From the NCBI GenBank assembly GCA_000708835.1, contig DF236981.1:248001-312000 (forward strand): a DNA stretch of 64,000 nt. Reading direction: 5' to 3'. Below are positions 1-64,000 of this stretch, one piece after another. Positions within the stretch are counted from its first letter, which is position 1, and each line of letters begins with the position of its first letter. The translations under genes and the position numbers were made by a program. Under the pieces are notes generated by a model. The model did no database searches and was not told the origin of the DNA. It saw only the letters and a program-made list of their open reading frames with translations. Source of the DNA: Klebsormidium nitens (taxonomy: Eukaryota > Plantae > Klebsormidiophyceae).

Positions 1-497
1 CCAGTTCAAATTCGACGTTCTTGTGAGTGAAGCGTTGCTAGTTCTACCAGGCCCTGCTGCTTGGCAAGATCTAAAATTTTCAATCACGAAACAAGCCGCC
101 AGGGCATGCGTCAGCAGTTTGCGAAAAGCGGTGCTGATATTGGTGCTGGCATTCTTTGGCGTTTGAAGATTCGACTTACTTACGAACCTGTACATTGTTT
201 TTCCAAAATTTCGAACTTAAGAGTGCAAATGCAGCAGACTGTAAACCCGGTTGATCTGTGACTCATAATTGTCACTGCGCCAATTGAACAGAATATGTGT
301 ATACGCAGATACATGCAGATTGAAGTGAGTCGACGCGGCTATGTGTAGCTAGAATTGTTCTATAATTCTAGCAGCTTATATACCGAAGATCGAAGCTTCT
401 AAAGTCTCCCTTATCCAACGTTTCAATCCATACATTGCCAGTGGCGTAGGACAAGGATGCGCGCCCCGTCGAAAGTTCATTATACACCCATGTTTAT

Positions 498-557
498 GCA
501 CACATGATCATGTGTGCTTGAACACATGATCATGTGTGCTTGAACACATGAACACAT
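498..557. repeat. Short tandem repeat (22-bp unit x2 plus partial copies) built on the palindrome ACACATGATCATGTGT
   Basis: Unit acacatgatcatgtgtgcttga at 500-521 and 522-543, followed by acacatg fragments. 498-517 is a perfect 20-bp palindrome. Confidence 0.8.
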
Positions 558-1095
558 GCCAGAATGCGGACTCGAGTTCGCATTCTTCTCTAGCTTACAA
601 TATGCAAGCACAATCAAAACACATCACTATAGATGCGAATTAACCCGGGATCCTTATAGCAATCACGCGCGATCAATGCATATCAATCTCTAGCCATGCA
701 TGCAGTTAACCGTATATATACTAGTTATATTAATTCGCTTGAGCGCGAAGCCTTCATATCTCATGCATCAGAACTACGTATCTCATTGCATCGATAGATA
801 TATAAGTCAGTGATTTTGATCCTGGGATGTGCGAGGCCTCGCGGCACGCGTATTGAGATTGGTACGCGTGGTTCATTCCTCGAGAATTATCCTCTCCAAC
901 ATGCGGATTATTATCTGCAAAGATTCTTGTGCTGACGCGTTACTCTTACTTCTAAGGTGCTGAGAGTATAACAAAAAGTTTTAAGCGCCACGTATCTTCA
1001 CACATTCCAGCGGTCCAAACAAATCCTGACTATAGCCCGACGAGTAGCAACATGCCATTTAACAAACACTTGAGTCCATTTAGGAGTACTTCGGC

Positions 1096-4000
1096 CTAAG
1101 CGTGGGCGATCCCGTTTGCTTTTGCCTTGCTCGGGCCTCCCGGACTCCGCGACTCAATTGCTTTTATGAATGCCGTCGAGTCGGCAATCGCCCCGAAGAC
1201 GCCTCCCTGCATCTTGATCATGTTGTGAGCCGCCAAGTGGTTGGCAGGGTCGGTTGCCCCGGTGCAGTCCGTCAATAAAAGGCACTCGTAGCTGCACAGA
1301 AAGGGTGACTCGGTCGGTGAGGTCAAGCTTCTTACGAGGGCATAAGCAGCGTACTACTTTCCTCAGTGTACGCAAGCGTCCATCAAACGAAAACGAAATA
1401 ACAAAGAAACGAGATTCCATGCGCCGAACGAGCCGCCGGAAAAAGGTTGCCGTGAATTCCGATGGGATGGCACGAGTCTGCCTCGTATCTCTGATTGGAT
1501 GGTAAACCTCCAGGTCAGACGCTCACAGAAAGGGCAGTCCTCGCAAGTCGCTTGCAGCAAAACATCAACGAAACGCACGTGATTGATTGCGGTAGAAAGC
1601 AGGGCCGTCAATGCAGAAGATGTTACAAAAGTCATTCATATAGGAAAAAAGGGTTCATCCGCGAAAATTCACAAAGAAACCCAAATGCTGGCCGATATGT
1701 TTAAAAACCTTGACGCTACTTGACGCAATCTTCTGAGACACGGACCTTATACGCCTGATCTGGCCAAAACGCGTCTTTGGCAACGGACGCTTTGCTGCAG
1801 TCCACCGACTTAAGAGTGAACTTCCACGATCCAAGAAGCCGGTGCCTTCTATGGTTAGTTTCGGTAACGGTTCCTAAGACTGATGTGAACGGATCGAAGC
1901 AAAGTCCACTCACCCCCGGTCGTTGGCGTCGCGCATCGTGGTGTGGACGCAGACGTCGGTAGTGATTCCTGCCAGCACGATGTTCTGGATCTTGGCGAGC
2001 CGCATCAGCATGTCCAGATCGGTCGCGTAGAACGAGCCCTGCGGAGGACGCGCCCCTCGTTACGGTTTTGAACAAACGTGCATAGTCAGTTCCTCTGTTG
2101 GATCTCACAACTAGGCTGTGTTTGTTTGCCGCGCCTATTCAGATTTGCAAAGTGGCTACAATTCAAGATCTGGATCTTTTCAATAGTGTACCAGTCTGTG
2201 CGCTCTGTCGACTCGGCAGATTGTCTCCGCAGCGGCGACGTTGAAATGGCTAGATGGCGGTCCTCCGCTTTGACGTTTTTGATTGATTCATTCCAGAGGG
2301 TTACAGAATGTCGAATCGACTGGACTTGAACCTTCAACTTCACGTTGGTCACAAGGTGTCAGTTCACACCAGAGAGGCGTCATCTGGTATTCAGGACTTC
2401 GGCCAACCGCTTCCCGTCCGTGGCTTTCAGCGTTGCATCGACGCCGACTCAAGAGGCAGATGTCACGTTCTTTCTACAACGGGTAACAAAAGCACGCCAA
2501 CTAGATGAAAGCAGAAGCCACCGCCGACCCTCCTCTCAGAAAACCCCACTCACCTTCCCCGGCTTCTCAATGATTGGCTCTCCTTCCAGGGGGTACAGCT
2601 CCGGGATGATGTCCCAGCCGGGCTCCCCCCTGGTAAGGATTCTGCCGCAAGGCCCCTTGGAACCAATCCCCGCTCCGATCTGCTCCGATCGCCAACGCTT
2701 GTTCTGGGGCAGGTCCGCGAGATCCGGCCGGTGGCCCTCCCGGGTGTGGAACACGTGGTACCCGAGTTTGCGACACGCGTCCAGCACCGATTTGATGGGC
2801 TTGATGGGCGCCTGGAGGGGAGATCCGGGCATTAGCAACACATCAAGCAAGCTGGGGGGTATTCATGCGAGGCCGACGTAACCGAGAAACGCAACCAGGG
2901 TGAGGCGCGCTTCCGGGAGTCGATCTGCGTGATCGAACTGAACCTTGTTTAGTGGATACACACAGACCCTAAGGCAACATGCGCACTTTTCGCCGAACGC
3001 CTGAAGGACAGAGCAGATGACTTGGACCTTGCCAAAGCAATGTACATTGAAAAGTCACACCTTGTTAGTGAGTAGGATCTTCGAGACAGCGTCTGAGGCT
3101 CATTGTCAAAGCGATGCAGCTTAACGGGCTTTCAAGGACAGACCTGGGTAAGCGAGAGATCGTAGCCCATCTGATCGACGTAGCCGCCCTTTCCGCAGAA
3201 GTCGACCTGCATGTCGATGATGATGAACACCTGCAAGGAGCGAGGGGGAACATATCAGCAGATGACACGTCAGATCTTGCTCTCTGCGCTGTCGAGGGCT
3301 GTCACAATCCTCTAAAGGCGGCCACTCGTTCCCTGTGAGTGTAATTAGTCAAACTTACAGGACTTCGAGGGTGCTTCTCAAGAAGGAGAGAACGCAGGGC
3401 TCTGTCTGACCAAGAAAACGAACACCGTTGAGAGCATCCTTAGAACGGTCGTTGCAACCGTTGAGACAACGAAGCTTCTGAGGAGGAGACCGATCTGTCT
3501 TGCACGTCTGATGATTAACTCGACAAGGGTGGAATGCGTAAAGATACCCGAAAATGCCTAAAGAAGACGACCAATCTTGCTCTTTGTGTTTCACCATTGT
3601 GATTGACCCCACTGGATCCGATTCCTATCCTTCTACTTGCGCTTTTTCCGAATACAGGTCAACCTCAGCGATTGAAAGCACAGGCATTGTACGTGAACTC
3701 ATAAGCACGGAGGAGGCTGCCACAAGTCTGAAGAAATCTAAACACGAAGGCCGGCCCTTTTTGCTGAGAGCTTTTCCCTTCAGTTGCGACTTAGGGGTAA
3801 AGACTGACCGTATTATCGGGTCGCAGGTCTCCGTTCCAGGGCCACTTGTAAGGCTCTGCGTCCACTTGGAGAGGGGCCGGCAATGGCTTCCCAACCCCTC
3901 CAGCAGTGTATGCCCGCCATCCGCCATATGAGGTGATGTCTTTCTGGCCCTGCAAGAACACGTGGATGTAACAAACCGCTTTAAGATGCAAAGAGCAAGG

Positions 4001-5475
4001 TTCAGCATGGCATCAAGATACATCATATGGTCCTGGCAAACTTTGCAAGTGCCAGAGCTAAGCAGCATTTGAGAAAGGACTCACTGCACGCACCGGCCTG
4101 CAAATAAACTCATGATTGACACCCCAAGGCACTACCCCTTAACAGGCAACGTCTCTCAGGGGCCGCGCTTGGTCTATGGATTCTTCAGGGGCAGTTGAGC
4201 AAAGCATACCTCCGTCAAGAAAGGCTCTGCAAGAACCCCCAAGATCTCGTCCCCGCCAGCTAGCACCACTTTGCCAATGCTGAGGCCAGCAGGCTCCTTT
4301 GTGAGTATGGACACCAACCCCTCCGCAGGGACGTCCCACACCTGGAATGACTTCATCACTTTAGGGCTGAGCACCGGCGTGCTGGTAGCTGGGCCATTAA
4401 TAGCGCAACCAGAAGCATGCTCTTTCTCCTGCATTAGTTTTGCTGGTGTGTGAGTTAGCAGGACCTTTTATGATCAAGTACTGCAGCATTGAATTACTGC
4501 GGGCTGCCAAAAGGACTATCGAGGAGCTAAGTTGTAGAGCGCTCTGAACAACTGGAGTCAGAAAACATTCTTCATTGCTTGTCCGAGCCCAAACAACCTA
4601 CAGCACAGCAGCCCTTTGCTACACTGGGTACGAAACAGCATGTTTCTTTTTCTCATCGGAAGCGATATCCACAATTTCTGAGGGAGAGACAACAGAAGAG
4701 ACAGCATACCTTACCTCCAAAGCAACTGAAGCTCCAGACTCATCTTTGCCAACTCTAACCATTCCTGGATGCTTGTCATTGATCGAGAAGATGCGGTACT
4801 GGGGAGCAGTGCTGTCTTCCCTGAAGGAGAAATATGCGGACTAACTGTGAGATGTGCCTTATCGATCAAGCATGGCAGTACCTGTGAGAAGATGTATCAA
4901 ACACACAAGCCAGCTGTTCAACCCTGCAATTGCTGCTGACTTGGCAATTGGTAATGTGACAATGATCAAAGTTAAGCTTCAGTCACAAAGCATCTTTGTG
5001 ATGCTGGGAAAGAAACTTTTGAACACTCGCAGGTTAGGCGGGCCGCTGACCTGAATATCCATGTCATTCGTCATGGAGTCATGCAAGAAAACTTGGTTCA
5101 AAGGAACTGTCCTTCACAGCTTGGAGGTGTAATGCATAGTTACCCTGTTACCAGAACTGCTGAGAAAGATAAGAGGGCAAGAGATGTAATAAAGCAGAGA
5201 AAAATAGACTCCAATCTAGGCGGCTGATCCTGAGAAGCTCTGCAGACAGTAGATGGCTGAGGCTCAATCTGTTTCTCTACAAGCTGGCAAATGACCTTTC
5301 TGGCATCAAAAGAGACCATTGCACAATCATCTTTTGTGATATTGGAGTCCCACTGATGAATCAAGGAGGAGAATCTGTGAACTTACCGCACAAATTGTGC
5401 TTTGGCAGCTACCATGTTTGGATTCAATTCTAGCCCCCTCATAAGGGTGCCATTGACAGCCAAGAGAACGCTCAT
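1096..5475 (-). CDS. biuH: Fusion of an N-terminal GGCT-like (allophanate hydrolase C-terminal-like) domain and a biuret hydrolase (isochorismatase-like cysteine hydrolase); 8 exons, 377 aa
   Basis: Exons 5475-5387, 4820-4715, 4341-4210, 3949-3809, 3230-3144, 2811-2554, 2038-1914, 1291-1096. All introns are GT-AG, phases are consistent, total 1134 nt. N-domain: [73 protein letters not shown]-domain: [99 protein letters not shown]. This is colinear with Rhizobium BiuH as I recall it, and the Asp-Lys-Cys triad is intact. An additional upstream exon cannot be excluded. Confidence 0.9.
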
Positions 5476-8417
5476 CTTGCCAGGCTCCTTGCGGTGGAGA
5501 AGTAAGTATTGACCTGGGCAGGGAAAGGAAGTGCTTTCGTGAGTCGTCTGTACTCCTAAATGTAGGGTTGGCGTCATTGTGTGTCACGGGTAGGAGCTTT
5601 TAAGAGATATCTGTTGCGGGGCCAATGAGAGTCACCGATCTTTGCATGCTTCCCTTCCCGCCCTCCAAAGCACACATTCTGCAGAGTCCATAACAGGCAA
5701 TGCAGGCCAGCATTGCTGGCATAGGCTCTGAGTAACACTGTTTTTCATTTGAGTTACATTAAGATTGAGAATTAGCAGTCATTCACCATAATCTAGCAGT
5801 CAATCAGCAGCATCCGACTCCTACCAAGACACGTGAGTTTCATGTTTGACTCCAGCAGTTCAAAAGATCTGGACTTGAAAGCTCTTGAACTAATCAAAGC
5901 CCATCTGACTGGAGACCAAAGGCAGTGTGTGAAGGTGGCTTACTGACTAGTGAGTTAGGCGTGTTGACTTATGAATTTAGTCTCTCGTTCAAGCCTGAAG
6001 TCAGCAAATCCCAAAGAGAAGCATTGACTCTGTCCAGTTCCTGACTTTTGGGGAGGTCAGCAGCATTGAAAACCTTGCAAGGCACCATAAATTCAGCTTG
6101 TGGCAGCTCTCAATGCCCAAACAAATGCTGATGCCTTCAGTTGCTGCTCCATCTTGGCCAGCAGCGTGGCAGATGACCCGAGGAGCATTGCTTGCACATT
6201 ACACCCAGAGCACTAGTACAAGCGAAGGTTTGTCAGAAATGAATACATATCTACGCCTGCATTCTATTCACCAGCTTACCTGGCTCCAAGATTGTTGGTC
6301 ACACTTTATGCCTCACAAAATACGATCTGCAGCATTGAGGCCAAGAATTGTAGTGCTCTGTGAGCTTGACCAGACAAGCCACGCCTGAGCTTTGCCCCTG
6401 TTGCAGTCAGAAGAACAGATCTCTGACTTGGCTTGCAAGCGCAAGAACTCTTTTGGATTCTAATTTCTACTGTCGTTACAACGGAATACTAATAGCTTCT
6501 AGTACAGTGCCTTGCGAGAAAGACCTGTGTAGTGTGCACCATGAGATTGTACCTAAATTCCTGCACCATGCTTCGGCCTTGCAAGTTGCAGCTTCCGCTC
6601 CACAAAGCTGAGTCGATTTTGCCATTGGGCAGGCCTGTGTAAAGCTCCCTTTGAGTAATCATTCCGGGATCCGGTGTCATGATTCCGGCCTTCGAGTAAT
6701 CATTTCAGTTTTTGCAGATAATGTCGCGTCATGATGACGAGTTCAACCACCATGAGGTCCACGTGCACCATGTGGCACATAGGAGTTCTATGGGCTCGAG
6801 TCCATCAGGTTCCGGAGTCCATCAGTGCAGCGAGCGCGAGCGACTTGACTCGGATCGGACGGTTTTTTTGAACGTTGCTTCCAATCTATGCAACTTGCTA
6901 AAGTGCAGCAGTAGCTGAGGGACGTATGCATGCTGCGTGTCCTTTTTGAGTTTTGACTCACTGGCCTCACTGCAGAACAGAGGTGAAGAGGAAATTGTGT
7001 GGCAGCATTCGTAGCCACATACTCATTGGTCACGATATTTTATATGCAGCGGTCGACAAATGAGAAAATGACGCTTCTCAGCTTCCTAGAAATTTCAATT
7101 GACGTCTGGACTGGATACCTCGCCGCACAACACCATGCTGTAGGATGCTTGCAATCCAAATTTTTCAGCACATGGCTCGAACATTTGTGCCGGTCCTTCA
7201 ATCATTCGTTGCAAATCTTCGAGCTTTCGGAAAGGCAAGGAAAAAAGCTGATCTATGTCTCGCTCGCAGCTCCTGATCAGCTTAACCACTGACGTTGAGG
7301 CGGCTGCTTTCTACTGTAGAAGAGTCATTGTAGAGATAGCCTTATTGCAAGATGCACTAAAATTAATCATGCATGCACTTTCTCGCAAGAACATGCCGAC
7401 GGTAGGACCCGGTCAAGATACTGAGATAGTTGATGAGAGTCGGAGGGGTTACAATGTTGGCGCTTGCGCATGTTTCTGCATGAATGTCAGCTTGTCCTTT
7501 TTACCCAATCCGGATCACTATGGTTTGCTGACTATTGTGAGAAAAACGTACATCGATCAATTATCCACCGAGACTCATGCTGCACCTCGGAGTTATTCAT
7601 CCGTTGTATTCTGATACCCGCCAGGTCGGACAGCAACTCAAAGCCGGTGGCTCAATTGACGTGGCTTAGGGTTTCATGCAAAAGATTCATCACAGAAGGA
7701 CCCAACATGTTTAACGTATGCCGATGTCGCATGTGCTGTTTATGCAAAACATCTGAAAGGCCAGTCAGCCTGACTTACACCTTAGTTGACGTTGCCATGG
7801 CCAATGTCCAGCAAAACGGACAAATTCGACGCCACCCTGGAGGGTTGCTTGGCTTAACAATTTGCATCCATATGGAACGCTTCGAAGTACTTGCGAAGCA
7901 ATTCAATTGTTAAATACTGTTAAAGCGGGGAATGTTCGACTTGTCATAGTACCATAGGTAGCAAGCCTGTCTTTGCCTACCATGTTTTCTCTTGAAGCCA
8001 AGGACTGGATGGCTTGCACGTTCTACTTATTATCTACTTACATAAGCTTCGCATACTTCAACCTCCTAACGTTCAATATACAGTCGCGCTCAGACTGACC
8101 TGTGAGTCGACGCCTTAGATAAATACCTCAGAAGTTCTTGCGTGACTTACAGGTTCGTTGTGTAGGAGAGGCTGAAGGAGTAACCACTGCGCGCGACTCG
8201 CTTCGCGCCTTGTCTCCCGATAAGGACAAGCGAAACCAAGCAAGTGACGGCTATTTCACCTGCCTAGCATGCAACACGGGGACTTTCCAAAGAGTTCTGC
8301 ACATCGACCCTTGTACCAGCGCCCCCCCGACCATATTTGTACACCAGATCCCCCTTCTTTTTACTTAACCGAGCTAGTAGTCGAGGCGCATTCCTCTTGG
8401 GTCAATCGTCTCCGGCT

Positions 8418-11400
8418 TCAGACCTTCGGAGGAGGGGACGGGGGCTGCTTGGCGACATCGGACTCGGTGGTCGGCAGGGTGTCGTCGCCCATTTCCATCT
8501 TCATGGACCGCGATGCCTGCACGTGCAGGTAGTTGGTGGCCCAGCTGCCGCCTGCAAAGATCATCAAAGTAGAGCCAGGTCAGGATAAGAGTGTCATGAG
8601 GAACCGCACCAAGTCTTCACCGATCGTTGTCCGGACAGATATGGGCCCGCAGATATGGGCCCGCAGTAAGGATCACACATGAGAACGGGTGAAACGTGCC
8701 TTGACAGATACAAAGCACAAGCTATTCAAATTATTGCCCGGGTTGCCAGTCTATAAACAGTTCCCAAGTTGCAAACCTTTGAAGCGAGAGCCGTCGCAAT
8801 AAGCCCGAGGCATTCACGCAGCTTCAGAAAGTTCCGCACCACAATGGAAAGTACAGGACAGAGCCACAGAAACAAGGGGCTCACCAGGCCACGTCTTCTG
8901 CCACGGGTGCAGCTGGAACGTCACCAACTTGATGATGATCCAAGCGCCAAACCCGGCGATGGCACCATACGCGATGTTGGACGTGAACGGCTGGACGATG
9001 ATGGTGAGGAAGGCGGGGATGGCCTCCGTCAGATCCTTCCACTCAATCTCTGCGAGACGAAAGCGTTCGAGAGGTTCAGGTCTGCCGCGAGGCTCTGCGG
9101 ATCACATGACGTCAGCAGCCAAACTCGAGCGCAGACAGGCCGTGTTTGAGCAACGAGATGCACATGCGCTACTTGTACGAGTTCAATAGAAGGCTTCGAA
9201 TGTGCTTGGTGACCATTTATATTCCAACCAAGCGGGCAGCATGGCCCCTGCGATTGACCGTGGAATCGACAATCCGGAACACGAGCAATACCTGGTTGTC
9301 AGATCAGACCTCAGTTGCAAGAGCAGACCAGACGACCAAGGTAGTCAGCGGATCAATCAAATCAATCAATAGCAACAGTATCAGCGGACCTCGCCCTTCT
9401 CGGTCTTGGCAAGATCAAAGAAGCCCACTTATTGCCAAAAACAGAATCGCAATGATTCGCGGCTCACCAATGATCGACTCGTTGAAGATGAGCACGCCGA
9501 TCAGCACCAGGATGGGGCCCGTCGCGATGTTCGGGATCGCCGTGAAGATGGGCGACAGGAAGCACATGAGGAAGAAGAGCACGGAGCAGAAGCACGCGCA
9601 GAGGCCCGTGCGGCCGCCTTCCTTGACGGCGGCCGCGGACTCGACGTATGTCGTCAGGCATGACGTCCCCAGGATGCCGCCCATGACGGTGCCGAGGCCG
9701 TCCGCCAGGAAACCCTTGTTGGAGTTGGGGATGTCGCCGTTCTCGTCGATGATGTCCATCATGGTGCCCATGGAGTAGAAGGTGATGCACGCGCCGATGA
9801 AGTCGAGGTACAGGAACGTGACGAAGGCTGCGAGGGGGCGGAAGAACTACCGTCGTTAGTCAAACCTGGTTAGCGACTGAACAGTTGCCCTTCTATCCAC
9901 AAAACGTGGTTCGTGTCTGGTTGATCGCCCGCAACAGAGCGTGGTTGAGAGGTAAAACCGCCTGGGAGGGGCCGGCAGAAGATGCCATCAAGAGGCTGCT
10001 CGGAAAGACGGGCAGCACGGGGCCGCGAATCTTAGTGGACTGCAGAGAGATAAGCTGAATTGAGGTTATCGGAAGTTGTGAAGGAAAGCAAGCAACCTCC
10101 TAACGTGTGCCTCCCTAAGTTCGTAGAAACCGAGATGCAGCATGGGAAGGAAGATGCACTTTGTTCTGAACAAAAGGATCAAGGACTGTGAAAGTACGGC
10201 TTAAGTCCGTGGGGTTCCGAGAAACTATAAAAGCGAGGAATACGACTAGGGGCGTAGGAAGCAGCGCCAGTGAAGGACCAGAGGAGGCCCGCTGCGAGTT
10301 ACAAGCACGGATTGTACAAAGTTCGGATTCAACAGGTTGTGAGGTAACCTAGTGATGGTGAGAATACTCTTTAGAGAGATAGTCGGGCCGAACTATCACT
10401 TGACGATAGAGACGGGTTTGGAACGTGACTAAGGCCACTGGGAAAGCACGGGGGAAGGTATTGCACAAACGAACGTGCGATGGGGCGCCGAAATGGCGAA
10501 CAACACGGCTTGAGAAGAATCGTTTAACTGGAGTCAATGGCTCTCAATACAGATGATGGTCAGCTGCTCCATAGCAGTGGTACTGTTTGATTCGATGGCA
10601 GCCAAACAGTGGTGCACGCTTCCAGGTTTTCCAACTCTTTTGTCGAATTTCGAGGTTTTGTAGTTGCGGCTTAGATTATTCCCAGTCCCGCCCTGCACGG
10701 TTTAGGTTCTGTAACATTGCGGGTGACTGAGCGCCTCACCAGAGATCAGCTTCCCGGAGTCGCTTCCCCACGCGAAGCTGATGTTGCCAGCAGTCTCCTG
10801 GAAGGTCGGCGCATCAACTGCCTTCTGGGGGGCTGTGTCCGTCCACTTAATCCAGCTGATGAAAGTGGTAAAGAGGATACCTGCATGAGTTCAAAGTTAA
10901 CATGGTGAGCACTCGGTTTCTTTTGCCGCTCGGTCTCTTGTTTCAACCAAAATCCCCACAATCTGTGAGATAGGGTTGTTGTGTTAGAGCAAGAGCCTCG
11001 TGAAGAACTACTTTTATTGCCATCCTGAAAAGAAGCCTATTGACTCCGTTCTTATGCATGGGCTACATCCAATCGGAAGGATGCGAGTTTTAAACGCCTA
11101 CCGTTCAGAAGTATGAGAAACAAGAAGCAAGAGTATCATCATGTGTGACGTAGGCTAGGAGCTTGAATGTTACGGCAGGACGAATGTCCTTTTCAGCAGA
11201 AGTTATCACAGTGGAGTAACAAACACTACACTGAGAAGTGAGCGGGATCTTAGAAGCGTACCTATGAGGAGGGAACCGTTGAGGTGGTAGACTGTGAGGA
11301 TAGCGGTCAGGGTCAGCCCCGCCATAGAGAGCCAGGGGCAGGTGGGGCCGTTGCTGGGGTCGTTGTAGCAGCGATTGAATTGCTTATTGAGCTGGACCAG

Positions 11401-14096
11401 ATTCGGGGGGTCCGCCTGGACCACCACCCCCATCGACTTGATTCCCACGAAGGAGATGAAGACTCCAATACCTAAGGGCAAAGAGATGTGTGTTGCTTGT
11501 TTGTTTCGTGTAGGGTACTGGAGAACGTAAGGAGATAAGCATCGGCTTGGAAAAGAAGACGGACACAGTGAGAATACGACAAAGACAAGTGGGGTTGCTC
11601 AATCCGAAGGTAGCATATTGAGAGCTTTCAAGCGATGAGCATAAGGACGGACATTCTGATAGTCTTTCTCGTCTCCTTATTAACAGTGTCAATCGCTTGG
11701 TGCTTCAGCTCCTCTTTTTTAACTCTGATCAAAGCCTTAAAAGCATCAAAGAGCCCAGAATCATTCTGCAAGTTCTGCAAAAGTACAGACCTACACGACG
11801 TTGAGAATTGGGAGGGGAGATTGGGCCCCAGAAATGAAAGAGGCTGTCAAAGATTGAAGCAGGGCGTCGGACTGCAGGCGGTGGAAAGCCACGACGGCAT
11901 GCAGAGTTTGGCGGATGCAAGCAGATACTTTTTGGATGGCAGTCCTTACCTGCGGCTCCAGCCATCAGCACTGTCTTGGGGAACAACTTCATCAGAGAAG
12001 ACCGGAAGCCGCCGAGTGCAATCGCGGTAAACACAATTCCCTCGAGGACTGTGGCAGCTAGGGCCTGCAGGAGTATCAGGAAAGAGCGTTTCAAAGGCAA
12101 GCATGCTGAATGATGCGAGAAGAATTGTCAAACGAGTTTAGGGTTCCCTGAGCACCTGAAGCGGTGGATTTAATGAAACCGTGACAGGATGCGGGAAGCA
12201 AGCGCAAGCAGGAGTGCGAGCATTGGGAAGGGTTTAAGTTGCAAAACTTGAAACATAGCCTTAAGTCACTTGTTGTGAGCCATTCAGATGATGCAGGGGG
12301 CAACAAACATTGCAATTCTGTGAAAACAAAGAGGACTGAGCCTCTCAACTTTGGAGCTTAGAAGTTGAGGCACAGAGCCAGTGAAGAACTCCAGCCTGCA
12401 AGCGGCTGACCTTATTGTAGTGAATCTCGAAGCCGTCACAGCCGCCATCTGGGATAACGGACCCCTCCGGGCAGTATTCGGGCTTGGTCCCTGGCTTGAT
12501 GACTTGGTACACAAAGTAGACATTGGTTCCCAGCTGAACACTGCAAACCCAGGGGTAGTTTGCAACCAACCCCATGATGCCAGTGGCAAAGCCAGTGGAG
12601 ATGGCAGTGGCGAGCAGCACATCGCCCTGACACAAAAAGAAGTTAGGAGCGGGTCAGAACAGGATTCTGGTCATACTTGGCTGCATATGATCCTGCTTGA
12701 TAACCGGAATTTCACCGTGCTGCTTCCAAATGAATGTTGGCACCAAGATGATTGAGGGAGAGTCCAAGTCAATTGAAATAGGTTGCTTTTAGAGACCGTC
12801 AACTGATCAATCTTCGAAAGATCTTCATATATCCACTCATGTTGTGAAGTTGTTAAGTTCACGCGTGACCTCAATAGGTGTTCTCTGGTAGTGACGTTCA
12901 AGAAGAACGGAGTTGAGATTGGCACAGAGGATGGCACCAGACAGAAAGCAAGCACATTGGTTGCATTGTCCAAGGGTGCCGGCAAAGTCTAAGGAATGGC
13001 CAAATTTTCTACCTTAGGAAGACCTCCGGCGCTTAGGATGAGGGGGTTCAAGAAGAGGATGTACGCGGATGTCATGAAAAGTGTAAGCCCGGCACTGCAA
13101 GGCAACAAGAGGCATCATTAGATGGTCAGAGTCATTGGAAGAGCGTACTCTTGATACTTCTTGATAGATTCCAGTCAGAAGTTAGGGAGTGTGCTTTGAA
13201 TCCTCCAGGATGAGCTCTTGACTTGCAGGTTACAGAATGCAGCTTGCCTTGAGTGAACTCCGTAATTTGTAAGTGGCTTACAGACTGTCAGATTACTAGA
13301 TCTTACACCTGGTTTGAAAGGGGACAACCATTTGCCATCCTTATCCGCCGACGGTCCATTGGATGATAGTAGCAATGGAGGGGTTGTAAGGGAAGAACAA
13401 AAATGTTTGCAAAGACTGCAATGAATTCTATCAACAATGACCCAAAAAGAAGCTAGCTATGGCACGCTGGGGCAGACAACTAGATTCTCAGGTGATTGTC
13501 ATAGATTGTTTTGCAAATCTTACCTCGAAAGCAGTTGCAGCAGAAAGTGCTCTTGGCCCTTTTCGAAACAAGTTTTTATCCACACAACACATCACCTCAA
13601 AAGCTTCTAAGCCGAAAAGATTTGGCACATTGATCAACACAAAAGGTGTATAATATTCTCAGAGATGTGTTTCGATTCTGCAAAATGTGAAGTAGATCAA
13701 AGAATCTGTATAATGCAAGAGAGATCTGCTGTGGCTACGATTTATTTAGCGGTGTTTTGAGCATACAAAGTCCAGATAGCGAAACTGAATCCTGGGAAGA
13801 GCCAGTCAACAGGCACATAATGTACCCTCCAAGAACCCAACAAAATCGACTGCATAAGTTCCCAGCCAGCCTAGGGATGACAGATGCAGCATTTTGCCAT
13901 TTCTTTTAGCTACAATGCACGATGTACCGTACCCCCTGTTGGCTAACCAAGAAATAAAGCAAGCAATCATGAAAATCATGCCTCACCGTAGCTCTGCCAT
14001 AATGCTTGACTTCCGCCGGGAAATGTGGAAGAACTTGTCCAGCTGCTTAGAGACGGGGTTCGCCACAACGGCGTTCTCAAATGCTGAGAGGCCCAT
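8418..14096 (-). CDS. AzgA/AZG-like nucleobase permease (NCS2 family); 9 exons, 510 aa
   Basis: Exons 14096-13987, 13094-13013, 12626-12411, 12064-11950, 11471-11262, 10880-10740, 9827-9468, 9049-8885, 8551-8418 (1533 nt, in phase). Motifs: LDKFFHISRRKSSIMAELRAGLTLFMTSAYILFLNP, AFVTFLYLD, TTYVESAAAVKEGGRTGL, IEWKDLTEAIPAFLTIIVQPFTSNIAYG. Confidence 0.9.
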
Positions 14097-15021
14097 GTTT
14101 GCTGGTGGAAGGTCCTCTCGACAAAGATCTATTCAGGCCGACGGGAGATGCGCGGAGCGCGATGCGGTGCGGTTGCTCTGAAACAGGAGATTCTCACTGC
14201 CAGATGTTTTATGCTCAATTGCGGGGAGAATCGACGTCCAGACAATGTTTCAAGAAAAGTGCAAAAGCAGCTCTGAAGGTTCTGGTTCTTATGTATTGCC
14301 GGAGCGTCAATGGAGAAATGATGGAAAATCACTTCTCTGCCATCATTACGTAAAAGGAGAATGATGCTGCAAGTACATATGTTCTGCAGATACCTACATT
14401 TTCTCATCAGTGTTCTCTACAGGCTGCTGACTCCCTGCAGTGTTTTTCACTTCAATGAGCAGTCTGCATACCGTATGTGACCAGCCAGCTCCTTTTCTCA
14501 GCCTTAAGCCTGCGAGGGATGTCTTAATCAGGCTCACGGGGATATTCTGACTACTGACATAACCCTAAGGTTAACGCAGAACGCCACAAGCGTGCTAGTT
14601 GCAAATTCTGGTTAAACCGTTAAACCGCTAGCCTGAGCGGCCGGTAGGGATAGCTGCTAGCACGATTCCGTGGCTGGGAGATCGGCTCACGAGTCACGAG
14701 TCACGAGTCGCTTGAACTTGAAGTTTTCTCGGCCTCAAACCGGACTTCGGCCAAAAGCTCGGCGACGAAGTCTCATTCTCCACGTGGCAAAACAAAATTG
14801 CGTTCGACCAATCAAGATGGCGGAAATGTCGTACCGGTTACGAACAAGTGGCGAAAGTGAGCGCCGACTCAGGATTGGTTGAACGGCCTGACAAGCAATC
14901 ATCACACTGCGATGCGGCGCCATTTTGTAATGATCACACGACTCCTTGAGTTTATTCTGCTTCAAGTAGGGTCTACAAATGTTGGGAAAATACCCCCCTA
15001 AAGAGATTGATTCTTTCATCC

Positions 15022-15474
15022 AATGATGAGCTTGTGCAGCGGCGAAATGATGGCCCGGATCCTTGCAACAGGTTCCTATTTGGAAGGGGGGAAGCCCACC
15101 ACTCCACGATCGAGCGCCAAAGAGCCAAGCAGTCCCCTGGCAAGAGAGAGGACCTTCCACCAATGATGAGCAGGGTAAGGGTACAAGCGGCCAGCCTGTC
15201 GAACGGATGGTACGGAGGCGGTCAGCTCGGAAGATAAGGTTGCAGAACCGCCACACTTCCAGACTGGGGGCGTTTTTCAAATCAGATTCATGCCCCCTGT
15301 TGACCCTCCTTCTGCGGATGATAAGCTTGTGCTGCGGCGCAATGATGGTACGGACGGCTCTCCATTTTTGAATCAAGTGGGGGCATGGCCAGTGCAGCTC
15401 TTGGGCCCCCTTGCTAGAGTTCTGGTTGGCTGCCAATGATAAGCTTGTGCTGCGGCGAAATGATGGTACGGATG
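15022..15474. repeat. Three dispersed direct repeats of about 35 bp between the triuret-hydrolase-like gene and the permease
   Basis: atgat(g/a)agcttgtgc(a/t)gcggcg(a/c)aatgatgg at about 15022, 15318 and 15436. Confidence 0.7.
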
Positions 15475-16655
15475 CAGCATTTTACCGGTAGCAAGAAGCT
15501 TGTGACCCTACCGGTCGAAGCAACGCCCCCACTTGGCCAGATTAGGCCCGGGCTTTGCAGCGCATCTGGAGGCCCTGAATGCCCTCCGACCCTTGCATCG
15601 AAACTCGAAGGTTCTCGCCGGTCACAAAACTTGCTTATTCATCAGGAATGTTTCATGCAGATTGCATGGGAGCTATGAATCAAGTGAACAGTGGCCGTGT
15701 AAACCATATAGGATTAGCTATACTAAAGAAGTGTTGGCGTTTCTCTTCTTCATCAATCATGGCATGGTTAGAACTTTTGATGACCAACTTACCAAGCGGT
15801 TCGAGCAATGAATCTCCCAGCACATATTGCTTGCCCATGTCCTATATCGGCTACTCCCGCGGCACACATAGCTTGCTGACAAATTGTGTTTCAAGGAGAA
15901 GCAATCATGTTCACACATATGCGATCTTCAGCACGTTATTCAAGCCTAGCAATCTGGACTCAGTGACGTCGACCACTTCGCACGTCGAGTTCGTGCATGA
16001 ACAGTACATTTGTATAAGCTGTGTGAATGCATGTGTTGCCGGACATCATATCAAAATACAAGCCTACAATTGGGCGTGGCCTGTGTATAGAAATGATACG
16101 AAGAAGTTCGCACGAATTGCTGCTTGCTTAGTGCAGTCTTGACAAGATGTTGCTATATACGTGTGGTCAATCGGTTATTCTGCTTAATTACCGTCCTCAA
16201 GAAATGTCATGATATATAAATGTTCTACCAATCAACTCCTTGACCTTAGTCTACCTTAGTTCAACCCTCGTTCAAAACGTAACAAGCACTGACGGCGTGA
16301 CGCAACTGCTCCGAATAAATGAGGTACAACAACCGTGATAGTCTTCACTGCTGAGATCAATTGGCGATAATTTGCAGTATCCAAGCAGTTGTTGTTACCC
16401 ACAAACGTATTCCATGATAATTGCCTTGGTGGTGGGCCCTCTATCCACACTCCACTAGAGGTTGCATAACATATATACACTATCGTTCTTCTATCCGAAG
16501 CTGGACTCTCGATCCTTCATACTATCAAGTATACGGTAGCAAAGGCCCAGGCCAGCGGTTCGAGGCAGCCAGGCTTTTGCTAACCGTTCCTAGATGCCAG
16601 CCCTTCCTAACGAATAAATCAATGTAAAGCTGAACGGCCCGGCTAGGCCCCGCCT

Positions 16656-19600
16656 TTAGGAAGTTGTGCCGTTGGCGTGAGTCTCCTTGCTAGCCAGCAG
16701 CGCATCTCGGACTTCTTGGGCAGACGCAGTCCAGCCCACAATCGCCCCCTGACTCGCGAGGATCTCCAGCGTGGAGCTCTTGAACCTGCGGGACGGCGAA
16801 CAACTTTGACTCAGTGAATAAAGAAAAACGGTTTAGGATGGCGGACAGGTCTCAAGGTCCGAAAGGCTGGCCGGCCTTGAAAAGCGTCAATCTGTACCGG
16901 AAAAACCTTAACTTAATGTAAGCTTGTCTCGGCAATCGCACTTTGTCAGCCCCCAATATGAGTCGATCATGTTCACCCAATCTGAATGATCATGCAGAAG
17001 GAGGGAAACTTGAAAAAGTCGTTGAAACCTCACTCAGGAAAGTAGCTCTCCGTTGCGTCTGTCACCATGAGGCACTCGAAGCCCCGGTCGCAGGCCTCGC
17101 GCATCGTGGTCTGGACGCACACCTCGGTTGTCACCCCCCCGAACAGCAGGTGGGTCACGCCCTTGGACCTGCAAAGAGACACGAACGGAGAGTACTGAAT
17201 GCTGAGCCGATTTGTGATTTTCTCCCAACTCGAGTCGGATCGAGCAGTTGATATGGGTTCGGAAGTGTTTAGGGACCAGAAGATACGCGTCGAAGATTGG
17301 CCAATCGAAGAGAACGGCAAGCTTATAGTTGGATACGCCCGCCCGAACTCGCGAGTGCACGACAATTGGATGCTCCGTAACGCGCCTGACCATTCGTACT
17401 GCTGATCGTAGTCTCCGTTGTTGACGCTCTTAACCATGCGCCAGCTTACAAGCCAACAGCTGAACGGCGTGAAGGGTGGACAGCCATGCAATAAAGTGTG
17501 ACGAAAAACGCGGACGCTCCACTCTGAGCGACGACACATGTGAATACCTTTTAGTAAGTTTCAGATTCGACATGGAGGAAGGAAGCCAGATTGAGTGCTC
17601 GAGGCTCGACAAGAGGTGAAGCACAACTTACAGAAGAAACTCGTAGATGTCGGTCTGGTAGAAAGCGCCTTTTCCGGGCTTGTGGATAGCCTACAGGTAA
17701 GGAGACTCCGAGTCAGCCTCCGGGCACGAGCGGCAGATAAAGCATTGAGGCTCGCTGTGGGCGCTTTGGAATGAATGCCGAAGCAAGTTGCAAAGAAACA
17801 GCAGTGATCGCAGATGTGACAGAGAGCTAGCAAGGGACTTAGAGCTTTTATACGAGTCCCACGTGTTTCAACTCCGACGAGGCCGACAGGTTTGAAAGGC
17901 ACGTCACTTCCCTGGATGTCTGCATCTGCCCGGCCCGGTAGAGAATCACGACTGATCTTTTCAATCCTTTGGGTCAGCTGTCCATATGATCGAATCACGA
18001 GCATTTGCTCCCCAGATTCACGGAGTCAAGTACCATGATTGAGACGCAAACTGCGAAGCCATACCTTCTCGTTAGGGGCCGGCGCGTTCTCGTCGACGAT
18101 GCCGTTCCCTTCCTCATTTCGGACGAGGATGCGGCCGCCAATCTCGCCCTGCGTTGCCAAGAGCAGGCACGACTCAGGTCCCGGTTCCAAGCAAGATTTC
18201 GTAACATTCCCTCAAGGCAAATTGAGTGTTGCTGAAAGAAGGAAGCACACGCAGCTGAGTTCCCAGATCCAAAAGCTCTTTTTTTCCTAAACAAGACGAC
18301 AGTGGTCTGAAATCGAGAAGCAGGACTCAACGCAGATCAACCGCCGGAACATCCCCGCGCTGGTTGACAAAGAGAGGTAGCATTGCCGCAGACACGTGCC
18401 GCTCCCAATCACGTCACGCTTACGACCGCTTCCAGACACACCACACCTTCGCGTATGAACCTCCCAATGTAGAGATTGCAACCACTCCATAAGGAGAGAC
18501 AGACGCTTTGTGATTGCGCCAAAAGAGTCTACAAAGAGCGGACGGGTCACCTCATCTCCGATCCGGAGCCCGACCGGCAGCTGCCCTCGGGTGAGCTTGG
18601 CCAGCGGGGCGTCGCTCAGGTCCGGATAATGCGCCTCCAGAGTGTGGACGATGGGCATGCCGAACTCGCGAAACGTATCCTGCAGGCAAAGATATTGAAG
18701 TGAGAGTTGGATCTTGACGCGGAAAGCAACATAGAAAGTCCGAAAAACCTAGTCTGGGAGCGGAGTACTTAGGTCCCGGGTGGTGCGCCTCTAGAGTGTG
18801 GGACGATCGGCATGCCGAACTCGCAAAACGTATCCTGTGAGCAAAGAATTTGTGGATCCTTTACCTCTGAGGCAAGAACCAAACCTAGAGGTCAGCAAAA
18901 GTCTACTCTACCGCAGCTGTATATGCTTGATGGCGGCTTCAGGATCGAGTACCCAATCCGCTGTCAAGCGGACCGCCGAAGAGATTAGGAACAGGAACGA
19001 GAGTGCGTCTGAAGAGGGTTGTGGTGCGCTATTGCGGTCCTGGCAAAGGCAAGACACCCCGTCGCTTGAAAAGACGTCAGACGAGAATGGGAACAGAGCT
19101 GAGACTTGCGCTCTCCTCGCAAGGCCCATCTGAATGTATCGAAGTGCAACATCTGGTTAGCGGTGCATTAGCGAAGCGAACACGACAAGATTCGAGCAGG
19201 AGAAGACTTCAGCCTTCGATTAGGTAAAGCGAAGCGGGTGTTTGATAGTAGCACACCGAAGATCCTTCGGAGGGTCGAGCAACTGACGCACGAGCAGCAA
19301 GGACGATGGAGCCTCAATTCAGGTTAAGAATGGCGGGTACAGATCAACAGCGAACCGGCCCGCATGGAGGGTCCACTCACCAGGAGTCGGCAAGCATACC
19401 TTTAGCGTCAGAAGATGTAGACGAAAGCGGAAGGATGTCCGCAAAAAAGTAACTAGCATGGGCGTCCGCTCACCAGGATCATTCGTACGGTAGGCACGAT
19501 GGCTTGCAGCAGCTTGACGTTGTTGCCCAGCGTAGACCCAAAGCCGCCCTCCTCCACAAAGTCCCTTTGCATGTCGATCATCACCAGCGCGGTCGCCTCA

Positions 19601-22600
19601 ACCTAGAAAGACACACCGATGATGATCAGTGAGCGACTTGTGAATCGGTGCGATTGTCGCTGGCGTTTTCGCCTCCACCTGAAGAGACACACCTATGGTT
19701 AGCAGTCCGCATCTTCGATAGTCGGTGAGAGTAAGACTGTGGCAAAGTCTTCGCTCGAACAAGCCACAAGCATACAGCGCGGTCAGTACCTGGAGGTGAA
19801 GAGACTTACGCAACGTTCAAGGCTGCAGGCTTTCGTGCGACTAGGGCAGGGGCCTTAAGAGCGCAGTTGTCAGTCTGGTCATGTATATTCAATCGAGACG
19901 AGACTAGCAAGAGGTCAGCGTTTCAGCAGGGCAAACAAACATCATAAGCGGACGTCAGACTCTTGGACGAATTTCATCGTGACTCGAAGCTCATTGCGCA
20001 TGTTTCAAGCTCAAAGAAGCGCTTGGTACACAATGACTTGACGCATCCAGCTACGCTGCTCCAGCTATACTTACTGGGAACGTGAACGGCCAAGGCTTGG
20101 CTCCCTCCACGGTCGCTCTCTTCATGTTTTCGTAGTTGGCCGGCAGCGGCACAACGGCCGGAACCAGAGGGTCCGGCTTTCCGATCCAGGGGACCTTCGC
20201 CCACGCCTCGTCGACCGGTTCCGGCGGGCCAGCGGATTCCGGGCTGGAGAGGCCGGAAAGAACGGCATCCAAGCTGGCGACCCAGCCGATGATCCCGCCC
20301 TGGGCCGTGATCTGAGTCAGCGACGCCGCCTTGAAGCTGCAAGAGGAACTCCAGAAGAAGCGGAAGTTAGACGCGGCATCCATCCGTTTCCGCTGAAGTA
20401 GAGTCGTTCCGCCAAAACTGCTGCTTCTGGACGTGAAAGGTGATGTGCAGCTTGAACCTGATGAAAGCGCGAGGGGTTCAACGGAAGCCGGTCCGAAGGG
20501 TCCGCCTTCGGTGAAGAGTAGGAAGCGGGCAGTTGCAGCAGGAACAAAACAAAAGGTGCATGAAGCAGCTCTGTCTTGGTCTTTGTACATTTGAGATCCC
20601 TGCTGAATCGAGATGCCTTGAGTTGCCAGCTTTTATAGGCAAGAAACCAGGTGACAAGACGACAGACAGTATCACAAGCCGACCAGGAAGAGGATGTCGC
20701 ATGCATAGTCGAGGTTTCGAAGCTACTAGCGCCCCAAATCGCACCGCAGACCTCAGCAGCCTGTTCATCTAGTTCGTTCACTTTTTCAGACTCAGCAAAG
20801 TCGTTCGGTAAGAGCTGTATAAAATAATGGAGAACGCTGCTGCTTACTCGGGGTTGTAGCTAGCGGTGCACTCGTCAACTAGGAGCGGGTCGAAGCCGCG
20901 GTCGTTGAGCTCGCGCATGACGATCTGGACCGTGATGTCGGTCTCCAGTCCGGCGACCAGCACATAGCGGATTTCCTCCTTGACCAGGAATTCGTGAACG
21001 TCTGTGGCGTGGCCGATGCCCTTGCCGGGAGTGTAGACAATCTGCCATAGGAGATGGGAAACTTAAGGGGGGGAAGGAGAAATACGTATGGATGTTGGGT
21101 TGGATGAGAAGAAAGACCTGTGGCTGTCAGATATGGCTGATGCCATTGCCGAAAGTGAAAAGACACCTCTGAAAAGACATGGAAAGAATGGGAGGAGAAG
21201 AAAGACAGTTCTGGATTTCTGCTTTGCAAGCGGAGTGCTATTTGAAGAAGAATGATTGGCAAGGTGGATAAGTGAAGACAAAATGGGAGAGACTGACAAC
21301 CAACCATGGTCGGTCTCCGATTTGAGGACAGCAGCCTTCCGTGATGCGATGAACTGATAGAATCTAGACTTACTCACTCACACAAGGCCTCAGCAGATTG
21401 TGTGTCCAAGTTTGAGAAGACGGATGAAATGAAGGGAATCCAGTCACATAAAAGAGGGATGGTGGGAAGCAAGAAGCAAACAAGTCGTTCAAAGGATAGA
21501 CACACGAACGTTAGAAGAGTGGGGTCAGTAACAGGGTAATCGTGCAAGCCTTAAACACGTTGGGTTTTGAAAATCTGGAAATGGAAGCCAGGTTTTAACT
21601 CCCATGGTGCCTTTAGGACCAGCAGGGCAGTCTAAGAGAGCCTTCAAAGCTCTCCCCCAACTAAACCAGAAAAATGGTCCTTGCCAGAAAACCTCCGCGC
21701 ACAGAGTAACATTTGACAAGGGGACCTACCTTCTCTCCATCTAGGGGGGCCGCATCATCGACGAACTGCGTGCCAATCTCCCCCTGAATCAGGATGCGCC
21801 CCCCTTGGGAGCCCTGCACAGAAGAGGCTGGTTTTAAAGAAAGATCCACCAACAAGCATTCGCTCAACCAGCAAGAAGAACGCTTACCAGTAGCTTCAAA
21901 GTTGATGGCACATTCTTTTCAGAAGCTCACACTGCTAGCAATTGCGGAGGCAGATCTGTACCACCCCTGAGCCCTCACTTAAGTAGGTGCGTTGTTTGCG
22001 TGACTGCAGAAGGATCATGGCAGCAGATGACTGTGCTCTCACCTCATCCCCAATGCCGACTCCGCCAGTCTGCTTCTTGGTCTTGCTGGCCTTGGAAGGG
22101 GCCAGGTCACTCAGGTCTGGCTTGTATGCTTCTGCCACATGGACCACGGTCAGCTTTGCCTCTCTGGCTGCTTCCTGCAGAAGATTCTGTGCAAATGGTT
22201 CTGACATTGATGCTGAGTGGTTTGGAGCTCTTGATTGCAATTGACCAGTCCCATTTGGCCGTCAAGAAGAGGGAAGTGGCTTGAGTTGATCATAAGAGAT
22301 GGCTTCTTTTGTGGTCAAATAGAAGCCACTATCAACAAAGATAATGCAGCTGAACGGAACACAGGAGACTATTTGGCAGGTAAGATATAGCATAACAAAT
22401 TATGAGCCAGGTTTCATGGCACACTCACCAGGAGTTTGGCGACTTCTGGCCTGATAGATTGCACTTTTGAAAGGTCGTTCCCAAGTAGTTCCGCATAGCC
22501 CCCGGGCTCCAAGAAGTCGTGCTGCAGCTTCAGCAGCAGAAGGGCAGTTTTGCCAACCTGCATTTGATCCCCCAGATCAGCTTGGAAGTCATTCTTAAGA

Positions 22601-22878
22601 AAAGGAAACCACCAGACAGAGGAGAGCTTTAGACGGATCCGCTGGCCTACTGGCAGCACCTTGTACTGCTCTCAAAGGTTGATACAGGTGCTTAGCTCAG
22701 GTCTTGCCTTGAATTCTACCTGCCTCCAAATGTTGATTGCACAAAGCGCAGTCCCCAAGCAGCTGGGGTCAACACAGATTCTTCTATAGTGGAGATGACA
22801 CATCTGGGGCTGGGAGTGACTGATGATGCTTACTGGCGACTTGAAGTCTCGTGGCTGTGCTTTGATGACATACTCCAT
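16656..22878 (-). CDS. trtA: Tandem two-domain triuret-hydrolase (TrtA)-like cysteine hydrolase: degenerate N-terminal domain plus intact C-terminal domain; 12 coding exons, about 503 aa
   Basis: Exons 22878-22834, 22557-22429, 22174-22043, 21813-21730, 21041-20848, 20336-20075, 19602-19474, 18679-18551, 18148-18065, 17690-17632, 17168-17034, 16785-16656 (1512 nt, in phase). Domain 2: [93 protein letters not shown]. The GGFG..LGN and TEVCVQ signatures match TrtA rather than BiuH, as recalled. A splice acceptor at 22894 means the true start may lie in an upstream exon. Confidence 0.82.
18771..18846 (-). repeat. Degenerate intronic copy of the acceptor and 5' part of trtA-like exon 18679-18551
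   Basis: gcgcctctagagtgtgggacgatcggcatgccgaactcgcaaaacgtatcctgtgagcaaag versus the exon gcgcctccagagtgtggacgatgggcatgccgaactcgcgaaacgtatcctgcaggcaaag. The copy has a 1-nt insertion. Confidence 0.8.
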
Positions 22879-25217
22879 GCCTGTGAGAAAGTTCTGCAAT
22901 GCAAAGCGACGGTTGAATCCCATAAGAGATACATTGGACAAAGAAAATAAAGAAGGGGCATTGGCTGGAATCGCTGCGATGACCAAAGAGTTTTGCTTCT
23001 ATCTACTTAAGATTGGACTGTGTGACTTTACAGGGCACCTGCTGTGGGAAATTGTGCAGCCAGGTTGAAATGCAGAGCGTACCTGCACTTCTCATACATT
23101 TCTGTTCAAACCCCTGGACTCCTTACTACATTGCACCTTACATTTGACAGAGTCTGTCATGAGCAGTCCTACTTTTCTTATTTCATAACTCACCAGATTG
23201 AATGTTGTGATCTTGTGGCACTTGAGCTCGTAGTACTGGGCACCCCGTCCAGGCAAGAAGCCGCAATCCTGGAGCAGAACCTCACACAAGGACTGAAGGC
23301 GTTTGTGCAATCAGTGGTCCCTACAATGTTGCAACGGCCGCCGTTATGGGAAGACCAAGCACAGCTGAAGGCAGCACGGCAGGTGGTAGACGTGGCTAAA
23401 GAGAAGAAAGGGACTTCTCAACTATGGAGTTGAAAGAAAATGCAGGTGGGCCAAGCCGTTGTAGTCTGCTTGCAGAGATACAGCAGCTCGCAAATGGCTC
23501 CGTCTTGCAGAAGGCCGGAAAGATCAAGCTCGGAGTGGATGAAGAGTTGCATTCAGGTAAAATGCGTCCAGTGCACATCTGGCTAGAGAAGCATATATGT
23601 GCTCGCATTGCCCTGCAGCCTGCATGCCTGACTGCAGTGCCCAATGCCGCTACATCATGGCTCTGATTCTTGGCATGAGGCGCACAGAGTCAGACTCAGA
23701 CTCAGAGCTGTACGTATTAACAGTACCAGGTACCTGAATTCTGATCAAGAGGCAGAGACTAGACTCTGGAGTCCATGTGAGGCGTGCTGCCGTGCATCAT
23801 GATTTACGGTCGCCCAAAAATGGCCACAATTGCACTGTTTTGCACATGCTCATTGCTATTCACGGCAGGGCACGACCGTACACAAAGTGAGTACCCACGG
23901 TAGGTACGCCGAAGCGGCGACTTGTTCCCCTTGTTCTGCACATGCCGCACTACCTATGCCGCAATCATTCCGGATACAATCCGCCGAAGCCCTGCGGAAC
24001 GCAAGAGCACACACGACGGGTGGCCGGAAAACGGAACGCCGTTAGGCGGCGATCATATATCTTTTGTCCTCTTTTTCTAAATCTTGACACTTTAATCATT
24101 CAAGCGCTCTTCCTTTCACTCATACGATTCCTTGGGGTATCATATTTGAGTGTCAAGATATAGATGCGCAAATACAAGATAAAAGGCAATGGGGGACTCG
24201 AGAGGCTCAAGATTCCGGTTCCAGGCACAATTTCCGTTCAATTGATACAAGGCGCTTTCACGCCTGCAATTCGCCCTTCTGTCGTGCATGGGACTGCAGC
24301 TGGGTTTCTGCCAAATTCTGGTGGTCCTTTTGCTGAGGAGCACCCTTTCTGGCTGAAGATCACCTTAGCCTGCATGAGACCGTCTTCAACAAGATTTGCG
24401 GAGCGCTTAGTGGGTTGCTTCAAGCGCCCACTCGAATTAGGATTAGGGTTTGCAGCAACTTATTGTTTAGAAAGCTTGCAGAAAATTTGATTGCCCACAT
24501 TGGGCTACAGCTGCTATTTTGGATTTGCCCTCCTAGCTGGCAGTTATATTGAGAAAGGGTTGAGAACTACAAAATGATTTGACCAACCGCTGAGCTGGCG
24601 GAACTGAACGGTCAGGAGATCATCAACCAAGCGCATGCAGCTGATTAAACTAACAGAATGCTGAGCAACCCTGATTTCTCATCAGCGTGCTCCTAGCCGT
24701 GTTGACGCTCACACCAATTCTTTACATGATTGCTGAAACCTTGTTGAGCAGCGCTTAGCCAGGCATACTTACAGTCAAGACCACATTCCCAGATTGTAAG
24801 TCTACATAAGGGCACGGCCAACCAGAAATTACTTACCCAGCAAACCAGAATGGTACTCAAGGTTGACCAGCCCTCGGTCGTGAGCTGCTCGGGCAGGTTG
24901 CACAGCCCCGGGTTACGGCAGCGGTTATCAGATGGGTGAGCTTTCTCCACACCGGAAGCAGTCTTGAGTGCTCCAAGCTCAGAACTTCTAGATTCTCAAG
25001 ATTCTCATGTCGAAAGCTTCCCTTCAATGAAACCCACAAGACGCAATTTCTCTTTGCTGTTAGTCTTTCCAAGGTGGAACATAGCTTTGCGTCTTGTTGC
25101 CCTACAAGTACAAAGGGCTCAGCCCCAAGATTGAAGGATCGCACGAAGCACATTGCGAGCCATACTCGGGCGTTCATGTTGTGCCCTTTTAAATCTTATT
25201 AAAGCTCTGTTGTGTAG

Positions 25218-28200
25218 GTCGGCCTCCCTCCAGAAGCAAGTGCGACTTTTCTGCTACCATGAGCTGCCGGACTGGTGCAAAGGCAACGAGTACATCCTGC
25301 GCCACTACCGGGCAGACTGGCCGCTGACTCGAACTATACTCAGCGTGTTTGAGGTCCACAACGAAACGCTCAACATCTGGACGTAAGGGATAACTCATCT
25401 GCCCCCGAGTGATGGACTTTTCCCCTGTCGTTCTGCTGTTCGTCATCCTCCGGCCTGTAATGTCTTTCAACAACTTCCTCCTCAGTATGTCTTGGGATTG
25501 GTTGGTGACAATATGTAGTCAGTGGTATTGGACATGAAAATTCTCTTGGACGCACTCATGGGATCATGCTACACTTGCATTTGAAGTATGTGTTACAGCG
25601 TCCTGCGGAGTCGAACACTTTTCTTCACGCTTTCACCAGAAGCAGGACCCCCCCCTCTTCCCCTACTTGTTTCTTACTCAGCCTTGATTGCAGTCCTCGC
25701 CTCTTCTGTGTTCTGATACTGTGCCCAACAGCGCGCCCCCTCCCTGCAGGCACTTGCTGGGCTTCATCCTCTTTGCCTGGCTGACCTATATTGCAGTGCT
25801 TGAGCATCCGGGCTTCGCTTCCACAAGCTCTGGCGCTCAAAGCATCGTCACTACTCAGCAGGTGAGACAGGTTCCAGCAGTCGGCGAGAGAAGCCTGGGT
25901 TCACTGCTCCGGTTCTTATCCCCGTTTGTCTTGGCTTTCCGTATTCATCTTGAGCATGGGGCAGTGACGAATCTCGCTCAAGCAAGCCCTTTAAGCATCC
26001 TGCCACAATAAACTTACAGAAGGAGAGAACTCAACCCGTTCTTCAGAGGCCGTTTTCTGCCCCGCATCTGTTCAGCTTTCAGGAGACTCTCCCGTTCCGC
26101 CCGCTCCGATGTTGCATTCAATCCGCGCACAATGTATCTCCGCAATGAGGCGTTCTGAGCATCTGACACCATACTTCCTACCTTTCGAGTTTGTACGCGT
26201 TTCCCCAAGCCACCTGTTTTTCCTTGCAGTCTCTCGTGGTTCGTCCTTCTCTTGCCCCCTCTCCAGTTGGCACGGCCCGCTTGTATTCAATCCGTCCTGT
26301 TCCAATCAGCAACGTTCTCTTCACCTCTTATTCAACCTGGATCACTCTCTTGCGCTGCATCGGATTGATCACCAAACCAAAGCTCACAATGTTCCCTCGG
26401 ACGCAGCACCTTCCCTCGACCTCTCCACCGGCTTCCCGTCTTGGTGTCTCCAAACTACTCGTTTCACTCATAACGAATGTTCTTACTCACTAAACCGACT
26501 GATCACTAACCCGAAGCTCACCTTGACCCCCAGCCCCCACGACCTCTCCATCCGTTTCCTTCTCACTGTCAGCACAATCCCTTATTCTACATGATAGATC
26601 ATCAACCCAAAACTTACTCTCGTCTCCGAGGCGCGGCACTTTCCCCCCGACCTCTCCACCAGTCTCCTTCTCACCTCTCAGCCCAATCCCTTTTTTGACA
26701 GGTTAACCACTGCCCAAGGAACTCTCGTTTCCCAGGCGCAGCACTCCCCCATCGACCTCTCCATCAGGGGGGAAATGTTTGCGCTCCTCTTCAGCTCTTC
26801 AAAGCACTCGTTTTGCCGATTGCTTATAATAATTTTGCTTATAGCTAACCCGAAATTCACCCTGACCCTCCAGGCGTATAACCTCCCCCCCGACCTCTCC
26901 ACCGACCTCCCGGGCCCATTCCCCGGGCTCTTTTCCCACTCATCCGTCCCCCGGTGGCCGCTCTTTGTGTTCCTCTGGGGGGCCATGGTCTGCCTGCTGA
27001 CCAGCGCTTCCTGCCACTGGTTCTGCTGCCACTGCCAAACAACAAATTCCATCGTCTGGAAGCTGGACTACCTAGCGATCGCGGGCCTCGTGTGCACGTC
27101 GTTCTTCCCGCCTGTGTATTACGTGAGTGGTCTCCATCGTCTTCACTTACCTGCATCCCTTCTTTTCCCGCCTGTATGTTACGTGAGTGGTCTTCATAGT
27201 TTGTTACATTGATACATTGTTGCTTCCTTGTTAGACCGCGTGTGAGGAGCAGGGTTGTAAAAAGTCGTTCTGTAAATTTGGTCCCGCCCTGAAGGCGATC
27301 AGCTCCAACCATGGAACGTGAGCCGTTTGATCAGCGAGGTGCATGCGTCGAACGGGCCGAGTGCTGAAAACGGCCTAAATCGAAGTTGGTTAAGCCGGCC
27401 AGGTTGACAGAACCAGTCGTAAGTCAGTTCTTTGTACTCTGAGAAGGAGAGAAGACAAGGCAAACTGACGTATAGCAAATGATCAGCACCTTGTCACGGA
27501 TTTGACATGGTGACGAGTCGTGGAACTCATACCACTTCTGATGCTGATTGCGCTTTCAACTCCGCGACCCACGTATCGGGCGCGGCACCCCAAGCGATGT
27601 AGTGAACAATTACAGCCAGTGAACAGGAACAGCCAGTGGACAGTAACGGAGACGGGTAGGATTAGTTCGGGGTTTAGGGTGGGTACGGGTGCGGAGCGGG
27701 TGCGGAGCGGGTGATCTTTTGGGTTAGGATTTTTGGTAAACCCAACATGCTTACTCTACACTAGATCGTGCATTACGTGGGCTGCCACACCTGTGCTCGA
27801 GGCGCTGGGCTGCATCACACGGAAGGTGGATGACAACGGCTTTGTGAAACGGTGAAGCGCACATGTTTTATCTTTGTCACCGGACCTCGTTTGCGGTCAC
27901 CGTGGGTCCATCTTCATCATGTCGCTGAGGAATGCGTTTCGTTTCTGACAGGCCTTCATGTGCGAGCCCGTTTGGCGGAACATGTACCTATCCGCGATCG
28001 TCATCCTGAGCCTAGCAACCGGGGTCATCTCACTATTCCCAAAATTCAACCACCCGACCTACCAGCCGTTGCGCGCCGGCGTCTTTTCGGGGATGGCCCT
28101 TTCCGGAATCGTGCCCTGCCTGCATAAGGCGGCGTTCCTGCACCCGGAGCCGATAGCTTATTTCACCACGGCGGCCGAGCTGGCCATGGGGTTTGTATAC

Positions 28201-28383
28201 CTTATCGGCGCGGTCGTATATGCGACGAAAGTGCCCGAGAAGTGGCTCCCCGGGCGGTTTGATATCATCGGGCACAGCCATCAGATATTGCACGTGCTTG
28301 TGGTTGTCGGCGCGTGTATTCATTACAACACGGCGTGGGCTTACGTCACTTGGCGGGAGCAGTCGTCGTGTGTTCCCAAGTAA
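25218..28383 (+). CDS. PAQR family heptahelical membrane protein (plant HHP / adiponectin-receptor-like); 5' exon(s) unresolved
   Basis: Exons 25218-25382, 25750-25860, from 26874 to about 27122, and a last exon ending at TAA 28383. Motifs: YHELPDWCKGNEYILRHYR..HNETLNIWTHLLG, PRWPLFVFLWGAMVCLLTSASCHWFCCH, KLDYLAIA, TKVPEKWLPGRFDIIGHSHQILHVLVV. Confidence 0.88.
26370..26905 (+). repeat. Five degenerate tandem copies (about 105-138 bp period) of the branch/acceptor and exon start in a PAQR intron
   Basis: gacctctcca at 26418, 26541, 26649, 26754 and 26892 (the real exon), each preceded by a similar aacccgaa(a/g)ctcac..cag-like stretch. Confidence 0.7.
27101..27197 (+). repeat. Duplicated exon end and donor site of a PAQR exon
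   Basis: ttcccgcctgtgtattacgtgagtggtctccat is repeated as ttcccgcctgtatgttacgtgagtggtcttcat about 60 bp downstream. Confidence 0.75.
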
Positions 28384-29648
28384 GACAGGTACTGCAGCTG
28401 GCGGTCAAAACATGATCGTAACAGCTCGAGGTTCGGGGTAGATTTTTAATGGATGCATTGTCCACAGCATTTATGCTTGATAATAGCAGGTGATTCTTTC
28501 ATGCAGACACCAGCGAGAGGCATTGACCAGATATTGGCCTGCACGGTCATCATCAGGTAGCGGGTTGTGTAAACTAACGTTCCTTAGATCTAAGATGAGC
28601 ATCAGCGGACTTTCCTGAGATCAGTGGAAAGCTAGAAATCCTCAGCCCAGCAAGCTGGACAGTACTTGTTCATTCGTTTAATCCGGGTTGAAAGTAGAAA
28701 TAAGGTAGTGCGGCCACTCTTGTGATGCACTACTTTGCAATCGTGTACTTGATGTCAAAAAGTTATGAGAAACATGATTGCAGGCGAATCACAATCAAGT
28801 GCAACCAACTCAACGGACCGTTTCCGACATGCAAGTGTGTGCATGGGCGCCGGTCACCCATGCAAAATCCGATTACTTGAGTCGCAGGCTTATCGTTAAG
28901 CAGATGTACACGCGATTGTTGCATGATCACGGCGGTGCATGGCATGTCAGCGACTTGAATTATGTCCAAATGCATGATAAGTGACTATGTTTCATACAAA
29001 CGTAGCACGTTGCGCGTACTGATGGCCGGTTTGAGAGCAAGGGACGTATTGCGCATTCGATATCACTCTAGTGACCATGCGACAACAAGACCATCAAGTG
29101 AAAGGCCCGCCGACATATGCATGACATGAGTTCAACCGTAATGATGCGGCAGGACGCGTACTCAGTGCGTCATTACTCAGCCGTATCTCGATCCGCGGGA
29201 GCAACTCAACACGTTATAGTAACGCCAATGGGCGCATATGCTGGCGTTATCTACTGAGCGTTGACACATATGCATGGCTGGCCGCACGAGCTAGTGCCTC
29301 GGCGCCCTATAGATCCGTGCATGTGCAGCTAGTACTAGAATCACCGAGGGCCGATATCTACCGCCAATTGTGAGCTCGATCTCCCAGAGCTCAACCACTC
29401 AGTCTGGCATTGTGGAGGAATGAGTGTTATCGAACTAAGCGCGCATGCACCCAGCCATCTGTCTTAAGCTTGCCGGCTGAAGCTAAAGCAGGCGCCACAC
29501 GGTGCAGACAATCTGAAGCAGCGAGTCAGCCAGTCAACAATTAATGAAAGAGCGTACAAGGCGTACAATCAGTCTGTGGCTTTGTAAGTAGATGAGTTCG
29601 ATCCTGGATGTGCTCGAAATAAATGATCAATACTAAGTCGGAGAATAA

Positions 29649-36447
<6,799 letters not shown>

Positions 36448-36569
36448 TCTGCCCAACTTTTCTCAGGCTTCGATCCAGCTGCAGACCGAAGCGTTGAAGC
36501 GCCTGCAAAACGTGCTGTTGAACTAAGTTCGAGGTAAATGCTCAGATCTTCAGGACCAGATTTTGGACT

Positions 36570-36578
36570 TTAGGGTTT
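36570..36578 (-). promoter_or_regulatory. Telo-box-like motif (AAACCCTAA) in the short head-to-head region between the NudC fusion and the 4/1-like gene
   Basis: ttagggttt lies about 120 bp upstream of the NudC ATG, inside the 660-bp divergent intergenic region. It is a single short motif. Confidence 0.3.
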
Positions 36579-37105
36579 ACGTATCGCTGCAAAGATCATT
36601 ACCGTTCTGGCGGCCGGCCCGGCCTTCAATGTCAAGATCGTTACCGTGATCACCGGCAGCTCAGGCCCGCCAATCAAGGGGGGCGGCCGGCAAATCTACC
36701 GTCTCCTGGGGTTATATTTCGACACCAAGCGTTCCCCATGACCTGGTTCACGAAATTTGTGCGCCGATCTAGTCAGGCAACTCTGTGCACATTGACATAA
36801 GTAGCTATGCTGGCCCGCCTGCCATGATGCTCCATCTTCAAGCGCACTTGTCACACTCGGCGCATTTCGTCCTCTCGATTCCTTGGCTCGCTGCTACAGG
36901 GACTGAACCGCCGCCGAGAAAGCCTCCATTCATCCTGATTGCTCTTTGTCTTTGAAGGTTCACGTCAAATATCTGCCCTATATCTGCTCGCTTCAACTGT
37001 TCTGTCTCTTCTATACTCAAGGTCCTTCGAGGCAAAACGTACCTGGTGGCTCTGCACGTTCCGCTGCATTAAAGTAAAAACAAGTGGCACTTCTAAAGTT
37101 CCGCC

Positions 37106-40100
37106 ATGACGCTGCTCGAAGAGGCGGATGGGATCTTGGAAGATGTTGAGGCACTGGAAAAGGTGAGTACTTCCTGCACTATAAATGATAGCCCCGTTTG
37201 AGATCGTTGTGAGGCCACTTCGATCTTAAACGTACTCAGGTTTTCAGGCTATTTTGATCTTAAACGTTGTGTCAGACCATTTTGATCTTAAAAGCTGAAT
37301 TTCTGAGATCAAAACGGCCTCAGCAAACGATCTTAAACCGGGTATTGATTTATAGTGCTGGTTCTTCGCGAAGATACGGAGTGAACTTCGAAGCTGTACG
37401 TACCTGTAGAAAAGCTCTGTCTGCAAGCTACACATGATCGGTTTGAATTTGCAGCATAAAGAGAATTACCAACTGCACTGATCTGGTGGAAGCATACTGC
37501 GGTCTTTGCATTCTCGAGTGTATTCCCTGGACCTCTGGAATAAGGAATCAATATTTCTATCCCGCATATCGAGATGCTCACCAACTGACCGTGGGAAGGT
37601 TTTTATTTAAGGAGTACAACGGGATCGTCTCTACGAACGCCGATCTGAGAGGACTACTTACAGAGTACGAGATGAAGAACAGGGTTTTGGAGGAGAGATG
37701 CTCGGATCTTGAAAAAGGTGTGTCTGCAGACAGCTACATGCAAGGAACCGATTGACGTGGACACTGAAAAATGCGATGAGATATCCGCAAGAAGACTTGA
37801 TGTTAGTGAGGCAGGTGGCATTGTCATTGATCATGTGTGCCGAAGGCCAGGTGTGAGACACTCACGCCCGAGTGCTGAGTGAGCAGCGCAATCATCCAAG
37901 AAAGGGAGACAATCCGGCGAAGGCTTTGCAAGAAGTTGTTGTGCGAAAAGTCTCATCATCATTGGTGTCGCAGAGGAGACGAGTCGATGCTGTCTTTTAA
38001 CTCATCGTCTCCTGGAAGAAAGCGGGTATTATGGCAACATCTTATGCGCAGAAACTCTCACTTTTTGATCTGCAGAGAGGACACGACTTTTGGAACTACA
38101 GGAGGAGTCAATCAAGACTGCTTCGGCTCAGGTACGCTCCTACTTCATCGCTGATAAGCTCCACAAGCACGTTGGGAATACTTCTCGATAAGATTTATCC
38201 TCTCACCGAAGACAGGAGCCTCGAGTTGGATGGGGTCCATCCTGTACCTTTGGCAGTTTCGAAAGACTTCGACCGGGATAAACAGATGAAATCTCCTCCA
38301 ACTTTCTGGGAATTGCCACCAACACAATCGTACCTATGACGCAGTACAACTTCCGGGAAAAGTACGAAGCACTCTTGCTTTCATCGTCCAACGAAATCAA
38401 GGAGCTTCGGAATGAGTCTCGAAAAACCGCTCAGGTGAGGACCTTCGCGTGCGCTTCGGCACAAGCTGAAACACTCACCTTGACAAATACATGAGCCGGT
38501 GGCGTTGGATGGCGTTGCAGGGTGCTTGAGGTAGCCGTTGGATTTCAATGTCGTCCCACAGATCCTGCTGACATTGACGCCTGTTGACTCTGGCAGGCTT
38601 ACGAGATCCAGCTCCAAGTGCAGCGTGACAGTGAGACCGCCGAGAGGGCACTCAGAAACGCTGAGATCGAGTAAGAACGAGTGATAGCTGCTTTAAGCTC
38701 TCCACTCAGAGTTTTGCGAACGTTCGGATCCATAATCACTGAAGCTAGGATCTTGCTCAACAGAATAATAGAGATAACTTTCCTGCACTGACTCTATACT
38801 GGAGCATCGAATCTTTGACCCATTTTCATGATCCAACTTACAAGTGGAGGTTAAAGGAGTACTTGATTTGCTCCACTCTCTTGCAAAAGCATGCAGAAAA
38901 AGTGCTCCGAACAGGATGACATCATCAAAATTTTGAGGAAGAATCTGAATGGCGCTCAAAGAGACATGCTCGAGGCCAAGCGAGAGAAAGAGGAAGCCCA
39001 GTCAAAAGAGCGCTTAAAATGTGAGCATTCACACACGGACTGCAAAAGTACAAGGCTTCGAAAATCAAAGAATCCATGCGAAGGGACGTACATTGCCTTA
39101 CTGCGAGACCTGAGTGTGAGGATTGCACGTTCTGGAAATGCGGCTAATGATATACCATTGCACATGCCCTCTCAAATCGAAACGAAGGAGAATAGCGCAA
39201 GATGGACATCCCAGCCTTGCACAAGACTACTTCTGCACGTAGATCTGAAGAGCGCGTATTACATGTTGCAGATCAAGCAGAAGTGGGACGGTTGCAGAGC
39301 AACGTGAAGTCTCTCGAGGAGTCGAAGGCGGAGTTGCACGAGAAGCTCAAGAACGCTGAGCACGAAGGTAAGACGTGTCGCTTATCCAGTTTCAGGTCGA
39401 CAAAGCCCGCTTTACAAGCTTGAAAGAAAAAGGAACAGAGCATCTCTAGCCACGGCCAGTGAAAAGATGGTTGTGAAGGTTGTGCTCTGATCCTCAGGTC
39501 AGTCAGACCTACGCCACGTCTGTTCAAGAGGAGAGCTGGCTCACGCTCGTCGGAAAGGACGACAGTGAAAGTCTTGAGCAGGAGGGAAAGTGTAGCACAC
39601 CGCCTGATATTGACTTTTGTTGCTTATGCAGCGATGACAGCGCGGATGAAGGTAAGCACAAGCCTTGTCTCGTTCTTGTCGTTAGCTATACACGAGCTTG
39701 GATCTCCTCCCGTAGGCAGCAGTACTCCCATCGTGATGCGCGTTTTCGAATTTCTGTAACTTTCCTGCTTCCTGATGTCCTTCTCCTCAACAGTTCGAAG
39801 AGCAGCTTCGAGATTCAGGATCAAGCAGACTCGTCGAAATCTTCAAGCAGAAGGTCATGCAGCTCCGGGTAAGGCTCTCAACCGTGCAATTCTGTTCGTC
39901 GCAAAGGATGAATGAAGAGAAAAGAAAATGTCGATCCTGAACAAAGACACTTTCTTGCGGAAGATGCAAATATCGTGCGTGAGACGGGACATGAGCCGTC
40001 TTTTTCCAGATGCTGCCCAAATCAAATCTGCTTCTGATGCGCTGTACGCGGACAACCTGGCAAGCAAGCAGTAAACATCGATTGTAAAGGTTAGGCTTGT

Positions 40101-40202
40101 CACTTGGTCCTACTGACGAGGGTGTTAACTGGCCGTTCTTGACAGCGAGAAAACGAGGATCTGAAAAGGCGGCTCCAAAATGCCGTTATACGGCCTACAT
40201 GA
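37106..40202 (+). CDS. Plant 4/1-like coiled-coil protein (At-4/1/Nt-4/1 family); about 10 small exons, about 244 aa
   Basis: Phase-consistent splice model: MTLLEEADGILEDVEALEK|EYNG..|..KYQAEVGRLQSNVKSLEESKAELHEKLKNAEHE|AMTARMK|FEEQLRDSGSSRLVEIFKQKVMQLR|RENEDLKRRLQ. The C-terminus resembles At-4/1 (QRDTTSNRQVETLKQKLMKLRKENEILKRKL, as recalled) and the length is similar. Confidence 0.62.
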
Positions 40203-41098
40203 GGACACTTAGGCAGTGAAGCATGCTGCCTAGGACTTCTTTCTTGAAGTGCAGTTAGACGCGTGTTTAGATGAAGAATCCCAAAGGCGCTAGCTCATAC
40301 AATTGATCGAGTATCAGGTAATTGTAGGTAGCTAGCGCAACATATGATCGGGACGCAATTCAATGACTGCAGTTCATGGGCATGGCCATGACTGCGCGCG
40401 CGCTCAGATTGTCGGATCGAACATTCACATGCTGTTAAGCGAATGCCATGCAGGGGCCGCGGCGGTCACACTAGGACTTTCTCGTATAAGGTTTATTTTC
40501 ATTATGCAATCTGACTGGTATACTCCATGGCCGAATTCGAAGGAGAAACCACATGATTGATTATCTCTCATACTATAACATTCAATTATCCGGCCACTGT
40601 GGTCTGGCACTTGTGCTTGCAGACGCCGGGTGCCAGTGCGCATGGCACGTACGGGCCAAGCAGATCAGTGTTCATCACATGCGGCACAACGGTCAGCCTG
40701 CGCAAGGACTGAATGCGCGCAGGGTCGCCGCAGCTGCCATCCTGGTGCGACGGTGATATGCAACGACCCCGGCCGTGCAGCATCCGTGAGATAGTAGAAC
40801 ACGCATTCCAAGCGTGGGGGAATCATCGCTGAGCCCGGATCGAGTGACTAGGAAATGATGGCTTGTTACAAAACCCGTCGAAGATCAAAAGACGGATCCT
40901 TTGCTGAGTGCCGTGACAACACGTGGTCGACTCTGCTAATGCTCGCCCGGATAATAGTTACTTGGTTGATAGTTACTTGGTTGATATAGTCTGTACAGCT
41001 TTGCTGACGTACGAAGTGTTTCCTAGCAGTTAAACAGAAAGTTACTTTCCAATCCATGATACAATGTGCAATCTCAAATAAAAACCGGTTTGCAGGCC

Positions 41099-44000
41099 CT
41101 ATCGGCTGGGCTTTTTGCTATGCCCCCCGCCACCTTTCAACCGCTTCAACTCCTGCACAACCTCCTCCCGGTGCGCCTCCACCTCCGCGCACTTCAAACT
41201 GAGGCTCGTGTACCGCTGCTGTAAATCTTGCAGATCGCTCTCCAGCCTCCTCGCGAGCTGCTTTTTCATTTTGAGCTCCTCTAGGATGACGTCCACGTCG
41301 CCGCCCATGTTCCCGAACGCGGCCTGCGCGACATTCTGGTGCGTCGACAGCGCAGCCTTGAGCTGTTCCTTGTACATCATGTTGGCTTCCGCCGCCTCCT
41401 GCAGCTCCATCTCCAGAGTGTGAAGCCGCTCGATGGTCTTGGCGCGCTCGCCGTACTGGCGGTACAGGCTGATCTTTTGGAAGAGGTCGTCGTTGGCCTG
41501 CAAAAGCATGGGAGACATGATATGAGGTTCATAGGCACCTTAACCCGGCTTTTTGGAGCACCTTAACCTGACTTCTTTGAGAGTCGGACGTGGACCCATT
41601 GATGACATCGCCAACTTCTCGATGACCCTCGGCTCGCCACGCACACTGACAGCTCATGAGCAACGTGTGAGAGATCTGCGGCGCAGACCTCAACATGTCG
41701 CCCGTGCACGTGGCCGTGGCCGTGCTCGTGCACACGACACGTGGCATCTCCATGCGCTTCCCGAACATGATGAGGGTGGGAGCCACGTCCTTCCTCTATT
41801 AATCTGACGTCGCGCATTTTCTGATAGAGGTGATTCCTTGAAGACCTCTAAGAGTCACACTAACCTAATGCGAATCTTGGTTAAGCTAGGACGACCGGAT
41901 CCCTCACCTCCTGCAGGCGCAGCACCTCTTCCTCGAGCACCTCTTGGAGGCCCAGTTGCGACTGCAGCTTGCATGGGCTGCGCTTCTCATAAGCTATAAT
42001 ACCCTTCAATACGCTATAAGCCATAACCCCTCACCTCCTGCAGGCGCAGCACCTCTTCCTCGAGCACCTCTTGCACCCCGAGTCGCAACTGCAGCTCGCA
42101 TGGGCTGCGCTTCTCATAAGCTATAATACCCTTCAATACGCCATGAGCCATAACCCCTCACCTCCTGCAGGCGCAGCACCTCTTCCTCGAGCACCTCTTG
42201 CAGGCCCAGTTGCGACTGCAGCTCGCGCTCGCTGCGCATGAGCGCCGCGTTCTGGTTCTGCAGCCGTAGCAGCTCCGACCGCAGCTGGTCCATGCCCAGG
42301 TCGAAGCCGCCACGTGCCAGCTGCTCGTTGGCCGCCTGCAAAAGAGCGCAGACAATTGCAGATTTTGAAGGGTCGACTCGACGGATGTAAGTTGGCAAAA
42401 TGTTAGCGGAAGCGGTTCTTAGGTGGAGCGTATGAAGTGCCAGGTCAACCCGGGGAGCGCTAGCTGCTCAACAACGGCCTACGGGGAACAAACGCATGTT
42501 GTAGGGGGATGGTTACCCACCAGGGTTTGCGAATAAAAGATGAAGTTTCTGGACCGGTGTATGTCACAATATCATGTCCGAACTCTGTGCGAGCAAAACC
42601 AGGTCCACGAGCGAGTCGATTAACAATGTTTGTCTTCGAGATAAACTTAGACAAAGATTATCACATTTCTAGTACCTAAGCTAGCACAATTAGAAGGCGT
42701 GCTAACGACCGTGTCACAGCAATCCTAGTCTGCCGGTCTAGCCACCCCTGTCCACACTCTCAAACAATCATTCCGATTGCAGCAGTCCGACGTAGTACCG
42801 ATAAAAGCACGTTCGACGGTCTTCAAGCTTCCAGGCTCGGCGCCACCTCACCTGCAACCGGTCCACTTCCGCCAGGAGGCCTCGTTCCCGCTCAACCGCC
42901 TCCTTTTTGGCCTTTTCCAGCAGCCCAATCACCTTCTTCAGGTCGCCCTCCAGGGCCTTCACCCTGTGCTGCAGATCCGCGCGCTTCGCCTCCATCGCGG
43001 CCGGCGACCCGGGGCTCTCGGGGGGATCCCCCGGGGACTCCGCCCGGCCGTTCCGGCTCTGCGCGAACGTCCTCCGAGTGCCCGGGGAAAGTAACGACCG
43101 GCCGCTAGGGCTGACTAGCAGCGCGGGCTCCGCCGAGGTGACGCCGCGGGTAATCAGAGAGACACTGCGCGAAACCCCGGGTCGATTCGCCGGGGAGATG
43201 ACCCCCTCTTCCCGGGCTTCTTGCAACCGACGTTCGGCGCCCGCCAGCTGTTCGGTCTTGTTCTGGAGCTCCGTCTCGAGCATCGTGACTTTCATGCGCA
43301 GCTCCGAGAGAGCGTTCCCGTCGTCGGGGGGTGCGCCCGAGCTGAACCGCCGCCCGCCGACGGATTTGAGCTCCGTCTCTAGTTCGATCAGCCGGTGCTT
43401 CAGCTCGAAGTTCTCGTCCCGCAACTCGTCCGACTCTACGGAAGCGCTGTTCGCTGCCTGCATCGCCAACCGCTTTGCGCTCGCCTTCTCGTTCTCAACC
43501 GTCGCTTTCAACTCCTCGATCTCGCGCTCCAGCTCCGCCGTCGATGCCGCAATCGACGCTTGCATCCCCTCTATAAGGCTTTTGATCTCCGCCTCTAGTT
43601 CCTTGACCGCCGTTTCCTTCTCCGCTGCCGCAGCCGCCAGCACCGCAGCCATCTGAGATTTCAACTCAGCCGTCGATTCTGCCAGTTGGCGCTCCGTGGC
43701 TGCGCGGCCTTCCAACGCTTTCTCTAGCTCAGCCCGCGCCCCCGCCAGCTCAGCGCTCACCCGCGCCACGTCAGCGCCCAACCGGTCCACGTCCGCACTC
43801 TTTTCCGCCAGATCCGCGCGCAGCTTCTCCGTCTCGCACGCCGCCTGCGTCCGGTGCTCAGTCAACTCGCGCCCGACGGACGTGGACGCCTTTCGCTCCG
43901 CCTCTAGTTCCTCCTGGTGCCGCGCCAGCTCAGCGGCGGTAGTGCTGAGGTCAGCGTGCTTGGTTTCGAGCTCGGACCGCAGGGCGTGGTGCTCTTTTTG

Positions 44001-47000
44001 CAGTGCCGCAAACTGTGACGCTGCGGCAGCTGCCGCTGTCGCGGCGGCGACCTCGAGGGCCCTCGCTTTATCACTGTACCCAGAGTCGGCTTCTTTTCTT
44101 AACTGCTCGGCGCCATGAATCCCCTGCACGAATTTTGCAGTCCAAGTAAGACCAGATCAAGCAAAGAAAGAATACTGGCCAGAAACAAATTCTGCTCCGG
44201 CAACGCGTCAGTTGTGACACCTCCAAGTGCTTCCTCGCTGCACTCATAGCGCTGCACGCACAGGGCGTTCTGCAGAAAGTTGACGCCGTCCCTTATAGCT
44301 CTGATTTCAGCAGTCAGGAGGTTGCAGCCGATTCCAAGTACAAAATCAATCCACCACTACTGGGCTGCTTGTCAATGTATGAAAACGGGCCTGTCCTTCT
44401 GCACTAGTGTCACACGAAGCAACCAGGAAGGGAAAAGTCGAAGAAGAGCCCGCATTGAAGAAGCATTGGCGGACGTCCGCGATTCATCAATTGCCGGCGT
44501 CCCAAGCTCGCTTCCCTTCAAGTGAAAATTTCAGAACGAATAAATAACACAAATAACCAAAGGTCACAAGAAGTTGCTCTGAGTGCGTCAAGAACCGTTC
44601 CTTGCTGCGAAAGCGTGCACTGATCAGTCTCTCTGACGACGTGAAATGCGGAAGGCACATAAGTGCAGGATGTTTACCTGCTGGAGCTCCTCCCTCTCCC
44701 GCTGCAGTCCCTCCACGGCACTCCGCGCTTCCGCCAGCTGTGACGTCAGCTCCCCGACCCGCGTTTCCAGCCCCGCCACCTGTTCGTTTAGCGCCGCCCT
44801 CTCTTTGTCCGCCTCGACCGCTCTCGCCTCCAACCCCCTCTTCTCCCTTACAAGCTCAAGAAGTTCTTTCCCGGAATCTTGATGATCCGCCTCGACCTTC
44901 CGCTTCTCCGCTTCCATAGCCGCAAACTCCTGCTGCACCTTTGCCAGCGCCCCGCCCGTCTCTTTCAGCGACATTTGCGCCGCCCCTAGTTCGGTCTCCA
45001 CCCCTGTCCGTGCCTTGCTTTCCTTTTCCAGAGACGCTTTGAGCACGTCTACCTCCGACTCTAGTTCTTGTTTCGCGCTGCTTAGTTCGTCAATCGAGCG
45101 CTGCAGCTCGATTGACGCCTTCGCAACGTTCGCAAGCTCCGCACTTTTCTTTTCCAACTCAGCTTCCAGCACTTTGATCCTCTCCCCCTGGGCTTTGCTT
45201 TCCTTTTCGAGGGTATCAGTAAGGCTCCCAACCTGCCCCCCCAGAGCTCGCTTCTCTTCCAACAACTCGTCAACCTGTTTCTGCAACGCCGCCCCCTGCC
45301 CCCCGAGCTCTTTTCCCCGAACCTCTAGAGCTTCCTTGGCCGCAGTCAGCGCCAACACCACGGCAGCAGACTCCTCTAGCCTTCCTTCGAGCGCACTCCT
45401 CTCTGCACCCCACGCTTCCCCTTTGTTCATCAGCTCAGACTTCCAAGCCTTCTCCTTTTCGTCAGTGTCAGCCTCTGCTTTTGCTATCACTTCCCCCAAC
45501 TTCCTTTCAAGTTCTTCCCTCTCGGCACCCGTTTTCTTCATTGTTTCTGCCCCCTCTAGCTTCAAAGTGGTAATCTGCCCCTCCAACCGTTCCCGTTCCA
45601 CTCGCCAGCCGTCTCCTTTTTCCGCCGCCTCTCGTTCCGCCTTCCTGACCGCCTCCTCCAGGCTCCTGTTCAAATCTTCCCTCTCCCCTCGCCACTTTTC
45701 CCTACTCTCCGCCGCGACTAGTTCCGCTCCATTCAGCTGCTCGTTCGCTTCTTTGAGGTCAGCTTCCAGTCCCCTAACCCTCTCCTCTAACCCTTCCTCC
45801 CTCTCCTTGGCCGCACTCAGATCCGCCCCAAGCGACTTAACCGACTTTTCCAACTCGCTAACCACCCCCTGCAACTCCTTCTCGTCATCAGCGTACTTCC
45901 TGAGCCGCTCCTCTAGTTCCGCTTTCTCGGCCCGCACCGTCGTTGCTGACATCAGCGCTTCCGAGACCGTCTTCTCCTTGTCGCTCGCCCCCGCCTGGAA
46001 CTTCTCGTGCAACGTGCGCATCTCCTCTTCCAGCCGCTCGACCGCCGCTGTCTTATCCGCGTGCGAGCGCGACAGCTCCGTTTTCAGATGCTCGACCTCG
46101 GCACTCAGGCTCTCTTTCTGAGCACCTAAGCTTTCCTTCTCTTCCATGAGCTCCTTGACCTTTTCATTTAACCCCGCCTCCGCTTTCTGGCTCTCCCTCT
46201 CCAGAACTGCAAATGAGGCCTGGAGTGCGCTCAATTGAGCGGCCACAGCCGCCTTGCTTTCCGACACCCCCACATGAGCAGCCTCCGCACCTGCTAACCG
46301 CTCCCTTAACCCGCTGACGTCACTCTCGAGCTCCGCAACGTGCGCCCGAACGCTCTCGAGCTCTGCAGCCAGCGCACTTCTCTCTCCCTCTAGTTCGTTT
46401 ACTTTCTCCCTCAACTTTGTCTCGGCCTCTGCACCCTTCTTCGTTGCCGCCGCAGCTGCCAACTGTGCCGCGGCTAACTCCGCGGTTAGCGAAGCAACCC
46501 TGTCCAGCGCCCCCTTGTGCGCCTCTTCCGACTGGCCCAGCCTCTCTTGCAACTCGCTCATCTCCGTGTCGAGGTCCAATGCGCGCGCCTCCACCTCCTG
46601 CTTGCTGCTCGCGTGCTGATGCAACTGTGATGTCAGCAGCCCCAGCTGCGCCGTCAGCCCCTTGTGGTCGCCCGTAAGAGCGCCTAGCCGTGTCTCCAAA
46701 TCCGACTTGGCGGCCGAGTGCTCGCTGGACTCCTTTCGGACCGTGTCCAAGTCGCCAGTCAACGTCTGAACCTCCGACTCTAGTTGCTGAATCTTGGTCA
46801 AGGATTGGGTCAACTCCGCAGCCACAGCAGCCTTCTCCTCGTTCGTTTCCTCGACAAGCACTGTTAATTCGCTAACCCGGCCTTTCAGCTCCTTAACCAA
46901 ACTCTCCTTCTCCGCAACCTCCCCTTCAAACGCCTTGCACCGTTCGGTTTGGGCGCTCAGCTCCGCAGTTATGCTATTAACCTCCTTTTCCAACCCGCCG

Positions 47001-50000
47001 ACCACACCTTCCTGCTCCGTAACCCACTTTCTTAACCCCTCGCTGACCACCGCCTCTTCCTCGTGCCGCTTCACCGCAGCATCTTTCGAAACGGTCAACT
47101 CCTCGTGCTTACCCCTTAAGTCCTGGTGCTCCTCCTCTAACCGCGTCTTAACCTCCGATAACCCGTCATGGGTCTCCCTCAACTCCCGCAGCATGCTTTC
47201 CAACTCTGACTTGGCGGTCTCAGCGCTCGCCAGCTGTCCTTTCAGCTCCTCTTTCTCCTTGACGTGTTCTTCCGTTTCCTTGGTTAACCGCTCGATCTCT
47301 TCCTCTAACCCCTGAACCTTAACCCCTGCCAGCGCACCCTCCTGCATCGCAAAGCTCATCCGACGGTGCACGGCTTCCTTCGCGGCAGCCTGCTCCTCAA
47401 TCTGGGTCGTCAGCTTCGCCACCTGTCAAAAAATGAAGCTTTTGTCAGAAGAAAAGCGATGCAAGTCATCGAAGAGTCCCCCTTTTCTTACTTGTGCTTG
47501 AAGCCAGCAAGGGCCATCCGACTCAAACCTTTTCCAACTGCAAACACCAAGACGGATGCGCTCGATTGCAACATCACTTTGGCCTCCTGTCCTCCTATCC
47601 ATTCACCACCCTTCAGGTATTGCCACAAAAGCTGTTTCCCCCTTGTCTCATGAACACTTCCACGTCCTTGAAAAGATACCAAACAAAAACTTGAACTCTT
47701 CTTGTGCCTTCGGCTTTGCAGGTTTTTGGCATCAACTCTTTACGTCCATGCCACTATACGTGGGTGTTGTTTCCCCGCAACCTACCTGCAACTCAAGCTT
47801 CTTGATCTTCTGCTGGCTCTCTTTCGGTGTAGTGGCCCGGTCCCCTGCCCCAATGGCCCCTGTTACTGCGCCCATTGCCGCCGTGCTTGCTGCCAGGTCG
47901 CGGCTCGTTGTGCCAGCCTTGCCCTCGTTGCCTGCCAGCTGTTGCTTGTGTTCCTCCAGGAGCGCAGCCAGCTCCAAACCCTGAAAAGATTGGGCAAGAA
48001 ACGACATCATTACGATGCAAACGACTTTGATTGCTTGTTGGATCTCCTGTGGCAACTGGTCAAATCTGGCAACTCCCTGAAACGCTTTTTAGGAAAGCTA
48101 TCTCACTGATCGACAAGAAGGGAGACCAGAAACACGGCTCGAAAAGAAGTCAGGACTTGCAAAGACTTTGAACTCCATTGCAATTAAGGTGATCAAAAAG
48201 GTCAATGATCTCAGTAAACGAGATTTGCATCATGCAAGTTGACCAAGAGCTTTTGAACAAGTTTCCAAAAGTATACTTGGCAGGTTGATTACTGATAAGA
48301 ACACACAGGACCAATGCTTGTGAAATAATCCGGAACAGCATGGTAATTGACACGAGCAGAAATCCAATTGACTCAAACGAATCAGCATGAGATTGATTTG
48401 ATGAAAGCAGAATGAATCCGACGTAAGGCAAGATAAATTCTCAATACAGGGTCTCCGGCGCTCAACTCTTCAGACCTAAACCGTCTTCTTCACAAACGAA
48501 GTCCCCAACACCAAGTCAACCCGCCAAGAAACGCCCTCACCTTGCTCTTATGCATCTCCACCTCCTTCAGCAGACTCCCGGCCTTCTCCTCATGGCTCGC
48601 CCGCTCTGTCACCGCCTTCTCTAGTCGCCCGCTAACCTCGGCTATGCGTGCCTCGTGACCTGCTACCTCGGCGGCGAGGTCCTCCGCCCGTCGCCGGAAC
48701 TCGTCCGCTTGCGCCTGCGCGTCCTCTACTAGCGAGTGCAACTCCTCGATGCGCGCGTTCAGCTCCTCGTTTTCCTCCACCTTGTACCGCATCTCCGCCG
48801 TAACTTCGTCCAGCTGCGACTGCAGTACCCGCACCTTCTCTGCTCCTTCCTTTCCAGACGCATCGGACTCGTCCGAGCCCTTGGTTAGCTCCTTAACCCG
48901 CTCCTCCAATGTCTTAACCTCGTCCTTAAGTGCATTCTCCTTGCCCGCGTACTCTTTGGCCATCTGACTCTCCACGCGCAGCGACTCGTTCAACTGCGCC
49001 GTAACCGACGCCATCGCCGCCTCTAACCCCTCGATCTTCTCCTCGTACTGCTGCTTCTCGGCGCTAACCTGGTCCGCTAACCCCGCCCTCTGCGCCGCTA
49101 ACTCCGCCTCGAGCGCCTCCTTCTCCTTCTCCAGCTGACCCACCCGCTGTTCCAGTTCCTTCTCGAGCTCGCTAACCCGCTCCTCTAACCCGCTTCTCAA
49201 CCCGGTCACCTCCTCGTGCTTCGCTTCCAACTCTTGCTTCGCGGAGTGCAGCTCTCCCCACTCGGCGAGGTGTTTCCGCTGCAGTTCCTGCTCTTTCTCG
49301 CCGTGCCGCATCTCAAGGGCGCGCAGGGTCAACACGTGTTTAGACTCTAACCCCTTCTTTTCGGACTGCGCCTGCTCGAGCGCGTCTTCAAGAGCCGCCA
49401 GCTCCTCAACCATCTCCCGCGACTTCTCAGTGAACTCGAGCTGTGCGAGTTTGAGCCGCTCGTCCGCCTCGAAAGCAGTACCCTGCAGAGAGACGAGACG
49501 CTTTGTAACGGACAGACAGATGGTGCTATAGAGATTCTCCTTCCAGAGGCTTCAAATTGTAGCACCCTACAGAGAGACAAGATGTTTTGTTACGACCGAC
49601 AGATGTGCTTTTACGAGTCGCCTTGCAAACGTTTCAGCGAAAAGCGACTCACAAAGCGAAGCAAGAATGGACCAGATTGCAGCATCAAACCATACAGTAG
49701 AGGGAAAAGTGCTCCCGAAAGGAAACTGAGGAGTGAGCACAGCTGAGTAAAACGGACACCCTGGAGCAAACGCCCTTGCCGACTCCTGTCTTTGAAAACA
49801 GACGCTCGACCTAGACCGACGAAGTGGACCATCGGGAAAACCCTCCGCCTTGCTCATTCTAAGCCTGCCCTCACCCTGCAACGAGCTCCGCACAACGCAT
49901 GCCCTTCAGCCAGGAGCGCAAACTCATAGAAATGGGAACCTAGATTTCTGTAACCCTTGCTGCCTTACCTCCGCTTTGCTGACGAGGGAGCTCTGGTGGT

Positions 50001-53000
50001 TCAGCTGCTCCTCCAGCTGGTGCACGGGCTCAAGGTCAGGCACACAAACTCAAAGAGATCTAAACCGTAATCTCTCTAATCCTAAACTTCACAACCCTCT
50101 AAACCCTTAACTGCCTCACCTCCGCTTTGCTGACGAGGAAGCTCTGCCGATTCAGCTGCTCCTCCAGCTGGTGCACGCGCTCCAGGGTGGCGTCCAGCCG
50201 CTGCTGGGAGTGGTCCGCCGCCTCCTGCAGCCGCCCCTTGAACTCGGCCACCGCGTCCTGCTCCTGAAAAGTGCGTGGAAAAACGCTGACGTCAGCAGTG
50301 GACTAACGAGAAACGACGGGCCGAAAACAATGTGATGACGTCAGCGTTAGCAACAATATCAACGGCCCAACACTGCTGTGAGTGGTCCGCCGCCTCCTGC
50401 AGCCGCCCCTTGAACTCGGCCACCGCGTCCTGCTTCTGAGGAGTGAGCCAAAAAGTGCTGACGTCAGTGCTGACATAAGCGGCAGATAAAGAAGAACCAA
50501 CGGGCCGCCCCTGGAACTTGGCCTGTTCCTGAAGCCTGAGCGGAGAGATGCTGACGTCAACAGTGGACCAACACAAACTGACGGTGTGCGGAATGGTGCT
50601 GACGCAAGCAGTGCACCCAACGAAATTGGGCAGGCCGAGACTGTCGTTTGGAGAAGGGATTCAGTGCTAATATATAGTGCTAATATGCTAATATACTTGC
50701 AATATAAGCCCTCAATGATTCGGGGTTAAGGGACGATGCTCAAGTCAGCGGGTGAAACAAGCTTAAACCCGAAGGGTTGATGCTGACAGGAGCACCAGAT
50801 GCTGAATTAGCGGTTTCCTCATTCATGCTGTTCGTGAATGCTCGTGAAGGACGAAACGATTGTGTTGAGTGCAAGTCTGCCCTCCAAAGAGATCCACCAA
50901 TGTTGCGACAACCCATGGCAGAGGATTCTTTTGACGATCTAATGAAGGAAGGATGGATTGCACTATGCAGTCCATGGAGGGGTATCATATTGAATTGAGA
51001 CGCAGCAGACCTTTGAAACGAGTGGTAACCTTAAAATCGATCGAAGCCTTCATTCCGTAGAGAACCCACCAAACCCAGTTCCGGATTCAGCCTCATTCCT
51101 TCGGCCTTCACCCACCCCTTCCAATCCAGAGTTCGAAGGATCGCAATATTCTCACCTTGTCCGCGCTCCCCGAGCCCTCAAGCAGCTGCATCTCCGCTTG
51201 GAGGCTCTTCAGCTTCTCTTCCGCTTCCGTCCTCTCCAGCTCCGCCTTCTCCAACCGGGTCTCGAGCTCCAACCGGGCGGAACGTGCCTCCTGCGTCTGG
51301 TCGGCCAACTGCCCGGTGAGACTCTCTCGAGCGGCTTCCAGGAGCTTGATCTGCGCCAGAAGTTCGGTCGGGGGCGTCCCCGGGGGCTTGGCGGGAGGAT
51401 TTGCGAGCCGCGCATGCAGCTCTTGGTTCTCTTTCTGCAGGGAAGAGGGGCGGAGGATCGATCGAAAAAGTTTTGCACAGCGAGCGTGTCTATTGACACT
51501 TTTGCCAAGGGCGGTTCCTTGAGCGAAGATCGTGTCAAAACCTCTTACCTCGCACTTCGTTCTGCAAAACAAAGCGTTGTGCATCCATTGTCAGTTGCAG
51601 CGAAGCAGGAAAGACGGCTTTGGACGGACCCAGCCGTGCAATGAAGTTGATGGGCGAGAGGCAGGTATACGAATTTACAGTCAGGCCAAAAGGTGCCCAT
51701 CAGGCGGTCCCTGCTAATACCAAGAAAACAGTACACGAAGGAGTAGTGCAACTCCAGGAGCCTTACCTCCAGTTCCTCAATCCTCTCCTCCGAGTTGTCC
51801 TCGTCCAACAGCTGCTTCAGCCGGTCGTACTGCCGCGTGACGTTATCCCGGCCCTCCCGCGCGCTCGCCAAGTCAGCCTCCAGCGTCGCCACCCGTTCCT
51901 GCAGCGCCGTAATTTGATCCTCGCCCACAGCCCTCGGCGTCTCCACCCGGGACTCCAACTGGTGAATCGTCTCGTGGGCGCTCTCGAGCTCGCCCTCGAG
52001 CGCGTGGACCGTCGCGCGCGCCGCCTCTAGTTCTTCCGCCAGGTCCCGGGGGCTCCCCCACTCGGACGGCGTCTCCTTTTCGGACGCCAACTCGGCCTGC
52101 AACACGGCGACCTCCTCCTCCAGCCTCAGGATCGTCTCCGCCGCCTCCTCCATACGTTTACCGGCGGCGCCCAGCAAGAGTCCCCGCTCTAGTTCCGTAA
52201 CGCGCGCCTCGTGCCGCCGCGCCTCCGCCTGCGCGCTCGTCAGATCGCCCGCAAGCCTCATGCTCTCCTCCGTCAGTTCGGACGCCTCCGCCTCCAACTC
52301 CGCGACGCGCCGCCGGAGCGTCCGAGCATCGTCCGAACCTTCCTGTCCGGCGTCCGAAAGGCCCTTTCCAGCGACCAGGGTGGCCATTCCCCCCGCCAGA
52401 GCACTCCGTTCAGCGTCCACGAAAACCTTACGGGCGTCCGAACCGCCCTTTACGGCGTCCGAAGCGTCCGAGAAACTCGCCGCCTGGGCTGCAAAGGCCC
52501 TGTTTTCGGCCTCCAGAGCAGCAATCCTGGCGAGGAGTTCGGACGGCGTCGATTCGGACCGAAGCGAGAGGTCCGCTTCCACAGACTGTAGCTGCTTCTT
52601 GAGCGCCTGGACCTCGGCTTCCTTGGCGTCGGTTTGCTCCTCGTAGTCCTTCACCGCTTCCACCAGCATCTGATTGGACTCGGTCAGTTTGTCCAGCTGG
52701 GGAGAGGGAGGATGAGAGCGTCAGGACACAGTTTCCAGTTGACCAGAAGGGGAGGGAAATAAGTGTTCTCCAAGAAACTTTTGGTAGAAGGCAGCAAAGG
52801 GATATCCAGACCGCTTCAAGAATTGCGGGGGAGAAGAGGCTAATGGATGGAGACACTGGTCGTTAGTACGGTTGCTAGCAAATCCCAGCTGTAGCACAGC
52901 TTCAGTACGTCGAGATCAAAAATGTGTCCGGCCAAGCGGGGAATCCAAAGGCGCATCATGGGATAGAGCAGCACGGAGAACTTTCCAGAAGCGACCAAAA

Positions 53001-56000
53001 AGTCAAGCCCGATGAAACGCCGTTCTGATCTGGACATTGAAGTGCTTGATCGACTCATTCACACCACGATGTTTACATCAACTTGCCATCAAAGAATGTG
53101 CACAGCGCAGACTCCTAGGAGGAATGGCTTGATTCTTTAGTAGCTTCCGCCTCACCCGCATTGTTAAGGTACACGGGCTGCCTTATTGCTCAATGTTAGA
53201 AGAGTTTTATCAGAGCACGGTGGCCGTTAATGTAACGAGCTCAGACTCAGAGAGTAAGAGCACTACAGACAAACGCCTTTCACCTGCACTTTGAGGTACT
53301 CGGTCTGCTCCTTCTGCTGCTCCATCTCCTCCTCGAGCTCCTCCACGTGGCGCCGCGCGTCGTCCACCTCCCACTGCGCCGTCGCCTGCCGGTCCTCCTG
53401 CTCCTGCGTGTGCGCCACCATCTCGCGCAGCTTCTCAAGCTCCGCCTGCAAAGACCGAGGGTATTCGCAGTTGAAGAAGCTCATTCACACTCTATTTGCT
53501 CCTGCGTGTGTGCCATCAGCTCGCGTAGCCTCCCCAGCTTCGCCTGCAGCAACGGGAAGCATTCACACTCTTGAGACAGAAAGTTGCGACCACAGACGGC
53601 TCCCATTGCCTCCTACGCATCCAGAGCCTGTCACAAAAAACCTCTGCCAAAAAGTCCACAACCAAAACCTTTCACTATCTAAACTCAAAATTTCAGAAAG
53701 TATCAGAATGCTTAGGATTACGGGGGATCTAGGCCCAGAATCTCACCCGCGCCTCGTCCCGTTCGCGCGCGGCCTCGTCCGCCTCGGCGCCCGCCTCGTC
53801 CGTGTACTGGATCTGCACCTTCATCTCCGTGCGCAGCTGCTCGTTCTCCGCCGCGTAGTTCTTGGCGCTGCGCTGCCAGCTCTCGCTCTGCGCGCGCAGC
53901 CCCTCGACCTCCACCTCCCTCCGCTCTAGTTCCGCCAGCAGCTCCGGCTCGCTCCGGAACGTCCGCAGCTTCGTCGCCGAAAAGCTGCGGAACTCGTCTG
54001 CGGCCACCCCCCTCTGGGACGGCCCGAAGTCGCCCCCCCGCTGCGAAGACGCCTCTCCGGGCCCCCTCTGCGACGAGGCGTCACCGAACCCCCGCTGAGA
54101 GTACGAACCCTGGTCGCTTTTCAGGGACGAGCTCGAGGCCGAATGGTCTAAGCTCGGCCGCCCGGTGTAAGGAACCTCGCGCCGGTCAAGCCCCCTGCCG
54201 ACGTACCGTTCGGTGTTTACCTGGTAGCGTGCCTGGGGCTTGTCCCCTTGGGGGCCTGCGCCGGGGGATCCCCCGGACGAGGTCGGGCTCTCGAGCTCCT
54301 TCTCCCGGAACTGCGCCGCGAGCTCCTTGACTTTGCTGGCCCGCTGCTGTGATCCCGCGGTAGGGGGGGTGACTGAGAGGGGATCTGCCGCCCCCCCAAG
54401 GCTGCGGCGCCTGTTCGGGGGGGGTTCCTCGCGCTCGTTTTGGAGCACCCCGGTGAAGCTACCCCCGGAGCGGGATGGTCGGTCGCCGGACCCGGACCAG
54501 GACGGTCTATCAGGGTCGTTCTCCAGACCGTGTGCAAAACCCTCGTCCTCATCGTAGGATCTGCAAAATGGAAAAGGTTGTCAAAATTGAGTTCACTACT
54601 CTTGGTACTGATAAGCTTCACAAGTGTGCGAGCAAGCATGGAGTCCACGAAGAAGACCAATTATAGTGATGTTACAATCTCCGGCTGTCAGAAGGTAAAA
54701 GCCTGGACATATCTATCAAGTCCACAGATACAAAGAAAAGCCAGAGCAATTGCCGGGCACCAACTCTGGCAATGGCCGGACGTTGCTAGGACGAGTCCAT
54801 CAAGGGGCACTTGAGACACTTTGCATATCTTTCGATGCACCAAGACTGCGGATGCTAGAGAGTGCACCAGAAAAGGACGAAAGAAGCAAGCACATTTCAA
54901 ACCACCAGTGGGCCAGCAAGTAGGAACGGGAGTGTTACAAGAAAGCAAATGCAAAAGGGATGGGCAACTCAGAAGGGACTCACCCCCTGGGAGGCCCTGT
55001 CTGAGCATAGGGGTTGGAGCTGGCGGGCCCCGAGCGCTCTGATGCATGCGGCACTCCCAGCGATCGGCCCACACTACGAATAACGTCCGGCTGATTGGCA
55101 ATGAGGATTGGCGCCAGCGTCGGCTGCGAGTCAAGGGTTAAGATAACTGTGAGTTTCGTGGAATGCAGAAACTTAAACAACTGCAAGACTCGTCCAGCAG
55201 CGGACGAGATTCTCCAATCAGGCGCCTGTTTTACCTCGCTTACCGGACCAATTTTCGAAAGGCAACCCACTCTTTCAAGATGTGCATCGAGCAAGTCGTC
55301 GACTTTCTGCCTGAGTACAACCTCACCTCAATTTCCTGGTTTCGGTCGACGCATGCACGCAGTTACCCCTGACGTCCATCCGAGATCAGTGCAGAGGGAC
55401 AACTTACGAACAAAATGCTACCCCTGCCAAAAATGAAATAAACCGCATCCTTTGTTTTCTGGTGAGGTGGACCGTAGACTCACCGCACTGTTGCGCAACT
55501 CCCCGTTCAATGCGTACGCGTCATAGCGAGCCATGCGTGGGTCCCTCCCGGTGGGCCTCGTGGGTTGCAGAACCGTTCTTGGCTGCACGGGAGCATCGGG
55601 CAACTCCCGTGACTCCTGCGAGAGCCGGCTGCCCCGCGCATCGTCTGAAACTCCCACCGGGACCTGGTACGTCGGGAAATGGGGCAGAGCTTCGTTGCGG
55701 GTTTTGCAGGCTTGAGTGACACTTCGGATGGATCCAAAGAGAGCATGGAAACTTCTACGCTGGCACGTTGGCTACAAGGAGGCTCCTTAAAATCAGATCG
55801 AATCTGGAGTGCTCGACCTCTTTTGCAGCTGGTCGAATAGGTAAAGCCTTTCTCCTCTGATTGGCGCTTTCTAGCAGTTCCTCCAAACGGGGTAAACATC
55901 GGATTGGTTCTATGGACCCTGCATTTTTGTTTGCAGAGACTACTATAATGCAGCAATTTTCCAGCTTTTACAGAAACAGGTCGCGCCTGGGCAAATTGCG

Positions 56001-59000
56001 GAACAATGATGAAGATTCACCTTAACTCCGTAAGGAGGAACCATGCCTTCCCGCCCTCGACCGGACATCTCCACGCTGGCCTCCGACACGCTCTCGCTGT
56101 AGTCCATGGACTGATCTTCCTCGCTAGCTCCATCGTCATCGACGCTGCTTGCGGAGTCGTTGGGGTCTCTGTTGCACAAAACAAGGCAAAGTTTGAGCTC
56201 CCTAGAGGTGGAAGGAGGACAGCGCACGATGGCTAAGATCTCCCAAGATCCAAGTCCACAGATACTCGCAGGTGGGAGAATCGCTGAGGGACAAGACAAG
56301 GTTTGTTTATTCGAATTTGGGCCTGCCTTTCGTATCACCCCACCTACTAAGCATGAAGAAAAGTAGAGTAAAAGCATGGGCAATATTGATTCTGCATTGT
56401 ACCCTCTGTAATACGGCTGGCCCGTCATAAGATCTTACTCAACCTACTTTTCATAACCCATGTCACCGAATCTTCAGAATGAGCGGGGAGGCGCTAACAG
56501 CGCAAAACAATGGACAGAGAATGTGCGACTCTGTTTGGCCTCGTTTCTTCTTAATGCAAACTAGGGCTGGCTCAGATGGAAAATAGCAGAATGCATGATC
56601 ATTCACATCTACGTTAACAAGATGATGTAGCGCACTCGTACCTGGGACCCAAGTTGGCGCAAGTGATTGTAATCTGCGACCATAGAAGCGCACGGTCAAA
56701 CAGCGGGAGTTACAAGGTTCAAAGTCACCACTCTGTAGACACTGCCGAAAACTACTTTGCGTCTCCGTGTCAGGGCAACAAAAATCACTTAGCTTATCCA
56801 AGTTGGCACGAAAGGTGGAGAAGTCCAGATTGCAAATCCAGGGGCGACGCTTAGTGCGGCATGTGGCACGCTTCACATTTAGAAGCGGGCTAACACACCT
56901 AGTAAAGACTCAAAGGGTTGTTCTCTTGGGCAAAGAATGGATTCCAGAGATGTGGCTTTGCTGGAGGCTATCTCCATTCAGGGCAACAGGCTACTGGTTG
57001 TTGCATGAGATGTTGCAGGTAATCTCCCCTGCTATCTTAGAAAGAGAGAGAGCCTTCCGTCCTAATGACTCAGACCCCTATAGCTGCGCCGTTGACGCCC
57101 TTCCCAATACAGGCACCCAATTTGCACTGACATCTCTCTAGACATTTCCAAAACTGCCCAGATACACAGTGCTTGTTGGGGTGTTGGTTGGCAGAGCAAA
57201 CAGCCACCGTCAGCTTGACCGAGGCTACTGATGTCACCCTCGGCCTTTATCTTGAGCTCCACAACTTCTCCAAAAGCGAGACTCAATATGCCCATTATAA
57301 AATTGCAGAATCGCTGCGATCACTCACATGTAGAGCAGTCCCCCCAGCTACGGAGCCATTCATCAGCAGCAGCGACTTCTCCTTTTGCACATAGTCGATG
57401 CAGTCCGCCAGGTTGAGGCTCGCCTCTCCCAATACGCCGTTGCGACTGGAGCTCTGTTCACAGGATACGAAAGATCAGGTCAGAACACAGGATGGGCGGC
57501 ACCATCTATTAGCGTCTCCGCAGCACCGAGTCTGCTTGAGATTGGGGCGATCCCGGGTGCAATTCAACCAGTTGAATTTCTGACTCTGACTGCTTGCGAA
57601 GGGTGGTAGTACGAAAATGGAGGACACCCCCATGTGTTCTGCCAGAATCTACTGACTTCATTCTGGAGCTCAACCGCATTGCTTTTACCCTGAGTGCCTC
57701 CTGACAATTTGACATGGATCTAACAGCATAGTCATCATTCTTCACCAGCTATGATACAATCTTCGCAGGGAAGGCCATGCCCCAGGATGATCCCTCTTCT
57801 GTGCATCTCCTGGTGCCACAGTCTCTTCGGCATTCCGGAACAAGTGCCCAATGCTGCATCAGGTGTCTCGTCTCAGCATGAGATGAGAATGTCGCTTGCT
57901 TTTCCCTGGACTAGCTTGCGACGCTTGCGCCAGCTTTGATCATAGGTCTGAGGTCAACTAGCCCTACATCTGCCTTGCTTCTCAACCGACCACCTAAAAG
58001 TTGCAACGTTGGCCTGATCAGCACTCGGGGATCATCCAGAGTTCCGCCCTCTGTAATGCGCATAGATGAGAGGAAATATTGAGATGTTTGAGGGGATCAC
58101 AGGACGCAATGATCAACCAGTGCCAACATTCTGCGATTGGAAACGCTGGCAATACTGTTCCACCTTGTAAAGTCCGTAATTGGCTCTTCATATGTCCAAG
58201 GTTTTCTGACTGTAAACCGTTGAGCGGAACGCGCACACGTCGAGCTTAAGATCAAGCTACAGGGTTTCAAAAAAACGTGCAAAACTGCCAGCGCAAGTAC
58301 TCACGCTTGAGACCACGAAGCGGTACGGTGCGGCGTCGTACCACCCCCCCTTTCTGTCCCTGCTGAGTTTCACTCGAAGCCCCACAGTCTCCTGCCACGC
58401 CACACTTCCATTCCGCACTGGCGCCTTCTGCGTCTTGGCGGCGGACTTGCCCTTCCCAGAGGCCACCACGCAAACCAGCAGCCTGTCATAGCCGCTGACG
58501 GGGACCTGTTTGGAGAAGGACGCCGAGCAATGCTGAGAGGGAAACCTTTTGGACGGCTTGGCAATCTGCGTCTTGATGCTTGAATCTTTAGCCAGTGCGG
58601 CGATGAGCCCATTTGTTTGAGATCGCCAAAAGCAGCATCGTTAAGATGGACCTGGGGCGGAGCATTCGTCATTGAGAAGCTTGCTATCTTCAGATCGTGC
58701 TTTCAATGACCAGAACACACAGAAAGGCTGGAATGTCGCTGATGCAATTGAGATCTGATTGCGTAAAGGCAGTCTGTTAGCGGACGTCACTGGCATTCAC
58801 AACGAAGGTTAGCGTCAACAGCGCTTGGGGTCATTTGTTTGCTTCTGGGCAGGAACGGAGCTGACCAGTTTAGGCGCTCAGCTGATGCAAGGAGCTCTGC
58901 TTTGTACTGATTATCTGTTTCTAAGCGGCGAATCCAGACAACAAGGCTTGAGCAGACAATATAAGAATCATAATAGGTTCTAAACCTGACTACCGAGATG

Positions 59001-59263
59001 TGCCCTACCCAGGCTGACTAAATTGCTAAGGAGCAATCTGCCGCTCTCAAAGATAAGTGAATGCCAGGGCATAGAAAGTAGCCGTAGCCAATTCCTATCA
59101 GCAGAATAAGATTGCAGGGTTTGGTTTTCCTGCCTCAACATTATAGGGCATCCGCAACAACTTGTGCATTCAGAGCACTTACCCCTGATGCTTGGAACTG
59201 GAAGCGGAACTCAAATTTTTCAGGGGCCTTAGACCCCTGCTTCCTCTTGAAACGGCTGAACAT
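41099..59263 (-). CDS. Giant coiled-coil protein with an N-terminal NT-C2 (EEIG1/EHBP1-type) domain and the conserved plant C-terminal motif; about 18 exons, roughly 3,000 aa
   Basis: Exon 1 59263-59183 MFSRFKRKQGSKAPEKFEFRFQFQASG; 58505-58305 VPVSGYDRLLVCVVASGKGKSAAKTQKAPVRNGSVAWQET; 57453-57328 SSSRNGVLGEASLNLADC. Long heptad-rich exons match the ORFs at 51545, 48490, 44624 and 42768. The last exon LESDLQDLQQRYTSLSLKCAEVEAHREEVV resembles the RY..SL.FAEVE.ER motif of AT1G22060/AT1G63300-type proteins. Confidence 0.85.
41901..42215 (-). repeat. 127-bp tandem repeat (3 copies) comprising the 3' half of a coding exon plus its GTGAGG donor
   Basis: ccctcacctcctgcaggcgcagcacctcttcctcgagcacctcttg starts at 41901, 42028 and 42155 (real exon). 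Confidence 0.9.
49965..50435 (-). repeat. Both ends of a short coding exon (about 50119-50266) are duplicated into the flanking introns
   Basis: cctccgctttgctgacgagg..ttcagctgctcctccagctggtgcacg at about 49968 and 50119; gagtggtccgccgcctcctgcagccgccccttgaactcggccaccgcgtcctgct at about 50208 and 50380. Confidence 0.85.
53398..53555 (-). repeat. Degenerate copy of an exon 5' end and acceptor in the NT-C2 gene
   Basis: gctcctgcgtgtgcgccaccatctcgcgcagcttctcaagctccgcctgca versus gctcctgcgtgtgtgccatcagctcgcgtagcctccccagcttcgcctgca about 100 bp away. Confidence 0.7.
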
Positions 59264-60564
59264 TGTTCCTCCACCTCTTCTCTGTTCAGTTTCTCAAAAG
59301 CCTTCAAACCACCTAATGATCTGGGGCCTTCTGAAAGGTTGCAAACATGGGGCTCGTCTCCCCAGTAGTGCTTAGACGTAAACTTTGCAAGGACATTGTG
59401 ACAACCAAAACGCTCGAGAAAGGCCCCGTCCCCCAGACAACTTTCAACCTCTGATCCCTCTGTCTCCCAAACTGTGGGAAGTAAGTCGTGGATTTCAAGC
59501 TCTTCCTTTCACTTACACATCTAGCTTCAGATCAAAGTGTTTTGAGGAGAGCGGCACAGCTTGCCTGTGCGTCCTCAACCTCTGCAAAATGCAAGCAGTG
59601 ACTTGAAACGTCCAAGGAGCAAGGTGAATGATGCATCACGATTTGCATGAACTGTGCAGGAGATGCCCTTCCGCAACAAGCGTTGCCAGGCAACAAATCT
59701 AGGGTTTGCATCATCATGTTTTCCAGCTTTCCAGGGTTCCGCCCTTACAAAACATGTCGGCGGCATGGTCGCCAATATTTTGACACCATTGTTCACCTCA
59801 AGTCGATGTACCTAAAAGGTATCAGGCTGTGTCCAATTGAGCCCTCCATATTGCTTTTCCAATTGAGTTCGGTCAACTTTTTGGAGAGTTCCGGCGGATG
59901 TCATGCACCTACACTTTACCGAGATTACCGGCCTGATGTCAGAAATGACATCAACAATGGGGCCGATTCAGGGCGAACGTAAACGAAGGTACTCTATGCA
60001 GCAGGGAAGCTGAATATGGTGCTCCAAACGGAGTCTGAAAGGTTGCCAGTGATTGCCATGGTCGACCTTTCTTTAAAGTTTTGAAATCGAGGGATCTTTC
60101 CAGATGCGTCGGTAAATGAGGTGAGCGCTCCACAGCTGCTTAGAGGTATTGTAGGTAGCATCAGCAGATTACAAGCTGGTTCGTTCTGCTGGTTATGCAG
60201 TCGCTTCCAGTGCTTGCTTGGTCATATCATGGAACGTTTTCCTGTGTAAGTGATGCATATGAGGGTCACTGAGGCTAGCTGGTCACTTTTATAACAAGCT
60301 GTTGCAATGATGCCCTCACTCTCTCGATTGCTGTCTCTTTTGAAGAAGCAGTTCGTCCAATTCCTTGTTAAGTGTACCATAAAGCTACAATAGCTTCATG
60401 AAGAAGGCTGACAAATGAAACTTCCATGCAGACGCTTTGACTTAAGAAACTCTGAAAGTCTGTTCGAATTACAATGCTGACACACGGCATCTTTTCGCAG
60501 GACAATGGTGTTATCCTGACCGCACTGAAGATATATTATTTGGTCCTCTAGAATAAGATCTACA

Positions 60565-63220
60565 ATGCCGAGCCACATGTCAGCTTCTGCTATCTCAGAT
60601 TTCAAAGCCACTCAGAAGATCCATCAGCGCACTGCGATCTCTCGCTGTTTAACCCGACCCGCTTGCATCACTCCACTACTACCACATCGAAGCTCGGTTT
60701 CCCGTCTGCCAAAGCAGTTGCGCAAGCTCCGAAGCTCCCTGCGATCCATCACGCCAAGTTTGTCTCTTATCAATCAAAGCAACGCCGTCGCTAGCGCTAC
60801 AGAAGAGAAGAGGCCAATTGCAGCAAGAGCCCCTTTTTCAGACGGGGACCGAGATCTAGGCGTAGGAAAAAGTTTGCCAGGGGTCCTAAGGGCGAGCCCG
60901 CGGAAAAGCCGGCGAGCCAAGCAGGGGCGAATCCTCCTATTGCAGTCCGCGCTTTACTCGAAACAAGTGATTACGCGCACTTCGGGCCGGAACCTGGGCG
61001 TGGTGTGCCAGTTATGGGTGGACACTGTGAAGGTGAGGATTTCTGGTTGCATACTGGATGGATAACAGGCACTCTGGTAGAAATCTCCTAGTTTCCCCCT
61101 TGGCTATAGCCCCTGATTGTAAGTCCAGGCAGGTTTAACTTGGCAACACGACCGTGGGGGCTTTATGTGAGGCTGTTTACCAAGGCTTGGTTGAAAGCCC
61201 TCGTTCTCCCTCCATCCGTCCAGACGGACGCCCCGTAGAGTCTGTTCATGCCAGCAGAGACCAGCACAGAGCTTCAGTTTGATCGGGGGCTGTTCTTCTT
61301 TTCTATGCTTTGCTTCAGATAATCAAAGTTGCTCAGGTGGTCGACAAGAGCGGCTCGTTTTCTTGCTTCGTTTGGCGACCGTGATCTGCTCTACTTTGCT
61401 TCTCTCGGGAGTCATATTGGTAGCCTCCAGATGCATCTCGCAGCTTAGATGGAAAGCTCCCAGTTATAAAGCTGCAAGTTCAAAGGTTTGCAATATGTGT
61501 CGTATTTGAAAGTAAAGCGGATGCTGATTGCCCCCATCTTTGTGCAGTGGGATGTTGTGGCCCTCAGTGTGAAGCCAAGCATCCTGTTTGGGGAGGAAGA
61601 CACCATCCTACTGAGCAGCCTGAGACAGGTAAGGGCCCGGACAGTGTCATTGATGAACCAAATGGTTTGCCCTGATGAATGCCTCAGCAAGCGTTCCCTG
61701 CTACACAAACTGCGTGCTATCCAACGATAGTCGTGAGGAGTTCTTGGTTTTTCTTCATCCGTTATGTGCCATCCTGCAATCTCAATCGAAGTCGACTTCG
61801 AGAACGAGTTAAAGCCCTCATGATTTCTTCCGGTCTTGACCCACTGTTCGATCTGACACATTCGCCTCCTCATTTTCCGTGTTGTTTCTTGTTCGCCTGT
61901 CTTCATACTCGACAAGCCAGTCATTTCCAATTCCGCATTTGTTTGAAAAGCTAAAGCAACCAATCGCTTCCCTTCAGGTTGGCGACGTGTTGCTAGTTCA
62001 TGACGAGACAGCCGTCGAAGAGAACGTCAGCTTGGAACAGCTGGGCTATTGCAACATCGTTGGAAGCGAAGTTGTTTCCGAGAATGGCGTCTATCTTGGG
62101 AAGGTGAGCCTTCAGTTGATTAGCTGTGTTTTTTCGGGCCACAGATTTTGCAAGAACTGTGGATATCCTCGAGCAAATTATTCGATAAATATGTCGTTTC
62201 ACTCTGATAAGTCGGACAAACAATCAGCTCGTTAAAAAGTTGGGCCCAAAATGGTTGTACTCCACAGGCGGCGATTTAGTCAGTATCGTCACAAATTAAA
62301 AAATTGGTGCTTCTAAAATCATCGCCCTCGTCTACCTGTTTCTTAGTCTCAAAGCATTCAAGAGAAGACGGCTGCGGTCTATGCTTCGCTCTCCCTCTTT
62401 GTGAGCAACGTACCCTTAGCTCAAATCCTCGCACAATTTTGCTGCGTCGCACAGTATTTTCTTGCTACAAGTCATCGAGCTTTTCCGTTCCAATGTTGAC
62501 AAACCGCTTGTTTGGAGATTGATTGGGATATTTTTTGCGAAGACTGACTCGATAGATTATGTCCTTGTTGGCAGATTCGGGACTTCAAGTTCGATCCAGA
62601 GGACGGCGCCATTGCGTCGCTCGTGTTTGACGGGTTGGGCCTTTCCATTGTCCCGAGCACAGTAGTGAGTCACTTCTACTCTTCCTTAACTTACCTTTCC
62701 TTAACTGCTTGCATTAAACTGCCTTCGGGTGCCAAATGCTCGGAGCATGGTTCCTAATCGTAAGTCGTCAGAGTGATGACTTAAGCAAAATCCAAAGGTT
62801 CAAGATCTTGAACCGTCAGATCGACCACTTAAAGAACAATGGACGGCTCAGGATCTTGAATCGTCAAATCGACGACTTCAGAGCGTCGGACGGCTCAGCA
62901 TGAGGCATTATACTCAGAGGTTACGGTACCCGTTGGCAACTTCGATAGAAACAGCTGTGCCACAGAAAGCCTTAGGATTGACCTTGCCCCTTTGCGGACG
63001 CACAGTCTGCTTCTGTTTCTCGAGTTGCTTCTGCTTGGGCGTGGGAGGACTCTGTTGTATGTAACTCGGGGGTGTCGCTGCTTTCCAGAAGGTGTGAACC
63101 AACTTATCTCTTATGCAGGTCAGTACATACGAGATGGGCATTGCGGAGGTCCTCAGCGCGGGGCCGGACCGGATCATCGTCCGCGACAGCACTGCTTCCC
63201 GCGTCAAACGGCTCTCTATG
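60565..63220 (+). CDS. PRC-barrel domain protein with probable plastid transit peptide (cyanobacterial/plastid type); 3' end not found in the window
   Basis: Ser/Arg-rich N-terminus, then LQSALYSKQVITRTSGRNLGVVCQLWVDTVK|WDVVALSVKPSILFGEEDTILLSSLRQ|VGDVLLVHDE..IVGSEVVSENGVYLGK|IRDFKFDPEDGAIASLVFDGLG..|VSTYEMGIAEVLSAGPDRIIV. All junctions are phase 0 GT-AG. Confidence 0.78.
62775..62900. repeat. Short degenerate intronic repeats (gatcttgaa(c/t)cgtca(g/a)atcgac..acggctcag)
   Basis: aagatcttgaaccgtcagatcgaccactt and aggatcttgaatcgtcaaatcgacgactt, plus ggacggctcag twice. Confidence 0.55.
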
Positions 63221-64000
63221 GTGAGAATGCGCGCACTTACACCCGGCCGCTACCTCCTTTGTCCGGTCATGACGTCTTTTTTAAATGTCGATATGCCACG
63301 TCTCGTGGAGAAAATTGTTTGCAAATGATGTCACAGGCGGCTTTCTTTTAGGAGGCCAGCTTCTCTTATGAATCATTGCGACTGCTAATTGCAACCACAA
63401 TCCGAGCATATCCTCAGCAGAGCTGTTGATCTGCTTGTTTTCAATGAGCATTTCGCGGCCACACCTTGCAGAGCTTTTCTGGAAGCCCTTTGTGGCCACT
63501 CCCCCTGACAACCCTTGGTCCAATAGCCTTCAGCTTCCATAGCTTATAATCTGGGCTTTCCATAAGCTGGCTCTCCTTCTGCGGAGCATCTTTGAAAAAT
63601 GTCCTTGTGATCGAGCCGGAGAGCCCCCCTCGGATGACGATTCCCTCAAATTTGTATACCGTTATTCACTGGGTTCCGTAGTCTGGCGTCACTCGTGCAG
63701 AGCAGCCTCAAAACTATTTCCTCGGTTGAGCCCTCCTGGAACATCTGGGTGTATTAACTCGAGGCTCCACACCGTCTCTTACCAACCATAACCTGGCCCC
63801 ATTCTCGCAGGGCATCCTCGAAAAACTCTCTTTGGCTGAGCCCCCCTGGAAGCAGGACGACGTTCTCTACAGCACATACGCTCCCCCCCCAGTACCCCGC
63901 CCGCAACGGCGACCTCCAAGCTACGAAACCGCTCCACGTGGTCGCCCCGAAACGTCTGGACGGGTCCCCAGCAATAGTTACTCGCGCGCGCCCGCCTACG

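What the first reader, a model, noticed from the sequence alone, without database searches (positions are those of the whole stretch)
1096..22878. Operon-like eukaryotic gene cluster for triuret/biuret nitrogen salvage (TrtA-like, AZG permease, GGCT-BiuH)
Seen: three consecutive intron-containing genes on the same strand, about 2.6 and 2.9 kb apart, encoding a TrtA-type hydrolase, a nucleobase-type permease and a BiuH-type hydrolase. Known: in bacteria TrtA deaminates triuret to carboxybiuret, which loses CO2 to give biuret. BiuH converts biuret to allophanate plus NH3. Triuret can form by oxidative breakdown of urate, and the bacterial genes are often clustered. Inference: this is a physically clustered uptake-and-catabolism pathway that lets an alga release ammonia from purine-oxidation products or urea-condensation compounds. 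I am not aware of such a cluster being described in a streptophyte alga.
Basis: partly seen in the sequence, partly recalled or inferred. Interest (0 to 1): 0.92.

Follow-up and report, generated by a model that had tools for sequence, protein, structure and literature searches.

The report
Conserved algal triuret/biuret salvage gene cluster
Three neighbouring genes of the streptophyte alga Klebsormidium nitens encode a triuret-hydrolase-type enzyme, a purine-permease-like transporter and a biuret hydrolase, and the enzyme–transporter pairing recurs in distant green algae, which suggests an old, undescribed eukaryotic nitrogen-salvage cluster.

Summary
The window is Klebsormidium nitens scaffold DF236981.1. 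Three consecutive minus-strand, GT-AG-spliced genes lie 2.6 and 2.9 kb apart.

- **Gene A (16656-24375):** one transcript encodes two isochorismatase-like domains. Domain 2 keeps the Asp/Lys/Cys triad and all six residues that distinguish TrtA from BiuH. It scores 250 bits to the TrtA structure and 151-163 bits to BiuH structures. Domain 1 is a TrtA-derived pseudo-enzyme (Lys/Thr/Thr at the triad).
- **Gene B (8418-14096):** a permease of an algal-only AZG-like clade with a changed TM3 substrate motif.
- **Gene C (1096-5475):** a BiuH orthologue (NCBIfam equivalog 404 bits, cut-off 370). Its N-terminal domain is the allophanate-hydrolase C-terminal domain (Pfam AH_C), a more precise label than "GGCT".

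The hydrolase–permease linkage also occurs in Chlamydomonas, Monoraphidium and Nannochloris. By gene names and coordinates it occurs in Spirogloea and Chlorokybus too. It is absent in two other genomes checked.

Function is inferred; no activity or co-regulation was tested. The genes have separate transcripts, so "operon-like" is only a figure of speech. TrtA/BiuH homologues in phytoplankton are mentioned in the literature; I found no description of the conserved cluster, the fusions or the pseudo-domain. Other first-stage notes of this scan cover the same three genes one by one.

The parts
16656..24375 (-). Gene A: two-domain isochorismatase-like protein (annotated P0153, 537 aa). CDS exons run from 23194-23268 down to 16656-16785, plus a small annotated 5' exon near 24375. 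An alternative start ATG lies at 22878.
   Evidence: RNA contig joints and a single 2.56 kb contig; splice sites; ORF; 100% identity to P0153; exon map; annotation
20249..22863 (-). Gene A domain 1: TrtA-derived pseudo-enzyme domain. Triad positions read Lys (codon 22528-22530), Thr (21030-21032), Thr (20931-20933). Gln202-equivalent is kept (20300-20302).
   Evidence: Signature KFYNETKIEDTYQI and placement in a 5-member clade (support 0.998) inside the TrtA-signature clade; codons
16680..20122 (-). Gene A domain 2: TrtA-type active domain. Asp (19573-19575), Lys (17679-17681), Cys (17117-17119), Gln202-equivalent (16749-16751).
   Evidence: 250 bits / E 6e-73 to TrtA 6xix against 151-163 bits to BiuH structures; full TrtA signature DFFNEKKATECYQI; codons
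8418..14096 (-). Gene B: AZG-like NCS2 permease (annotated P0292, 510 aa, 9 exons).
   Evidence: Pfam Xan_ur_permease 104.5 bits; best PDB match AtAZG1, 234 bits; algal-only clade, support 1.0, with TM3 motif SVQLGTN; exon map
1096..5475 (-). Gene C: AH_C–BiuH fusion, 8 exons: 5475(5577)-5387, 4820-4715, 4341-4210, 3949-3809, 3230-3144, 2811-2554, 2038-1914, 1291-1096. The annotated model P0392 starts later, at 5415.
   Evidence: Spliced model against homologue P0003; annotation; transcribed in RNA runs
3902..5475 (-). Gene C N-terminal domain: allophanate-hydrolase C-terminal-like domain (Pfam AH_C).
   Evidence: Four exon pieces cover AH_C profile positions 2-123; 107 bits on P0392; best PDB match the stand-alone 137-aa protein 5c5z, E 1.7e-32
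1096..3859 (-). Gene C BiuH domain: Asp (3213-3215), Lys (2563-2565), Cys (1949-1951), Gln215-equivalent (1207-1209).
   Evidence: The alignment printed shows about 80% identity of the central exon to Rhizobium BiuH 6azn (E 2e-47); NCBIfam BiuH equivalog 403.9 bits against cut-off 370; BiuH signature DFYYEKKSTDCTQV

Best explanation
This is a three-gene eukaryotic catabolic cluster for oligo-ureides (triuret and biuret).

Proposed sequence of events, all inferred from homology except where noted:
1. The AZG-like permease (gene B) brings the substrate, or a closely related planar N-rich compound, into the cell.
2. The active second domain of gene A hydrolyses triuret to carboxybiuret plus ammonia.
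3. Carboxybiuret loses CO2, either spontaneously or helped by the AH_C domain.
4. The BiuH domain of gene C hydrolyses biuret to allophanate plus ammonia.
5. Allophanate is then broken down, possibly with the help of the fused AH_C domain, by decarboxylation to urea or by handling of N-carboxy intermediates.

The first domain of gene A is a catalytically dead TrtA copy. It most likely stands in for the second subunit of the TrtA dimer and supplies the Gln202-type residue that completes the partner's active site.

Shown by sequence and transcripts: gene structures, transcription, family and subfamily membership, signature residues, conserved linkage. Inferred: substrates, order of steps, role of AH_C, role of the pseudo-domain, substrate of the permease.
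For: TrtA assignment: domain 2 aligns to Herbaspirillum TrtA over chain positions 9-215 at 249.6 bits, against 151-163 bits for BiuH structures. It keeps D24, F29, E72, K129, K132, C162 and Q202, and all six TrtA-versus-BiuH discriminating positions F35, N41, A134, E160, Y187, I205 named in PMC7948467.

BiuH assignment: 403.9 bits to NCBIfam NF050097 (cut-off 370); about 80% identity of the main exon to characterised Rhizobium BiuH, read off the alignment; BiuH-type residues at all six positions. In a tree of 184 domains nearly all BiuH-clade and TrtA-clade domains carry one of these two signatures; a few basal or divergent domains deviate.

Linkage: permease next to the BiuH/TrtA gene in C. 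reinhardtii (head to head), Monoraphidium minutum (head to head) and Nannochloris (one gene between). By coordinates or gene numbers also in Spirogloea scaffold s67, Chlorokybus Chrsp14 and an unnamed EukProt species. All linked permeases fall in one algal clade (support 1.0).

Pseudo-dimer idea: the AlphaFold2 model of the whole protein has pLDDT 90.7 and pTM 0.89, with a confident linker. Q202, I205, Y187 and N41 are kept in all five pseudo-domains, while D24, K129 and C162 are lost in all five. The TrtA active site is completed by Q202 of the other subunit.

AH_C link: 30 of 80 bacterial stand-alone AH_C genes have a BiuH/TrtA-family gene within 8 kb. One cyanobacterial operon reads AH_C – CN_hydrolase – BiuH – ABC ATPase – TrtA.
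Against: No enzyme, transport or growth assay exists for any algal member. The permease keeps several purine-binding residues of AtAZG1 (Y62, D390, E444, aromatic 442), so it may simply carry purines. Co-regulation could not be tested; both enzyme genes merely appear in the same RNA studies. The linkage is absent in Myrmecia bisecta and Diacronema lutheri, and contig lengths suggest it is absent in Symbiochloris. The carboxybiuret decarboxylase known from bacteria, TrtB, is treed with AtzH and HpxZ in PMC12625717, Fig. S11, so it appears to belong to another family than AH_C, and the AH_C role is open. I could not find out whether K. nitens has an allophanate hydrolase or urease. Whether the modelled domain interface equals the TrtA dimer interface could not be checked, because no coordinates are available.
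Confidence: 0.65

Rival explanations
1. A purine-uptake cluster: the permease imports ordinary purines (adenine, guanine, hypoxanthine or urate). The two hydrolases clean up non-enzymatic oxidation products of urate made inside the cell, rather than catabolise imported triuret or biuret.
For: Best structural relatives are the purine/cytokinin carriers AtAZG1 and AtAZG2. Y62, D390, E444 and an aromatic residue at 442 are kept. Triuret is a known product of urate oxidation (PMC7948467).
Against: The clade has a fixed change in the TM3 substrate motif (APGMGLN to S[VT]QLGTN) and loses the D393-equivalent, which argues for a changed substrate. A preprint reports that some charophytes keep a separate plant-type AZG besides this AZG-like form.
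Confidence: 0.2
2. The hydrolases act on other ureido or carbamoyl compounds (for example guanylurea, formylurea or ureidoacrylate-like substrates), so the triuret/biuret labels do not carry over to algae.
For: The family contains GuuH and RutB (PMC12625717). A BiuH at 67% identity is a generalist. The two-domain and AH_C architectures are not those of the characterised enzymes.
Against: All substrate-contacting and discriminating residues are identical to the characterised enzymes. RutB scores are far lower: 81-135 bits against a cut-off of 378.
Confidence: 0.1
3. The adjacency has no functional meaning: it is inherited ancestral synteny or chance.
For: Genes are separately transcribed. Linkage is absent in some algae. 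Gene order and orientation differ between lineages.
Against: The same two families are neighbours in at least four sequenced genomes spanning chlorophytes and streptophytes, and in three more by coordinates, despite rearranged order. Bacteria also join trtA/biuH with nucleobase-type transporters.
Confidence: 0.05

Closest known systems
Bacterial triuret/biuret operon trtA–(trtB)–biuH–atzF (Herbaspirillum sp. BH-1, Rhizobium leguminosarum; PMC7948467)
   Same: Paralogous TrtA-type and BiuH-type cysteine hydrolases encoded side by side. Triad and discriminating residues are identical. The bacterial clusters are often joined to nucleobase- or nucleoside-type transporters (PMC12625717).
   Different: These are eukaryotic, intron-rich, separately transcribed genes. 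No AtzF or TrtB lies in the cluster. TrtA is a pseudo-domain plus active-domain tandem. BiuH carries an AH_C domain. The transporter is an AZG-like NCS2 secondary carrier, not an ABC system or CodB.
BiuH–TrtA fusion proteins of chlorophytes and other algae (e.g. C. reinhardtii CHLRE_10g448500, P0002)
   Same: Same two enzyme types and the same linked AZG-like permease.
   Different: There, one polypeptide carries active BiuH and active TrtA. In Klebsormidium, Spirogloea and three unnamed transcriptome species the BiuH is separate and fused to AH_C, and the TrtA gene has a duplicated, inactivated TrtA domain in front.
Arabidopsis AZG1/AZG2 and fungal AzgA purine (cytokinin) permeases
   Same: Same fold family, with TM1 Tyr, TM8 Asp and the TM10 T-[YF]-[VI]-E-S motif.
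   Different: A separate algal clade (support 1.0) with TM3 S[VT]QLGTN instead of APGMGLN, Gly for the D393-equivalent, and an extra Cys-containing loop after TM3. Substrate unknown.
Allophanate hydrolase C-terminal domain and the stand-alone bacterial AH_C protein (PDB 5c5z)
   Same: Pfam AH_C. The alignment printed shows roughly 60% identity to 5c5z, and one search gives 56-63% to the stand-alone bacterial genes, which often lie beside biuH/trtA.
   Different: Here it is fused to the N-terminus of BiuH with no amidase domain. Similarity to the C-domains of true allophanate hydrolases is much weaker: 31-56 bits against 115 bits.
Algal nitrogen-assimilation gene clusters (nitrate cluster, DUR1/DUR2/DUR3 urea cluster of Chlamydomonas; from my own knowledge, not checked here)
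   Same: A transporter and catabolic enzymes for one nitrogen source, encoded side by side in a eukaryote.
   Different: A different substrate class. This cluster has not been described in the papers I could search.

Membership tests
BiuH (biuret amidohydrolase, EC 3.5.1.84) | Isochorismatase-like fold with Asp-Lys-Cys triad | tested here: met
   Pfam PF00857 143.6 bits; D, K and C present at codons 3213-3215, 2563-2565, 1949-1951
BiuH (biuret amidohydrolase, EC 3.5.1.84) | Score above the curated equivalog cut-off | tested here: met
   NF050097: 403.9 bits against cut-off 370 on annotated P0392
BiuH (biuret amidohydrolase, EC 3.5.1.84) | BiuH-type residues at the positions that discriminate it from TrtA (Tyr, Tyr, Ser, Asp, Thr; Gln215) | tested here: met
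   Signature DFYYEKKSTDCTQV, identical to bacterial proteins named BiuH; positions taken from PMC7948467
BiuH (biuret amidohydrolase, EC 3.5.1.84) | Hydrolysis of biuret to allophanate and ammonia | not testable with these tools
   Needs an enzyme assay
TrtA (triuret hydrolase) | Asp24-Lys129-Cys162 triad, plus F29, E72, K132, Q202 | tested here: met
   All present in domain 2 (alignment to 6xix). Not met in domain 1 (Lys/Thr/Thr at the triad).
TrtA (triuret hydrolase) | TrtA-specific residues F35, N41, A134, E160, Y187, I205 | tested here: met
   All six identical in domain 2
TrtA (triuret hydrolase) | Closer to characterised TrtA than to BiuH | tested here: met
   249.6 bits against 150.8-163.2 bits; falls in the TrtA-signature clade, support 0.90-0.98; below the BiuH equivalog cut-off as a single domain, 215.7 bits
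TrtA (triuret hydrolase) | Homodimer in which each subunit completes the other's active site | tested here: inconclusive
   The protein is a tandem. The model has pTM 0.89 and domain 1 keeps Q202 and I205, but the interface could not be inspected.
TrtA (triuret hydrolase) | Specific hydrolysis of triuret to carboxybiuret | not testable with these tools
   Needs an enzyme assay
AzgA/AZG purine permeases (NCS2) | NCS2 fold, AZG subfamily | tested here: met
   PF00860 104.5 bits; best PDB hits AtAZG1 (234 bits) and AtAZG2 (191 bits)
AzgA/AZG purine permeases (NCS2) | Conserved substrate-site residues (AtAZG1 Y62, M160 in the APGMG motif, D390, F442, E444) | tested here: inconclusive
   Y62, D390 and E444 are kept, and F442 is Tyr. 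The APGMG motif is replaced by SVQLG and D393 by Gly, fixed across the algal clade.
AzgA/AZG purine permeases (NCS2) | Transport of adenine, guanine or hypoxanthine | not testable with these tools
   Needs an uptake assay
Eukaryotic metabolic gene cluster | Adjacent genes for steps of one pathway | tested here: met
   Three consecutive genes with no annotated gene between them. That they serve one pathway is inferred from the bacterial pathway.
Eukaryotic metabolic gene cluster | Linkage kept across species | tested here: met
   loci read; coordinates and gene numbers. Absent.
Eukaryotic metabolic gene cluster | Co-regulation | tested here: inconclusive
   Genes A and C were each found in RNA runs of the same seven studies, and neither in runs of two other studies. 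No condition-resolved data.
Operon (polycistronic unit) | One transcript over several genes | tested here: not met
   The gene A RNA contig (2559-2587 nt) extends 648 nt beyond exon 17032-17166. If the last exon is unspliced, it ends near 16138, about 2 kb before gene B.
Allophanate hydrolase (AtzF/DUR2) | Amidase-signature N-domain plus AH_C domain | tested here: not met
   Only AH_C is present; there is no PF01425 amidase.

The most novel reading that the evidence does not exclude
A gene cluster older than the chlorophyte–streptophyte split gives green algae a dedicated route for triuret and biuret. In this reading the AZG-like permease has changed from a purine carrier to an oligo-ureide carrier. 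The dead TrtA domain is an obligatory built-in partner that completes the single active site. The AH_C domain is a new N-carboxy-ureide decarboxylase that replaces TrtB or AtzF. If land plants indeed lack the cluster (not tested here), its loss on the way to land plants would then help explain why biuret in urea fertiliser is toxic to crops.
Probability: 0.3. Interest if true: 0.8.

Novelty: new variant of a known kind. Interest (0 to 1): 0.62.

Why it matters
Triuret and biuret catabolism is known only from bacteria, and the natural source of triuret is unsettled. A conserved, transcribed enzyme-plus-transporter cluster in green algae, from Chlamydomonas to close algal relatives of land plants, would have three consequences.

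- It would mean these compounds, or their urate-oxidation precursors, are regular nitrogen sources or waste products for phototrophs.
- It gives testable candidates in genetically tractable species (C. reinhardtii), for example a first transporter candidate for oligo-ureides.
- It offers eukaryotic genes for making crops tolerant to biuret in urea fertiliser; bacterial BiuH already does this in rice (PMC7700744).

The pseudo-TrtA–TrtA tandem is a clean natural case of a homodimeric enzyme turned into a one-active-site fused heterodimer. The recurrent AH_C association, fused in algae and adjacent in bacteria, points to an unassigned step of the pathway.

Tried and rejected
- Plus-strand reading of the region: rejected. 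All coding pieces and all splice joints are on the minus strand.
- Gene 1 as 'TrtA-like' in plus-strand order: my first PDB hit showed that the low-coordinate gene is the BiuH.
- AH_C domain = TrtB (carboxybiuret decarboxylase): rejected as a homology claim. TrtB is treed with AtzH and HpxZ in PMC12625717, Fig. S11. AH_C could still do a similar reaction.
- Bacterial contamination or an unspliced bacterial gene: rejected, given GT-AG introns, RNA contigs and eukaryote-only architectures.
- Domain 1 as a degenerate BiuH left over from the chlorophyte BiuH–TrtA fusion: rejected. It nests within streptophyte TrtA domains.
- The search for related loci with an 11-sequence AH_C alignment failed because no stretch was conserved enough. 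A 4-sequence alignment worked.
- An AtzF-type amidase was looked for in 80 bacterial AH_C loci: none found.
- Robinson 2018 and Aukema 2020 could not be read; they are not held. A search for Cre10.g448500 found nothing relevant.
- P0003 could not be placed on a contig.
- Co-regulation could not be tested: the single read-laying run went to the gene A transcript model.


Full report
**What is there.** The window is a reversed piece of Klebsormidium nitens scaffold DF236981.1 (GCA_000708835.1). The spliced product of the largest gene is 100% identical to an annotated K. nitens protein, and the annotated locus maps exactly onto the window. All coding pieces in 1-24 kb lie on the minus strand.

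**Gene A.** RNA-derived contigs from four runs give ten joints, all CT..AC on the plus strand, which is GT..AG on the minus strand. One contig of 2559-2587 nt covers every exon from 17032 to 22894 and runs on at both ends. The loose ends place the next exons at 16785 and 23194. The resulting ORF has two isochorismatase-like domains in one polypeptide. It equals annotated P0153, residues 35-537.

**Genes B and C.** Gene B (8418-14096, 9 exons) is annotated P0292. Gene C (8 exons, 1096-5475/5577) was modelled against homologue P0003 with canonical splice sites. It agrees with annotated P0392, except that the annotation starts at an internal Met (5415) and so cuts off the first strand of the N-terminal domain. 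The gaps are 2.56 and 2.94 kb, and the annotation has no gene between them. The flanking genes (HlyIII family; NmrA family) are on the other strand.

**The enzymes.**
- The central exon of gene C matches the structurally and biochemically characterised Rhizobium BiuH at E 2e-47; the printed alignment shows about 80% identity.
- The whole annotated gene C protein scores 403.9 bits on the NCBIfam BiuH equivalog model, above its cut-off of 370.
- Domain 2 of gene A aligns to Herbaspirillum TrtA (6xix) at 249.6 bits, E 6e-73. The two BiuH structures score 163 and 151 bits, and RutB scores 74 bits.
- The TrtA paper names the catalytic and substrate-binding residues (D24, F29, E72, K129, K132, C162, Q202). 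It also names six positions where the TrtA and BiuH consensus differ (F35, N41, A134, E160, Y187, I205).
- In the alignment (chain index = residue number + 3), every one of these is the TrtA residue in domain 2.
- I split 184 domains from the search hits and read these 14 columns. Nearly all domains in the two main clades carry one of two signatures: DFYYEKKSTDCTQV (BiuH, including proteins NCBI names biuret amidohydrolase) and DFFNEKKATECYQI (TrtA). A few basal or divergent sequences deviate. Gene C has the first signature and gene A domain 2 has the second.

**The pseudo-domain.** Domain 1 of gene A reads KFYNETKIEDTYQI. The Asp, Lys and Cys of the triad are Lys, Thr and Thr, while Q202, I205, Y187, N41, E72, F29 and K132 remain. 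The same loss pattern (Lys at D24; Thr/Ser/Ala at K129; Thr/Gly at C162) is found in four relatives: Spirogloea and three transcriptome proteins. The five pseudo-domains form a clade (support 0.998). It sits inside a streptophyte TrtA clade (0.81), inside the eukaryotic TrtA clade (0.98), and apart from BiuH. So domain 1 is a duplicated TrtA domain, not a decayed BiuH.

The pseudo-domains are still conserved: mean pairwise identity is 58%, against 72% for the active domains. In TrtA, Q202 of one subunit completes the active site of the other. The AlphaFold2 model of the whole protein is confident throughout, including the linker (pLDDT 90.7, pTM 0.89). I therefore infer an intramolecular pseudo-dimer with one working site. 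I could not inspect the interface.

**The N-terminal domain of gene C.** Four exon pieces cover positions 2-123 of Pfam AH_C, the allophanate hydrolase C-terminal domain. The annotated protein scores 107 bits on it; Pfam lists no GGACT match for it, and only weak ones (25-27 bits) in two relatives. Its best solved relative is a stand-alone 137-aa bacterial protein (5c5z, E 1.7e-32). That is well ahead of the C-domains of real allophanate hydrolases, at 31-56 bits.

A genome scan found hundreds of stand-alone bacterial homologues, at 56-63% identity among the 80 kept. Of those 80 loci, 30 have a BiuH/TrtA-family gene within 8 kb, 13 have a BiuH at 71% identity or more, and none has an AtzF-type amidase. 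One cyanobacterial operon reads AH_C – CN_hydrolase – BiuH – ABC ATPase – TrtA, and six further loci carry the same CN_hydrolase.

The association of AH_C with biuret and triuret hydrolases thus predates the algal fusion. The known carboxybiuret decarboxylase TrtB appears to belong to another family: it is treed with AtzH and HpxZ (PMC12625717, Fig. S11). The step done by AH_C is open. It could be decarboxylation of carboxybiuret before BiuH. It could be decarboxylation of allophanate, or breakdown of N-carboxycarbamate, after it. The last role is my recollection of the allophanate hydrolase literature and was not checked here.

**The permease.** Gene B has Pfam Xan_ur_permease, and its best solved relatives are Arabidopsis AZG1 (234 bits) and AZG2. 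With the intron-less Nannochloris neighbour as query, the top hits are all algal at 374-1208 bits, K. nitens included. Bacterial NCS2 permeases and plant AZG1 follow only at 255 bits or less. In a tree of 116 sequences the algal proteins form a clade of 32 with support 1.0, excluding plant AZG1. This matches a 2026 preprint's 'algal AZG-like' group.

The clade keeps the TM1 Tyr, the TM8 Asp and the TM10 T-Y-V-E-S motif. It replaces the TM3 motif APGMGLN by S[VT]QLGTN and the D393-equivalent by Gly. In AZG2 the Met of that motif contacts the purine through its backbone, and its mutation lowers transport. The site is thus partly remodelled in a fixed, clade-wide way. The substrate is unknown.

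**Conservation of the linkage.**
- C. reinhardtii: the BiuH–TrtA fusion gene CHLRE_10g448500 lies head to head with a 688-aa permease of this clade.
- Monoraphidium minutum has the same head-to-head arrangement.
- Nannochloris has the permease 2 kb away, with a cupin gene between.
- Spirogloea scaffold s67 has the permease at 310,511-313,684 and an AH_C–BiuH gene at 302,972-306,144.
- Chlorokybus has the permease and two AH_C–BiuH–TrtA genes as models 1830-1832 on Chrsp14. An unnamed EukProt species has them as genes 4113 and 4114.
- Myrmecia bisecta and Diacronema lutheri have no permease within 10 kb.

Order and orientation differ between lineages, yet the pairing persists. This argues for selection on linkage or for shared regulation, such as a bidirectional promoter in the Chlorophyceae.

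**Architecture across lineages.** Chlorophytes, a haptophyte and a pelagophyte have BiuH–TrtA. Chlorokybus has AH_C–BiuH–TrtA, with one copy's TrtA domain inactivated (Asn and Gly at the Asp and Cys positions). Klebsormidium, Spirogloea and three unnamed transcriptome species have AH_C–BiuH plus pseudoTrtA–TrtA.

**What is not shown.** No activity, transport or growth data exist. Gene A has its own transcript, which ends about 2 kb before gene B if the last exon is unspliced, so there is no operon. Genes A and C were each found in RNA runs of the same seven studies, and neither in runs of two others. That is not a test of co-regulation. The fate of allophanate in K. nitens is unknown.

**Comparison with the literature.** The bacterial pathway trtA–trtB–biuH–atzF and its clustering are known (PMC7948467), as is its association with nucleoside and cytosine transporters in nitrifiers (PMC12625717). 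[quoted passage not shown] My searches found nothing on an algal cluster, on the permease link, on the AH_C fusion or on the pseudo-domain. The K. nitens proteins carry only generic names. Two relevant papers could not be read.

**Verdict.** I rate this a new variant of a known kind, with interest 0.62 and confidence 0.65 in the cluster function as stated.

Noticed in passing
window 5415-5577: The public K. nitens model of gene C (P0392, 357 aa) starts at an internal Met (5415). It lacks the first strand of the AH_C domain ([14 protein letters not shown]), which homologues have. An in-frame ATG at 5475 restores it, and a further one at 5577 would add 34 residues of unknown meaning.
   Followed up: partly
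window 29649-34375: An annotated 554-aa gene combines NUDIX-like, Zn-ribbon NUD and NUDIX domains with an Ocnus/Janus domain (Pfam list). Another first-stage note (s1-299585) covers it.
   Followed up: no
L013-L092 (bacterial loci), e.g. L065:7995-12511: Stand-alone AH_C-like genes (about 120-133 aa, relatives of PDB 5c5z) are often next to biuH/trtA. In cyanobacteria they sit in an operon AH_C – CN_hydrolase – BiuH – ABC ATPase – TrtA. No AtzF-type amidase was found in any of the 80 loci. This may be an undescribed bacterial variant of the pathway.
   Followed up: partly
proteins P0205-P0260; L009:8957-9754: Many bacterial TrtA-signature proteins are fused to PF11533 (AtzH/TrtB-like) or to cupin domains (PF07883/PF12973). 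In Nannochloris a cupin gene sits between the permease and the BiuH–TrtA gene.
   Followed up: no
protein P0005 (Chlorokybus Chrsp14S02227): One of two neighbouring AH_C–BiuH–TrtA genes has Asn and Gly at the Asp and Cys of its TrtA domain. By its replacements and its position outside the five-member pseudo-domain clade, this looks like a second, independent loss of catalysis in this family.
   Followed up: partly
proteins P0154, P0156: Some eukaryotic tandems are TrtA–TrtA with both domains carrying the full active signature. These may be intermediates between the duplication and the pseudo-domain state.
   Followed up: no
window 14738-15481 (-): A 248-codon stop-free stretch lies between genes A and B. 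It has no Pfam match and neighbouring frames look repeat-like. It is not annotated as a gene.
   Followed up: partly
window 42000-50000: A stretch with high G+C (0.54-0.61) and strong negative GC and AT skew (GC skew down to -0.31), unlike the rest of the window.
   Followed up: no

What the first reader, a model, noticed from the sequence alone, without database searches (positions are those of the whole stretch)
1096..5475. GGCT-like domain fused to biuret hydrolase: a possible decarboxylase channelling substrate into BiuH
Seen: about 130 N-terminal residues ([40 protein letters not shown]) are spliced in frame to BiuH; exon 3949-3809 encodes the end of one domain and the start of the other. 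Known: this domain resembles the C-terminal GGCT-fold domain of allophanate hydrolase, which was proposed to decarboxylate an N-carboxy intermediate. That domain usually has V.GAH(L/M)SG, whereas this one has VNGTLMRG, without the His. Inference: it may decarboxylate carboxybiuret (the TrtA product) to feed the fused BiuH, or act on the allophanate product.
Basis: partly seen in the sequence, partly recalled or inferred. Interest (0 to 1): 0.75.

Follow-up and report, generated by a model that had tools for sequence, protein, structure and literature searches.

The report
Biuret hydrolase fused to AH_C domain
A green-alga (Klebsormidium) gene really does join a biuret-splitting enzyme to a small domain of unproven function; the same small protein is fused to or sits beside biuret/triuret enzymes in other algae and many bacteria, so it is probably a missing step in how microbes recover nitrogen from these urea-fertiliser by-products.

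Summary
An eight-exon, minus-strand gene (5475..1096, 377 codons, all introns GT-AG) encodes a complete AH_C domain fused to a biuret hydrolase. Exon 3949-3809 spans the junction in one open frame.

The C-terminal half is a true BiuH. The database's K. nitens protein scores 403.9 bits against a 370-bit NCBIfam cutoff, and 17 of 17 catalytic and biuret-binding residues are kept.

The N-terminal half belongs to the stand-alone "c4763" subfamily (PDB 5C5Z). It has VNGTLMRG where allophanate hydrolase has VVGAHL(S/K)G, so the proposed His is a Leu. It keeps 30 of 31 subfamily-invariant residues.

The fusion is not unique:
- Same order in other streptophyte algae and in a bacterial operon.
- AH_C–BiuH–TrtA triple fusions (Chlorokybus).
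- Reverse order in Chromera.
- Fused to carbamate kinase in 22 of 80 bacterial loci.

In 16 bacterial trtA/biuH clusters the stand-alone AH_C gene and AtzF never co-occur (6 versus 10). TrtB, the known carboxybiuret decarboxylase, belongs to a different family.

My best reading is a decarboxylase for N-carboxylated ureides, allophanate more likely than carboxybiuret. The scan also noted this stretch as part of a cluster note on the same window, not on other DNA.

The parts
5387..5475 (-). Exon 1: start codon at 5475-5473; first strand of the AH_C domain, carrying the VNGTLMRG motif
   Evidence: translation, GT donor. (AH_C profile 2-27). (31 bits to 5c5z, which has the same motif). Natural homologues start at the same place (P0013).
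4715..4820 (-). Exon 2: AH_C domain, profile positions 30-63
   Evidence: P0103 aligns at 100% identity here.
4210..4341 (-). Exon 3: AH_C domain core, profile positions 64-106, including the invariant EP.GL.IGK segment
   Evidence: 31.1 bits, above the 27-bit cutoff on its own. (41 bits to 5c5z). (invariant columns kept).
3809..3949 (-). Exon 4, the junction exon: end of AH_C (GGWRAY), a linker of about 12 residues, and the start of BiuH ([10 protein letters not shown]...)
   Evidence: AH_C 109-123 at residues 2-16. (BiuH model 1-19 at residues 29-47). It is one open frame (ORF 3791..3991).
3144..3230 (-). Exon 5: BiuH, with catalytic Asp36 and Gln38, Phe41, Tyr47, Met51
   Evidence: 47.6 bits to BiuH. 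(alignment to 6azo chain 52-79; the tag offset is +20 according to PMC5806882).
2554..2811 (-). Exon 6: BiuH core, ending in K-P-G-K, which covers Lys142 and Lys145
   Evidence: 156 bits and about 86% identity to Rhizobium BiuH 6azo; TrtA 6xix only 79.5 bits. (149.9 bits).
1914..2038 (-). Exon 7: BiuH, with the nucleophile Cys175 plus Phe148, Thr151, Gly169, Ile170, Thr171, Val174, Thr179
   Evidence: ungapped match to 6azo chain 166-206. (66 bits).
1096..1291 (-). Exon 8: BiuH C-terminus with Gln215 and Val218, a tail of about 20 residues, and the stop codon at 1098-1096
   Evidence: 6azn chain 208-259. (56.8 bits). P0103 aligns at 100% identity.
5476..5577 (-). Possible 5' extension: an in-frame ATG at 5577 would add 34 residues if it is transcribed. 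No homologue supports it.
   Evidence: ORF 5383..5577. Homologues start just before the motif.
17051..22201 (-). Neighbouring TrtA-like isochorismatase exons (the pathway partner; not part of this gene)
Evidence: tblastn hits at 17051-19593 and 20859-22201.

Best explanation
This is one nuclear gene of Klebsormidium nitens. It encodes a two-domain enzyme of the triuret/biuret nitrogen-salvage pathway.

Shown: residues of about 140-360 are a bona fide biuret hydrolase (an Asp-Lys-Cys cysteine hydrolase) that converts biuret to allophanate plus NH3. Residues of about 4-125 are a complete domain of the c4763 subfamily of the allophanate-hydrolase C-terminal (AH_C, GGCT-like) fold. This subfamily has its own invariant Asn, Thr, Arg and Glu where canonical AH has its proposed catalytic His.

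Inferred: the domain is a catalytic partner, not a passive appendage. It removes the N-carboxyl (carbamate-type) group from pathway intermediates. The most likely substrate is BiuH's own product (allophanate to urea plus CO2, with urease finishing the job), so the domain would stand in for the missing allophanate hydrolase AtzF. It may also act on the TrtA product carboxybiuret.

Fusion to BiuH would keep the two activities in 1:1 stoichiometry and close together. Real substrate channelling is not shown.
For: Gene and fusion:
- Canonical splice sites, collinear domain hits, and a junction exon in one open frame.
- The public protein P0103 has both domains.
- Complete transcript-derived ORFs in other eukaryotes carry the same fusion (P0013, P0106).

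BiuH identity:
- P0103 scores 403.9 bits against a 370-bit cutoff on the BiuH equivalog, while TrtA-like and other IHLs score 250-282 and fail.
- 17 of 17 catalytic and binding residues are kept.

Domain identity:
- About 55-77% identity per exon to 5C5Z.
- 30 of 31 invariant columns kept.
- The model of homologue P0013 superposes on 5c5z with TM 0.90 and 1.9 A rmsd.

Link to the pathway:
- AH_C–BiuH also occurs in a bacterial operon (P0108).
- AH_C–BiuH–TrtA triple fusions exist.
- An IHL–AH_C fusion in the reverse order exists in Chromera.
- 35 of 80 bacterial loci have an IHL hydrolase within 10 kb.
- In Nitrospira, trtA overlaps the AH_C-like gene.

Evidence for the product side:
- Among 16 trtA/biuH clusters, all 10 with AtzF lack a stand-alone AH_C gene, and all 6 with it lack AtzF. 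Every cluster therefore has exactly one AH_C-type domain.
- The domain co-occurs with Cupin_7, which occupies TrtB's slot.
- It is fused to carbamate kinase, whose product is carbamate, in 22 of 80 loci.
- The window has no AtzF or TrtB homologue.
- Chlorophyte BiuH–TrtA fusions lack AH_C. That lineage has the AH amidase and no urease, whereas land plants have urease only (PMC3073912).
Against: - No biochemical data exist for any c4763-type protein.
- For AtzF, removing the C-terminal domain left activity unchanged and altered only the oligomeric state (PMC3944691).
- In operons with AllF/AllG and carbamate kinase, decarboxylating allophanate to urea would bypass those enzymes. There, carbamate or carboxybiuret fits better.
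- The AtzF complementarity rests on about three independent lineages on the AH_C side and only Pseudomonadota on the AtzF side. The two sets were also sampled differently.
- 44 of 80 loci show no conserved enzyme neighbour.
- I could not check whether K. nitens lacks allophanate hydrolase or has urease. That Klebsormidium is a urease-type alga is from memory only (Al-Houty & Syrett 1984, seen here only as a cited title).
- The AF2 model gives no defined interface between the domains.
Confidence: 0.45

Rival explanations
1. The domain is a carboxybiuret decarboxylase, a non-homologous analogue of TrtB. It converts the TrtA product to biuret and hands it to the fused BiuH.
For: - In Nitrospira L076 and L048 the AH_C-like gene overlaps the stop of trtA. 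This is the slot held by HpxZ/TrtB in Pseudomonas, Ideonella and Cupriavidus clusters.
- None of the 6 AH_C-bearing trtA clusters has a TrtB homologue, against 6 of 10 of the others.
- A 2025 paper states that comammox clusters lack trtB and that the step is 'unidentified or spontaneous' (PMC12625717).
- A TrtA-like gene lies 12-17 kb away in the window.
- In the AH_C–BiuH order, the domain comes before BiuH.
Against: - The domain co-occurs with Cupin_7, and is even fused to it. Cupin_7 alternates with TrtB in the same slot.
- It is strictly complementary to AtzF, which this reading does not predict.
- It occurs in operons with one hydrolase and is fused to carbamate kinase.
- In the triple fusions it lies next to BiuH, not TrtA, and in Chromera it follows the hydrolase.
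- Carboxybiuret already decays spontaneously with a half-life of about 20 min (PMC7948467), so the need for a catalyst is weaker than for allophanate.
Confidence: 0.2
2. The domain is non-catalytic. It is an oligomerisation or scaffold module that sets the quaternary structure of BiuH, or docks it to partner enzymes such as the TrtA-like protein.
For: [quoted passage not shown]
- The proposed catalytic His of AH is absent here.
- BiuH borrows Gln215 from a neighbouring subunit, so its assembly matters for activity (PMC5806882).
Against: - The domain exists as a free-standing gene of about 130 aa in at least 573 matched stretches of species-representative genomes.
- It has 32 invariant columns, many of them polar (Asn, Thr, Arg, Tyr-Arg, Ser, Asp, three Glu).
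- It is fused to several unrelated partners (BiuH, carbamate kinase, Cupin_7), and to an IHL hydrolase in both orders.
- Most bacterial BiuHs work without it.
Confidence: 0.15
3. The domain does the same job as the canonical AH C-domain. It acts on N-carboxycarbamate or carbamate after an unlinked amidase or a phosphorolytic enzyme has cleaved allophanate. It does not touch allophanate or carboxybiuret itself.
For: - It is homologous to the AH C-domain (64-71 bits). The N and C domains of AH are described as catalysing sequential reactions (PMC5770610).
- Carbamate kinase–AH_C fusions place it next to a carbamate-producing enzyme.
- In L034 an AH_C-like gene is followed by a separate amidase.
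Against: - No amidase is found in the window or in 78 of 80 bacterial loci.
- The active-site motif differs from canonical AH.
- Carbamate breaks down quickly on its own (general chemistry, not tested here).
- Fusion to BiuH, rather than to the enzyme that would make the substrate, is left unexplained.
Confidence: 0.12
4. A gene-model artefact: two adjacent genes wrongly read as one.
For: The 5' end is uncertain.
Against: - Exon 4 encodes both the end of AH_C and the start of BiuH in one open frame.
- The fusion recurs in independent gene models and in transcriptome ORFs of other eukaryotes, and in a bacterial ORF.
Confidence: 0.02

Closest known systems
Biuret hydrolase BiuH of Rhizobium leguminosarum bv. 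viciae 3841 (PDB 6AZO, 6AZQ, 5BK6; NCBIfam NF050097)
   Same: The C-terminal half is about 86% identical in exon 6. It passes the equivalog cutoff and keeps the Asp36/Lys142/Cys175 triad and all biuret-contacting residues.
   Different: Bacterial BiuHs are single-domain proteins of about 225-230 aa. This one carries a 125-residue AH_C-type domain at its N-terminus and is encoded by an intron-containing eukaryotic gene.
c4763 of uropathogenic E. coli (PDB 5C5Z), a stand-alone protein of unknown function, often mis-annotated as 'glutamyl-tRNA amidotransferase'
   Same: Same subfamily. It has the same [15 protein letters not shown] start, is about 55-77% identical per exon, and gives a TM-score of 0.90 to the model of the algal homologue.
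   Different: c4763-type proteins are free-standing. In the E. coli plasmid and Photobacterium relatives examined here, the gene lies in an operon with an IHL hydrolase, AllH/AllF/AllG-like proteins, carbamate kinase and a permease. Here the domain is covalently joined to BiuH.
C-terminal domain of allophanate hydrolase (K. lactis AH 4ISS, Granulibacter AH 4GYR, AtzF); Pfam AH_C PF21986
   Same: Homologous fold: 64-71 bits profile to sequence, and 2.2 A rmsd over 131 columns. It is likewise attached to an enzyme of allophanate metabolism.
   Different: Canonical domains follow an amidase-signature domain and read VVGAHL(S/K)G and vP.pL.IG. This one precedes a cysteine hydrolase and reads VNGTLMRG and EP.GL.IG, so the His is replaced by Leu.
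TrtB, the experimentally shown carboxybiuret decarboxylase (Aukema et al. 2020, as cited in PMC7948467); AtzH/HpxZ family
   Same: It may perform the same or a neighbouring decarboxylation, and it occupies the same gene slot after trtA.
   Different: Different family. TrtB is placed in one tree with AtzH and HpxZ (PMC12625717 Fig. S11). An HpxZ/TrtB-like seed finds nothing in the window and matches only 1 of 80 AH_C loci.

Membership tests
BiuH (biuret amidohydrolase, NCBIfam NF050097 equivalog; isochorismatase-like hydrolases) | Whole-protein score at or above the curated equivalog cutoff of 370 bits | tested here: met
   P0103, the database's K. nitens protein for this gene, scores 403.9 bits. 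TrtA-like (250), E. coli-operon IHL (280) and Chromera (282) fail. The exons match model positions 1-221 one after another.
BiuH (biuret amidohydrolase, NCBIfam NF050097 equivalog; isochorismatase-like hydrolases) | Catalytic triad Asp36 / Lys142 / Cys175 | tested here: met
   All three are present: Asp in E5, Lys in E6, Cys in E7. Alignments to 6azo with a tag offset of +20.
BiuH (biuret amidohydrolase, NCBIfam NF050097 equivalog; isochorismatase-like hydrolases) | Biuret-binding and gating residues: Lys145, Ile170, Thr171, Val174, Gln215, Val218, Phe41, Tyr47, Met51 | tested here: met
   All are identical in the exon alignments. The residue list comes from PMC5806882.
BiuH (biuret amidohydrolase, NCBIfam NF050097 equivalog; isochorismatase-like hydrolases) | Closer to BiuH than to the paralogue TrtA | tested here: met
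   E6 gives 156 bits to BiuH 6azo and 79.5 bits to TrtA 6xix. P0103 is 78% identical to bacterial BiuH and 44% to a TrtA-like protein.
BiuH (biuret amidohydrolase, NCBIfam NF050097 equivalog; isochorismatase-like hydrolases) | Biuret-specific hydrolase activity | not testable with these tools
   Needs an enzyme assay.
AH_C (Pfam PF21986, allophanate hydrolase C-terminal domain) | Pfam score above the gathering threshold over the whole domain | tested here: met
   P0103 scores 107 bits against a 27-bit cutoff, covering profile positions 20-122 because that model is truncated. Exons E1-E4 cover profile positions 2-123 one after another, and E3 alone scores 31.1 bits.
AH_C (Pfam PF21986, allophanate hydrolase C-terminal domain) | Position directly after an amidase-signature domain, as in allophanate hydrolase | tested here: not met
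   The gene has no amidase domain. There is no AtzF-amidase match anywhere in the 64-kb window.
   The profile alignment places Leu of VNGTLMRG opposite His of VVGAHLSG / VVGAHLKG in 4gyr, 4iss and 5i8i.
c4763-type subfamily (PDB 5C5Z) | The subfamily's invariant residues, including the VNGTLMRG and EP.GL.IG motifs | tested here: met
   30 of 31 testable invariant columns of alignment A1 are identical in exons E1-E3. The only change is Trp42 to Phe.
c4763-type subfamily (PDB 5C5Z) | Free-standing protein of about 130 aa | tested here: not met
   Here it is the N-terminal domain of a 377-residue protein.
GGCT-like / GGACT fold (Pfam PF06094) | Significant match to the GGACT model | tested here: inconclusive
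   Complete homologues pass the 22.8-bit cutoff: P0013 29.8, P0093 30.6, P0097 26.2. The N-truncated P0103 and the single exons give no hit. Foldseek's listed hits show 5c5z and AH but no GGCT or GGACT entry.
TrtB / AtzH / HpxZ family (known carboxybiuret decarboxylase) | Sequence homology to HpxZ/TrtB-like proteins | tested here: not met
   tblastn with two HpxZ/TrtB-like seeds (L085, L088) finds nothing in the window. The domain is AH_C, a different family.

The most novel reading that the evidence does not exclude
c4763-type AH_C proteins are an unrecognised enzyme family: decarboxylases of N-carboxylated ureides (allophanate and/or carboxybiuret). They would define an amidase-free, urea-producing (or carbamate-kinase-coupled) ending of the triuret/biuret pathway. 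That route would be used by streptophyte algae, cyanobacteria, comammox Nitrospira, mycobacteria and plasmid-bearing enterobacteria. It would also give a function to the 'UPEC-specific' protein c4763, and bear on the disputed role of the allophanate hydrolase C-domain.
Probability: 0.35. Interest if true: 0.75.

Novelty: new variant of a known kind. Interest (0 to 1): 0.6.

Why it matters
Biuret and triuret are impurities of urea fertiliser, which is applied in very large amounts, and biuret is toxic to crops. BiuH, TrtA, TrtB and AtzF are the only enzymes assigned to their breakdown.

The fusions and gene neighbourhoods found here point to a further, widespread component. In many organisms it appears instead of allophanate hydrolase and TrtB. 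A 2025 study of nitrifiers explicitly left that step as "unidentified or spontaneous".

If the domain is catalytic, three things follow:
- It fills a gap in a nitrogen-cycle pathway.
- It gives a function to a solved structure of unknown role (5C5Z).
- It bears on the unresolved question of whether the allophanate hydrolase C-domain is an enzyme or a scaffold.

The algal fusion protein is a convenient single-polypeptide system for testing this.

Tried and rejected
All searches of this gene were done exon by exon by reference. Full-length tests used the database's own K. nitens protein P0103 and natural homologues.
2. Single exons against the PDB find 5c5z but not canonical AH. A profile of stand-alone relatives was needed.
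3. A maximum-likelihood tree of 102 AH_C-like domains (134 columns, quick search only) is largely unresolved. It gives no donor lineage for the algal domain and is not used as evidence.
4. My first greedy ORF calling failed in high-GC loci, so I replaced it with clustering of all ORFs.
5. Neighbours in the 44 loci without an IHL hydrolase show no recurrent enzyme partner, only ABC transporters. The idea that every partner makes a carbamate therefore cannot be generalised.
6. The literature search for 'c4763' returned nothing relevant. Aukema 2020, Fan 2013 and Lin & St Maurice 2013 are not held, so TrtB's family was inferred from a supplement legend plus the HpxZ annotation, and the AH C-domain mechanism is cited second-hand.
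7. The AF2 monomer of P0013 has two confident domains but pTM 0.58 and a disordered linker, so it says nothing about a channel.
8. A gene-merger artefact and bacterial contamination were both considered and rejected, because of the junction exon, the seven spliceosomal introns and the recurrence of the fusion.


Full report
**What is there.** On the minus strand between 5475 and 1096 lies an eight-exon gene. Every intron starts with GT and ends with AG, and the exons add up to 1134 nt, which is 377 codons plus a stop. Each was searched by reference, and full-length tests used natural database proteins.

The four 5' exons hit Pfam AH_C (PF21986) at profile positions 2-27, 30-63, 64-106 and 109-123 of 123. 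The four 3' exons hit Isochorismatase one after another along the profile. On NCBIfam, exon 4 (residues 29-47) through exon 8 cover positions 1-221 of the biuret amidohydrolase equivalog NF050097.

Exon 4 (3949-3809) is one open frame holding the last AH_C strand, a short linker and the first BiuH residues. The fusion therefore does not depend on any splice prediction.

The public K. nitens protein P0103 ('Isochorismatase family protein', 357 aa) uses the same exons but starts at an internal Met. It lacks the first 20 residues, including the conserved motif. Homologues support the start at 5475. An in-frame ATG at 5577 cannot be excluded.

**The hydrolase half.** Exon 6 is about 86% identical to Rhizobium BiuH (156 bits), against 79.5 bits for TrtA. 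P0103 scores 403.9 bits on the BiuH equivalog (cutoff 370), while TrtA-like and other IHL proteins score 250-282.

I used the residue list of Esquirol et al. (PMC5806882) and allowed for the 20-residue tag. Asp36, Gln38, Phe41, Tyr47, Met51, Lys142, Lys145, Phe148, Thr151, Gly169, Ile170, Thr171, Val174, Cys175, Thr179, Gln215 and Val218 are all conserved. This half is a biuret hydrolase with high confidence. That green algae have biuret hydrolases is already known (Robinson et al. 2018, as cited).

**The N-terminal half.** Its closest solved relative is not allophanate hydrolase. It is 5C5Z, the free-standing 137-residue protein c4763 of uropathogenic E. coli, and c4763 begins with the same [15 protein letters not shown].

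A profile of eight stand-alone relatives (A1) matches 5c5z at 186 bits and the AH structures 4GYR, 4ISS and 5I8I at 64-71 bits. The alignment puts VNGTLMRG opposite VVGAHLSG/VVGAHLKG, and EP.GL.IG opposite vP.pL.IG.

The subfamily has its own invariant polar set (Asn, Thr, Arg, Tyr-Arg, Ser, Asp, three Glu). The exons keep 30 of 31 testable invariant columns.

An AF2 model of the complete natural homologue P0013 has two confident domains, a disordered linker and pTM 0.58. Its N-domain superposes on 5c5z (TM 0.90, 1.9 A) and on the AH C-domain (2.2 A).

**Distribution of the fusion.** A HMMER search of 1.84 billion representatives with exon 3 gave only 71 hits. Most were stand-alone proteins of about 130 aa or fragments. 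The multi-domain hits, together with a word search using P0013, show the following architectures:
- AH_C–BiuH in K. nitens, in three SM000… gene models (Spirogloea-type identifiers), in transcriptome ORFs and in Logan assemblies.
- AH_C–BiuH in P0108, which lies among overlapping genes followed by an ABC ATPase. This is a bacterial operon.
- AH_C–BiuH–TrtA triple fusions in Chlorokybus (Chlat1 models) and in P0092.
- A BiuH-like domain followed by AH_C in Chromera velia.
- Carbamate kinase–AH_C fusions.
- Cupin_7–AH_C fusions.
- Chlorophyte proteins (Chromochloris, Micractinium) that are BiuH–TrtA with no AH_C.

**Bacterial context.** The genome-contig scan found relatives in at least 573 matched stretches of species-representative genomes. 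Among the 80 loci fetched:
- 35 have an isochorismatase-like hydrolase within 10 kb.
- 27 also have AllF, AllG and carbamate kinase.
- In 22 the AH_C domain is the C-terminus of carbamate kinase, often followed by a urea-transporter-family or NCS1 permease.
- The other 44 show no recurrent enzyme partner.

In Nitrospira L076 and L048 the order is allF-allG-CK-bmp-permeases-biuH-ABC ATPase-trtA-AH_C-like. The trtA assignment is clear (312 bits to TrtA 6XIX against roughly 192-213 bits to the BiuH structures), and the AH_C-like gene overlaps its stop codon. This matches the comammox cluster that a 2025 paper describes as lacking trtB (PMC12625717).

**Which step?** The known carboxybiuret decarboxylase TrtB (PMC7948467) is placed in one tree with AtzH and HpxZ, so it belongs to another family.

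I took ten trtA clusters sampled independently from plasmids and the six trtA clusters from the AH_C-sampled set. I scored each for AtzF, TrtB/HpxZ, Cupin_7 and a stand-alone AH_C gene.
- All ten plasmid clusters have AtzF, with its built-in AH_C domain, and no stand-alone AH_C gene.
- All six AH_C clusters lack both AtzF and TrtB.
- By my own arithmetic the exact probability of that split is 1/8008. The two sets differ in sampling and taxonomy, though, and represent only a few independent lineages.

TrtB (6 of 10) and Cupin_7 (3 of 10) alternate in the slot right after trtA and never co-occur. Cupin_7 does co-occur with the stand-alone AH_C gene (L040, L044) and is even fused to it (P0031). 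Across all 80 AH_C loci, only two have any AtzF-like amidase and only one has an HpxZ-like gene. The window has neither.

The simplest reading is that the AH_C-type domain is the constant element of these clusters, and that the free or BiuH-fused form appears where the AtzF amidase is absent. That favours a role on the allophanate/carbamate side. The trtA adjacency and the absence of TrtB keep the carboxybiuret reading alive. The carbamate-kinase fusions fit a generic specificity for N-carboxyl (carbamate-type) groups.

An eukaryotic parallel is suggestive but unverified. Core chlorophytes, which have the AH amidase and no urease (PMC3073912 Table 1), have BiuH–TrtA without AH_C. Streptophyte algae carry AH_C–BiuH. 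That Klebsormidium is a urease-type alga is my recollection of Al-Houty & Syrett 1984, seen here only as a cited title.

**Caveats.** No c4763-type protein has been assayed. For AtzF, deleting the C-terminal fragment did not lower activity and changed only the oligomeric state (PMC3944691), so a structural role is a real rival. The review of urea amidolyase, by contrast, describes the N and C domains as catalysing sequential reactions (PMC5770610). The domain tree is unresolved. Nothing here shows channelling.

**Verdict.**
- The BiuH assignment is secure.
- The N-domain is a c4763-type AH_C domain firmly tied to triuret/biuret metabolism by recurrent fusions and operon context.
- Its reaction is unproven.
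- The architecture is already in public annotation, but I found no discussion of it in the literature I could search.
- I file it as a new variant of a known kind, with a clear and inexpensive experimental test.

Noticed in passing
window 5415-5475 (and 5577): The public K. nitens protein P0103 starts at an internal Met and omits the first 20 residues, including the invariant VNGTLMRG motif. Pfam AH_C therefore matches it only from profile position 20. An in-frame upstream ATG at 5577 would add 34 residues.
   Followed up: partly
L084:9659-10006, L090:10659-10991, L092:10659-11012, L040:6920-7348, L044:9127-9941; P0031: A Cupin_7 gene sits right after trtA, where HpxZ/TrtB sits in other clusters. 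The two never occur together in 10 clusters. Cupin_7 is also adjacent to, or fused with, the c4763-type gene. It is a candidate non-homologous carboxybiuret decarboxylase.
   Followed up: partly
L003:2234-9447, L001:2265-9537, L056:9017-10387, L015, L038, L065, L082: A conserved operon: IHL hydrolase (a third clade between TrtA and BiuH), AllH, AllF, AllG, carbamate kinase (fused to AH_C in 22 of 80 loci), then a urea-transporter-family or NCS1 permease. It is found in E. coli plasmids, Photobacterium, Serratia, mycobacteria and Burkholderiales. It looks like a single ATP-yielding ureide pathway rather than two pathways placed side by side.
   Followed up: partly
P0101, P0104 (Chlat1 models), P0092; P0102, P0107, P0110: Chlorokybus-type proteins fuse AH_C, BiuH and a TrtA-like domain in one chain. 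Chlorophyte and Chrysophaeum proteins fuse BiuH and a TrtA-like domain without AH_C.
   Followed up: partly
P0022 (Chromera velia Cvel_13520): A reverse-order fusion: a BiuH-like hydrolase (282 bits, below the BiuH cutoff) followed by a c4763-type AH_C domain.
   Followed up: partly
L084:5785-6795, L088:5611-6618, L091:6763-7767, L093:6768-7775, L063:5018-6049, L052: A formamidase-like carbon-nitrogen hydrolase is conserved just upstream of biuH in many trtA/biuH clusters, both with and without AtzF. Its role in the pathway is unassigned.
   Followed up: no
L034:10007-11904; L072:9887-10674: Two Rokubacteria loci: in one the AH_C-like gene is followed by a separate amidase (34% identical to the AtzF amidase part), which looks like a split AtzF. 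In the other it is followed by an HpxZ/TrtB-like gene.
   Followed up: no
window 17051-19593 and 20859-22201 (minus strand): Further isochorismatase-like exons, closer to TrtA than to BiuH, lie 12-17 kb from this gene, with an AZG-type permease between them according to earlier notes. Together they make a eukaryotic cluster of pathway genes.
   Followed up: partly
P0055 (Spirulina subsalsa, 271 aa): A c4763-type domain followed by a C-terminal extension of about 140 residues with no Pfam match.
   Followed up: no
P0013 model, residues 9-14: In the AF2 model the invariant G-T-L-M-R-G loop is the least confident part of the N-domain (pLDDT below 50). This would fit a mobile substrate-binding loop, or it may just be a modelling weakness.
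   Followed up: no

Follow-up and report, generated by a model that had tools for sequence, protein, structure and literature searches.

Klebsormidium nitens has a gene whose product carries two tandem hydrolase domains, the first with all three of its catalytic residues replaced and the second with all of them intact. Why would the disabled domain be retained? Both domains resemble the triuret hydrolase TrtA, which specifically hydrolyzes triuret to carboxybiuret. The catabolism of triuret and biuret has been worked out in bacteria only, and the eukaryotic homologs are uncharacterized database entries. The catalytic triad of TrtA is Asp24/Lys129/Cys162, and the enzyme is a dimer whose interface is formed by helices α6 and α7; Gln202 acts in trans at the active site of the partner subunit, which the Gln202/Ile205 loop completes, and the C162S variant binds triuret and biuret without turnover (PMC7948467). 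TrtA residue numbering from that paper is used throughout.

Architecture of the gene

The gene lies on the minus strand (22878..16659) of the window, i.e., the whole 64,000-nt stretch of DNA that was analyzed. It has 12 exons and introns that are all GT-AG, and its product contains two isochorismatase-like hydrolase domains of the TrtA type in tandem. Its open frame of 1509 nt specifies 503 amino acids, corresponding to the annotated K. nitens protein P0172 counted from Met35. The sequence-only reading had placed the first domain between 22878 and 20075, and these limits match, to the nucleotide, the start codon and the end of exon 6 at its donor site. It had also held that the frame and splice sites of this domain are preserved; indeed, the frame is open throughout, and AG/GT flank every exon. 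All motifs that it quoted from the two domains occur on the minus strand where it had located them. The features are as follows, with L001 denoting a Klebsormidium relative.

22834..22878, minus strand: exon 1; ATG at 22878; encodes [15 protein letters not shown]; phase-0 donor gtaagc; ATG and exon kept in L001
22429..22557, minus strand: exon 2, domain 1 (129 nt); Lys at the Asp24 position, codon 22530-22528; GGY..LGND loop; acceptor cag|GTTGG kept in L001
22043..22174, minus strand: exon 3, domain 1; Glu72 equivalent (VAEAY) and PDLSDL
21730..21813, minus strand: exon 4, domain 1 (84 nt, the length of exon 9); GRIL...GEK
20848..21041, minus strand: exon 5, domain 1 (194 nt); Thr at the Lys129 position (21032-21030); Lys132 retained; Thr at the Cys162 position (20933-20931); helix α6 MRELNDRGF
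20075..20336, minus strand: exon 6, a single exon; end of domain 1 (20335-20249), linker of ~40 codons (20248-20129), N-terminal strands of domain 2 (20128-20075); Gln202/Ile205 of domain 1 within AQGGIIGW, Gln codon 20302-20300
19474..19602, minus strand: exon 7, domain 2 (129 nt, the length of exon 2); catalytic Asp 19575-19573
18551..18679, minus strand: exon 8, domain 2; HTLEAH, PDLSD
18065..18148, minus strand: exon 9, domain 2; GRIL...NEK
17632..17690, minus strand: exon 10, domain 2; catalytic Lys (17681-17679) in HKPGKG
17034..17168, minus strand: exon 11, domain 2; catalytic Cys (17119-17117) in TTEVCVQ
16656..16785, minus strand: exon 12, domain 2; SQGAIVGW...; stop TAA 16658-16656
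Domain 1 motifs, minus strand: LLKLQHDF 22536-22513; [10 protein letters not shown] 22503-22474; PDLSDL 22120-22103; GRIL 21801-21790; YTPGKG 21035-21018; TDITVQ 20942-20925; MRELNDRGF 20918-20892; AQGGIIGW 20305-20282
Domain 2 motifs, minus strand: MIDMQRDF 19581-19558; HKPGKG 17684-17667; TEVCVQ 17128-17111

Exon 6 physically joins both domains in one reading frame. A stretch that is held in one exon of domain 1 (exon 5) is divided between two in domain 2 (exons 10 and 11). A longer version of exon 2, using an acceptor at 22593 and adding 12 amino acids, was rejected: it is out of frame in L001 owing to a 2-nt deletion, and the annotated protein has the short form. The annotated N-terminal extension of 34 amino acids is doubtful because it is not conserved in L001.

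Family placement and origin of the two domains

Both domains have exon-level Pfam matches to PF00857 (isochorismatase-like hydrolase), which is also recorded for P0172. For both, TrtA (Herbaspirillum sp. BH-1; PDB 6XIX, 6XJE, 6XJ4; PMC7948467) is the best match among solved relatives. The entries 6XIX/6XJE score 187 bits with domain 1 and 252 bits with domain 2, the latter being 55% identical to the bacterial enzyme. The next-best match of both is BiuH (Rhizobium 6AZN/6AZQ; Rhodococcus 6XJM), which has the same fold and triad chemistry; its scores are 159 and 136 bits with domain 1, and 165 and 152 bits with domain 2. Against NCBIfam NF050097 (biuret amidohydrolase, equivalog), domain 1 scores 176 bits and domain 2 scores 216 bits, both below the curated cut-off of 370 bits. 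In a domain tree, both domains fall inside the clade bearing the TrtA signature, divided from BiuH-signature domains by a branch with 97% SH-aLRT support; the branch length is 1.06 for domain 1 vs 0.32 for domain 2.

Domain 1 had been described as having BiuH-like features, namely a Tyr in place of Phe35 and an Asp in place of Glu160. Both are present in the Klebsormidium domain, and BiuH shares them. The label, however, does not suit the domain as a whole: it otherwise has the TrtA-specific Asn41 and Ile205, it scores higher with TrtA than with BiuH, and it belongs to the TrtA clade. The hallmarks of BiuH (Tyr at 41, Val at 205, and the ATDP.NH segment) are absent from both domains. We also considered domain 1 as a decayed BiuH domain, comparable to the N-terminal domain of the chlorophyte fusions described below, and rejected this on its signature residues, its bit scores, and its place in the tree.

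Domains 1 and 2 have intron positions in common. These positions are not family-wide, as the BiuH gene of the window, a separate GGCT-BiuH gene, spans three of the sites with one long exon. Shared intron positions and the domain tree suggest that a TrtA-type unit, introns included, was duplicated within the gene.

A disabled domain beside an intact one

When aligned to the TrtA crystal sequences (6XIX/6XJE), domain 1 has Lys, Thr, and Thr at the positions of Asp24, Lys129, and Cys162; the replacement of the entire triad, proposed earlier from the letters, is thus confirmed. Asp/Lys/Cys is found in 206 of the 229 related domains examined, and the triple replacement is therefore not a chance pattern. 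The triad of domain 2 is intact (Asp326/Lys434/Cys467 in P0172 numbering), and this domain agrees with TrtA at 12 of 12 residues checked (Asp24, Phe29, Phe35, Asn41, Glu72, Lys129, Lys132, Thr158, Glu160, Cys162, Gln202, and Ile205). Phe35, Asn41, Glu160, and Ile205, which discriminate TrtA from BiuH, and the trans-acting Gln202 are thus all present (5/5) in domain 2; from this set, Klebsormidium domain 1 has Asn41, Gln202, and Ile205, with Tyr at 35 and Asp at 160. Domain 1 further retains Phe29, Glu72, and Lys132. Its Leu-Glu in place of the cis-peptide pair Val157-Thr158 in Klebsormidium may distort the oxyanion wall. Lacking the triad, domain 1 is not a TrtA enzyme, whereas domain 2 carries the complete TrtA triad. 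From these residues, we infer that domain 1 is catalytically dead and that domain 2 is the enzyme of the pair, with triuret as its substrate.

Domain 1 is nonetheless predicted to fold as a complete isochorismatase-like domain. An AlphaFold2 model of the whole 503-residue chain has a mean pLDDT of 93.9 and a pTM of 0.92, the latter indicating rigid packing of the domains and being silent on whether their geometry resembles the TrtA dimer or whether Gln reaches across. Each half of the model can be overlaid on structures of the PF00857 family with Z scores of 33-35 (Rossmann-like α/β fold); model domain 2 matches TrtA (Z 34.8, 0.9 Å) and model domain 1 matches BiuH (Z 33.5, 1.2 Å).

Conservation of the disabled domain

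In the relative L001, 12 of 12 exons are collinear and without indels, and the GT-AG sites and the Lys/Thr/Thr substitutions are retained. Codons were counted per exon and the counts pooled, with three intron-split codons excluded. The resulting dN/dS is 0.068 for domain 1 (bootstrap 0.034-0.116), 0.072 for the linker, and 0.034 for domain 2, at a dS of ~0.45. Neutral evolution of domain 1, which the sequence-only reading had named as fatal to its proposal, is thereby refuted in favor of purifying selection. With essential catalytic residues gone and purifying selection retained, domain 1 is, by these sequence measures, a pseudoenzyme domain.

The same arrangement of a dead and a live domain occurs in eight proteins: that of K. 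nitens, three Spirogloea muscicola paralogs, and P0003/P0153, P0170, and P0171 from three transcriptome species beyond Klebsormidium and Spirogloea. Identities among these orthologs are 46-70% in domain 1, 21-48% in the linker, and 67-80% in domain 2. Seven residues of domain 1 (Lys24, Phe29, Asn41, Glu72, Lys132, Gln202, and Ile205) are invariant across all eight. By contrast, position 129 drifts among Thr, Ala, and Ser, and at position 162 seven of the eight have Gly, with Thr only in Klebsormidium. Gln202 of domain 2, which would face the dead pocket, is likewise invariant. In P0172 numbering, the Lys at position 24 of domain 1 is Lys59, and the Gln at position 202 is Gln241 in domain 1 and Gln507 in domain 2. 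One of these orthologs, P0003, is encoded by an uninterrupted ORF on intron-free contigs of 2.2-2.3 kb from three sequencing runs. The comparison shows that selection has maintained the apparently dead half from a time before the Klebsormidium and Spirogloea lineages split.

Invariant residues of domain 1 make up 18 of 36 positions in α6 and α7, vs 54 of 183 elsewhere (Fisher p=0.02). This enrichment is modest, and both helices are conserved family-wide anyway.

Possible roles of domain 1

Bacterial TrtA depends on dimerization for its activity, with Gln202 acting in trans, so the dead domain is most likely kept as a dimer partner. We thus think it probable, on the evidence of sequence and model, that domain 1 is a built-in partner of the live domain 2 within one chain. 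An internal duplication of the intron-containing TrtA-type unit would have produced a two-domain polypeptide of ~503 amino acids, whose N-terminal copy would then have lost its triad (Asp24 to Lys, Lys129 to Thr, Cys162 to Thr) and kept its fold. The dead domain would have been retained as a structural partner that provides the α6/α7 interface to domain 2, and its Gln would reach the pocket of domain 2 in trans, leaving one working site per chain, in domain 2. By analogy with TrtA and from the predicted model, we infer this intramolecular pairing of the two domains with its Gln contact. In BiuH, mutation of the equivalent Gln is reported to cost more than 90% of kcat/KM. The pseudo-dimer suggested earlier is thus compatible with the confidently modeled two-domain chain and with the conserved Gln202/Ile205 loop. 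The broader proposal, a retained non-catalytic partner, likewise stands as regards the retention of the domain from Klebsormidium to Spirogloea, the selection acting on it, and the kept loop; the part left without support is the argument for a biuret sensor. That argument rested on Tyr35 and Asp160, and the idea is weak because neither is conserved outside Klebsormidium: Spirogloea, P0003, and P0170 have Phe at position 35, as does every ortholog outside the genus except P0171, and at position 160 all of these orthologs, P0171 included, have Glu.

Even so, the invariant Lys24 and the preserved pocket residues Glu72, Lys132, and Asn41 exceed the needs of a pure scaffold and leave room for the binding of a ligand. 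It is conceivable, albeit unlikely, that domain 1 is a non-catalytic module that binds triuret, biuret, or an anionic intermediate (carboxybiuret, allophanate) and regulates domain 2 allosterically or holds or passes on a product; such a role would be compatible with that of a scaffold. Pocket residues outside the triad (Phe29, Asn41, Glu72, and Lys132) and the trans Gln202 of domain 2 are invariant in 8/8 proteins, and position 24 is fixed as Lys without drift, which, with Lys129 gone, shifts the formal charge of the pocket from 0 to +1. Further, the behavior of TrtA C162S implies that ligands can bind in this fold even where the pocket is catalytically inactive. The conserved pocket residues, however, are family-wide and possibly kept for folding, the putative distortion by Leu-Glu at 157-158 in Klebsormidium may disfavor binding, and the biuret argument from Tyr35 and Asp160 fails beyond that genus. 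A more elaborate form of this idea strikes us as distinctly unlikely: the dead pocket might have been converted to a conserved site (Lys24, Glu72, Lys132, Asn41, and the trans Gln) for carboxybiuret/allophanate or triuret, which would make the protein a self-regulating or product-channelling triuret hydrolase in a eukaryotic triuret/biuret salvage gene cluster.

The invariance of Lys24 could also be read as a sign of new chemistry, in which domain 1 acts through other residues, e.g., Lys24 or the Thr at 162. The isochorismatases EntB and PhzD work without a catalytic Cys, and Cys-independent enzymes of this fold therefore exist. Even these depend on the Asp and Lys of the triad, however, both of which domain 1 lacks, and the variation at positions 129 and 162 leaves no conserved nucleophile or base besides Lys24; we regard this alternative as highly improbable. 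Least credible of all is the view of domain 1 as a duplicate in decay or a product of faulty annotation, carried along without function or absent from the mature mRNA. At depth, the domain does evolve 2-3 times faster than domain 2, as the branch lengths and lower identities attest. This reading is contradicted, however, by the collinearity with L001, the dN/dS with its upper bootstrap bound of 0.116, and the ortholog residues. Moreover, two Klebsormidium genomes preserve all splice sites with zero stops, frameshifts, or indels, conservation of the domain extends to Zygnematophyceae, an ortholog has it in intron-free transcript contigs, exon 6 fuses it to domain 2, and its predicted fold is complete (pLDDT >90).

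Relation to known proteins

Bacterial TrtA is a 24-kDa protein of one domain whose homodimer has two active sites, whereas in the Klebsormidium protein two domains are fused in the product of an intron-rich eukaryotic gene and the N-terminal triad is lost. With domain 1 as a probable built-in partner, this protein would represent a natural experiment in which a strictly homodimeric enzyme, its active sites shared between subunits, became an asymmetric single chain. Streptophyte algae thus appear to carry a fused, pseudo-dimeric form of triuret hydrolase with a single, putative catalytic site.

Pseudoenzyme halves of duplicated enzymes are familiar from the inactive N-terminal domain of rhodanese and from pseudokinase domains. 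As here, a duplicated catalytic domain is disabled yet remains under selection beside an active copy. The searchable literature on triuret hydrolase, on biuret hydrolase and algae, on isochorismatase pseudoenzymes, and on eukaryotic BiuH yielded no description of such a half, or of a dead-plus-live architecture, among isochorismatase-like hydrolases. The finding is a modest and specialist one, not a new kind of biology, but it offers a simple system for testing what a pseudoenzyme half contributes, as one gene and a colorimetric ammonia assay would suffice.

Other algal proteins share the tandem layout. The chlorophyte BiuH-TrtA proteins, e.g., Chlamydomonas reinhardtii CHLRE_10g448500 (P0004), and the GGCT-BiuH-TrtA protein of Chlorokybus (P0193) have two such domains per chain, a linker of similar length, and a C-terminal TrtA-type domain. 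Their N-terminal domain is of the BiuH type with an intact triad, whereas that of the Klebsormidium and Spirogloea proteins is of the TrtA type with the triad replaced. These fusions are uncharacterized database entries. Disabled domains that keep the Gln are also found in other tandem proteins, namely in domain 2 of Chlorokybus P0005 (Asn/Lys/Gly) and domain 2 of MMETSP P0013 (Asp/Lys/Ala). Dead-plus-live asymmetry seems to have had at least three origins among algal tandem proteins.

Gene structure and domain identity

The DNA of the window is eukaryotic and rich in introns, and its minus strand carries a tandem gene of 12 exons, with GT-AG borders in all introns and a coding length of 1509 nt (503 aa). 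A protein search matched the locus to the database entry P0172, "isochorismatase hydrolase [Klebsormidium nitens]"; the existing annotation of the gene is a generic one. P0172 is identical to our 12-exon model from Met35 on. The spliced model was searched by single exons, and whole-protein analyses were done on P0172.

22878 to 16658-16656, minus strand: tandem gene, ATG to stop
20075-22878, minus strand: exons 1 to 6, with the whole of domain 1; exactly the limits drawn in the sequence-only reading
22893-23271, minus strand: two extra exon pieces, encoding the 34 residues of P0172 upstream of ATG 22878

This N-terminal extension has no match in L001, the orthologous locus of a Klebsormidium relative, and none in the orthologues. 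Because it is unmatched in a close relative, the true start is probably ATG 22878; the extension is probably 5' UTR misread as coding.

Single exons match Pfam Isochorismatase (PF00857), and among solved structures their best matches are TrtA, the triuret hydrolase of Herbaspirillum (6XIX, 6XJE), and then biuret hydrolases (BiuH). In whole-domain searches, domain 1 scored 187 bits with TrtA and 159 and 136 bits with BiuH, and domain 2, the C-terminal domain, scored 252 bits with TrtA and 165 and 152 bits with BiuH. Neither reached the NCBIfam BiuH equivalog cut-off of 370 bits (176 bits for domain 1, 216 for domain 2). The two domains are 42% identical, with a single gap of one residue.

The catalytic triad of TrtA consists of Asp24, Lys129 and Cys162, and its other substrate contacts are Glu72, Lys132 and, from the other subunit of the dimer, Gln202 (PMC7948467). 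The motifs on which the sequence-only reading had based its claim of a triply replaced triad were all found where it placed them, and alignments bear the claim out: the triad positions in domain 1 are occupied by Lys, Thr and Thr (Lys59, Thr168 and Thr201 of P0172). Within the family this is an unusual state, since Asp/Lys/Cys occurs in 206 of the 229 related domains collected. Domain 1 retains Phe29, Asn41, Glu72, Lys132, Gln202 and Ile205 (TrtA numbering), and domain 2 equals TrtA at 12 of 12 positions checked. From these residues, we infer that domain 1 is inactive and that domain 2 hydrolyses triuret.

Retention of domain 1

A representative search with domain 1 exon 5 as query returned a fragment of 92% identity, located on a genomic contig of 30.7 kb that belongs to another sample. 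The locus on this contig, L001, holds a complete orthologous gene in which 12 of 12 exons are collinear, with zero indels and all splice sites retained, and its domain 1 likewise has Lys/Thr/Thr. For this one species pair, dN/dS (Nei-Gojobori, counted by exon and then pooled) was as follows.

dN/dS between K. nitens and L001 (bootstrap range)
Domain 1: 0.068 (0.034-0.116)
Linker: 0.072
Domain 2: 0.034 (0.013-0.065)

At synonymous sites, each domain has diverged by about 0.45. Domain 1 is not a decaying sequence, and its low dN/dS removes neutral evolution as an objection to the earlier proposal of a retained pseudoenzyme domain.

The dead-plus-live architecture is also present in three paralogues of Spirogloea muscicola (Zygnematophyceae) and in three organisms represented by run assemblies only (P0003/P0153, P0170 and P0171). 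Netrium digitus probably shares it; its partial transcript begins past the positions of the domain 1 triad. P0003 is an unbroken 1509-nt ORF on intron-free contigs of 2.2-2.3 kb from three runs, and its two domains thus lie in one mature transcript. The architecture is old and shared. Across eight domain 1 sequences, position 24 is Lys in all, position 129 drifts (Thr, Ala or Ser), and position 162 is Gly, with Thr in Klebsormidium only; Phe29, Asn41, Glu72, Lys132, Gln202 and Ile205 are invariant. Orthologues are 46-70% identical in amino-acid sequence across domain 1, 21-48% across the linker and 67-80% across domain 2.

Origin of domain 1

In a tree of 97 domains, built with a quick search, a branch of 97% SH-aLRT splits TrtA-signature from BiuH-signature domains. 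Domain 1 sequences of streptophytes group together (99%) within the TrtA side, and their branching order parallels that of domain 2. Constraining domains 1 and 2 to one clade gave a tree 43 log-likelihood units above the short free search (p-AU 0.886), which is compatible with internal duplication without proving it. Gene structure supports the duplication independently of the tree. All five introns of domain 1 match domain 2 introns in codon position and phase, and paired exons agree in length: exons 2 and 7 are 129 nt each, exons 4 and 9 are 84 nt each, and the 194 nt of exon 5 correspond to exons 10 and 11 together (59 + 135 nt). The extra intron of domain 2, between exons 10 and 11 (17169-17631), is in the same state in L001; it was either lost from the N-terminal copy or gained in the C-terminal copy after duplication. 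Such intron sharing is not family-wide, because a further gene of the window has intron positions unlike those of the TrtA-type domains, with one long exon across three of these sites and its own introns elsewhere:

~1138-4822, minus strand: GGCT-BiuH gene, a GGCT-like domain fused to an apparently active domain of BiuH type ([22 protein letters not shown])

Domain 1 is, to judge by the tree and the shared intron positions, a duplicated TrtA-type unit. Descent by decay from an active BiuH domain, of the kind found at the N-terminus of Chlamydomonas CHLRE_10g448500 and similar chlorophyte proteins, is ruled out by signature residues, bit scores and the tree.

A probable built-in dimer partner

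TrtA elutes as a dimer whose interface is mostly helices alpha6 and alpha7, and Gln202 of the other subunit completes each active site; in BiuH, changing the equivalent Gln to Ala lowers activity by more than 90% (PMC7948467). The most conserved parts of domain 1 are alpha6 (MRE.NDRGF) and the end of alpha7 (AQGGIIGW, invariant in 8/8), and invariant positions make up 18 of 36 in alpha6/alpha7 versus 54 of 183 elsewhere (Fisher p=0.02). The same enrichment test for alpha6/alpha7 of domain 2 was not significant. AlphaFold2, given 38 tandem homologues, modeled the 503-residue chain with a mean pLDDT of 93.9 and a pTM of 0.92, which means that the relative placement of the two domains is confidently fixed in the model. 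The domain 2 model superposes on TrtA (Z 34.8, 0.9 A) and the domain 1 model on BiuH (Z 33.5, 1.2 A), and each domain is predicted to be a complete fold.

Taking sequence, model and analogy to TrtA together, we consider domain 1 most likely to serve domain 2 as a built-in dimer partner, giving it the interface and the trans-acting Gln in a chain that would have one working site. In this reading, the pairing would take place within one chain and would make the Gln contact. Two other tandem algal proteins have a disabled C-terminal domain in which the Gln is kept, namely P0005 of Chlorokybus atmophyticus (Asn/Lys/Gly, with the Cys displaced by one residue) and the MMETSP transcript P0013 (Asp/Lys/Ala); the N-terminal BiuH-type domain is intact in both. 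These independent losses lend support, at the sequence level, to the notion that one site is dispensable and the partner domain is not. Half-dead asymmetric tandems seem to recur in the isochorismatase-like hydrolase family.

It is conceivable, if rather unlikely, that the dead pocket of domain 1 still binds a ligand, a function compatible with a scaffold role. A pure scaffold accounts neither for a fixed Lys at position 24 beside drifting positions 129 and 162, nor for the invariance of Asn41, Glu72 and Lys132 and of the domain 2 Gln; given the changed charge of the pocket, an anionic intermediate could be imagined as the ligand. All of these residues could also reflect constraints of the fold. 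The more specific idea of biuret sensing, drawn earlier from Tyr35 and Asp160, fails because these residues are peculiar to Klebsormidium, save for Tyr35 in P0171; all others retain Glu160.

The literature records trtA and biuH homologues in some fungi, phytoplankton and green algae and nothing beyond that. Neither tandem isochorismatase-like hydrolase proteins nor a pseudoenzyme domain in this family is described in the searchable literature. The tandem gene is of moderate, specialist interest.

Genomic neighborhood and related tandems

The flanks of the tandem gene (5500-16650 and 22900-27100) are collinear with L001 at 74-97% nucleotide identity. This collinearity takes in a putative AZG-type permease region (8418-14096), and the TrtA-like gene thus adjoins the permease in both genomes; L001 coverage stops at window position ~10770, short of the GGCT-BiuH gene. 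Chlorokybus P0193 and P0005 have the GGCT-BiuH unit as in the window, with a further fusion to a TrtA-type domain. P0173 (a eukprot transcript) and P0174 (JGI) are tandems of two near-identical, apparently fully active TrtA-type halves, explained either by very recent duplication within the gene or by faulty assembly.

A degenerate copy of the acceptor and first ~70 nt of exon 8 lies in the intron that separates exons 7 and 8:

18768-18850, minus strand: copy with two single-base indels, reading [16 protein letters not shown] to an in-frame stop

The copy is lacking in L001, where the real exon is the sole match; a young pseudo-exon and a poison exon are both possible readings.
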